Part shown: positions 1 through 64,000 of the stretch, one piece after another
Layout of the letters: each line of letters starts with the position of its first letter
Position numbering within the stretch: the stretch's first letter is position 1
Origin: Eledone cirrhosa
Taxonomy: Eukaryota
DNA: 64,000 bases
Reading direction: 5' to 3'
NCBI GenBank assembly: GCA_964016885.1
Contig: OZ024746.1
Span: 50,406,001 to 50,470,000, forward strand
Position numbers and translations under genes: made by a program
Notes under the pieces: model-generated
Told to the model about the DNA's origin: nothing
The model's database searches: none
What the model saw: the letters and a program-made list of their open reading frames with translations, nothing else

Positions 1-328
1 GAAAAAAATCAATTTTAGAAATCACAAGTAAATATTTCTAAATGTATAAAAAATTGATTATTTTAGGTTTTTCACAAATTGATCATTTTACACAGTATTT
101 CGAAAAATTGTTTTTTTTCAGAAAAGTTTGATTTATTTTCGATTTCGAAAATTGATATATATTATGTATTTTTCAAAAATTTTTCAACGTGTCGAAACAC
201 GATGTATAAACGCATTATTTTGAAAAAAACATTTTTTCCAAATACTGTGTAAAATGATCAATTAGTGAAAAACCGAAAAAAATCACTTTTAGATACCAGA
301 AGTAAATATTTCGAAATGTATAAAAAAA

Positions 329-623
329 TTGCTTATTTTAGGTTTTTCACAAATTGATCATTTTACACAGTATTTCGAAAAATTGTTTTTTTTCAGAAAA
401 GATTGATTTTTTTCTTTCGAAATATATACTTTCTGATTTCAAAAATTGATATATATTTTGTATTTTTCAAAAATTTTTCAACGTGTCGAAACACAATGTA
501 TAAACGCATTTTTTTTAAAAAAAACATTTTTTCCAAATACTTTGTAAAATGATCGATTTGTGAAAAACCCCAAAAAATCAATTTTAGATATCAGAAGTAA
601 ATATTTCGAAATGTATAAAAAAA
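329..623. repeat. Example monomer, class C (longest common class, ~294-295 bp)
   Basis: Loop begins CAGAAAAGATTGATTTTTTTCTTTCGAAATATATACTTTCTGATTTC. Distance between arm-start TTG at 329 and 624 is 295 bp. Confidence 0.93.
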
Positions 624-861
624 TTGATTATTTTAGGTTTTTCACAAATTGATCATTTTACACAGTATTTCGAAAAATTGTTTTTTTTCAAAAAAGTTTG
701 ATATTTTTTCCATTTCGAAAATTGATATATATTTTGTATTTTTCAATAATTTTTCAACGTGTCGAAACACGATGTATAAACGCATTTTTTTGAAAAAAAA
801 CATTTTTTCTAAATACTGTGTAAAATGATCAATTTGTGAAAAACCGAAAAAAATCAATTTT
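620..861. repeat. Intramonomer long inverted repeat: left arm 620-695, right arm 786-861, loop 696-785
   Basis: The reverse complement of 786-861 aligns ungapped to 620-695 with 4 mismatches in 76 bp. GGTTTTTCACAAATTGATCATTTTACACAGTATTT (636-670) is the exact reverse complement of 811-845. Present in all full-length monomers, with variable right-arm divergence. Confidence 0.97.
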
Positions 862-898
862 AGAAATCAGAAGTAAATATTTCGAAATGTATAAAAAA
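624..898. repeat. Example monomer, class A (~275-276 bp); sub-class A' follows at 899-1173
   Basis: Class A loop consensus is CAAAAAAGTTTGATTTTTTTTCGATTTCG (this copy has two private substitutions). A' has CAGAAAAGTTTGATTTATTTTCGATTT. Spacing 624 to 899 to 1174 is 275 bp each. Confidence 0.93.
758..771. other. Small conserved stem-loop CGTGT-CGAA-ACACG in the monomer loop (example copy)
   Basis: 5-bp perfect stem (4 bp in the ACACA allele) with a CGAA loop. This is the GC-richest patch of the monomer and is present in nearly all full-length copies. Confidence 0.8.
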
Positions 899-1173
899 TT
901 GATTATTTTAGGTTTTTCACAAATTGATCATTTTACACAGTATTTCGAAAATTGTTTTTTTTCAGAAAAGTTTGATTTATTTTCGATTTAGAAAATTGAT
1001 ATATATTTTGTATTTTTCAAAAATTTTTCAACGTGTCGAAACACAATGTATAAACGCATTTTTTAAAAAAAAAACATTTTTTCTGAATATTGTGTAAAGT
1101 GATCGATTTGTGAAAAACCCAAAAAAATCAATTTTAGATATCAGAAGTAAATATTTCGAAATGTATAAAAAAA

Positions 1174-1437
1174 TTGATTATTTTAGGTTTTTCACAAATT
1201 GATCATTTTACACAGTATTTCGAAAAATTGTTTTTTTTCAAAAAAGTGATTTTTTTTCGATTTCGAAAATTGATATGTATTTTGTATTTTTCAAAAATTT
1301 TTCAACGTGTCGAAACACAATGTATAAACGCATTTTTAAAAAAAAAAACATTTTTTCTAAATATTGTGTAAAGGTGAAAAACCTAAAAAAATCAATTTTA
1401 GATATCAGAAGTAAATATTTCGAAATGTATAAAAAAA
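1174..1437. repeat. Example monomer, class B (264 bp), usually with a 10-bp deletion in the right arm
   Basis: Loop begins CAAAAAAGTGATTTTTTTTCGATTTCGAAAATTGATATGTATT. The right arm reads TGTGTAAAG-GTGAAAAACCT, lacking TGATCAATTT. Spacing 1174 to 1438 is 264 bp. Confidence 0.93.
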
Positions 1438-1956
1438 TTGATTATTTTAGGTTTTTCACAAATTGATCATTTTACACAGTATTTCGAAAAATTGTTTTTT
1501 TTCAAAAAAGTGTGATTTTTTTTCGATTTCGAAAATTGATATATATTTTGTATTTTTCAAAAATTTTTCAACGTGTCGAGATACGATGGATAAACGCATT
1601 TTTTTGAAAAAAAACATCTTTTCCAAATACTTTGTAAAATGATCAATTTGTGAAAAACCGAAAAAAGTCAATTTTAGAAATCAGAAGTAAATATTTCGAA
1701 ATGTATAAAAAAATTGATTATTTTAGGTTTTTCACAAATTGATCATTTTACACAGTATTTCGAAAAATTGTTTTTTTTCAAAAAAGTGATTTTTTTTCGA
1801 TTTCGAAAATTGATATGTATTTTGTATTTTTCAATAATTTTTCAACGTGTCGAAACACGATAAAAAACATTTTTTCTAAAAATGATCAATTTGTGAAAAA
1901 CCGAAAAAAATCAATTTTAGAAATCAGAAGTAAATATTTCGAAATGTATAAAAAAA

Positions 1957-4900
1957 TTGATTATTTTAGGTTTTTCACAAATTGATCATTTTACACAGTA
2001 TTTCGAAAAATTGTTTTTTTTCAGAAAAGATTGATTTTTTTCTTTCGAAATATATACTTTCTGATTTCAAAAATTGATATATATTTTGTATTTTTCTGTT
2101 TTTATTCAGAAAAGATTGAATTTATATCTTTCTGATTTCGAAAATTGATATATATTTTGTATTTTTCAAAAATTTTTCAACGTGTCGAAACACAATGTAT
2201 AAACGCATTTTTTTGAAAAAAAACATTTTTTCCAAATACTGTGTAAAATGATCAATTTGTGAAAAACCGAAAAAAATCAATTTTAGAAATCACAAGTAAA
2301 TATTTCTAAATGTATAAAAAATTGATTATTTTAGGTTTTTCACAAATTGATCATTTTACACAGTATTTCGAAAAATTGTTTTTTTTCAGAAAAGTTTGAT
2401 TTATTTTCGATTTCGAAAATTGATATATATTATGTATTTTTCAAAAATTTTTCAACGTGTCGAAACACGATGCATAAACGCATTATTTTGAAAAAAACAT
2501 TTTTTCCAAATACTGTGTAAAATGATCAATTAGTGAAAAACCGAAAAAAATCAATTTTAGATACCAGAAGTAAATATTTCGAAATGTATAAAAAAATTGA
2601 TTATTTTAGGTTTTTCACAAATTGATCATTTTACACAGTATTTCGAAAAATTGTTTTTTTTCAGAAAAGATTGATTTTTTTCTTTCGAAATATATACTTT
2701 CTGATTTCAAAAATTGATATATATTTTGTATTTTTCAAAAATTTTTCAACGTGTCGAAACACAATGTATATACGCATTTTTTAAAAAAAAAACATTTTTT
2801 CCAAATACTTTGTAAAATGATCGATTTGTGAAAAACCCCAAAAAATCAATTTTAGATATCAGAAGTAAATATTTCGAAATGTATAAAAAAATTGATTATT
2901 TTAGGTTTTTCACATATTGATCATTTTACACAGTATTTCGAAAAATTGTTTTTTTTCAAAAAAGTGATTTTTTTTCGATTTCGAAAATTGATATGTATTT
3001 TGTATTTTTCAAAAATTTTTCAACGTGTCGAAACACAACGTATAAACGCATTTTTTTAAAAAAAAACATTTTTTCTAAATATTGTGTAAAGGTGAAAAAC
3101 CTAAAAAAATCAATTATAGATATCAGAAGTAAATATTTCGAAATGTATAAAAAAATTGATTATTTTAGGTTTCTCACAAATTGATCATTTTACACAGTAT
3201 TTCGAAAAATTGTTTTTTTTCAAAAAAGTTTGATTTTTTTTCGATTTCGAAAATTGATATATATTTTGTATTTTTCAAAAATTTTTCAACGTGTCGAAAC
3301 AATGTAAAAACGCATATTTTTGAAGAAAAACATTTTTTCCAAATATTGTGTAAAGTGATCAATTTGTGAAAAACCTAAAAATATCAATTTTAGATACCAG
3401 AACTATATATTTCGAAATGTATAAAAAAATTGATTATTTTAGGTTTTTCACAAATTGATCATTTTACACAGTATTTCGAAAAATTGTTTTTTTTCAAAAA
3501 AGTGATTTTTTTTCGATTTCGAAAATTGATATGTATTTTGTATTTTTCAAAAATTTTTCAACGTGTCGAAGCACAACGTATAAACGCATTTTTTTAAAAA
3601 AAAACATTTTTTCTAAATATTGTGTAAAGGTGAAAAACCTAAAAAAATCAATTTTAGATATCAGAAGTAAATATTTCGAAATGTATAAAAAAATTGATTA
3701 TTTTAGGTTTTTCACAAATTGATCATTTTACACAGTATTTCGAAAAATTGTTTTTTTTCAAAAAAGTTTGATTTTTTTTCGATTTCGAAAATTGATATAT
3801 ATTTTGTATTTTTCAATAATTTTTCAACGTGTCGACACACGATGTATAAACGCATTTTTTTGAAAAAAAACATTTTTTCTAAATACTGTGTAAAATGATC
3901 AATTTGTGAAAAACCGAAAAAAATCAATTTAGAAATCAGAAGTAAATATTTCGAAATGTATAAAAGATTGATTATTTTAGGTTTTTCAGAAATTGATCAT
4001 TTTACACAGTATTTCGAAAAATTGTTTTTTTTCAGAAAAGTTTGATTTATTTTCGCTTTAGAAAATTGATATATATTTTGTATTTTTCAAAAATTTTTCA
4101 ACGTGTCGAAACACAATGTATAAACGCATTTTAAAAAAAAAAAACATTTTTTCTAAATATTGTGTAATGTGATCGATTTGTGAAAAACCCAAAAAAATCA
4201 ATTTTAGATATCAGAAGTAAATATTTCGATATGTATAAAAAAATTGATTATTTTAGGTTTTTCACAAATTGATCATTTTACACAGTATTTCGAAAAATTG
4301 TTTTTTTTCAAAAAAGTGATTTTTTTTCGATTTCGAAAATTGATATGTATTTTGTATTTTTCAAAAATTTTTCAACGTGTCGAAACACGATGAATAAACG
4401 CATTATTTTGAAAAAAAACATTTTTTCCAAATATTGTGTAAAGTGATCAATTTGTGAAAAACCTAAAAATATCAATTTTAGATACCAGAACTAAATATTT
4501 CGAAATGTATAAAAAAATTGATTATTTTAGGTTTTTCACAAATTGATCATTTTACAGAGTATTTCGAAAAATTGTTTTTTTTCAAAAAAGTGATTTTTTT
4601 TCGATTTCGAAAATTGATATGTATTTTGTATTTTTCAAAAATTTTTCAACGTGTCGAAACACAACGTATAAACGCATTTTTTAGAAAAAAAACATTTTTT
4701 CTAAATATTGTGTAAAGGTGAAAAACCTAAAAAAATCAATTTTAGATATCAGAAGTAAATATTTCGAAATGTATAAAAAAATTGATTATTTTAGGTTTTT
4801 CACAAATTGATCATTTTACACAGTATTTCGAAAAATTGTTTTTTTTCAAAAAAGTTTGATTTTTTTTCGATTTCGAAAATTGATATATATTTTGTATTTT

Positions 4901-7900
4901 TCAATAATTTTTCAACGTGTCGAAACACGATGTATAAACGCATTTTTTTGAAAAAAAACATTTTTTCTAAATACTGTGTAAAATGATCAATTTGTGAAAA
5001 ACCGAAAAAAATCAATTTTAGAAATCAGAAGTAAATATTTCGAAATGTATAAAAAATTGATTATTTTAGGTTTTTCACAAATTGATCATTTTACACAGTA
5101 TTTCGAAAAATTGTTTTTATTCAGAAAAGATTGAATTTTTATCTTTCTGATTTCGAAAATTGATATATATTTTGTATTTTTCAAAAATTTTTCAACGTGT
5201 CGAAACACAATGTATAAACGCATTTTTTTGAAAAAAAACATTTTTTCCAAATACTGTGTAAAATGATCAATTTGTGAAAAACCAAAAAAAATCAATTTTA
5301 GAAATCAGAAGTAAATATTTCGAAATGTATAAAAAATTGATTATTTTAGGTTTTTCACAAATTGATCATTTTACACAGTATTTCGAAAAATTGTTTTTTT
5401 TCAGAAAAGTTTGATTTATTTTCGATTTAGAAAATTGATATATATTTTGTATTTTTCAAAAATTTTTCAACGTGTCGAAACACAATGTATAAACGCATTT
5501 TTTTAAAAAAAAACATTTTTTCTAAATATTGTGTAAAGTGATCGATTTGTGAAAAACCCAAAAAAATCAATTTTAGATATCAGAAGTAAATATTTCGAAA
5601 TGTATAAAAAAATTGATTATTTTAGGTCTTTCACAAATTGATCATTTTACACAGTATTTCGAAAAATTGTTTTTTTTCAGAAAAGATTGATTTTTTTCTT
5701 TCGAAATATATAATTTCTGATTTCAAAAATTGATATATATTTTGTATTTTTCTGTTTTTATTCAGAAAAGATTGAATTTATATCTTTCTGATTTCGAAAA
5801 TTGATATATATTTTTTATTTTTCAAAAATTTTTCAACGTGTCGAAACACAATGTATAAACGCATTTTTTTGAAAAAAAACATTTTTTCCAAATACTGTGT
5901 AAAATGATCAATTTGTGAAAAACCGAAAAAAATCAATTTTAGAAATCACAAGTAAATATTTCTAAATGTATAAAAAATTGATTATTTTAGGTTTTTCACA
6001 AATTGATCATTTTACACAGTATTTCGAAAAATTGTTTTTTTTCAGAAAAGTTTGATTTATTTTCGATTTCGAAAATTGATATATATTATGTAATTTTCAA
6101 AAATTTTTCAACGTGTCGAAACACGATGCATAAACGCATTATTTTGAAAAAAACATTTTTTCCAAATACTGTGTAAAATGATCAATTAGTGAAAAACCGA
6201 AAAAAATCAATTTTAGATACCAGAAGTAAATATTTCGAAATGTATAAAAAAATTGATTATTTTAGGTTTTTCACAAATTGATCATTTTACACAGTATTTC
6301 GAAAAATTGTTTTTTTTCAGAAAAGATTGATTTTTTTCTTTCGAAATATATACTTTCTGATTTCAAAAATTGATATATATTTTGTATTTTTCAAAAATTT
6401 TTCAACGTGTCGAAACACAATGTATAAACGCATTTTTTTAAAAAAAAACATTTTTTCCAAATACTTTGTAAAATGATCGATTTGTGAAAAACCCCAAAAA
6501 GTCAATTTTAGATATCAGAAGTAAATATTTCGAAATATATAAAAAAATTGATTATTTTAGGTTTTTCACATATTGATCATTTTACACAGTATTTCGAAAA
6601 ATTGTTTTTTTTCAAAAAAGTGATTTTTTTTCGATTTCGAAAATTGATATGTATTTTGTATTTTTCAAAAATTTTTCAACGTGTCGAAACACAACGTATA
6701 AACGCATTTTTTTAAAAAAAAACATTTTTTCTAAATATTGTGTAAAGGTGAAAAACCTAAAAAAATCAATTATAGATATCAGAAGTAAATATTTCGAAAT
6801 GTATAAAAAAATTGATTATTTTAGGTTTCTCACAAATTGATCATTTTACACAGTATTTCGAAAAATTGTTTTTTTTCAAAAAAGTTTGATTTTTTTTCGA
6901 TTTCGAAAATTGATATATATTTTGTATTTTTCAAAAATTTTTCAACGTGTCGAAACAATGTAAAAACGCATATTTTTGAAAAAAAACATTTTTTCCAAAT
7001 ATTGTGTAAAGTGATCAATTTGTGAAAAACCTAAAAATATCAATTTTAGATACCAGAACTAAATATTTCGAAATGTATAAAAAAATTGATTATTTTAGGT
7101 TTTTCACAAATTGATCATTTTACACAGTATTTCGAAAAATTGTTTTTTTTCAAAAAAGTGATTTTTTTTCGATTTCGAAAATTGATATGTATTTTGTATT
7201 TTTCAAAAATTTTTCAACGTGTCGAAGCACAACGTATAAACGCATTTTTTAAAAAAAAAACATTTTTTCTAAATATTGTGTAAAGGTGAAAAACCTAAAA
7301 AAATCAATTTTAGATATCAGAAGTAAATATTTCGAAATGTATAAAAAAATTGATTATTTTAGGTTTTTCACAAATTGATCATTTTACACAGTATTTCGAA
7401 AAATTGTTTTTTTTCAAAAAAGTTTGATTTTTTTTCGATTTCGAAAATTGATATATATTTTGTATTTTTCAATAATTTTTCAACGTGTCGAAACACGATG
7501 TATAAACGCATTTTTTTGAAAAAAAACATTTTTTCTAAATACTGTGTAAAATGATCAATTTGTGAAAAACCGAAAAAAATCAATTTAGAAATCAGAAGTA
7601 AATATTTCGAAATGTATAAAAGATTGATTATTTTAGGTTTTTCATAAATTGATCATTTTACACAGTATTTCGAAAAATTGTTTTTTTTCAGAAAAGTTTG
7701 ATTTATTTTCGCTTTAGAAAATTGATATATATTTTGTATTTTTCAAAAATTTTTCAACGTGTCGAAACACAATGTATAAACGCATTTTAAAAAAAAAAAA
7801 CATTTTTTCTAAATATTGTGTAATGTGATCGATTTGTGAAAAACCCAAAAAAATCAATTTTAGATATCAGAAGTAAATATTTCGAAATGTATAAAAAAAT

Positions 7901-8990
7901 TGATTATTTTAGGTTTTTCACAAATTGATCATTTTACACAGTATTTCGAAAAATTGTTTTTTTTCAAAAAAGTGATTTTTTTTCGATTTCGAAAATTGAT
8001 ATGTATTTTGTATTTTTCAAAAATTTTTCAACGTGTCGAAACACAATGTATGAACGCATTTTTTAAAAAAAAAACATTTTTTCTAAATATTGTGTAAAGG
8101 TGAAAAACCTAAAAAAATCAATTTTAGAAATCAGAAGTAAATATTTCTAAATGTATAAAAAATTGATTATTTTAGGTTTTTCACAAATTGATCATTTTAC
8201 ACAGTATTTCGAAAAATTGTTTTTTTTCAAAAAAGTTTGATTTTTTTTCGATTTCGAAAATTGATATATATTTTGTATTTTTCAATAATTTTTCAACGTG
8301 TCGAAACACGATGTATAAACGCATTTTTTTGAAAAAAAACATTTTTTCTAAATACTGTGTAAAATGATCAATTTGTGAAAAACCGAAAAAAATCAATTTT
8401 AGAAATCAGAAGTAAATATTTCGAAATGTATAAAAAATTGATTATTTTAGGTTTTTCACAAATTGATCATTTTACACAGTATTTCGAAAAATTGTTTTTA
8501 TTCAGAAAAGATTGAATTTTTATCTTTCTGATTTCGAAAATTGATATATATTTTGTATTTTTCAAAAATTTTTCAACGTGTCGAAACACAATGTATAAAC
8601 GCATTTTTTTAAAAAAAAACATTTTTTCTAAATATTGTGTAAAGTCATCGATTTGTGAAAAACCCAAAAAAAATCAATTTTAGATATCAGAAGTAAATAT
8701 TTCGAAATGTATAAAAAAATTGATTATTTTAGGTCTTTCACAAATTGATCATTTTACACAGTATTTCGAAAAATTGTTTTTTTTCAAAAAAGTGATTTTT
8801 TTTCGATTTCGAAAATTGATATGTATTTTGTATTTTTCAAAAATTTTTCAACGTGTCGAAACACAATGTATGAACGCATTTTTTAAAAAAAAAACATTTT
8901 TTCTAAATATTGTGTAAAGGTGAAAAACCTAAAAAAATCAATTTTAGAAATCAGAAGTAAATATTTCTAAATGTATAAAAAATTGATTAT
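1957..8990. repeat. Higher-order tandem duplication, period 3656 bp (~13 monomers); second copy internally shortened, end approximate
   Basis: Rare markers repeat at +3656: C/D chimera TTTTTCTGTTTTTATTCAG (~2091/~5747), CACAAGT linker, CACATATTG and CAATTATAGA. ORF-track pairs 2993/6649, 3174/6830 and 3712/7368 are offset 3656, and 4800/8181 and 5086/8467 are offset 3381. Confidence 0.85.
5057..5336. repeat. Example monomer, class D (280 bp)
   Basis: Loop begins TTTATTCAGAAAAGATTGAATTTTTATCTTTCTGATTTCG. Spacing 5057 to 5337 is 280 bp. Confidence 0.92.
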
Positions 8991-11900
8991 TTTAGGTTTT
9001 TCACAAATTGATCATTTTACACAGTATTTCGAAAAATTGTTTTTTTTCAGAAAAGTTTGATTTATTTTCGATTTCGAAAATTGATATATATTATGTATTT
9101 TTCAAAAATTTTTCAACGTGTCGAAACACGATGTATAAACGCATTATTTTGAAAAAAACATTTTTTCCAAATACTGTGTAAAATGATCAATTAGTGAAAA
9201 ACCGAAAAAAATCAATTTTAGATACCAGAAGTAAATATTTCGAAATGTATAAAAAAATTGATTATTTTAGGTTTTTCACAAATTGATCATTTTACACAGT
9301 ATTTCGAAAAATTGTTTTTTTTCAGAAAAGATTGATTTTTTTCTTTCGAAATATATACTTTCTGATTTCAAAAATTGATATATATTTTGTATTTTTCAAA
9401 AATTTTTCAACGTGTCGAAACACAATGTATAAACGCATTTTTTTTAAAAAAAACATTTTTTCCAAATACTTTGTAAAATGATCGATTTGTGAAAAACCCC
9501 AAAAAATCAATTTTAGATATCAGAAGTAAATATTTCGAAATGTATAAAAAAATTGATTATTTTAGGTTTTTCACAAATTGATCATTTTACACAGTATTTC
9601 GAAAAATTGTTTTTTTTCAAAAAAGTGATTTTTTTTCGATTTCGAAAATTGATATGTATTTTGTATTTTTCAAAAATTTTTCAACGTGTCGAAACACAAC
9701 GTATAAACGCATTTTTTAAAAAAAAAACATTTTTTCTAAATATTGTGTAAAGGTGAAAAACCTAAAAAAAATCAATTTTAGATATCAGAAGTAAATATTT
9801 CGAAATGTATAAAACAATTGATTATTTTAGGTTTCTCACAAATTGATAATTTTACACAGTATTTCGAAAAATTGTTTTTTTTCAAAAAAGTTTGATTTTT
9901 TTTCGATTTCGAAAATTGATATATATTTTGTATTTTTCAAAAATTTTTCAACGTGTCGAAACAATGTAAAAACGCATATTTTTGAAAAAAAACATTTTTT
10001 CCAAATATTGTGTAAAGTGATCAATTTGTGAAAAACCTAAAAATATCAATTTTAGATACCAGAACTAAATATTTCGAAATGTATAAAAAAATTGATTATT
10101 TTAGGTTTTTCACAAATTGATCATTTTACACAGTATTTCGAAAAATTGTTTTTTTTCAGAAAAGATTGATTTTTTTTCTTTCGAAATATATACTTTCTGA
10201 TTTCAAAAATTGATATATATTTTGTATTTTTCAATAATTTTTCAACGTGTCGAAACACGATGTATAAACGCATTTTTTTGAAAAAAAACATTTTTTCTAA
10301 ATACTGTGTAAAATGATCAATTTGTGAAAAACCGAAAAAAATCAATTTAGAAATCAGAAGTAAATATTTCGAAATGTATAAAAGATTGATTATTTTAGGT
10401 TTTTCAGAAATTGATCATTTTACACAGTATTTCGAAAAATTGTTTTTTTTCAGAAAAGTTTGATTTATTTTCGATTTAGAAAATTGATATATATTTTGTA
10501 TTTTTCAAAAATTTTTCAACGTGTCGAAACACAATGTATAAACGCATTTTTTTTAAAAAAAACATTTTTTCTAAATATTGTGTAATGTGATCGATTTGTG
10601 AAAAACCCAAAAAAATCAATTTTAGATATCAGAAGTAAATATTTCGAAATGTATAAAAAAATTGATTATTTTAGGTTTTTCACAAATTGATCATTTTACA
10701 CAGTATTTCGAAAAATTGTTTTTTTTCAAAAAAGTCATTTTTTTTCGATTTCGAAAATTGATATGTATTTTGTATTTTTCAAAAATTTTTCAACGTGTCG
10801 GAACACGATGAATAAACGCATTATTTTGAAAAAAAACATTTTTTCCAAATATTGTGTAAAGTGATCAATTTGTGAAAAACCTAAAAATATCAATTTTAGA
10901 TACCAGAACTAAATATTTCGAAATGTATAAACAAATTGATTATTTTAGGTTTTTCACAAATTGATCATTTTACGCAGTATTTCGAAAAATTGTTTTTTTT
11001 CAAAAAAGTGATTTTTTTTCGATTTCGAAAATTGATATGTATTTTGTATTTTTCAAAAATTTTTCAACATGTCGAAACACAACGTATAAACGCATTTTTT
11101 TAAAAAAAAACATTTTTTCTAAATATTGTGTAAAGGTGAAAAACCTAAAAAAATCAATTTTAGATATCAGAAGTAAATATTTCGAAATGTATAAAAAAAT
11201 TGATTATTTTAGGTTTTTCACAAATTGATCATTTTACACAGTATTTCGAAAAATTGTTTTTTTTCAAAAAAGTTTGATTTTTTTTCGATTTCGAAAATTG
11301 ATATATATTTTGTATTTTTCAATAATTTTTCAACGTGTCGAAACACGATGTATAAACGCATTTTTTTGAAAAAAAACATTTTTTCTAAATACTGTGTAAA
11401 ATGATCAATTTGTGAAAAACCGAAAAAAATCAATTTTAGAAATCAGAAGTAAATATTTCGAAATGTATAAAAAATTGATTATTTTAGGTTTTTCACAAAT
11501 TGATCATTTTACACAGTATTTCGAAAAATTGTTTTTATTCAGAAAAGATTGAATTTTTATCTTTCTGATTTCGAAAATTGATATATATTTTGTATTTTTC
11601 AAAAATTTTTCAACGTGTCGAAACACAATGTATAAACGCATTTTTTTGAAAAAAAACATTTTTTCCAAATACTGTGTAAAATGATCAATTTGTGAAAAAC
11701 CGAAAAAAATCAATTTTAGAAATCAGAAGTAAATATTTCTAAATGTATAAAAAATTGATTATTTTAGGTTTTTCACAAATTGATCATTTTACACAGTATT
11801 TCGAAAAATTGTTTTTTTTCAGAAAAGTTTGATTTATTTTCGATTTCGAAAATTGATATATATTTTGTATTTTTCAAAACTTTTTCAACGTGTCGAAACA

Positions 11901-12326
11901 ATGTAAAAACGCATATTTTTGAAAAAAAACATTTTTTCCAAATATTGTGTAAAGTGATCAATTTGTGAAAAACCTAAAAATATCAATTTTAGATACCAGA
12001 ACTAAATATTTCGAAATGTATAAAAAAATTGATTATTTTAGGTTTTTCACAAATTGATCATTTTACACAGTATTTCGAAAAATTGTTTTTTTTCAGAAAA
12101 GATTGATTTTTTTTCTTTCGAAATATATACTTTCTGATTTCGAAAATTGATATATATTTTGTATTTTTCAAAAATTTTTCAACGTGTCGAAACACAATGT
12201 AAAAACGCATATTTTTGAAAAAAAACATTTTTTCCAAATACTGTGTAAAATGATCAATTTGTGAAAAACCGAAAAAAAATCAATTTTAGAAATCAGAAGT
12301 AAGTATTTTGAAATGTATAAAAAAAT

Positions 12327-13946
12327 TGATTATTTTAGGTTTTTCACAGATCGATCATTTTACACAGTATTTCGAAAAATTGTTTTTTTTTCAAAAAAGT
12401 GATCTTTTTTCGATTTCGAAAATTGATATGTATTTTGTAAAATTGTTTTTTTTCAGAAAAGATTGATTTTTTTCTTTCGAAATATATACTTTCTGATTTC
12501 GAAAATTGATATATATTTTGTATTTTTCAAAAATTTTTCAACGTGTCGAAACACGATGTATAAACGCATTTTTTTGAAAAAAAACATTTTTTCTAAATAC
12601 TGTGTAAAATGATCAATTTGTGAAAAACCGAAAAAAATCAATTTAGAAATCAGAAGTAAATATTTCGAAATGTATAAAAGATTGATTATTTTAGGTTTTT
12701 CAGAAATTGATCATTTTACACAGTATTTCGAAAAATTGTTTTTTTTCAGAAAAGTTTGATTTATTTTCGATTTAGAAAATTGATATATATTTTGTATTTT
12801 TCAAAAATTTTTCAACGTGTCGAAACACAATGTATAAACGCATTTTTTAAAAAAAAAACATTTTTTCTAAATATTGTGTAATGTGATCGATTTGTGAAAA
12901 ACCCAAAAAAATCAATTTTAGATATCAGAAGTAAATATTTCGAAATGTATAAAAAAATTGATTATTTTAGGTTTTTCACAAATTGATCATTTTACACAGT
13001 ATTTCGAAAAATTGTTTTTTTTCAAAAAAGTGATCTTTTTTCGATTTCGAAAATTGATATGTATTTTGTAAAATTGTTTTTTTTCAGAAAAGATTGATTT
13101 TTATCTTTCGAAATATATACTTTCTGATTTCGAAAATTGATATATATTTTGTATTTTTCAATAATTTTTCAACGTGTCGAAACACGATGTATAAACGCAT
13201 TTTTTTGAAAAAAAACATTTTTTCTAAATACTGTGTAAAATGATCAATTTGTGAAAAACCGAAAAAAATCAATTTAGAAATCAGAAGTAAATATTTCGAA
13301 ATGTATAAAAGATTGATTATTTTAGGTTTTTCAGAAATTGATCATTTTACACAGTATTTCGAAAAATTGTTTTTTTTCAGAAAAGTTTGATTTATTTTCG
13401 ATTTAGAAAATTGATATATATTTTGTATTTTTCAAAAATTTTTCAACGTGTCGAAACACAATGTATAAACGCATTTTTTAAAAAAAAAACATTTTTTCTA
13501 AATATTGTGTAATGTGATCGATTTGTGAAAAACCCAAAAAAATCAATTTTAGATATCAGAAGTAAATATTTCGAAATGTATAAAAAAATTGATTATTTTA
13601 GGTTTTTCACAAATTGATCATTTTACACAGTATTTCGAAAAATTGTTTTTTTTCAAAAAAGTGATCTTTTTTCGATTTCGAAAATTGATATGTATTTTGT
13701 AAAATTGTTTTTTTTCAGAAAAGATTGATTTTTATCTTTCGAAATATATACTTTCTGATTTCGAAAATTGATATATATTTTGTATTTTTCAAAAATTTTT
13801 CAACGTGTCGAAACACAATGTAAAAACGCATATTTTTGAAAAAAAACATTTTTTCCAAATATTGTGTAAAGTGATCAATTTGTGAAAAACCTAAAAATAT
13901 AAATGTTAGATACCAGAACTAAATATTTCGAAATGTATAAAAAAAT
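12327..13946. repeat. 631-bp dimer (B/C chimera + A') repeated about 2.5 times
   Basis: The junction GTATTTTGT-AAAATTGTTTTTTTTCAGAAAAG occurs at ~12438, ~13069 and ~13700. ORFs 12453/13084 are offset 631. Confidence 0.88.
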
Positions 13947-16900
13947 TGATTATTTTAGGTTTTTCACAAATTGATCATTTTACACAGTATTTCGAAAAAT
14001 TGTTTTTTTTCAGAAAAGATTGATTTTTTTTCTTTCGAAATATATACTTTCTGATTTCAAAAATTGATATATATTTTGTATTTTTCAAAAATTTTTCAAC
14101 GTGTCGAAACACAATGCATAAACGCATTTTTTAAAAAAAAACATTTTTTCTAAATACTTTGTAAAATGATCGATTTGTGAAAAACCCCAAAAAATCAATT
14201 TTAGATATCAGAAGTAAATATTTCGAAATGTATAAAAAAATTGATTATTTTAGGTTTTTCACAAATTGATCATTTTACGCAGTATTTCGAAAAATTGTTT
14301 TTTTCAAAAAAGATTGATTTTTTTTCTTTCGAAATATATACTTTCTGATATCGAAAATTGATATATATTTTGTATTTTTCAAAAATTTTTCAACGTGTCG
14401 AAACACGATGAATAAACGCATTATTTTGAAAAAAAACATTTTTTCCAAATATTGTGTAAAGTAATCAATTTGTGAAAAACCTAAAAATATCAATTTTAGA
14501 TACCAGAAGTAAATATTTCGAAATGTATAAAAAAATTGATTATTTTAGGTTTTTCGCAAATTGATCATTTTACACAGTATTTCGAAAAATTGTTTTTTTT
14601 CAAAAAAGTCATTTTTTTTCGATTTCGAAAATTGATATGTATTTTGTATTTTTCAAAAATTTTTCAACGTGTCGAAACACAACGTATAAACGCATTTTTA
14701 AAAAAAAAAACATTTTTACTAAATATTGTGTAAAGGTGAAAAACCTAAAAAAATCAATTTTAGATATCAGAAGTAAATATTTCGAAATGTATAAAAAAAT
14801 TGATTATTTTAGGTTTTTCACAAATTGATCATTTTACACAGTATTTCGAAAAATTGTTTTTTTTCAAAAAAGTTTGATTTTTTTTCGATTTCGAAAATTG
14901 ATATATATTTTGAATTTTTCAAAAATTTTTCAACGTGTCGAAACACGATGAATAAACGCATAATTTTGAAAAAAAACATTTTTTCCAAATATTGTGTAAA
15001 GTGATCAATTTGTGAAAAACCTAAAAATATCAATTTTAGATACCAGAAGTAAATATTTCGAAATGTATAAAAAAATTGATTATTTTAGGTTTTTCACAAA
15101 TTGATCATTTTACACAGTATTTCGAAAAATTGTTTTTTTTCAAAAAAGTGATTTTTTTTCGATTTCGAAAATTGATATGTATTTTGTATTTTTCAAAAAT
15201 TTTTCAACGTGTCGAAACACAACGTATAAACGCATTTTTTTTAAAAAAAACATTTTTTCTAAATATTGTGTAAAGGTGAAAAACCTAAAAAAATCAATTT
15301 TAGATATCAGAAGTAAATATTTCGAAATGTATAAAAAAATTGATTATTTTAGGTTTTTCACAAATTCATCATTTTACACAGTATTTCGAAAAATTGTTTT
15401 TTTTCAAAAAAGTTTGATTTTTTTTCGATTTCGAAAATTGATATATATTTTGTATTTTTCAAAAATTTTTCAACGTGTCGAAACAATGTATAAACGCATT
15501 TTTTTAAAAAAAAACATTTTTTCTAAATACTGTGTAAAATGATCAATTTGTGAAAAACCGAAAAAAATCAATTTTAGAAATCAGAAGTAAATATTTCGAA
15601 ATGTATAAAAAATTGATTATTTTAGGTTTTTCACAAATTGATCATTTTACACAGTATTTCGAAAAATTGTTTTTTTTCAGAAAAGTTTGATTTATTTTCG
15701 ATTTAGAAAATTGATATATATTTTGTATTTTTCAAAAGTTTTTCAACGTGTCGAAACACAATGTATAAACGCATTTTTTAAAAAAAAAACATTTTTTCTA
15801 AATATTGTGTAAAGTGATCGATTTGTGAAAAACCCAAAAAAAATCAATTTTAGATATCAGAAGTAAATATTTCGAAATGTATAAAAAAATTGATTATTTT
15901 AGGTTTTTCACAAATTGATCATTTTACACAGTATTTCGAAAAATTGTTTTTTTTCAAAAAAGTGATTTTTTTTCGATTTCGAAAATCGATATGTATTTTG
16001 TATTTTTCAAAAATTTTTCAACGTGTCGAAACACAACATATAAACGCATTTTTTAAAAAAAAAACATTTTTTCTAAATATTGTGTAAAGGTGAAAAACCT
16101 AAAAAAATCAATTTTAGATATCAGAAGTAAATATTTCGAAATGTATAAAAAAATTGATTATTTTAGGTTTTTCACAAATTGATCATTTTACACAGTATTT
16201 CGAAAAATTGTTTTTTTTCAGAAAAGTTTGATTTATTTTCCATTTAGAAAATTGATATATATTTTGTATTTTTCAAAAGTTTTTCAACGTGTCGAAACAC
16301 AATGTATAAACGCATTTTTTTAAAAAAAAACATTTTTTCTAAATATTGTGTAAAGTGATCGATTTGTGAAAAACCCAAAAAAATCAATTTTAGATATCAG
16401 AAGTAAATATTTCGAAATGTATAAAAAAATTGATTATTTTAGGTTTTTCACAAATTGATCATTTTACACAGTATTTCGAAAAATTGTTTTTTTTCAAAAA
16501 AGTTTGATTATTTTAGGTTTTTCACAAATTGATCATTTTACACAGTATTTCGAAAAATTGTTTTTTTTCAAAAAAGTGATTTTTTTTCGATTTCGAAAAT
16601 TGATATGTATTTTGTATTTTTCAATAATTTTTCAAAGTGTCGAAACACGATAAAAAACATTTTTTCTAAAAATGATCAATTTGTGAAAAACCGAAAAAAA
16701 TCAATTTTAGAAATCAGAAGTAAATATTTCGAAATGTATAAAAAAATTGATTATTTTAGGTTTTTCACAAATTGATCATTTTACACAGTATTTCGAAAAA
16801 TTGTTTTTATTCAGAAAAGATTGAATTTTTATCTTTCTGATTTCGAAAATTGATATATATTTTTTATTTTTCAAAAATTTTTCAACGTGTCGAAACACAA

Positions 16901-19900
16901 TGTATAAACGCATTTTTTGGAAAAAAAACATTTTTTCCAAATACTGTGTAAAATGATCAATTTGTGAAAAACCGAAAAAAATCAATTTTAGAAATCAGAA
17001 GTAAATATTTCGAAATGTATAAAAAATTGATTATTTTAGGTTTTTCACAAATTGATCATTTTACACAGTATTTCGAAAAATTGTTTTTTTTCAGAAAAGA
17101 TTGATTTTTTTCTTTCGAAATATATACTTTCTGATTTCGAAAATTGATATATATTTTGTATTTTTCAAAAATTTTTCAACGTGTCGAAACACAATGTATA
17201 AACGCATTATTTTGAAAAAAAACATTTTTTCCAAATATTGTGTAAAGTGATCAATTTGTGAAAAACCTAAAAATATCAATTTTAGATACCAGAACTAAAT
17301 ATTTCGAAATGTATAAAAAAATTGATTATTTTAGGTTTTTCACAAATTGATCATTTTACACAGTATTTCGAAAAATTGTTTTTTTTCAGAAAAGATTGAT
17401 TTTTTTTCTTTCGAAATATATACTTTCTGATTTCAAAAATTGATATATATTTTGTATTTTTCAAAAATTTTTCAACGTGTCGAAACAATGTAAAAACGCA
17501 TATTTTTGAAAAAAAACATTTTTTCCAAATACTGTGTAAAATGATCAATTTGTGAAAAACCGAAAAAAATCAATTTTAGAAATCAGAAGTAAATATTTTG
17601 AAATGTATAAAAAAATTGATTATTTTAGGTTTTTCACAGATCGATCATTTTACACAGTATTTCGAAAAATTGTTTTTTTTTCAAAAAAGTGATCTTTTTT
17701 CGATTTCGAAAATTGATATGTATTTTGTAAAATTGTTTTTTTTCAGAAAAGATTGATTTTTTTCTTTCGAAATATATACTTTCTGATTTCGAAAATTGAT
17801 ATATATTTTGTATTTTTCAAAGATTTTTCAACGTGTCGAAACACGATGAATAAACGCATTATTTTGAAAAAAAACATTTTTTCCAAATATTGTGTAAAGT
17901 GATCAATTTGTGAAAAACCTAAAAATATCAATTTTAGATACCAGAAGTAAATCTTTCGAAATGTATAAAAAAATTGATTATTTTAGGTTTTTCACAAATT
18001 GATCATTTTACACAGTATTTCGAAAAATTGTTTTTTTTCAAAAAAGTTTGATTTTTTTTCGATTTCGAAAATTGATATATATTTTGTATTTTTCAAAAAT
18101 TTTTCAACGTGTCGAAACACAATGTATAAACGCATTTTTTTGAAAAAAAACATTTTTTCCAAATACTGTGTAAAATGATCAATTTGTGAAAAACCGAAAA
18201 AAATCAATTTTAGAAATCAGAAGTAAATATTTCTAAATGTATAAAAAATTGATTATTTTAGGTTTTTCACAAATTGATCATTTTACACAGTATTTCGAAA
18301 AATTGTTTTTTTTCAGAAAAGTTTGATTTATTTTCGATTTCGAAAATTGATATATATTATGTATTTTTCAAAAATTTTTCAACGTGTCGAAACACGATGT
18401 ATAAACGCATTATTTTGAAAAAAACATTTTTTCCAAATACTGTGTAAAATGATCAATTAGTGAAAAACCGAAAAAAATCAATTTTAGATACCAGAAGTAA
18501 ATATTTCGAAATGTATAAAAAAATTGATTATTTTAGGTTTTTCACAAATTGACCATTTTACACAGTATTTCGAAAAATTGTTTTTTTTCAAAAAAGTGAT
18601 TTTTTTTCGATTTCGAAAATTGATATGTATTTTGTATTTTTCAAAAATTTTTCAACGTGTCGAAACACAACGTATAAACGCATTTTTTTAAAAAATAACA
18701 TTTTTTCTAAATATTGTGTAAAGGTGAAAAACCTAAAAAAATCAATTTTAGATATCAGAAGTAAATATTTCGAAATGTATAAAAAAATTGATTATTTTAG
18801 GTTTCTCACAAATTGATCATTTTACACAGTATTTCGAAAAATTGTTTTTTTTCAAAAAAGTTTGATTTTTTTTTCGATTTCGAAAATTGATATATATTTT
18901 GTATTTTTCAAAACTTTTTCAACGTGTCGAAACAATGTAAAAACGCATATTTTTGAAAAAAAACATTTTTTCCAAATATTGTGTAAAGTGATCAATTTGT
19001 GAAAAACCTAAAAATATCAATTTTAGATACCAGAACTAAATATTTCGAAATGTATAAAAAAATTGATTATTTTAGGTTTTTCACAAATTGATCATTTTAC
19101 ACAGTATTTCGAAAAATTGTTTTTTTTCAGAAAAGATTGATTTTTTTTCTTTCGAAATATATACTTTCTGATTTCGAAAATTGATATATATTTTGTATTT
19201 TTCAAAAATTTTTCAACGTGTCGAAACACAATGTAAAAACGCATATTTTTGAAAAAAAACATTTTTTCCAAATACTGTGTAAAATGATCAATTTGTGAAA
19301 AACCGTAAAAAAATCAATTTTAGAAATCAGAAGTAAATATTTTGAAATGTATAAAAAAATTGATTATTTTAGGTTTTTCACAAATTGATCATTTTACACA
19401 GTATTTCGAAAAATTGTTTTTTTTCAAAAAAGTGATTTTTTTTCGATTTCGAAAATTGATATGTACTTTGTATTTTTCAAAAATTTTTCAACGTGTCGAA
19501 GCACAACGTATAAACGCATTTTTTTAAAAAAAAACATTTTTTCTAAATATTGTGTAAAAGTGAAAAACCTAAAAAAATCAATTTTAGATATCAGAAGTAA
19601 ATATTTCGAAATGTATAAAAAAATTGATTATTTTAGGTTTTTCACAAATTGATCATTTTACACAGTATTTCGAAAAATTGTTTTTTTTCAAAAAAGTTTG
19701 ATTTTTTTTCGATTTCGAAAATTGATATATATTTTGTATTTTTCAATAATTTTTCAACGTGTCGAAACACGATGTATAAACGCATTTTTTTGAAAAAAAA
19801 CATTTTTTCTAAATACTGTGTAAAATGATCAATTTGTGAAAAACCGAAAAAAATCAATTTAGAAATCAGAAGTAAATATTTCGAAATGTATAAAAGATTG

Positions 19901-21923
19901 ATTATTTTAGGTTTTTCAGAAATTGATCATTTTACACAGTATTTCGAAAAATTGTTTTTTTTCAGAAAAGTTTGATTTATTTTCGATTTAGAAAATTGAT
20001 ATATATTTTGTATTTTTAAAAAATTTTTCAACCTGTCGAAACACAATGTATAAACGCATTTTTTTAAAAAAAAACATTTTTTCTAAATATTGTGTAATGT
20101 GATCGATTTGTGAAAAACCCAAAAAAATCAATTTTAGATATCAGAAGTAAATATTTCGAAATGTATAAAAAAATTGATTATTTTAGGTTTTTCACAAATT
20201 GATCATTTTACACAGTATTTCGAAAAATTGTTTTTTTTCAAAAAAGTGATTTTTTTTCGATTTCGAAAATTGATATGTATTTTGTATTTTTCAATAATTT
20301 TTCAACGTGTCGAAACACGATGTATAAACGCATTTTTTTGAAAAAAAACATTTTTTCCAAATACTGTGTAAAATGATCAATTTGTGAAAAACCGAAAAAA
20401 ATCAATTTTAGAAATCAGAAGTAAATATTTTGAAATGTATAAAAATATTGATTATTTTAGGTTTTGATCATTTTACACAGTATTTCGAAAAATTGTTTTT
20501 TTCAAAAAAGATTGATTTTTTTTCTTTCGAAATATATACTTTCTGATATCGAAAATTGATATATATTTTGTATTTTTCAAAAATTTTTCAACGTGTCGAA
20601 ACACGATGAATAAACGCATTATTTTGAAAAAAACCATTTTTTCCAAATATTATGTAAAGTGATCAATTTGTGAAAAACCTAAAAATATCAATTTTAGATA
20701 CCAGAACTAAATATTTCGAAATGTATAAAAAAATTGATTATTTTAGGTTTTTCACAAATTGATCATTTTACACAGTATTTCGAAAAATTGTTTTTTTTCA
20801 AAAAAGTGATCTTTTTTCGATTTCGAAAATTGATATGTATTTTGTAAAATTGTTTTTTTTCAGAAAAGATTGATTTTTATCTTTCGAAATATATACTTTC
20901 TGATTTCGAAAATTGATATATATTTTGTATTTTTCAAAAATTTTTCAACGTGTCGAAACACGATGAATAAACGCATTATTTTGAAAAAAAACATTTTTTC
21001 CAAATATTGTGTAAAGTGATCAATTTGTGAAAAACCTAAAAATATCAATTTTAGATACCAGAAGTAAATATTTCGAAATGTATAAAAAAATTGATTATTT
21101 TAGGTTTTTCACAAATTGATCATTTTACGCAGTATTTCGAAAAATTGTTTTTTTCAAAAAAGATTGATTTTTTTTCTTTCGAAATATATACTTTCTGATA
21201 TCGAAAATTGATATATATTTTGTATTTTTCAAAAATTTTTCAACGTGTCGAAACACGATGAATAAACGCATTATTTTGAAAAAAAACATTTTTTCCAAAT
21301 ATTGTGTAAAGTGATCAATTTGTGAAAAACCTAAAAATATCAATTTTAGATACCAGAAGTAAATATTTCGAAATGTATAAAAAAATTGATTATTTTAGGT
21401 TTTTCACAAATTGATCATTTTACACAGTATTTCGAAAAATTGTTTTTTTTCAAAAAAGTCATTTTTTTTCGATTTCGAAAATTGATATGTATTTTGTATT
21501 TTTCAAAAATTTTTCAACGTGTCGAAACACAACGTATAAACGCATTTTTAAAAAAAAAAACATTTTTACTAAATATTGTGTAAAGGTGAAAAACCTAAAA
21601 AAATCAATTTTAGATATCAGAAGTAAATATTTCGAAATGTATAAAAAAATTGATTATTTTAGGTTTTTCACAAATTGATCATTTTACACAGTATTTCGAA
21701 AAATTGTTTTTTTTCAAAAAAGTTTGATTTTTTTTCGATTTCGAAAATTGATATATATTTTGAATTTTTCAAAAATTTTTCAACGTGTCGAAACAATGTA
21801 TAAACGCATTTTTTTAAAAAAAAACATTTTTTCTAAATACTGTGTAAAATGATCAATTTGTGAAAAACCGAAAAAAATCAATTTTAGAAATCAGAAGTAA
21901 ATATTTCGAAATGTATAAAAAAA

Positions 21924-23645
21924 TTGATTATTTTAGGTTTTTCACAAATTGATCATTTTACACAGTATTTCGAAAAATTGTTTTTTTTCAAAAAAGTGAT
22001 TTTTTTTCGATTTCGAAAATCGATATGTATTTTGTATTTTTCAAAAATTTTTCAACGTGTCGAAACACAACATATAAACGCATTTTTTAAAAAAAAAACA
22101 TTTTTTCTAAATATTGTGTAAAGGTGAAAAACCTAAAAAAATCAATTTTAGATATCAGAAGTAAATATTTCGAAATGTATAAAAAAATTGATTATTTTAG
22201 GTTTTTCACAAATTGATCATTTTACACAGTATTTCGAAAAATTGTTTTTTTTCAAAAAAGTTTGATTATTTTAGGTTTTTCACAAATTGATCATTTTACA
22301 CAGTATTTCGAAAAATTGTTTTTTTTCAAAAAAGTGATTTTTTTTCGATTTCGAAAATTGATATGTATTTTGTATTTTTCAATAATTTTTCAAAGTGTCG
22401 AAACACGATAAAAAACATTTTTTCTAAAAATGATCAATTTGTGAAAAACCGAAAAAAATCAATTTTAGAAATCAGAAGTAAATATTTCGAAATGTATAAA
22501 AAAATTGATTATTTTAGGTTTTTCACAAATTGATCATTTTACACAGTATTTCGAAAAATTGTTTTTATTCAGAAAAGATTGAATTTTTATCTTTCTGATT
22601 TCGAAAATTGATATATATTTTTTATTTTTCAAAAATTTTTCAACGTGTCGAAACACAATGTATAAACGCATTTTTTGGAAAAAAAACATTTTTTCCAAAT
22701 ACTGTGTAAAATGATCAATTTGTGAAAAACCGAAAAAAATCAATTTTAGAAATCAGAAGTAAATATTTCTAAATGTATAAAAAATTGATTATTTTAGGTT
22801 TTTCACAAATTGATCATTTTACACAGTATTTCGAAAAATTGTTTTTTTTCAAAAAAGTGATTTTTTTTCGATTTCGAAAATCGATATGTATTTTGTATTT
22901 TTCAAAAATTTTTCAACGTGTCGAAACACAACATATAAACGCATTTTTTAAAAAAAAAACATTTTTTCTAAATATTGTGTAAAGGTGAAAAACCTAAAAA
23001 AATCAATTTTAGATATCAGAAGTAAATATTTCGAAATGTATAAAAAAATTGATTATTTTAGGTTTTTCACAAATTGATCATTTTACACAGTATTTCGAAA
23101 AATTGTTTTTTTTCAAAAAAGTTTGATTATTTTAGGTTTTTCACAAATTGATCATTTTACACAGTATTTCGAAAAATTGTTTTTTTTCAAAAAAGTGATT
23201 TTTTTTCGATTTCGAAAATTGATATGTATTTTGTATTTTTCAATAATTTTTCAAAGTGTCGAAACACGATAAAAAACATTTTTTCTAAAAATGATCAATT
23301 TGTGAAAAACCGAAAAAAATCAATTTTAGAAATCAGAAGTAAATATTTCGAAATGTATAAAAAAATTGATTATTTTAGGTTTTTCACAAATTGATCATTT
23401 TACACAGTATTTCGAAAAATTGTTTTTATTCAGAAAAGATTGAATTTTTATCTTTCTGATTTCGAAAATTGATATATATTTTTTATTTTTCAAAAATTTT
23501 TCAACGTGTCGAAACACAATGTATAAACGCATTTTTTGGAAAAAAAACATTTTTTCCAAATACTGTGTAAAATGATCAATTTGTGAAAAACCGAAAAAAA
23601 TCAATTTTAGAAATCAGAAGTAAATATTTCTAAATGTATAAAAAA
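21924..23645. repeat. 861-bp tandem duplication
   Basis: The AAATCGATATG/ACAACATATA B monomer, 74-bp half-monomer, short B and D occur twice in the same order. ORFs 22534/23395 are offset 861. Confidence 0.88.
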
Positions 23646-26600
23646 TTGATTATTTTAGGTTTTTCACAAATTGATCATTTTACACAGTATTTCGAAAAAT
23701 TGTTTTTTTTCAGAAAAGATTGATTTTTTTCTTTCGAAATATATACTTTCTGATTTCGAAAATTGATATATATTTTGTATTTTTCAAAAATTTTTCAACG
23801 TGTCGAAACACAATGTATAAACGCATTATTTTGAAAAAAAACATTTTTTCCAAATATTGTGTAAAGTGATCAATTTGTGAAAAACCTAAAAATATCAATT
23901 TTAGATACCAGAACTAAATATTTCGAAATGTATAAAAAAATTGATTATTTTAGGTTTTTCACAAATTGATCATTTTACACAGTATTTCGAAAAATTGTTT
24001 TTTTTCAGAAAAGATTGATTTTTTTTCTTTCGAAATATATACTTTCTGATTTCAAAAATTGATATATATTTTGTATTTTTCAAAAATTTTTCAACGTGTC
24101 GAAACACAATGCATAAACGCATTTTTTTTAAAAAAAACATTTTTTCTAAATACTTTGTAAAATGATCGATTTGTAAAAAACCCCAAAAAATAAATTTTAG
24201 ATATCAGAAGTAAATATTTCGATGAATAAACGCATTTTTTTGAAAAAAAAATTTCATCCAAAAAGTGATCAATTTATGAAAAACCTAAAAATATCAATTT
24301 TAGAAATCAGAAGTAAATATTTCGAAAAGTATAAAAAAATTGATTATTTTAGGTTTTTCACAAAATGATCAATTTGTGCAAAACCGAAAAAAATCAATTT
24401 TAGATATCAGAAGTAAATATTTCGAAATGTATAAAAAAATTGATTATTTTAGGTTTTTCACAAATTGATCATTTTACACAGTATTTCGAAAAATTGTTTT
24501 TTTTCAAAAAAGTTTGATTTTTTTTCGATTTCGAAAATTGATATATATTTTGTATTTTTCAAAAATTTTTCAACGTGCCGAAACACAATGTAAAAACGCA
24601 TATTTTTGAAAAAAAACATTTTTTCCAAATACTGTGTAAAATGATCAATTTGTGAAAAACCGATTTCGAAAATTGATATATATTTTGTATTTTTCAAAAA
24701 TTTTGCGTGTCGAAACACGATGTATAAACGCATTTTTTTAAAAAAAAAACATTTTTTCTAAAAATGATCAATTTGTGAAAAACCGAAAAAAATCAATTTT
24801 AGAAATCAGAAGTAAATATTTCGAAATGTATAAAAAAATTGATTATTTTAGGTTTTTCACAAATTGATTATTTTACACAGTATTTCGAAAAATTGTTTTT
24901 TTTCAAAAAAGATTGATTTTTTTCTTTCGAAATATATACTTTCTGATTTCGAAAATTGATATATATTTTGTATTTTTCAAAAATTTTTCAACGTGTCGAA
25001 ACACAATGTATAAACGCATTATTTTGAAAAAAAACATTTTTTCCAAATATTGTGTAAAGTGATCAATTTGTGAAAAACCTAAAAATATCAATTTTAGATA
25101 CCAGAAGTAAATATTTCGAAATGTATAAAAAAATTGATTATTTTAGGTTTTTCACAAATTGATCATTTTACGCAGTATTTCGAAAAATTGTTTTTTTTCA
25201 AAAAAGTGATTTTTTTTCGATTTCGAAAATTGATATGTATTTTGTATTTTTCAAAAATTTTTCAACGTGTCGAAAATCAACGTATAAACGCATTTTTAAA
25301 AAAAAAAACATTTTTTCTAAATATTGTGTAAAGGTGAAAAACCTAAAAAAATCAATTTTAGATATCAGAAGTAAATATTTCGAAATGTATAAAAAAATTG
25401 ATTATTTTAGGTTTTTCACAAATTGATCATTTTACACAGTATTTCGAAAAATTGTTTTTTTTCAAAAAAGTTTGATTTTTTTTCGATTTCGAAAATTGAT
25501 ATATATTCTGTATTTTTCAAAAATTTTTCAACGTGACGAAACACAATGTAAAAACGCATATTTTTGAAAAAAAACATTTTTTCCAAATACTGTGTAAAAT
25601 GATCAATTTGTGAAAAACCGAAAAAAATCAATTTTAGAAATCAGAAGTAAATATTTTGAAATGTATAAAAATATTGATTATTTTAGGTTTTTCACAAATT
25701 GATCATTTTACGCAGTATTTCGAAAAATTGTTTTTTTCAAAAAAGATTGATTTTTTTTCTTTCGAAATATATACTTTCTGATATCGAAAATTGATATATA
25801 TTTTGTATTTTTCAAAAATTTTTCAACGTGTCGAAACACGATGAATAAACGCATTATTTTGAAAAAAAACATTTTTTCTAAATATTATGTAAAGTGATCA
25901 ATTTGTGAAAAACCTAAAAATATCAATTTTAGATACCAGAACTAAATATTTCGAAATGTATAAAAAAATTGATTATTTTAGGTTTTTCACAAATTGATCA
26001 TTTTACACAGTATTTCGAAAAATTGTTTTTTTTCAAAAAAGTTTGATTATTTTAGGTTTTTCACAAATTGATCATTTTACACAGTATTTCGAAAAATTGT
26101 TTTTTTTCAAAAAAGTGATTTTTTTTCGATTTCGAAAATTGATATGTATTTTGTATTTTTCAATAATTTTTCAAAGTGTCGAAACACGATAAAAAACATT
26201 TTTTCTAAAAATGATCAATTTGTGAAAAACCGAAAAAAATCAATTTTAGAAATCAGAAGTAAATATTTCGAAATGTATAAAAAAATTGATTATTTTAGGT
26301 TTTTCACAAATTGATCATTTTACACAGTATTTCGAAAAATTGTTTTTATTCAGAAAAGATTGAATTTTTATCTTTCTGATCTCGAAAATTGATATATATT
26401 TTTTATTTTTCAAAAATTTTTCAACGTGTCGAAACACAATGTATAAACGCATTTTTTGGAAAAAAAACATTTTTTCCAAATACTGTGTAAAATGATCAAT
26501 TTGTGAAAAACCGAAAAAAATCAATTTTAGAAATCAGAAGTAAATATTTCTAAATGTATAAAAAATTGATTATTTTAGGTTTTTCACAAATTGATCATTT

Positions 26601-28890
26601 TACACAGTATTTCGAAAAATTGTTTTTTTTCAGAAAAGATTGATTTTTTTTCTTTCGAAATATATACTTTCTGATTTCGAAAATTGATATATATTTTGTA
26701 TTTTTCAAAAATTTTTCAACGTGTCGAAACACAATGTATAAACGCATTATTTTGAAAAAAAACATTTTTTCCAAATATTGTGTAAAGTGATCAATTTGTG
26801 AAAAACCTAAAAATATCAATTTTAGATACCAGAAGTAAATATTTCGAAATGTATAAAAAAATTGATTATTTTAGGTTTTTCACAAATTGATCATTTTACA
26901 CAGTATTTCGAAAAATTGTTTTTTTTCAGAAAAGATTGATTTTTTTTCTTTCGAAATATATACTTTCTGATTTCAAAAATTGATATATATTTTGTATTTT
27001 TCAAAAATTTTTCAACGTGTCGAAACACAATGCATAAACGCATTTTTTTTAAAAAAAACATTTTTTCTAAATACTTTGTAAAATGATCGATTTGTGAAAA
27101 ACCCCAAAAAATAAATTTTAGATATCAGAAGTAAATATTTCGATGAATAAACGCATTTTTTTGAAAAAAAAATTTCATCCAAAAAGTGATCAATTTATGA
27201 AAAACCTAAAAATATCAATTTTAGAAATCAGAAGTAAATATTTCGAAAAGTATAAAAAAATTGATTATTTTAGGTTTTTCACAAAATGATCAATTTGTGC
27301 AAAACCGAAAAAAATCAATTTTAGATATCAGAAGTAAATATTTCGAAATGTATAAAAAAATTGATTATTTTAGGTTTTTCACAAATTGATCATTTTACAC
27401 AGTATTTCGAAAAATTGTTTTTTTTCAAAAAAGTTTGATTTTTTTTCGATTTCGAAAATTGATATATATTTTGTATTTTTCAAAAATTTTTCAACGTGCC
27501 GAAACACAATGTAAAAACGCATATTTTTGAAAAAAAACATTTTTTCCAAATACTGTGTAAAATGATCAATTTGTGAAAAACCGATTTCGAAAATTGATAT
27601 ATATTTTGTATTTTTCAAAAATTTTGCGTGTCGAAACACGATGTATAAACGCATTTTTTTAAAAAAAAAACATTTTTTCTAAAAATGATCAATTTGTGAA
27701 AAACCGAAAAAAATCAATTTTAGAAATCAGAAGTAAATATTTCGAAATGTATAAAAAAATTGATTATTTTAGGTTTTTCACAAATTGATTATTTTACACA
27801 GTATTTCGAAAAATTGTTTTTTTTCAAAAAAGATTGATTTTTTTCTTTCGAAATATATACTTTCTGATTTCGAAAATTGATATATATTTTGTATTTTTCA
27901 AAAATTTTTCAACGTGTCGAAACACAATGTATAAACGCATTATTTTGAAAAAAAAAAATTTTTTCCAAATATTGTGTAAAGTGATCAATTTGTGAAAAAC
28001 CTAAAAATATCAATTTTAGATACCAGAAGTAAATATTTCGAAATGTATAAAAAAATTGATTATTTTAGGTTTTTCACAAATTGATCATTTTACGCAGTAT
28101 TTCGAAAAATTGTTTTTTTTCAAAAAAGTGATTTTTTTTCGATTTCGAAAATTGATATGTATTTTGTATTTTTCAAAAATTTTTCAACGTGTCGAAAAAC
28201 AACGTATAAACGCATTTTTAAAAAAAAAAACATTTTTTCTAAATATTGTGTAAAGGTGAAAAACCTAAAAAAATCAATTTTAGATATCAGAAGTAAATAT
28301 TTCGAAATGTATAAAAAAATTGATTATTTTAGGTTTTTCACAAATTGATCATTTTACACAGTATTTCGAAAAATTGTTTTTTTTCAAAAAAGTTTGATTT
28401 TTTTTCGATTTCGAAAATTGATATATATTCTGTATTTTTCAAAAATTTTTCAACGTGTCGAAACACAATGTAAAAACGCATATTTTTGAAAAAAAACATT
28501 TTTTCCAAATACTGTGTAAAATGATCAATTTGTGAAAAACCGAAAAAAATCAATTTTAGAAATCAGAAGTAAATATTTTGAAATGTATAAAAATATTGAT
28601 TATTTTAGGTTTTTCACAAATTGATCATTTTACACAGTATTTCGAAAAATTGTTTTCTTCAAAAAAGATTGATTTTTTTTCTTTCGAAATATATACTTTC
28701 TGATATCGAAAATTGATATATATTTTGTATTTTTCAAAAATTTTTCAACGTGTCGAAACACGATGAATAAACGCATTATTTTGAAAAAAAACATTTTTTC
28801 CAAATATTATGTAAAGTGATCAATTTGTGAAAAACCTAAAAATATCAATTTTAGATACCAGAACTAAATATTTCGAAATGTATAAAAAAA
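23049..28890. repeat. ~2.92-kb higher-order tandem duplication
   Basis: ORF pairs 23395/26315, 24458/27379, 25134/28056 and 25416/28338 are offset 2920-2922. The rearranged monomers appear in the same order in both copies. Confidence 0.88.
24340..24439. repeat. 100-bp collapsed (loop-less) monomer; further copies start at 27261, 29290, 32758, 39151, 51350 and 57885
   Basis: TTTTAGGTTTTTCACAAAATGATCAATTTGTGCAAAACCGAAAA shows the left arm joined directly to the right arm at the TGATCA core. Confidence 0.93.
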
Positions 28891-31800
28891 TTGATTATTT
28901 TAGGTTTTTCACAAATTGATCATTTTACACAGTATTTCGAAAAATTGTTTTTTTTCAGAAAAGATTGATTTTTTTTCTTTCGAAATATATACTTTCTGAT
29001 TTCAAAAATTGATATATATTTTGTATTTTTCAAAAATTTTTCAACGTGTCGAAACACAATGCATAAACGCATTTTTTAAAAAAAAACATTTTTTCTAAAT
29101 ACTTTGTAAAATGATCGATTTGTGAAAAACCCCAAAAAATAAATTTTAGATATCAGAAGTAAATATTTCGATGAATAAACGCATTTTTTTGAAAAAAAAC
29201 ATTTCATCCAAAAAGTGATCAATTTATGAAAAACCTAAAAATATCAATTTTAGAAATCAGAAGTAAATATTTTGAAAAGTATAAAAAAATTGATTATTTT
29301 AGGTTTTTCACAAAATGATCAATTTGTGCAAAACCGAAAAAAATCAATTTTAGATATCAGAAGTAAATATTTCGAAATGTATAAAAAAATTGATTATTTT
29401 AGGTTTTTCACAAATTGATCATTTTACACAGTATTTCGAAAAATTGTTTTTTTTCAAAAAAGTTTGATTTTTTTTCGATTTCGAAAATTGATATATATTT
29501 TGTATTTTTCAAAAATTTTTCAACGTGCCGAAACACAATGTAAAAACGCATATTTTTGAAAAAAAACATTTTTTCCAAATACTGTGTAAAATGATCAATT
29601 TGTGAAAAACCGATTTCGAAAATTGATATATATTTTGTATTTTTCAAAAATTTTGCGTGTCGAAACACGATGTATAAACGCATTTTTTTAAAAAAAAAAC
29701 ATTTTTTCTAAAAATGATCAATTTGTAAAAAACCGAAAAAAATCAATTTTAGAAATCAGAAGTAAATATTTCGAAATGTATAAAAAAATTGATTATTTTA
29801 GGTTTTTCACAAATTGATTATTTTACACAGTATTTCGAAAAATTGTTTTTTTTCAAAAAAGATTGATTTTTTTCTTTCGAAATATATACTTTCTGATTTC
29901 GAAAATTGATATATATTTTGTATTTTTCAAAAGTTTTTCAACGTGTCGAAACACAATGCATAAACGCATTTTTTAAAAAAAAACATTTTTTCTAAATACT
30001 TTGTAAAATGATCGATTTGTGAAAAACCCCAAAAAATCAATTTTAGATATCAGAAGTAAATATTTCGAAATGTATAAAAAAATTGATTATTTTAGATTTT
30101 TCACAAATTGATCATTTTACACAGTATTTCGAAAAATTGTTTTTTTTCAAAAAAGTTTGATTTTTTTTCGATTACGAAAATTGATATATATTTTGTATTT
30201 TTCAAAAATTTTTCAACGTGTCGAAACACAATGTATAAACGCATTATTTTGAAAAAAAACATTTTTTCCAAATATTGTGTAAAGTGATCAATTTGTGAAA
30301 AACCTAAAAATATCAATTTTAGATACCAGAAGTAAATATTTCGAAATGTATAAAAAAATTGATTATTTTAGGTTTTTCACAAATTGATCATTTTACGCAG
30401 TATTTCGAAAAATTGTTTTTTTCAAAAAAGATTGATTTTTTTTCTTTCGAAATATATACTTTCTGATATCGAAAATTGATATATATTTTGTATTTTTCAA
30501 AAATTTTTCAACGTGTCGAAACACGATGAATAAACGCATTATTTTGAAAAAAAACATTTTTTCCAAATATTGTGTAAAGTGATCAATTTGTGAAAAACCT
30601 AAAAATATCAATTTTAGATACCAGAAGTAAATATTTCGAAATGTATAAAAAATTGATTATTTTAGGTTTTTCACAAATTGATCATTTTACACAGTATTTC
30701 GAAAAATTGTTTTTTTTCAAAAAAGTCATTTTTTTTCGATTTCGAAAATTGATATGTATTTTGTATTTTTCAAAAATTTTTCAACGTGTCGAAACACAAC
30801 GTATAAACGCATTTTTAAAAAAAAAAACATTTTTACTAAATATTGTGTAAAGGTGAAAAACCTAAAAAAATCAATTTTAGATATCAGAAGTAAATATTTC
30901 GAAATGTATAAAAAAATTGATTATTTTAGGTTTTTCACAAATTCATCATTTTACACAGTATTTCGAAAAATTGTTTTTTTTCAAAAAAGTTTGATTTTTT
31001 TTCGATTTCGAAAATTGATATATATTTTGTATTTTTCAAAAATTTTTCAACGTGTCGAAACAATGTATAAACGCATTTTTTTTAAAAAAAACATTTTTTC
31101 TAAATACTGTGTAAAATGATCAATTTGTGAAAAACCGAAAAAAATCAATTTTAGAAATCAGAAGTAAATATTTCGAAATGTATAAAAAATTGATTATTTT
31201 AGGTTTTTCACAAATTGATCATTTTACACAGTATTTCGAAAAATTGTTTTTTTTCAGAAAAGTTTGATTTATTTTCGATTTAGAAAATTGATATATATTT
31301 TGTATTTTTCAAAAGTTTTTCAACGTGTCGAAACACAATGTATAAACGCATTTTTTTAAAAAAAAACATTTTTTCTAAATATTGTGTAAAGTGATCGATT
31401 TGTGAAAAACCCAAAAAAATCAATTTTAGATATCAGAAGTAGATATTTCGAAATGTATAAAAAAATTGATTATTTTAGGTTTTTCACAAATTGATCATTT
31501 TACACAGTATTTCGAAAAATTGTTTTTTTTCAAAAAAGTTTGATTATTTTAGGTTTTTCACAAATTGATCATTTTACACAGTATTTCGAAAAATTGTTTT
31601 TTTTCAAAAAAGTGATTTTTTTTCGATTTCGAAAATTGATATGTATTTTGTATTTTTCAATAATTTTTCAAAGTGTCGAAACACGATAAAAAACATTTTT
31701 TCTAAAAATGATCAATTTGTGAAAAACCGAAAAAAATCAATTTTAGAAATCAGAAGTAAATATTTCGAAATGTATAAAAAAATTGATTATTTTAGGTTTT

Positions 31801-34800
31801 TCACAAATTGATCATTTTACACAGTATTTCGAAAAATTGTTTTTATTCAGAAAAGATTGAATTTTTATCTTTCTGATTTCGAAAATTGATATATATTTTT
31901 TATTTTTCAAAAATTTTTCAACGTGTCGAAACACAATGTATAAACGCATTTTTTGGAAAAAAAACATTTTTTCCAAATACTGTGTAAAATGATCAATTTG
32001 TGAAAAACCGAAAAAAATCAATTTTAGAAATCAGAAGTAAATATTTCTAAATGTATAAAAAATTGATTATTTTAGGTTTTTCACAAATTGATCATTTTAC
32101 ACAGTATTTCGAAAAATTGTTTTTTTTCAGAAAAGATTGATTTTTTTCTTTCGAAATATATACTTTCTGATTTCGAAAATTGATATATATTTTGTATTTT
32201 TCAAAAATTTTTCAACGTGTCGAAACACAATGTATAAACGCATTATTTTGAAAAAAAACATTTTTTCCAAATATTGTGTAAAGTGATCAATTTGTGAAAA
32301 ACCTAAAAATATCAATTTTAGATACCAGAACTAAATATTTCGAAATGTATAAAAAAATTGATTATTTTAGGTTTTTCACAAATTGATCATTTTACACAGT
32401 ATTTCGAAAAATTGTTTTTTTTCAGAAAAGATTGATTTTTTTTCTTTCGAAATATATACTTTCTGATTTCAAAAATTGATATATATTTTGTATTTTTCAA
32501 AAATTTTTCAACGTGTCGAAACACAATGCATAAACGCATTTTTTTTAAAAAAAACATTTTTTCTAAATACTTTGTAAAATGATCGATTTGTGAAAAACCC
32601 CAAAAAATCAATTTTAGAAATCAGAAGTAAATATTTCGATGAATAAACGCATTTTTTTGAAAAAAAACATTTCATCCAAAAAGTGATCAATTTATGAAAA
32701 ACCTAAAAATATCAATTTTAGAAATCAGAAGTAAATATTTCGAAAAGTATAAAAAAATTGATTATTTTAGGTTTTTCACAAAATGATCAATTTGTGCAAA
32801 ACCGAAAAAAATCAATTTTAGATATCAGAAGTAAATATTTCGAAATGTATAAAAAAATTGATTATTTTAGGTTTTTCACAAATTGATCATTTTACACAGT
32901 ATTTCGAAAAATTGTTTTTTTTCAAAAAAGTTTGATTTTTTTTCGATTTCGAAAATTGATATATATTTTGTATTTTTCAAAAATTTTTCAACGTGCCGAA
33001 ACACAATGTAAAAACGCATATTTTTGAAAAAAAACATTTTTTCGAAATACTGTGTAAAATGATCAATTTGTGAAAAACCGATTTCGAAAATTGATATATA
33101 TTTTGTATTTTTCAAAAATTTTGCGTGTCGAAACACGATGTATAAACGCATTTTTTTAAAAAAAAAACATTTTTTCTAAAAATGATCAATTTGTGAAAAA
33201 CCGAAAAAAATCAATTTTAGAAATCAGAAGTAAATATTTCGAAATGTATAAAAAAATTGATTATTTTAGGTTTTTCACAAATTGATTATTTTACACAGTA
33301 TTTCGAAAAATTGTTTTTTTTCAAAAAAGATTGATTTTTTTCTTTCGAAATATATACTTTCTGATTTCGAAAATTGATATATATTTTGTATTTTTCAAAA
33401 ATTTTTCAACGTGTCGAAACACAATGTATAAACGCATTATTTTGAAAAAAAACATTTTTTCCAAATATTGTGTAAAGTGATCAATTTGTGAAAAACCTAA
33501 AAATATCAATTTTAGATACCAGAAGTAAATATTTCGAAATGTATAAAAAAATTGATTATTTTAGGTTTTTCACAAATTGATCATTTTACGCAGTATTTCG
33601 AAAAATTGTTTTTTTTCAAAAAAGTGATTTTTTTTCGATTTCGAAAATTGATATGTATTTTGTATTTTTCAAAAATTTTTCAACGTGTCGAAAAACAACG
33701 TATAAACGCATTTTTAAAAAAAAAAACATTTTTTCTAAATATTGTGTAAAGGTGAAAAACCTAAAAAAATCAATTTTAGATATCAGAAGTAAATATTTCG
33801 AAATGTATAAAAAAATTGATTATTTTAGGTTTTTCACAAATTGATCATTTTACACAGTATTTCGAAAAATTGTTTTTTTTCAAAAAAGTTTGATTTTTTT
33901 TCGATTTCGAAAATTGATATATATTCTGTATTTTTCAAAAATTTTTCAACGTGTCGAAACACAATGTAAAAACGCATATTTTTGAAAAAAAACATTTTTT
34001 CCAAATACTGTGTAAAATGATCAATTTGTGAAAAACCGAAAAAAATCAATTTTAGAAATCAGAAGTAAATATTTTGAAATGTATAAAAATATTGATTATT
34101 TTAGGTTTTTCACAAATTGATCATTTTACACAGTATTTCGAAAAATTGTTTTTTTCAAAAAAGATTGATTTTTTTTCTTTCGAAATATATACTTTCTGAT
34201 ATCGAAAATTGATATATATTTTGTATTTTTCAAAAATTTTTCAACGTGTCGAAACACGATGAATAAACGCATTATTTTGAAAAAAAACATTTTTTCCAAA
34301 TATTATGTAAAGTGATCAATTTGTGAAAAACCTAAAAATATCAATTTTAGATACCAGAACTAAATATTTCGAAATGTATAAAAAAATTGATTATTTTAGG
34401 TTTTTCACAAATTGATCATTTTACACAGTATTTCGAAAAATTGTTTTTTTTCAGAAAAGATTGATTTTTTTTCTTTCGAAATATATACTTTCTGATTTCA
34501 AAAATTGATATATATTTTGTATTTTTCAAAAATTTTTCAACGTGTCGAAACACAATGCATAAACGCATTTTTTAAAAAAAAACATTTTTTCTAAATACTT
34601 TGTAAAATGATCGATTTGTGAAAAACCCCAAAAAATCAATTTTAGATATCAGAAGTAAATATTTCGAAATGTATAAAAAAATTGATTATTTTAGGTTTTT
34701 CACAAATTGATCATTTTACACAGTATTTCGAAAAATTGTTTTTTTTCAAAAAAGTTTGATTTTTTTTCGATTACGAAAATTGATATATATTTTGTATTTT

Positions 34801-35792
34801 TCAAAAATTTTTCAACGTGTCGAAACACAATGTATAAACGCATTATTTTGAAAAAAAACATTTTTTCCAAATATTGTGTAAAGTGATCAATTTGTGAAAA
34901 ACCTAAAAATATCAATTTTAGATACCAGAAGTAAATATTTCGAAATGTATAAAAAAATTGATTATTTTAGGTTTTTCACAAATTGATCATTTTACGCAGT
35001 ATTTCGAAAAATTGTTTTTTTCAAAAAAGATTGATTTTTTTTCTTTCGAAATATATACTTTCTGATATCGAAAATTGATATATATTTTGTATTTTTCAAA
35101 AATTTTTCAACGTGTCGAAACATGATGAATAAACGCATTATTTTGAAAAAAAACATTTTTTCCAAATATTGTGTAAAGTGATCAATTTGTGAAAAACCTA
35201 AAAATATCAATTTTAGATACCAGAAGTAAATATTTCGAAATGTATAAAAAAATTGATTATTTTAGGTTTTTCACAAATTGATCATTTTACACAGTATTTC
35301 GAAAAATTGTTTTTTTTCAAAAAAGTCATTTTTTTTCGATTTCGAAAATTGATATGTATTTTGTATTTTTCAAAAATTTTTCAACGTGTCGAAACACAAC
35401 GTATAAACGCATTTTTAAAAAAACAAACATTTTTACTAAATATTGTGTAAAGGTGAAAAACCTAAAAAAATCAATTTTAGATATCAGAAGTAAATATTTC
35501 GAAATGTATAAAAAAATTGATTATTTTAGGTTTTTCACAAATTGATCATTTTACACAGTATTTCTAAAAATTGTTTTTTTTCAAAAAATTTTGATTTTTT
35601 TTCGATTTCGAAAATTGATATATATTTTGAATTTTTCAAAAATTTTTCAACGTGTCGAAACACGATGAATAAACGCATTATTTTGAAAAAAAACATTTTT
35701 TCCAAATATTGTGTAAAGTGATCAATTTGTGAAAAACCTAAAAATATCAATTTTAGATACCAGAAGTAAATATTTCGAAATGTATAAAAAAA

Positions 35793-38455
35793 TTGATTAT
35801 TTTAGGTTTTTCACAAATTGATCATTTTACACAGTATTTCGAAAAATTGTTTTTTTTCAAAAAAGTGATTTTTTTTCGATTTCGAAAATTGATATGTATT
35901 TTGTATTTTTCAAAAATTTTTCAACGTGTCGAAACACAACGTATAAACGCATTTTTTTTAAAAAAAACATTTTTTCTAAATATTGTGTAAAGGTGAAAAA
36001 CCTAAAAAAATCAATTTTAGATATCAGAAGTAAATATTTCGAAATGTATAAAAAAATTGATTATTTTAGGTTTTTCACAAATTCATCATTTTACACAGTA
36101 TTTCGAAAAATTGTTTTTTTTCAAAAAAGTTTGATTTTTTTTCGATTTCGAAAATTGATATATATTTTGTATTTTTCAAAAATTTTTCAACGTGTCGGAA
36201 CAATGTATAAACGCATTTTTTTAAAAAAAAACACTTTTTCTAAATACTGTGTAAAATGATCAATTTGTGAAAAACCGAAAAAAATCAATTTTAGAAATCA
36301 GAAGTAAATATTTCGAAATGTATAAAAAATTGATTATTTTAGGTTTTTCACAAATTGATCATTTTACACAGTATTTCGAAAAATTGTTTTTTTTCAGAAA
36401 AGTTTGATTTATTTTCGATTTAGAAAATTGATATATATTTTGTATTTTTCAAAAGTTTTTCAACGTGTCGAAACACAATGTATAAACGCATTTTTTTAAA
36501 AAAAAACATTTTTTCTAAATATTGTGTAAAGTGATCGATTTGTGAAAAACCCAAAAAAATCAATTTTAGATATCAGAAGTAAATATTTCGAAATGTATAA
36601 AAAAATTGATTATTTTAGGTTTTTCACAAATTGATCATTTTACACAGTATTTCGAAAAATTGTTTTTTTTCAAAAAAGTGATTTTTTTTCGATTTCGAAA
36701 ATTGATATGTATTTTGTATTTTTCAATAATTTTTCAGTGTCGAAACACGATAAAAAACATTTTTTCTAAAAATGATCAATTTGTGAAAAACCGAAAAAAA
36801 TCAATTTTAGAAATCAGAAGTAAATATTTCGAAATGTATAAAAAAATTGATTATTTTAGGTTTTTCACAAATTAATCATTTTACACAGTATTTCGAAAAA
36901 TTGTTTTTATTCAGAAAAGATTGAATTTTTATCTTTCTGATTTCAAAAATTGATATATATTTTGTATTTTTCAAAAATTTTTCAACGTGTCGAAACAATG
37001 TAAAAACGCATATTTTTGAAAAAAAACATTTTTTCCAAATACTGTGTAAAATGATCAATTTGTGAAAAACCGAAAAAAATCAATTTTAGAAATCAGAAGT
37101 AAATATTTTGAAATGTATAAAAAAATTGATTATTTTAGGTTTTTCACAAATTGATCATTTTACACAGTATTTCGAAAAATTGTTTTTTTCAAAAAAGTGA
37201 TTTTTTTTCGATTTCGAAAATTGATATGTATTTTGTATTTTTCAAAAATTTTTCAACGTGTCGAAACACAACGTATAAACGCATTTTTTTTAAAAAAAAC
37301 ATTTTTTCTAAATATTGTGTAAAGGTGAAAAACCTAAAAAAATCAATTTTAGATATCAGAAGTAAATATTTCGAAATGTATAAAAAAATTGATTATTTTA
37401 GGTTTTTCACAAATTCATCATTTTACACAGTATTTCGAAAAATTGTTTTTTTTCAAAAAAGTTTGATTTTTTTTCGATTTCGAAAATTGATATATATTTT
37501 GTATTTTTCAAAAATTTTTCAACGTGTCGAAACAATGTATAAACGCATTTTTTTAAAAAAAAACATTTTTTCTAAATACTGTGTAAAATGATCAATTTGT
37601 GAAAAACCGAAAAAAATCAATTTTAGAAATCAGAAGTAAATATTTCGAAATGTATAAAAAATTGATTATTTTAGGTTTTTCACAAATTGATCATTTTACA
37701 CAGTATTTCGAAAAATTGTTTTTTTTCAGAAAAGTTTGATTTATTTTCGATTTAGAAAATTGATATATATTTTGTATTTTTCAAAAGTTTTTCAACGTGT
37801 CGAAACACAATGTATAAACGCATTTTTTTAAAAAAAAACATTTTTTCTAAATATTGTGTAAAGTGATCGATTTGTGAAAAACCCAAAAAAATCAATTTTA
37901 GATATCAGAAGTAAATATTTCGAAATGTATAAAAAAATTGATTATTTTAGGTTTTTCACAAATTGATCATTTTACACAGTATTTCGAAAAATTGTTTTTT
38001 TTCAAAAAAGTGATTTTTTTTCGATTTCGAAAATTGATATGTATTTTGTATTTTTCAATAATTTTTCAGTGTCGAAACACGATAAAAAACATTTTTTCTA
38101 AAATGATCAATTTGTGAAAAACCGAAAAAAATCAATTTTAGAAATCAGAAGTAAATATTTCGAAATGTATAAAAAAATTGATTATTTTAGGTTTTTCACA
38201 AATTAATCATTTTACACAGTATTTCGAAAAATTGTTTTTATTCAGAAAAGATTGAATTTTTATCTTTCTGATTTCAAAAATTGATATATATTTTGTATTT
38301 TTCAAAAATTTTTCAACGTGTCGAAACAATGTAAAAACGCATATTTTTGAAAAAAAACATTTTTTCCAAATACTGTGTAAAATGATCAATTTGTGAAAAA
38401 CCGAAAAAAATCAATTTTAGAAATCAGAAGTAAATATTTCTAAATGTATAAAAAA
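35793..38455. repeat. ~1.33-kb tandem duplication (5 monomers)
   Basis: Rare markers TTTTCAGTGTCG and CAAATTAATC occur in both copies. ORFs 36876/38207 are offset 1331. Confidence 0.87.
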
Positions 38456-41400
38456 TAGATTATTTTAGGTTTTTCACAAATTGATCATTTTACACAGTAT
38501 TTCGAAAAATTGTTTTTTTTCAGAAAAGATTGATTTTTTTCTTTCGAAATATATACTTTCTGATTTCGAAAATTGATATATATTTTGTATTTTTCAAAAA
38601 TTTTTCAACGTGTCGAAACACAATGTATAAACGCATTATTTTGAAAAAAAACATTTTTTCCAAATATTGTGTAAAGTGATCAATTTGTGAAAAACCTAAA
38701 AATATCAATTTTAGATACCAGAACTAAATATTTCGAAATGTATAAAAAAATTGATTATTTTAGGTTTTTCACAAATTGATCATTTTACACAGTATTTCGA
38801 AAAATTGTTTTTTTTCAGAAAAGATTGATTTTTTTTCTTTCGAAATATATACTTTCTGATTTCAAAAATTGATATATATTTTGTATTTTTCAAAAATTTT
38901 TCAACGTGTCGAAACACAATGCATAAACGCATTTTTTTTAAAAAAAACATTTTTTCTAAATACTTTGTAAAATGATCGATTTGTGAAAAACCCCAAAAAA
39001 TAAATTTTAGATATCAGAAGTAAATATTTCGATGAATAAACGCATTTTTTTGAAAAAAAACATTTCATCCAAAAAGTGATCAATTTATGAAAACCCTAAA
39101 AATATCAATTTTAGAAATCAGAAGTAAATATTTCGAAAAGTATAAAAAAATTGATTATTTTAGGTTTTTCACAAAATGATCAATTTGTGCAAAACCGAAA
39201 AAAATCAATTTTAGATATCAGAAGTAAATATTTCGAAATGTATAAAAAAATTGATTATTTTAGGTTTTTCACAAATTGATCATTTTACACAGTATTTCGA
39301 AAAATTGTTTTTTTTCAAAAAAGTTTGATTTTTTTTCGATTTCGAAAATTGATATATATTTTGTATTTTTCAAAAATTTTGCGTGTCGAAACACGATGTA
39401 TAAACGCATTTTTTTAAAAAAAAAACATTTTTTCTAAAAATGATCAATTTGTAAAAAACCGAAAAAAATCAATTTTAGAAATCAGAAGTAAATATTTCGA
39501 AATGTATAAAAAAATTGATTATTTTAGGTTTTTCACAAATTGATTATTTTACACAGTATTTCGAAAAATTGTTTTTTTTCAAAAAAGATTGATTTTTTTC
39601 TTTCGAAATATATACTTTCTGATTTCGAAAATTGATATATATTTTGTATTTTTCAAAAATTTTTCAACGTGTCGAAACACAATGTATAAACGCATTATTT
39701 TGAAAAAAAACATTTTTTCCAAATATTGTGTAAAGTGATCAATTTGTGAAAAACCTAAAAATATCAATTTTAGATACCAGAAGTAAATATTTCGAAATGT
39801 ATAAAAAAATTGATTATTTTAGGTTTTTCACAAATTGATCATTTTACGCAGTATTTCGAAAAATTGTTTTTTTTCAAAAAAGTGATTTTTTTTCGATTTC
39901 GAAAATTGATATGTATTTTGTATTTTTCAAAAATTTTTCAACGTGTCGAAAAACAACGTATAAACGCATTTTTAAAAAAAAAAACATTTTTTCTAAATAT
40001 TGTGTAAAGGTGAAAAACCTAAAAAAATCAATTTTAGATATCAGAAGTAAATATTTCGAAATGTATAAAAAAATTGATTATTTTAGGTTTTTCACAAATT
40101 GATCATTTTACACAGTACTTCGAAAAATTGTTTTTTTTCAAAAAAGTTTGATTTTTTTTCGATTTCGAAAATTGATATATATTCTGTATTTTTCAAAAAT
40201 TTTTCAACGTGTCGTAACACAATGTAAAAACGCATATTTTTGAAAAAAAACATTTTTTCCAAATACTGTGTAAAATGATCAATTTGTGAAAAACCGAAAA
40301 AAATCAATTTTAGAAATCAGAAGTAAATATTTTGAAATGTATAAAAATATTGATTATTTTAGGTTTTTCACAAATTGATCATTTTACACAGTATTTCGAA
40401 AAATTGTTTTTTTCAAAAAAGATTGATTTTTTTTCTTTCGAAATATATACTTTCTGATATCGAAAATTGATATATATTTTGTATTTTTCAAAAATTTTTC
40501 AACGTGTCGAAACACGATGAATAAACGCATTATTTTGAAAAAAAACATTTTTTCCAAATATTATGTAAAGTGATCAATTTGTGAAAAACCTAAAAATATC
40601 AATTTTAGATACCAGAACTAAATATTTCGAAATGTATAAAAAAATTGATTATTTTAGGTTTTTCACAAATTGATCATTTTACACAGTATTTCGAAAAATT
40701 GTTTTTTTTCAGAAAAGATTGATTTTTTTTCTTTCGAAATATATACTTTCTGATTTCAAAAATTGATATATATTTTGTATTTTTCAAAAATTTTTCAAAG
40801 TGTCGAAACACAATGTATAAACGCATTTTTTTTAAAAAAAACATTTTTTCCAAATACTTTGTAAAATGATCGATTTGTGAAAAACCCCAAAAAATCAATT
40901 TTAGATATCAGAAGTAAATATTTCGAAATGTATAAAAAAATTGATTATTTTAGGTTTTTCACAAATTGATCATTTTACACAGTATTTCGAAAAATTGTTT
41001 TTTTTCAAAAAAGTGATTTTTTTTCGATTTCGAAAATTGATATGTATTTTGTATTTTTCAAAAATTTTTCAACGTGTCGAAACACAACGTATAAACGCAT
41101 TTTTTAAAAAAAAAACATTTTTTCTAAATATTGTGTAAAGGTGAAAAACCTAAAAAAATCAATTTTAGATAACAGAAGTAAATATTTCGAAATGTATAAA
41201 AAAATTGATTATTTTAGGTTTTTCACAAATTGATCATTTTACACAGTATTTCGAAAAATTGTTTTTTTTCAAAAAAGATTGATTTTTTTTCTTTCGAAAT
41301 ATATACTTTCTGATTTCAAAAATTGATATATATTTTGTATTTTTCAAAAATTTTTCAACGTGTCGAAACACAATGCATAAACGCATTTTTTAAAAAAAAA

Positions 41401-44400
41401 CATTTTTTCTAAATACTTTGTAAAATGATCGATTTGTGAAAAACCCCAAAAAATCAATTTTAGATATCAGAAGTAAATATTTCGAAATGTATAAAAAAAT
41501 TGATTATTTTAGGTTTTTCACAAATTGATCATTTTACACAGTATTTCGAAAAATTGTTTTTTTTCAAAAAAGTTTGATTTTTTTTCGATTACGAAAATTG
41601 ATATATATTTTGTATTTTTCAAAAATTTTTCAACGTGTCGAAACACAATGTATAAACGCATTATTTTGAAAAAAAATATTTTTTCCAAATATTGTGTAAA
41701 GTGATCAATTTGTGAAAAACCTAAAAATATCAATTTTAGATACCAGAAGTAAATATTTCGAAATGTATAAAAAAATTGATTATTTTAGGTTTTTCACAAA
41801 TTGATCATTTTACGCAGTATTTCGAAAAATTGTTTTTTTCAAAAAAGATTGATTTTTTTTCTTTCGAAATATATACTTTCTGATATCGAAAATTGATATA
41901 TATTTTGTATTTTTCAAAAATTTTTCAACGTGTCGAAACACGATGAATAAACGCATTATTTTGAAAAAAAACATTTTTTCCAAATATTGTGTAAAGTGAT
42001 CAATTTGTGAAAAACCTAAAAATATCAATTTTAGATACCAGAAGTAAATATTTCGAAATGTATAAAAAAATTGATTATTTTAGGTTTTTCACAAATTGAT
42101 CATTTTACACAGTATTTCGAAAAATTGTTTTTTTTCAAAAAAGTCATTTTTTTTCGATTTCGAAAATTGATATGTATTTTGTATTTTTCAAAAATTTTTC
42201 AACGTGTCGAAACACAACGTATAAACGCATTTTTAAAAAAACAAACATTTTTACTAAATATTGTGTAAAGGTGAAAAACCTAAAAAAATCAATTTTAGAT
42301 ATCAGAAGTAAATATTTCGAAATGTATAAAAAAATTGATTATTTTAGGTTTTTCACAAATTGATCATTTTACACAGTATTTCTAAAAATTGTTTTTTTTC
42401 AAAAAATTTTGATTTTTTTTCGATTTCGAAAATCGATATATATTTTGAATTTTTCAAAAATTTTTCAACGTGTCGAAACACGATGAATAAACGCATTATT
42501 TTGAAAAAAAACATTTTTTCCAAATATTGTGTAAAGTGATCAATTTGTGAAAAACCTAAAAATATCAATTTTAGATACCAGAAGTAAATATTTCGAAATG
42601 TATAAAAAAATTGATTATTTTAGGTTTTTCACAAATTGATCATTTTACACAGTATTTCGAAAAATTGTTTTTTTTCAAAAAAGTGATTTTTTTTCGATTT
42701 CGAAAATTGATATGTATTTTGTATTTTTCAAAAATTTTTCAACGTGTCGAAACACAACGTATAAACGCATTTTTTTTAAAAAAAACATTTTTTCTAAATA
42801 TTGTGTAAAGGTGAAAAACCTAAAAAAATCAATTTTAGATATCAGAAGTAAATATTTCGAAATGTATAAAAAAATTGATTATTTTAGGTTTTTCACAAAT
42901 TCATCATTTTACACAGTATTTCGAAAAATTGTTTTTTTTCAAAAAAGTTTGATTTTTTTTCGATTTCGAAAATTGATATATATTTTGTATTTTTCAAAAA
43001 TTTTTCAACGTGTCGAAACAATGTATAAACGCATTTTTTTAAAAAAAAACATTTTTTCTAAATACTGTGTAAAATGATCAATTTGTGAAAAACCGAACAT
43101 TTTTTCTAAATATTGTGTAAAGTGATCGATTTGTGAAAAACCCAAAAAAATCAATTTCAGAAGTAAATATTTCGAAATGTATAAAAAAATTGATTATTTT
43201 AGGTTTTTCACAAATTGATCATTTTACACAGTATTTCGAAAAATTGTTTTTTTTCAAAAAAGTGATTTTTTTTCGATTTCGAAAATTGATATGTATTTTG
43301 TATTTTTCAATAATTTTTCAGTGTCGAAACACGATAAAAAACATTTTTTCTAAAAATGATCAATTTGTGAAAAACCGAAAAAAATCAATTTTAGAAATCA
43401 GAAGTAAATATTTCGAAATGTATAAAAAAATTGATTATTTTAGGTTTTTCACAAATTAATCATTTTACACAGTATTTCGAAAAATTGTTTTTATTCAGAA
43501 AAGATTGAATTTTTATCTTTCTGATTTCAAAAATTGATATATATTTTGTATTTTTCAAAAATTTTTCAACGTGTCGAAACAATGTAAAAACGCATATTTT
43601 TGAAAAAAAACATTTTTTCCAAATACTGTGTAAAATGATCAATTTGTGAAAAACCGAAAAAAATCAATTTTAGAAATCAGAAGTAAATATTTTGAAATGT
43701 ATAAAAAAATTGATTATTTTAGGTTTTTCACAGATCGATCATTTTACACAGTATTTCGAAAAATTGTTTTTTTTTCAAAAAAGTGATCTTTTTTCGATTT
43801 CGAAAATTGATATGTATTTTGTAAAATTGTTTTTTTTCAGAAAAGATTGATTTTTTTCTTTCGAAATATATACTTTCTGATTTCGAAAATTGATATATAT
43901 TTTGTATTTTTCAAAGATTTTTCAACGTGTCGAAACACGATGAATAAACGCATTATTTTGAAAAAAAACATTTTTTCCAAATATTGTGTAAAGTGATCAA
44001 TTTGTGAAAAACCTAAAAATATCAATTTTAGATACCAGAAGTAAATATTTCGAAATGTATAAAAAAATTGATTATTTTAGGTTTTTCACAAATTGATCAT
44101 TTTACACAGTATTTCGAAAAATTGTTTTTTTTCAAAAAAGTTTGATTTTTTTTCGATTTCGAAAATTGATATATATTTTGTATTTTTCAAAAATTTTTCA
44201 ACGTGTCGAAACACAATGTATAAACGCATTTTTTTGAAAAAAAACATTTTTTCCAAATACTGTGTAAAATGATCAATTTGTGAAAAACCGAAAAAAATCA
44301 ATTTTAGAAATCAGAAGTAAATATTTCTAAATGTATAAAAAATTGATTATTTTAGGTTTTTCACAAATTGATCATTTTACACAGTATTTCGAAAAATTGT

Positions 44401-44881
44401 TTTTTTTCAGAAAAGTTTGATTTATTTTCGATTTCGAAAATTGATATATATTATGTATTTTTCAAAAATTTTTCAACGTGTCGAAACACGATGTATAAAC
44501 GCATTATTTTGAAAAAAACATTTTTTCCAAATACTGTGTAAAATGATCAATTAGTGAAAAACCGAAAAAAATCAATTTTAGATACCAGAAGTAAATATTT
44601 CGAAATGTATAAAAAAATTGATTATTTTAGGTTTTTCACAAATTGACCATTTTACACAGTATTTCGAAAAATTGTTTTTTTTCAAAAAAGTGATTTTTTT
44701 TCGATTTCGAAAATTGATATGTATTTTGTATTTTTCAAAAATTTTTCAACGTGTCGAAACACAACGTATAAACGCATTTTTTTTAAAAATAACATTTTTT
44801 CTAAATATTGTGTAAAGGTGAAAAACCTAAAAAAATCAATTTTAGATATCAGAAGTAAATATTTCGAAATGTATAAAAAAA

Positions 44882-47800
44882 TTGATTATTTTAGGTTTCT
44901 CACAAATTGATCATTTTACACAGTATTTCGAAAAATTGTTTTTTTTCAAAAAAGTTTGATTTTTTTTTCGATTTCGAAAATTGATATATATTTTGTATTT
45001 TTCAAAACTTTTTCAACGTGTCGAAACAATGTAAAAACGCATATTTTTGAAAAAAAACATTTTTTCCAAATATTGTGTAAAGTGATCAATTTGTGAAAAA
45101 CCTAAAAATATCAATTTTAGATACCAGAACTAAATATTTCGAAATGTATAAAAAAATTGATTATTTTAGGTTTTTCACAAATTGATCATTTTACACAGTA
45201 TTTCGAAAAATTGTTTTTTTTCAGAAAAGATTGATTTTTTTTCTTTCGAAATATATACTTTCTGATTTCGAAAATTGATATATATTTTGTATTTTTCAAA
45301 AATTTTTCAACGTGTCGAAACACAATGTAAAAACGCATATTTTTGAAAAAAAACATTTTTTCCAAATACTGTGTAAAATGATCAATTTGTGAAAAACCGA
45401 AAAAAAATCAATTTTAGAAATCAGAAGTAAATATTTTGAAATGTATAAAAAAATTGATTATTTTAGGTTTTTCACAGATCGATCATTTTACACAGTATTT
45501 CGAAAAATTGTTTTTTTTTCAAAAAAGTGATCTTTTTTCGATTTCGAAAATTGATATGTATTTTGTAAAATTGTTTTTTTTCAGAAAAGATTGATTTTTT
45601 TCTTTCGAAATATATACTTTCTGATTTCGAAAATTGATATATATTTTGTATTTTTCAAAAATTTTTCAACGTGTCGAAACACGATGAATAAAAGCATTAT
45701 TTTGAAAAAAAACATTTTTTCCAAATATTGTGTAAAGTGATCAATTTGTGAAAAACCTAAAAATATCAATTTTAGATACCAGAACTAAATATTTCGAAAT
45801 GTATAAAAAAATTGATTATTTTAGGTTTTTCACAAATTGATCATTTTACACCGTATTTCGAAAAATTGTTTTTTTTCAAAAAAGTGATTTTTTTTCGATT
45901 TCGAAAATTGATATGTATTTTGTATTTTTCAAAAATTTTTCAACGTGTCGAAGCACAACGTATAAACGCATTTTTTTAAAAAAAAACATTTTTTCTAAAT
46001 ATTGTGTAAAAGTGAAAAACCTAAAAAAATCAATTTTAGATATCAGAAGTAAATATTTCGAAATGTATAAAAAAATTGATTATTTTAGGTTTTTCACAAA
46101 TTGATCATTTTACACAGTATTTCGAAAAATTGTTTTTTTTCAAAAAAGTTTGATTTTTTTTCGATTTCGAAAATTGATATATATTTTGTATTTTTCAATA
46201 ATTTTTCAACGTGTCGAAACACGATGTATAAACGCATTTTTTTGAAAAAAAACATTTTTTCTAAATACTGTGTAAAATGATCAATTTGTGAAAAACCGAA
46301 AAAAATCAATTTAGAAATCAGAAGTAAATATTTCGAAATGTATAAAAGATTGATTATTTTAGGTTTTTCAGAAATTGATCATTTTACACAGTATTTCGAA
46401 AAATTGTTTTTTTTCAGAAAAGTTTGATTTATTTTCGATTTAGAAAATTGATATATATTTTGTATTTTTCAAAAATTTTTCAACGTGTCGAAACACAATG
46501 TATAAACGCATTTTTTTAAAAAAAAACATTTTTTCTAAATATTGTGTAATGTGATCGATTTGTGAAAAACCCAAAAAAATCAATTTTAGATATCAGAAGT
46601 AAATATTTCGAAATGTATAAAAAAATTGATTATTTTAGGTTTTTCACAAATTGATCATTTTACACAGTATTTCGAAAAATTGTTTTTTTTCAAAAAAGTG
46701 ATTTTTTTTCGATTTCGAAAATTGATATGTATTTTGTATTTTTCAATAATTTTTCAACGTGTCGAAACACGATGTATAAACGCATTTTTTTGAAAAAAAA
46801 CATTTTTTCCAAATACTGTGTAAAATGATCAATTTGTGAAAAACCGAAAAAAATCAATTTTAGAAATCAGAAGTAAATATTTTGAAATGTATAAAAATAT
46901 TGATTATTTTAGGTTTTGATCATTTTACACAGTATTTCGAAAAATTGTTTTTTTCAAAAAAGATTGATTTTTTTTCTTTCGAAATATATACTTTCTGATA
47001 TCGAAAATTGATATATATTTTGTATTTTTCAAAAATTTTTCAACGTGTCGAAACACGATGAATAAACGCATTATTTTGAAAAAAAACATTTTTTCCAAAT
47101 ATTATGTAAAGTGATCAATTTGTGAAAAACCTAAAAATATCAATTTTAGATACCAGAACTAAATATTTCGAAATGTATAAAAAAATTGATTATTTTAGGT
47201 TTTTCACAAATTGATCATTTTACACAGTATTTCGAAAAATTGTTTTTTTTCAAAAAAGTGATCTTTTTTCGATTTCGAAAATTGATATGTATTTTGTAAA
47301 ATTGTTTTTTTTCAGAAAAGATTGATTTTTATCTTTCGAAATATATACTTTCTGATTTCGAAAATTGATATATATTTTGTATTTTTCAAAAATTTTTCAA
47401 CGTGTCGAAACACAATGTAAAAACGCATATTTTTGAAAAAAAACATTTTTTCCAAATATTGTGTAAAGTGATCAATTTGTGAAAAACCTAAAAATATAAA
47501 TGTTAGATACCAGAACTAAATATTTCGAAATGTATAAAAAAATTGATTATTTTAGGTTTTTCACAAATTGATCATTTTACACAGTATTTCGAAAAATTGT
47601 TTTTTTTCAGAAAAGATTGATTTTTTTTCTTTCGAAATATATACTTTCTGATATCGAAAATTGATATATATTTTGTATTTTTCAAAAATTTTTCAACGTG
47701 TCGAAACACGATGAATAAACGCATTATTTTGAAAAAAAACATTTTTTCCAAATATTATGTAAAGTGATCAATTTGTGAAAAACCTAAAAATATCAATTTT

Positions 47801-50800
47801 AGATACCAGAACTAAATATTTCGAAATGTATAAAAAAATTGATTATTTTAGGTTTTTCACAAATTGATCATTTTACACAGTATTTCGAAAAATTGTTTTT
47901 TTTCAGAAAAGATTGATTTTTTTTCTTTCGAAATATATACTTTCTGATTTCAAAAATTGATATATATTTTGTATTTTTCAAAAATTTTTCAACGTGTCGA
48001 AACACAATGCATAAACGCATTTTTTAAAAAAAAACATTTTTTCTAAATACTTTGTAAAATGATCGATTTGTGAAAAACCCCAAAAAATCAATTTTAGATA
48101 TCAGAAGTAAATATTTCGAAATGTATAAAAAAATTGATTATTTTAGGTTTTTCACAAATTGATCATTTTACACAGTATTTCGAAAAATTGTTTTTTTTCA
48201 AAAAAGTTTGATTTTTTTTCGATTACGAAAATTGATATATATTTTGTATTTTTCAAAAATTTTTCAACGTGTCGAAACACAATGTATAAACGCATTATTT
48301 TGAAAAAAAACATTTTTTCCAAATATTGTGTAAAGTGATCAATTTGTGAAAAACCTAAAAATATCAATTTTAGATACCAGAAGTAAATATTTCGAAATGT
48401 ATAAAAAAATTGATTATTTTAGGTTTTTCACAAATTGATCATTTTACGCAGTATTTCGAAAAATTGTTTTTTTCAAAAAAGATTGATTTTTTTTCTTTCG
48501 AAATATATACTTTCTGATATCGAAAATTGATATATATTTTGTATTTTTCAAAAATTTTTCAACGTGTCGAAACACGATGAATAAACGCATTATTTTGAAA
48601 AAAAACATTTTTTCCAAATATTGTGTAAAGTGATCAATTTGTGAAAAACCTAAAAATATCAATTTTAGATACCAGAAGTAAATATTTCGAAATGTATAAA
48701 AAAATTGATTATTTTAGGTTTTTCACAAATTGATCATTTTACACAGTATTTCGAAACATTGTTTTTTTTCAAAAAAGTCATTTTTTTTCGATTTCGAAAA
48801 TTGATATGTATTTTGTATTTTTCAAAAATTTTTCAACGTGTCGAAACACAACGTATAAACGCATTTTTTAAAAAAAAAACATTTTTACTAAATATTGTGT
48901 AAAGGTGAAAAACCTAAAAAAATCAATTTTAGATATCAGAAGTAAATATTTCGAAATGTATAAAAAAATTGATTATTTTAGGTTTTTCACAAATTGATCA
49001 TTTTACACAGTATTTCGAAAAATTGTTTTTTTTCAAAAAAGTTTGATTTTTTTTCGATTTCGAAAATTGATATATATTTTGAATTTTTCAAAAATTTTTC
49101 AACGTGTCGAAACACGATGAATAAACGCATAATTTTGAAAAAAAACATTTTTTCCAAATATTGTGTAAAGTGATCAATTTGTGAAAAACCTAAAAATATC
49201 AATTTTAGATACCAGAAGTAAATATTTCGAAATGTATAAAAAAATTGATTATTTTAGGTTTTTCACAAATTGATCATTTTACACAGTATTTCGAAAAATT
49301 GTTTTTTTTCAAAAAAGTGATTTTTTTTCGATTTCGAAAATTGATATGTATTTTGTATTTTTCAAAAATTTTTCAACGTGTCGAAACACAACGTATAAAC
49401 GCATTTTTTTTAAAAAAAACATTTTTTCTAAATATTGTGTAAAGGTGAAAAACCTAAAAAAATCAATTTTAGATATCAGAAGTAAATATTTCGAAATGTA
49501 TAAAAAAATTGATTATTTTAGGTTTTTCACAAATTCATCATTTTACACAGTATTTCGAAAAATTGTTTTTTTTCAAAAAAGTTTGATTTTTTTTCGATTT
49601 CGAAAATTGATATATATTTTGTATTTTTCAAAAATTTTTCAACGTGTCGAAACAATGTATAAACGCATTTTTTTAAAAAAAAACATTTTTTCTAAATACT
49701 GTGTAAAATGATCAATTTGTGAAAAACCGAAAAAAATCAATTTTAGAAATCAGAAGTAAATATTTCGAAATGTATAAAAAATTGATTATTTTAGGTTTTT
49801 CACAAATTGATCATTTTACACAGTATTTCGAAAAATTGTTTTTTTTCAGAAAAGTTTGATTTATTTTCGATTTAGAAAATTGATATATATTTTGTATTTT
49901 TCAAAAGTTTTTCAACGTGTCGAAACACAATGTATAAACGCATTTTTTTAAAAAAAAACATTTTTTCTAAATATTGTGTAAAGTGATCGATTTGTGAAAA
50001 ACCCAAAAAAATCAATTTTAGATATCAGAAGTAAATATTTCGAAATGTATAAAAAAATTGATTATTTTAGGTTTTTCACAAATTGATCATTTTACACAGT
50101 ATTTCGAAAAATTGTTTTTTTTCAAAAAAGTTTGATTATTTTAGGTTTTTCACAAATTGATCATTTTACACAGTATTTCGAAAAATTGTTTTTTTTCAAA
50201 AAAGTGATTTTTTTTCGATTTCGAAAATTGATATGTATTTTGTATTTTTCAATAATTTTTCAAAGTGTCGAAACACGATAAAAAACATTTTTTCTAAAAA
50301 TGATCAATTTGTGAAAAACCGAAAAAAATCAATTTTAGAAATCAGAAGTAAATATTTCGAAATGTATAAAAAAATTGATTATTTTAGGTTTTTCACAAAT
50401 TGATCATTTTACACAGTATTTCGAAAAATTGTTTTTATTCAGAAAAGATTGAATTTTTATCTTTCTGATTTCGAAAATTGATATATATTTTTTATTTTTC
50501 AAAAATTTTTCAACGTATCGAAACACAATGTATAAACGCATTTTTTGGAAAAAAAACATTTTTTCCAAATATTGTGTAAAATGATCAATTTGTGAAAAAC
50601 CGAAAAAAATCAATTTTAGAAATCAGAAGTAAATATTTCTAAATGTATAAAAAATTGATTATTTTAGGTTTTTCACAAATTGATCATTTTACACAGTATT
50701 TCGAAAAATTGTTTTTTTTCAGAAAAGATTGATTTTTTTCTTTCGAAATATATACTTTCTGATTTCGAAAATTGATATATATTTTGTATTTTTCAAAAAT

Positions 50801-53800
50801 TTTTCAACGTGTCGAAACACAATGTATAAACGCATTATTTTGAAAAAAAACATTTTTTCCAAATATTGTGTAAAGTGATCAATTTGTGAAAAACCTAAAA
50901 ATATCAATTTTAGATACCAGAACTAAATATTTCGAAATGTATAAAAAAATTGATTATTTTAGGTTTTTCACAAATTGATCATTTTACACAGTATTTCGAA
51001 AAATTGTTTTTTTTCAGAAAAGATTGATTTTTTTTCTTTCGAAATATATACTTTCTGATTTCAAAAATTGATATATATTTTGTATTTTTCAAAAATTTTT
51101 CAACGTGTCGAAACACAATGCATAAACGCATTTTTTTTAAAAAAAACATTTTTTCTAAATACTTTGTAAAATGATCGATTTGTGAAAAACCCCAAAAAAT
51201 AAATTTTAGATATCAGAAGTAAATATTTCGATGAATAAACGCATTTTTTTGAAAAAAAACATTTCATCCAAAAAGTGATCAATTTATGAAAAACCTAAAA
51301 ATATCAATTTTAGAAATCAGAAGTAAATATTTCGAAAAGTATAAAAGAATTGATTATTTTAGGTTTTTCACAAAATGATCAATTTGTGCAAAACCGAAAA
51401 AAATCAATTTTAGATATCAGAAGTAAATATTTCGAAATGTATAAAAAAATTGATTATTTTAGGTTTCTCACAAATTGATCATTTTACACAGTATTTCGAA
51501 AAATTGTTTTTTTTCAAAAAAGTTTGATTTTTTTTTCGATTTCGAAAATTGATATATATTTTGTATTTTTCAAAACTTTTTCAACGTGTCGAAACAATGT
51601 AAAAACGCATATTTTTGAAAAAAAACATTTTTTCCAAATATTGTGTAAAGTGATCAATTTGTGAAAAACCTAAAAATATCAATTTTAGATACCAGAACTA
51701 AATATTTCGAAATGTATAAAAAAATTGATTATTTTAGGTTTTTCACAAATTGATCATTTTACACAGTATTTCGAAAAATTGTTTTTTTTCAGAAAAGATT
51801 GATTTTTTTTCTTTCGAAATATATACTTTCTGATTTCGAAAATTGATATATATTTTGTATTTTTCAAAAATTTTTCAACGTGTCGAAACACAATGTAAAA
51901 ACGCATATTTTTGAAAAAAAACATTTTTTCCAAATACTGTGTAAAATGATCAATTTGTGAAAAACCGAAAAAAAATCAATTTTAGAAATCAGAAGTAAAT
52001 ATTTTGAAATGTATAAAAAAATTGATTATTTTAGGTTTTTCACAGATCGATCATTTTACACAGTATTTCGAAAAATTGTTTTTTTTTCAAAAAAGTGATC
52101 TTTTTTCGATTTCGAAAATTGATATGTATTTTGTAAAATTGTTTTTTTTCAGAAAAGATTGATTTTTTTCTTTCGAAATATATACTTTCTGATTTCGAAA
52201 ATTGATATATATTTTGTATTTTTCAAAAATTTTTCAACGTGTCGAAACACGATGAATAAAAGCATTATTTTGAAAAAAAACATTTTTTCCAAATATTGTG
52301 TAAAGTGATCAATTTGTGAAAAACCTAAAAATATCAATTTTAGATACCAGAACTAAATATTTCGAAATGTATAAAAAAATTGATTATTTTAGGTTTTTCA
52401 CAAATTGATCATTTTACACCGTATTTCGAAAAATTGTTTTTTTTCAAAAAGTGATTTTTTTTCGATTTCGAAAATTGATATGTATTTTGTATTTTTCAAA
52501 AATTTTTCAACGTGTCGAAGCACAACGTATAAACGCATTTTTTTAAAAAAAAACATTTTTTCTAAATATTGTGTAAAAGTGAAAAACCTAAAAAAATCAA
52601 TTTTAGATATCAGAAGTAAATATTTCGAAATGTATAAAAAAATTGATTATTTTAGGTTTTTCACAAATTGATCATTTTACACAGTATTTCGAAAAATTGT
52701 TTTTTTTCAAAAAAGTTTGATTTTTTTTCGATTTCGAAAATTGATATATATTTTGTATTTTTCAATAATTTTTCAACGTGTCGAAACACGATGTATAAAC
52801 GCATTTTTTTGAAAAAAAACATTTTTTCTAAATACTGTGTAAAATGATCAATTTGTGAAAAACCGAAAAAAATCAATTTAGAAATCAGAAGTAAATATTT
52901 CGAAATGTATAAAAGATTGATTATTTTAGGTTTTTCAGAAATTGATCATTTTACACAGTATTTCGAAAAATTGTTTTTTTTCAGAAAAGTTTGATTTATT
53001 TTCGATTTAGAAAATTGATATATATTTTGTATTTTTCAAAAATTTTTCAACGTGTCGAAACACAATGTATAAACGCATTTTTTTAAAAAAAAACATTTTT
53101 TCTAAATATTGTGTAATGTGATCGATTTGTGAAAAACCCAAAAAAATCAATTTTAGATATCAGAAGTAAATATTTCGAAATGTATAAAAAAATTGATTAT
53201 TTTAGGTTTTTCACAAATTGATCATTTTACACAGTATTTCGAAAAATTGTTTTTTTTCAAAAAAGTGATTTTTTTTCGATTTCGAAAATTGATATGTATT
53301 TTGTATTTTTCAATAATTTTTCAACGTGTCGAAACACGATGTATAAACGCATTTTTTTGAAAAAAAACATTTTTTCCAAATACTGTGTAAAATGATCAAT
53401 TTGTGAAAAACCGAAAAAAATCAATTTTAGAAATCAGAAGTAAATATTTTGAAATGTATAAAAATATTGATTATTTTAGGTTTTGATCATTTTACACAGT
53501 ATTTCGAAAAATTGTTTTTTTCAAAAAAATTTGATTTTTTTTCTTTCGAAATATATACTTTCTGATATCGAAAATTGATATATATTTTGTATTTTTCAAA
53601 AATTTTTCAACGTGTCGAAACACGATGAATAAACGCATTATTTTGAAAAAAAACATTTTTTCCAAATATTATGTAAAGTGATCAATTTGTGAAAAACCTA
53701 AAAATATCAATTTTAGATACCAGAACTAAATATTTCGAAATGTATAAAAAAATTGATTATTTTAGGTTTTTCACAAATTGATCATTTTACACAGTATTTC

Positions 53801-56800
53801 GAAAAATTGTTTTTTTTCAAAAAAGTGATCTTTTTTCGATTTCGAAAATTGATATGTATTTTGTAAAATTGTTTTTTTTCAGAAAAGATTGATTTTTATC
53901 TTTCGAAATATATACTTTCTGATTTCGAAAATTGATATATATTTTGTATTTTTCAAAAATTTTTCAACGTGTCGAAACACAATGTAAAAACGCATATTTT
54001 TGAAAAAAAACATTTTTTCCAAATATTGTGTAAAGTGATCAATTTGTGAAAAACCTAAAAATATAAATGTTAGATACCAGAACTAAATATTTCGAAATGT
54101 ATAAAAAAATTGATTATTTTAGGTTTTTCACAAATTGATCATTTTACACAGTATTTCGAAAAATTGTTTTTTTTCAGAAAAGATTGATTTTTTTTCTTTC
54201 GAAATATATACTTTCTGATTTCAAAAATTAATATATATTTTGTATTTTTCAAAAATTTTTCAACGTGTCGAAACACAATCCATAAACGCATTTTTTAAAA
54301 AAAAACATTTTTTCTAAATACTTTGTAAAATGATCGATTTGTGAAAAACCCCAAAAAATCAATTTTAGATATCAGAAGTAAATATTTCGAAATGTATAAA
54401 AAAATTGATTATTTTAGGTTTTTCACAAATTGATCATTTTACACAGTATTTCGAAAAATTGTTTTTTTTCAAAAAAGTTTGATTTTTTTTCGATTACGAA
54501 AATTGATATATATTTTGTATTTTTCAAAAATTTTTCAACGTGTCGAAACACAATGTATAAACGCATTATTTTGAAAAAAAACATTTTTTCCAAATATTGT
54601 GTAAAGTGATCAATTTGTGAAAAACCTAAAAATATCAATTTTAGATACCAGAAGTAAATATTTCGAAATGTATAAAAAAATTGATTATTTTAGGTTTTTC
54701 ACAAATTGATCATTTTACGCAGTATTTCGAAAAATTGTTTTTTTCAAAAAAGATTGATTTTTTTTCTTTCGAAATACATACTTTCTGATATCGAAAATTG
54801 ATATATATTTTGTATTTTTCAAAAATTTTTCAACGTGTCGAAACACGATGAATAAACGCATTATTTTGAAAAAAAACATTTTTTCCAAATATTGTGTAAA
54901 GTGATCAATTTGTGAAAAACCTAAAAATATCAATTTTAGATACCAGAAGTAAATATTTCGAAATGTATAAAAAAATTGATTATTTTAGGTTTTTCACAAA
55001 TTGATCATTTTACACAGTATTTCGAAACATTGTTTTTTTTCAAAAAAGTCATTTTTTTTCGATTTCGAAAATTGATATGTATTTTGTATTTTTCAAAAAT
55101 TTTTCAACGTGTCGAAACACAACGTATAAACGCATTTTTTAAAAAAAAAACATTTTTACTAAATATTGTGTAAAGGTGAAAAACCTAAAAAAATCAATTT
55201 TAGATATCAGAAGTAAATATTTCGAAATGTATAAAAAAATTGATTATTTTAGGTTTTTCACAAATTGATCATTTTACACAGTATTTCGAAAAATTGTTTT
55301 TTTTCAAAAAAGTTTGATTTTTTTTCGATTTCGAAAATTGATATATATTTTGAATTTTTCAAAAATTTTTCAACGTGTCGAAACACGATGAATAAACGCA
55401 TAATTTTGAAAAAAAACATTTTTTCCAAATATTGTGTAAAGTGATCAATTTGTGAAAAACCTAAAAATATCAATTTTAGATACCAGAAGTAAATATTTCG
55501 AAATGTATAAAAAAATTGATTATTTTAGGTTTTTCACAAATTGATCATTTTACACAGTATTTCGAAAAATTGTTTTTTTTCAAAAAAGTGATTTTTTTTC
55601 GATTTCGAAAATTGATATGTATTTTGTATTTTTCAAAAATTTTTCAACGTGTCGAAACACAACGTATAAACGCATTTTTTTTAAAAAAAACATTTTTTCT
55701 AAATATTGTGTAAAGGTGAAAAACCTAAAAAAATCAATTTTAGATATCAGAAGTAAATATTTCGAAATGTATAAAAAAATTGATTATTTTAGGTTTTTCA
55801 CAAATTCATCATTTTACACAGTATTTCGAAAAATTGTTTTTTTTCAAAAAAGTTTGATTTTTTTTCGATTTCGAAAATTGATATATATTTTGTATTTTTC
55901 AAAAATTTTTCAACGTGTCGAAACAATGTATAAACGCATTTTTTTAAAAAAAAACATTTTTTCTAAATACTGTGTAAAATGATCAATTTGTGAAAAACCG
56001 AAAAAAATCAATTTTAGAAATCAGAAGTAAATATTTCGAAATGTATAAAAAATTGATTATTTTAGGTTTTTCACAAATTGATCATTTTACACAGTATTTC
56101 GAAAAATTGTTTTTTTTCAGAAAAGTTTGATTTATTTTCGATTTAGAAAATTGATATATATTTTGTATTTTTCAAAAGTTTTTCAACGTGTCGAAACACA
56201 ATGTATAAACGCATTTTTTTAAAAAAAAACATTTTTTCTAAATATTGTGTAAAGTGATCGATTTGTGAAAAACCCAAAAAAATCAATTTTAGATATCAGA
56301 AGTAAATATTTCGAAATGTATAAAAAAATTGATTATTTTAGGTTTTTCACAAATTGATCATTTTACACAGTATTTCGAAAAATTGTTTTTTTTCAAAAAA
56401 GTGATTTTTTTTCGATTTCGAAAATCGATATGTATTTTGTATTTTTCAAAAATTTTTCAACGTCTCGAAACACAACATATAAACGCATTTTTTAAAAAAA
56501 AAACATTTTTTCTAAATATTGTGTAAAGGTGAAAAACCTAAAAAAATCAATTTTAGATATCAGAAGTAAATATTTCGAAATGTATAAAAAAATTGATTAT
56601 TTTAGGTTTTTCACAAATTGATCATTTTACACAGTATTTCGAAAAATTGTTTTTTTTCAAAAAAGTTTGATTATTTTAGGTTTTTCACAAATTGATCATT
56701 TTACACAGTATTTCGAAAAATTGTTTTTTTTCAAAAAAGTGATTTTTTTTCGATTTCGAAAATTGATATGTATTTTGTATTTTTCAATAATTTTTCAAAG

Positions 56801-57984
56801 TGTCGAAACACGATAAAAAACATTTTTTCTAAAAATGATCAATTTGTGAAAAACCGAAAAAAATCAATTTTAGAAATCAGAAGTAAATATTTCGAAATGT
56901 ATAAAAAAATTGATTATTTTAGGTTTTTCACAAATTGATCATTTTACACAGTATTTCGAAAAATTGTTTTTATTCAGAAAAGATTGAATTTTTATCTTTC
57001 TGATTTCGAAAATTGATATATATTTTTTATTTTTCAAAAATTTTTCAACGTGTCGAAACACAATGTATAAACGCATTTTTTGGAAAAAAAACATTTTTTC
57101 CAAATATTGTGTAAAATGATCAATTTGTGAAAAACCGAAAAAAATCAATTTTAGAAATCAGAAGTAAATATTTCTAAATGTATAAAAAATTGATTATTTT
57201 AGGTTTTTCACAAATTGATCATTTTACACAGTATTTCGAAAAATTGTTTTTTTTCAGAAAAGATTGATTTTTTTCTTTCGAAATATATACTTTCTGATTT
57301 CGAAAATTGATATATATTTTGTATTTTTCAAAAATTTTTCAACGTGTCGAAACACAATGTATAAACGCATTATTTTGAAAAAAAACATTTTTTCCAAATA
57401 TTGTGTAAAGTGATCAATTTGTGAAAAACCTAAAAATATCAATTTTAGATACCAGAACTAAATATTTCGAAATGTATAAAAAAATTGATTATTTTAGGTT
57501 TTTCACAAATTGATCATTTTACACAGTATTTCGAAAAATTGTTTTTTTTCAGAAAAGATTGATTTTTTTTCTTTCGAAATATATACTTTCTGATTTCAAA
57601 AATTGATATATATTTTGTATTTTTCAAAAATTTTTCAACGTGTCGAAACACAATGCATAAACGCATTTTTTTTAAAAAAAACATTTTTTCTAAATACTTT
57701 GTAAAATGATCGATTTGTGAAAAACCCCAAAAAATAAATTTTAGATATCAGAAGTAAATATTTCGATGAATAAACGCATTTTTTTGAAAAAAAACATTTC
57801 ATCCAAAAAGTGATCAATTTATGAAAAACCTAAAAATATCAATTTTAGAAATCAGAAGTAAATATTTCGAAAAGTATAAAAAAATTGATTATTTTAGGTT
57901 TTTCACAAAATGATCAATTTGTGCAAAACCGAAAAAAATCAATTTTAGATATCAGAAGTAAATATTTCGAAATGTATAAAAAAA
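44882..57984. repeat. ~6.5-kb higher-order tandem duplication (44882-51449 and 51450-57984)
   Basis: Both copies begin with the GGTTTCTCAC allele and end with the 100-bp collapsed monomer. They share variants seen only here: ATAAAAGCATT (~45690/~52260), ACACCGTATTT (~45850/~52418) and GAAACATTG (~48753/~55024). ORF offsets are 6568, 6271 and 6535. Confidence 0.92.
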
Positions 57985-60900
57985 TTGATTATTTTAGGTT
58001 TTTCACAAATTGATCATTTTACACAGTATTTCGAAAAATTGTTTTTTTTCAAAAAAGTTTGATTTTTTTTCGATTTCGAAAATTGATATATATTTTGTAT
58101 TTTTCAAAAATTTTTCAACGTGCCGAAACACAATGTAAAAACGCATATTTTTGAAAAAAAACATTTTTTCCAAATACTGTGTAAAATGATCAATTTGTGA
58201 AAAACCGATTTCGAAAATTGATATATATTTTGTATTTTTCAAAAATTTTGCGTGTCGAAACACGATGTATAAACGCATTTTTTTAAAAAAAAAACATTTT
58301 TTCTAAAAATGATCAATTTGTAAAAAACCGAAAAAAATCAATTTTAGAAATCAGAAGTAAATATTTCGAAATGTATAAAAAAATTGATTATTTTAGGTTT
58401 TTCACAAATTGATTATTTTACACAGTATTTCGAAAAATTGTTTTTTTTCAAAAAAGATTGATTTTTTTCTTTCGAAATATATACTTTCTGATTTCGAAAA
58501 TTGATATATATTTTGTATTTTTCAAAAATTTTTCAACGTGTCGAAACACAATGTATAAACGCATTATTTTGAAAAAAAACATTTTTTCCAAATATTGTGT
58601 AAAGTGATCAATTTGTGAAAAACCTAAAAATATCAATTTTAGATACCAGAAGTAAATATTTCGAAATGTATAAAAAAATTGATTATTTTAGGTTTTTCAC
58701 AAATTGATCATTTTACGCAGTATTTCGAAAAATTGTTTTTTTTCAAAAAAGTGATTTTTTTTCGATTTCGAAAATTGATATGTATTTTGTATTTTTCAAA
58801 AAATTTTCAACGTGTCGAAAAACAACGTATAAACGCATTTTTAAAAAAAAAAACATTTTTTCTAAATATTGTGTAAAGGTGAAAAACCTAAAAAAATCAA
58901 TTTTAGATATCAGAAGTAAATATTTCGAAATGTATAAAAAAATTGATTATTTTAGGTTTTTCACAAATTGATCATTTTACACAGTACTTCGAAAAATTGT
59001 TTTTTTTCAAAAAAGTTTGATTTTTTTTCGATTTCGAAAATTGATATATATTCTGTATTTTTCAAAAATTTTTCAACGTGTCGAAACACAATGTAAAAAC
59101 GCATATTTTTGAAAAAAAACATTTTTTCCAAATACTGTGTAAAATGATCAATTTGTGAAAAACCGAAAAAAATCAATTTTAGAAATCAGAAGTAAATATT
59201 TTGAAATGTATAAAAATATTGATTATTTTAGGTTTTTCACAAATTGATCATTTTACACAGTATTTCGAAAAATTGTTTTTTTCAAAAAAGATTGATTTTT
59301 TTTCTTTCGAAATATATACTTTCTGATATCGAAAATTGATATATATTTTGTATTTTTCAAAAATTTTTCAACGTGTCGAAAGACGATGAATAAACGCATT
59401 ATTTTGAAAAAAAACATTTTTTCCAAATATTATGTAAAGTGATCAATTTGTGAAAAACCTAAAAATATCAATTTTAGATACCAGAACTAAATATTTCGAA
59501 ATGTATAAAAAAATTGATTATTTTAGGTTTTTCACAAATTGATCATTTTACACAGTATTTCGAAAAATTGTTTTTTTTCAGAAAAGATTGATTTTTTTTC
59601 TTTCGAAATATATACTTTCTGATTTCAAAAATTGATATATATTTTGTATTTTTCAAAAATTTTTCAAAGTGTCGAAACACAATGTATAAACGCATTTTTT
59701 TTAAAAAAAACATTTTTTCCAAATACTTTGTAAAATGATCGATTTGTGAAAAACCCCAAAAAATCAATTTTAGATATCAGAAGTAAATATTTCGAAATGT
59801 ATTAAAAAATTGATTATTTTAGGTTTTTCACAAATTGATCATTTTACACAGTATTTCGAAAAATTGTTTTTTTTCAAAAAAGTGATTTTTTTTCGATTTC
59901 GAAAATTGATATGTATTTTGTATTTTTCAAAAATTTTTCAACGTGTCGAAACACAACGTATAAACGCATTTTTTAAAAAAAAAACATTTTTTCTAAATAT
60001 TGTGTAAAGGTGAAAAACCTAAAAAAATCAATTTTAGATAACAGAAGTAAATATTTCGAAATGTATAAAAAAATTGATTATTTTAGGTTTTTCACAAATT
60101 GATCATTTTACACAGTATTTCGAAAAATTGTTTTTTTTCAAAAAAGATTGATTTTTTTTCTTTCGAAATGTATACTTTCTGATTTCGAAAATTGACATAT
60201 ATTTTGTATTTTTCAAAAGTTTTTCAACGTGTCGAAACACAATGCATAAACGCATTTTTTAAAAAAAAACATTTTTTCTAAATACTTTGTAAAATGATCG
60301 ATTTGTGAAAAACCCCAAAAAATCAATTTTAGATATCAGAAGTAAATATTTCGAAATGTATAAAAAAATTGATTATTTTAGGTTTTTCACAAATTGATCA
60401 TTTTACACAGTATTTCGAAAAATTGTTTTTTTTCAAAAAAGTTTGATTTTTTTTCGATTACGAAAATTGATATATATTTTGTATTTTTCAAAAATTTTTC
60501 AACGTGTCGAAACACAATGTATAAACGCATTATTTTGAAAAAAAACATTTTTTCCAAATATTGTGTAAAGTGATCAATTTGTGAAAAACCTAAAAATATC
60601 AATTTTAGATACCAGAAGTAAATATTTCGAAATGTATAAAAAAATTGATTATTTTAGGTTTTTCACAAATTGATCATTTTACGCAGTATTTCGAAAAATT
60701 GTTTTTTTCAAAAAAGATTGATTTTTTTTCTTTCGAAATATATACTTTCTGATATCGAAAATTGATATATATTTTGTATTTTTCAAAAATTTTTCAACGT
60801 GTCGAAACACGATGAATAAACGCATTATTTTGAAAAAAAACATTTTTTCCAAATATTGTGTAAAGTGATCAATTTGTGAAAAACCTAAAAATATCAATTT

Positions 60901-63070
60901 TAGATACCAGAAGTAAATATTTCGAAATGTATAAAAAAATTGATTATTTTAGGTTTTTCACAAATTGATCATTTTACACAGTATTTCGAAAAATTGTTTT
61001 TTTTCAAAAAAGTCATTTTTTTTCGATTTCGAAAATTGATATGTATTTTGTATTTTTCAAAAATTTTTCAACGTGTCGAAACACAACGTATAAACGCATT
61101 TTAAAAAAAAAAAACATTTTTACTAAATATTGTGTAAAGGTGAAAAACCTAAAAAAATCAATTTTAGATATCAGAAGTAAATATTTCGAAATGTATAAAA
61201 AAATTGATTATTTTAGGTTTTTCACAAATTGATCATTTTACACAGTATTTCTAAAAATTGTTTTTTTTCAAAAAATTTTGATTTTTTTTCGATTTCGAAA
61301 ATCGATATATATTTTGAATTTTTCAAAAATTTTTCAACGTGTCGAAACACGATGAATAAACGCATTATTTTGAAAAAAAACATTTTTTCCAAATATTGTG
61401 TAAAGTGATCAATTTGTGAAAAACCTAAAAATATCAATTTTAGATACCAGAAGTAAATATTTCGAAATGTATAAAAAAATTGATTATTTTAGGTTTTTCA
61501 CAAATTGATCATTTTACACAGTATTTCGAAAAATTGTTTTTTTTCAAAAAAGTGATTTTTTTTCGATTTCGAAAATTGATATGTATTTTGTATTTTTCAA
61601 AAATTTTTCAACGTGTCGAAACACAACGTATAAACGCATTTTTTTTAAAAAAAACATTTTTTCTAAATATTGTGTAAAGGTGAAAAACCTAAAAAAATCA
61701 ATTTTAGATATCAGAAGTAAATATTTCGAAATGTATAAAAAAATTGATTATTTTAGGTTTTTCACAAATTCATCATTTTACACAGTATTTCGAAAAATTG
61801 TTTTTTTTCAAAAAAGTTTGATTTTTTTTCGATTTCGAAAATTGATATATATTTTGTATTTTTCAAAAATTTTTCAGCGTGCCGAAACACAATGTAAAAA
61901 CGCATATTTTTGAAAAAAAACATTTTTTCCAAATACTGTGTAAAATGATCAATTTGTGAAAAACCGATTTCGAAAATTGATATATATTTTGTATTTTTCA
62001 AAAATTTTGCGTGTCGAAACACGATGTATAAACGCATTTTTTTAAAAAAAAACATTTTTTCTAAATACTGTGTAAAATGATCAATTTGTGAAAAACCGAA
62101 CATTTTTTCTAAATATTGTGTAAAGTGATCGATTTGTGAAAAACCCAAAAAAATCAATTTCAGAAGTAAATATTTCGAAATGTATAAAAAAATTGATTAT
62201 TTTAGGTTTTTCACAAATTGATCATTTTACACAGTATTTCGAAAAATTGTTTTTTTTCAAAAAAGTGATTTTTTTTCGATTTCGAAAATTGATATGTATT
62301 TTGTATTTTTCAATAATTTTTCAGTGTCGAAACACGATAAAAAACATTTTTTCTAAAAATGATCAATTTGTGAAAAACTGAAAAAAATCAATTTTAGAAA
62401 TCAGAAGTAAATATTTCGAAATGTATAAAAAAATTGATTATTTTAGGTTTTTCACAAATTAATCATTTTACACAGTATTTCGAAAAATTGTTTTTATTCA
62501 GAAAAGATTGAATTTTTATCTTTCTGATTTCAAAAATTGATATATATTTTGTATTTTTCAAAAATTTTTCAACGTGTCGAAACAATGTAAAAACGCATAT
62601 TTTTGAAAAAAAACATTTTTTCCAAATACTGTGTAAAATGATCAATTTGTGAAAAACCGAAAAAAATCAATTTTAGAAATCAGAAGTAAATATTTTGAAA
62701 TGTATAAAAAAATTGATTATTTTAGGTTTTTCACAGATCGATCATTTTACACAGTATTTCGAAAAATTGTTTTTTTTTCAAAAAAGTGATCTTTTTTCGA
62801 TTTCGAAAATTGATATGTATTTTGTAAAATTGTTTTTTTTCAGAAAAGATTGATTTTTTTCTTTCGAAATATATACTTTCTGATTTCGAAAATTGATATA
62901 TATTTTGTATTTTTCAAAGATTTTTCAACGTGTCGAAACACGATGAATAAACGCATTATTTTGAAAAAAAACATTTTTTCCAAATATTGTGTAAAGTGAT
63001 CAATTTGTGAAAAACCTAAAAATATCAATTTTAGATACCAGAAGTAAATATTTCGAAATGTATAAAAAAA
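57190..63070. repeat. Non-adjacent near-copy of ~38456-44067 (offset ~18.7-19.0 kb)
   Basis: ORF pairs 39579/58448, 40092/58961, 40674/59543, 41518/60387 and 42611/61480 are offset 18869, with flanking offsets 18734 and 19003. Shared rare variants are CAGTACTTCG, AGATAACAG and CCGAACATTTT. Confidence 0.88.
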
Positions 63071-64000
63071 TTGATTATTTTAGGTTTTTCACAAATTGAT
63101 CATTTTACACAGTATTTCGAAAAATTGTTTTTTTTCAAAAAAGTCATTTTTTTTCGATTTCGAAAATTGATATGTATTTTGTATTTTTCAAAAATTTTTC
63201 AACGTGTCGAAACACAACGTATAAACGCATTTTAAAAAAAAAAAACATTTTTACTAAATATTGTGTAAAGGTGAAAAACCTAAAAAAATCAATTTTAGAT
63301 ATCAGAAGTAAATATTTCGAAATGTATAAAAAAATTGATTATTTTAGGTTTTTCACAAATTGATCATTTTACACAGTATTTCTAAAAATTGTTTTTTTTC
63401 AAAAAATTTTGATTTTTTTTCGATTTCGAAAATCGATATATATTTTGAATTTTTCAAAAATTTTTCAACGTGTCGAAACACGATGAATAAACGCATTATT
63501 TTGAAAAAAAACATTTTTTCCAAATATTGTGTAAAGTGATCAATTTGTGAAAAACCTAAAAATATCAATTTTAGATACCAGAAGTAAATATTTCGAAATG
63601 TATAAAAAAATTGATTATTTTAGGTTTTTCACAAATTGATCATTTTACACAGTATTTCGAAAAATTGTTTTTTTTCAAAAAAGTGATTTTTTTTCGATTT
63701 CGAAAATTGATATGTATTTTGTATTTTTCAAAAATTTTTCAACGTGTCGAAACACAACGTATAAACGCATTTTTTTTAAAAAAAACATTTTTTCTAAATA
63801 TTGTGTAAAGGTGAAAAACCTAAAAAAATCAATTTTAGATATCAGAAGTAAATATTTCGAAATGTATAAAAAAATTGATTATTTTAGGTTTTTCACAAAT
63901 TCATCATTTTACACAGTATTTCGAAAAATTGTTTTTTTTCAAAAAAGTTTGATTTTTTTTCGATTTCGAAAATTGATATATATTTTGTATTTTTCAAAAA
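60940..64000. repeat. 2131-bp tandem duplication, second copy truncated by the window end
   Basis: ORF pairs 61041/63172, 61222/63353 and 61480/63611 are all offset 2131. Shared alleles are TATTTCTAAAAATTG and AAATCGATATAT. Confidence 0.88.

What the first reader, a model, noticed from the sequence alone, without database searches (positions are those of the whole stretch)
1..64000. A 64-kb chain of foldback units with two alternative pairing registers
Seen: ~76-bp arms alternate in polarity (left 620-695, 90-bp loop, right 786-861, 33-bp linker, next left arm at 895). Any right arm can therefore pair with the left arm upstream across the long loop, the one downstream across the short linker, or a distant one. 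More than half of each monomer is self-complementary. Established: long inverted repeats can form hairpins or cruciforms and are usually unstable, and dyad symmetry has been proposed as a feature of centromeric satellites. Inference: keeping 35-bp perfect stems in many copies may reflect a structural role (centromere or heterochromatin nucleation, or a hairpin-RNA source, since one-strand transcription would give tandem dsRNA stems long enough for Dicer) or a recent origin from a foldback element.
Basis: partly seen in the sequence, partly recalled or inferred. Interest (0 to 1): 0.75.

Follow-up and report, generated by a model that had tools for sequence, protein, structure and literature searches.

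The report
Retroelement-derived fold-back satellite DNA
The window lies inside a 245,000-base tandem repeat whose ~280-base unit holds two mirror-image arms; the unit was likely built from a scrap of a Penelope-type jumping gene by a fold-back copying error, and its arms mutate like the rest of the unit with no matching changes, so the hairpin is likely a decaying relic rather than a maintained structure, though a centromere-region role is untested.

Summary
Observation confirmed: 76-bp arms, 72/76 complementary, 90-bp loop, 33-bp linker, repeated through the window. The window is part of a 244.5-kb array on C6 of a 3.0-Gb genome (probably octopod); the family totals ~0.82 Mb in three large arrays (C6, C7, C10) plus mini-arrays. 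The two registers follow by geometry from tandem repetition of one inverted repeat. Pairing is not maintained: only 38 of 228 arm pairs keep a 35-bp perfect stem, 0 of 169 left-arm substitutions are compensated, neighbouring arms pair no better than random pairs, and arms carry as many substitution types as the loop. It is not a MITE array (97% of arm matches lie in the arrays, none on C1-C5). The outer arm plus linker matches 48 bp (87%) of a dispersed Penelope-like retroelement end; sister satellites on C6, C18 and C25 share that module, and a single C8 island has perfect 88-bp arms around the same linker, marking the fold-back axis. Rare template switches between arms still occur. Blocks sit once per chromosome, mostly beside telomere-like satellites, so a pericentromeric location is plausible but untested. 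Dyad-monomer satellites are known; earlier scan notes describe other palindromic satellites in this genome.

The parts
1..64000 (+). Interior of a 244.5-kb satellite array (C6:50,302,638-50,547,157); 231 units, all in one orientation, with higher-order repeats (best lags 24, 13, 11, 21-23 units)
620..695 (+). Left arm of one unit (76 bp); the more homogeneous arm in this array
696..785 (+). Long loop (90 bp; 110 bp in the family consensus), holds a degenerate sense copy of the retroelement module and the only non-module core
786..861 (+). Right arm (inverted copy of the left arm, 72/76); carries most arm deletions and variants
862..894 (+). 33-bp linker; inferred axis of the original fold-back, shared with sister satellites and the C8 island
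841..888 (-). 48-bp module (outer right arm + linker) matching the terminal region of a dispersed Penelope-like retroelement at 87%
298..592 (+). 295-bp unit form (20-bp longer loop), the majority form in the C7 and C10 arrays
1143..1406 (+). 264-bp unit form with a 10-bp deletion in the right arm that breaks the stem (40 of 224 units)
24206..24408 (+). Two loop-less ~100-bp units: deletion between the palindromic hexamers at symmetric positions of the two arms (14 such short units in the window)

Best explanation
This is a tandem satellite whose unit holds one inverted repeat that likely arose by a fold-back template switch centred on the 33-bp linker, inside an AT-rich satellite superfamily likely built from a ~50-bp segment of a Penelope-like retroelement end, and the pairing is likely not under selection. 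Steps: (1) the 50-bp retroelement segment was copied in tandem and diverged (homology shown; direction retroelement-to-satellite inferred); (2) a nascent strand folded back near the linker and copied ~76-88 bp of its own flank, giving arms (inferred from the C8 island and from present-day local fold-backs); (3) the unit was amplified head-to-tail and homogenised in higher-order blocks on C6, C7 and C10 (arrays and higher-order structure shown; unequal exchange inferred); (4) repetition automatically creates the long-loop register (geometry); (5) the arms now drift apart, with rare template switches, loop deletions and linker inversions as by-products of transient pairing (events shown; pairing in vivo inferred). 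High complementarity reflects youth: arms differ at 3 of 75 consensus pairs while units differ from the consensus by 2.8-4.1%.
For: No compensation: 0 of 169 left-arm substitutions in the window are matched in the same unit and 0 of 148 in the neighbouring unit; across C6-rest, C7, C10 same-unit counts are 1 of 265, 1 of 781, 2 of 695 against 3.0, 14.7, 4.5 expected. Real neighbours pair at 64.1 and 64.0 of 75 positions, random arm pairs at 64.2. Distinct substitution types per site, arms vs loop+linker: 0.89/1.02, 1.03/0.92, 0.99/1.02, p 0.32-0.81. 499 of 1293 aligned units have a gap of 5 nt or more in the right arm. The three left/right consensus mismatches are shared by all large arrays. 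A linker 20-mer has 7900 genome matches, ~1900 in the known arrays; all 40 distinct C1 copies examined lie in one dispersed element with RT-like then GIY-YIG-like frames, inverted truncated copies, (TA)n flanks and a one-sided tail (features as in PMC8557442, passages read). A profile of the element end scores the satellite 19.9 bits vs at most 1.4 in 200 shuffles. The single C8 island has perfect 88-bp arms around the same linker, between oppositely oriented sister-satellite and telomere tracts. A C10 inverted insert carries its neighbour's private variants.
Against: 24 of 361 C10 right arms match the left arm at both inner mismatch sites: an arm-to-arm conversion or a retained ancestral state. 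In C7, 29 of 739 neighbour-unit changes are compensatory against 14.1 expected, though all are one variant at a homopolymer edge. In C6 the left arm is more homogeneous (0.012 substitutions per site) than loop (0.031) or right arm (0.057), and 9 common deletion types hit the right arm, 0 the left (p 0.004; about five overlap a right-arm-only direct repeat), so the left arm/linker may be constrained. Sister satellites on C18 and C25 keep a shorter dyad around the same linker. The tests have little power against weak selection in a young family. Only 48 bp match the retroelement clearly; other module copies score 48 and 40 against a null maximum of 46. Pfam gave no RT hit for the element or its homologues, so the Penelope label rests on motifs and structure read by eye.
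Confidence: 0.7

Rival explanations
1. The array is functional centromeric chromatin in which the linker-centred dyad (cruciform or protein-binding site) is the conserved signal of a satellite superfamily that marks the centromeres of the smaller chromosomes.
For: One block per chromosome on C6 (49% of length), C7 (31%), C8 (51%), C10 (67%), C18 (29%), C25 (68%); telomere-like satellites adjoin the blocks on C6, C7, C8, C18 and C25, none seen in the C10 samples. The linker dyad recurs in three sub-families. Left arm and linker are spared by common deletions. Higher-order repeats. Dyads proposed as centromere features (PMC5889037, abstract; those are under 10 bp).
Against: This family has large arrays on only three chromosomes and no arm match on C1-C5 (lists ascend by contig); arrays are 45-304 kb and several other satellites share each block; pairing is not conserved.
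Confidence: 0.15
2. The array is a hairpin-RNA locus: read-through transcription gives tandem dsRNA stems that feed small-RNA silencing.
For: RNA folds are strong in both registers (z -14 and -15.5); 114 of 228 arm pairs keep a perfect stem of 21 bp or more; all units face one way (749 loops forward, 0 reverse in 233 kb).
Against: Stems are not maintained; stem-breaking right-arm deletions reached high frequency in all three arrays.
Confidence: 0.07
3. The unit is a MITE or Foldback-type DNA transposon (arms = terminal inverted repeats) amplified in tandem with 33 bp of captured flank.
For: Arm-loop-arm geometry; the C7 array starts at the left-arm tip and ends at the linker end; MITE-to-satellite routes are described (PMC12628747, passages read).
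Against: Known arrays explain ~5063 of 5220 arm matches at up to 3 mismatches; no arm match on C1-C5; other array ends fall at varied phases; the linker is homologous to arm sequence and to a retroelement, and is the axis of the C8 island.
Confidence: 0.04
4. The alternating arms are an assembly or sequencing artefact.
For: Palindromic repeats are hard to assemble; the C7 array abuts two gaps.
Against: 147 distinct sequences among 224 units, array-specific variants, and 998 and 1338 raw reads from two other samples lay on the unit, including loop-to-right-arm strand joints.
Confidence: 0.01

Closest known systems
Trichogramma brassicae 385-bp satellite with 80-bp inverted repeats; Tribolium brevicornis 1061-bp satellite with ~470-bp inverted segments; Tribolium madens TmSat2 (all as described in PMC13081366, passages read; the two original papers were not read)
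   Same: Tandem monomer holding long inverted arms; TmSat2 is likewise built from related subunits in opposite orientation; function untested
   Different: Here 0.03% of the genome on three chromosomes rather than a major satellite; donor traced to a retroelement end; per-copy pairing tested and not maintained; large arrays show no macro-dyad
Non-LTR retrozymes and other tandem repeats derived from Penelope pLTRs (bioRxiv 10.64898/2026.07.22.740005, passages read; PMC4209133, search listing only)
   Same: Tandem repeat homologous to the terminal region of a Penelope-like element
   Different: Only a ~50-bp module is shared; Rfam found no hammerhead in the array locus scanned; arrays are hundreds of kb and not dispersed
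MITE- and Foldback-derived satellites (Xenopus Xstir and miDNA4, Drosophila virilis Tetris; PMC12628747, passages read)
   Same: Transposon-derived tandem repeat; stem-loop steps invoked
   Different: No dispersed TIR element or target-site duplication found; donor is a retroelement
Fold-back inversion / quasi-palindrome template switching (PMC7467729, PMC3907307, search listings only; mechanism otherwise recalled)
   Same: Local inverted copy seeded at short palindromes, carrying the neighbour's private variants
   Different: Here fixed in a unit and amplified ~2900-fold

Membership tests
Satellite DNA | Long head-to-tail array of a non-coding monomer | tested here: met
   244.5 kb, ~916 units, one orientation
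Satellite DNA | Array-specific homogenisation and higher-order repeats | tested here: met
   Array-specific consensus differences; median edit distance 0 to nearest twin, 33 to neighbour
MITE / Foldback DNA transposon | Terminal inverted repeats | tested here: inconclusive
   76-bp inverted arms exist, but the axis is the linker and array ends vary in phase
MITE / Foldback DNA transposon | Dispersed solo copies with target-site duplications | tested here: not met
   ~97% of 5220 arm matches in known arrays, none on C1-C5; about 150 matches were not located
MITE / Foldback DNA transposon | Autonomous partner with the same ends and a transposase | not tested
   No transposase search was run; the related dispersed element carries RT-like frames instead
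Centromeric satellite | CENP-A binding | not testable with these tools
   No chromatin data
Centromeric satellite | Present on most or all chromosomes | tested here: not met
   Arm-bearing family on C6, C7, C8, C10; superfamily also C18, C25; 917 sister-motif matches were not listed, so more sites are likely
Centromeric satellite | One internal block per chromosome within satellite-rich DNA | tested here: met
   Six chromosomes sampled
Non-LTR retrozyme | Hammerhead ribozyme in each unit | tested here: not met
   No ribozyme match at E<=0.01 in a 3.3-kb array locus or at E<=1 in five donor loci; minimal hammerheads can escape Rfam
Penelope-like element (the dispersed donor) | RT followed by GIY-YIG endonuclease | tested here: inconclusive
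   Motifs read by eye in L162 and homologue P0002; no Pfam or PDB match
Penelope-like element (the dispersed donor) | Inverted 5'-truncated copy, one-sided tail, (TA)n target bias | tested here: met
   Inverted terminal pairs in L159-L164; terminus preceded by TATATA or TATTTA in 41 of 43 cases
Hairpin-RNA / endo-siRNA locus | Transcription and arm-confined small RNAs | not testable with these tools
   No RNA data could be laid

The most novel reading that the evidence does not exclude
A satellite superfamily born from the end of a Penelope-like retroelement supplies the centromeric DNA of this octopod's smaller chromosomes, one block each, and the feature kept across its diverged sub-families is a dyad around one 33-bp linker.
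Probability: 0.12. Interest if true: 0.7.

Novelty: new member of a known kind. Interest (0 to 1): 0.36.

Why it matters
Long dyads inside satellite monomers are uncommon and are often read as functional (PMC13081366). With about 1,300 aligned copies this array allows the test, and pairing is not maintained. The genome also preserves the apparent path from a dispersed retroelement through sister satellites and a fold-back island to the array. Three paper searches listed no description of a cephalopod satellite or centromere sequence, so the one-block-per-chromosome superfamily is a concrete target for CENP-A mapping.

Tried and rejected
Array ends at arm boundaries (structure-directed breaks): three ends fit, but the C8 and C10 ends fall inside loop, arm or linker; dropped. 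A shared flank motif at the C6 and C8 ends as a Helitron-like end: it belongs to a separate ~470-bp tandem repeat. Donor as a DNA transposon with long TIRs: the inverted pairs enclose RT-like frames and lack matching flanks. CpG decay as a sign of methylation: no excess (0.017-0.021 vs 0.024-0.025); uninformative. Expression: no RNA holder listed. Runs labelled as five other organisms hold pieces of the unit, some joined at GATC to unrelated DNA and at low depth; carry-over from proximity-ligation libraries and true relatives cannot be told apart, so not used. A third-family junction seen in RAD reads had 0 matches in the assembly. Pfam, PDB and Rfam gave no family for the donor; no Atlas result was obtained. 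Look-ups by sequence and near place returned nothing relevant. Rows dropped before counts: units outside 200-330 bp were not aligned (33 of 231 in the window; 144 of 1437 overall). Supplements of the cited papers were not opened; TmSat2 supplementary figures could bear on the comparison.

Full report
Observation. The window is one AT-rich (21% GC) tandem array. Both registers fold far below shuffles (z -12 and -15 as DNA, 40 shuffles). Across copies the stems are weaker than stated: a perfect stem of 35 bp or more is present in 38 of 228 long-loop pairs and 29 of 220 linker pairs. Two registers are not a separate feature: any tandem array of a unit with one inverted repeat has them.

Context. 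The window is C6:50,406,001-50,470,000 of a 3.0-Gb assembly. The flanks look octopod; that label is recalled from the interspersed repeats and agrees with earlier scan notes, and comes from no call of mine. The array spans C6:50,302,638-50,547,157. To its left lie a 30-kb related satellite without long arms (~420-bp unit) and then at least 22 kb of degenerate TTAGGG repeat. Further large arrays lie on C7 (45 kb and 304 kb, each ending at a gap, the first abutting a long CCCTAA-like tract) and C10 (211 kb), with three 3-4-kb mini-arrays on C8. Arrays known account for about 5063 of 5220 arm matches at up to 3 mismatches, ~0.82 Mb and ~2950 units. No arm match is listed on C1-C5, and lists ascend by contig. 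Raw reads of two other samples carry the unit.

Is pairing maintained? I aligned 1293 of 1437 units to a 296-bp family consensus whose arms pair at 72 of 75 positions. Distinct substitution types per site do not differ between arms and the rest in any array (p 0.32, 0.38, 0.81). None of 169 left-arm substitutions in the window is compensated in the same unit and none of 148 in the neighbouring unit; the other arrays are at or below expectation except one homopolymer-edge variant in C7 (29 copies vs 14.1 expected). Real neighbours pair no better than random arms (64.1, 64.0 vs 64.2 of 75). Units differ from the consensus by 2.8-4.1%, similar to the 4% between arms, so youth explains the complementarity. 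Against this: 24 of 361 C10 right arms match the left arm at both inner mismatch sites (conversion or ancestral state); the C6 left arm is unusually homogeneous; and deletions are lopsided, 499 units with a right-arm gap vs 49 with a left-arm gap, 9 vs 0 common types. About five of the nine overlap a direct repeat that only the right arm has; the rest is unexplained.

Do the arms interact? Rarely. In 233 of the 244.5 kb of the C6 array, 749 loops face forward and none backward; 780 linkers face forward and one backward. Three local fold-backs were seen in the large arrays; the C10 one carries its neighbour's private variants, the mark of a template switch. Loop-less ~100-bp units delete between symmetric palindromic hexamers, which hairpin formation or plain slippage could both give. 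The C8 mini-arrays change strand repeatedly, often within arms.

Origin. A linker 20-mer has 7900 genome matches, ~1900 in the known arrays. All 40 distinct C1 copies examined lie in one dispersed element about 96% alike in this segment. It has a sharp end preceded by TA-rich sequence in 41 of 43 cases, a one-sided tail and inverted truncated copies, and encloses broken frames with RT-like and then GIY-YIG-like motifs, 41-50% identical to three database proteins. These are the features given for Penelope-like elements in PMC8557442 (passages read); Pfam and PDB gave no confirming hit. The satellite's outer right arm plus linker matches 48 bp of this end at 87%, 19.9 bits vs at most 1.4 in 200 shuffles; weaker copies tile the left arm and loop (scores 48 and 40, null maximum 46). 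The neighbouring C6 satellite and satellites on C18 and C25 share the module. A single 1.3-kb island on C8 has perfect 88-bp arms around the same linker, flanked by the sister satellite and by telomere tracts in opposite orientations; 230 of 296 consensus positions have near-matches in it (no null run). Whether it is ancestral or a later re-fold, it shows fold-back centred on the linker. Some dispersed element copies also fold back at or near the module.

Mechanism. Most likely (0.7): retroelement segment, tandem proto-satellite, fold-back at the linker, head-to-tail amplification with higher-order homogenisation, and neutral decay with rare template switches. Homology, arrays, decay and the switch events are shown; direction, order and in-vivo pairing are inferred. 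The superfamily forms one block on each of six chromosomes, five of them beside telomere-like satellites, so pericentromeric heterochromatin is a plausible setting; a centromeric function of the dyad is 0.15, a hairpin-RNA role 0.07, a MITE origin 0.04.

Comparison. Satellites with long intra-monomer dyads are known from Trichogramma brassicae (385 bp, 80-bp arms), Tribolium brevicornis and T. madens (PMC13081366, passages; PMC8122249, passages). Tandem repeats from Penelope ends are known as retrozymes (bioRxiv 10.64898/2026.07.22.740005, passages), but no hammerhead was found here. Centromeric dyads in PMC5889037 (abstract) are under 10 bp. Searches listed no cephalopod satellite paper. Verdict: a real, new member of a known kind, with an unusually traceable origin and a negative test for maintained pairing; interest 0.36.

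Noticed in passing
L027, L028 (C6:51.0 and 51.2 Mb): 70-bp tandem repeat matching 28S rRNA (Rfam LSU positions 2359-2388, below gathering score); I recall this region as the R2 retrotransposon target site.
   Followed up: partly
L017, L031-L032 (C6:50.25-50.27 Mb); L058-L062 (C7:29.30-29.47 Mb): Long degenerate interstitial telomere-like tracts directly abutting the superfamily arrays.
   Followed up: partly
L191:4060-5350 (C8:31,025,660-31,026,950): Single palindromic island with perfect 88-bp arms at a switch from CCCTAA to TTAGGG tracts.
   Followed up: yes
L208, L213-L217, L221, L223 (C25:19.88-19.96 Mb; C18:12.85-13.05 Mb): Sister satellites (260-410-bp units) with the same module and a short decayed dyad, next to a 32-bp telomere-like repeat.
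   Followed up: partly
L101, L119, L192 (C8:31.55-31.63 Mb): Three mini-arrays share one left flank with a perfect ~21-bp hairpin but differ in internal strand switches.
   Followed up: partly
L045:8320-L046:7106 (C6:50.548-50.557 Mb); L124: 474-bp tandem repeat right of the array; a different ~470-bp repeat with a central inversion on C8 shares the C6 right-flank sequence.
   Followed up: no
L093, L121, L124, L136: Dispersed ~500-bp segments recurring as inverted pairs a few kb apart.
   Followed up: no
L126-L128 (C10:37.31-37.34 Mb): The first 5 kb of the C10 array and its flank are duplicated 18 kb upstream.
   Followed up: no
L227 (C58:45,300-46,500): Older, diverged copy of the composite module lying between oppositely oriented tracts of a 13-bp satellite.
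   Followed up: no
L016, L065, L079-L089 (C6:50.2 Mb; C7:29.52-29.86 Mb): 19-20-bp and 25-27-bp G-rich satellites in the same blocks; the C7 insert between the two arrays is bounded by assembly gaps.
   Followed up: no
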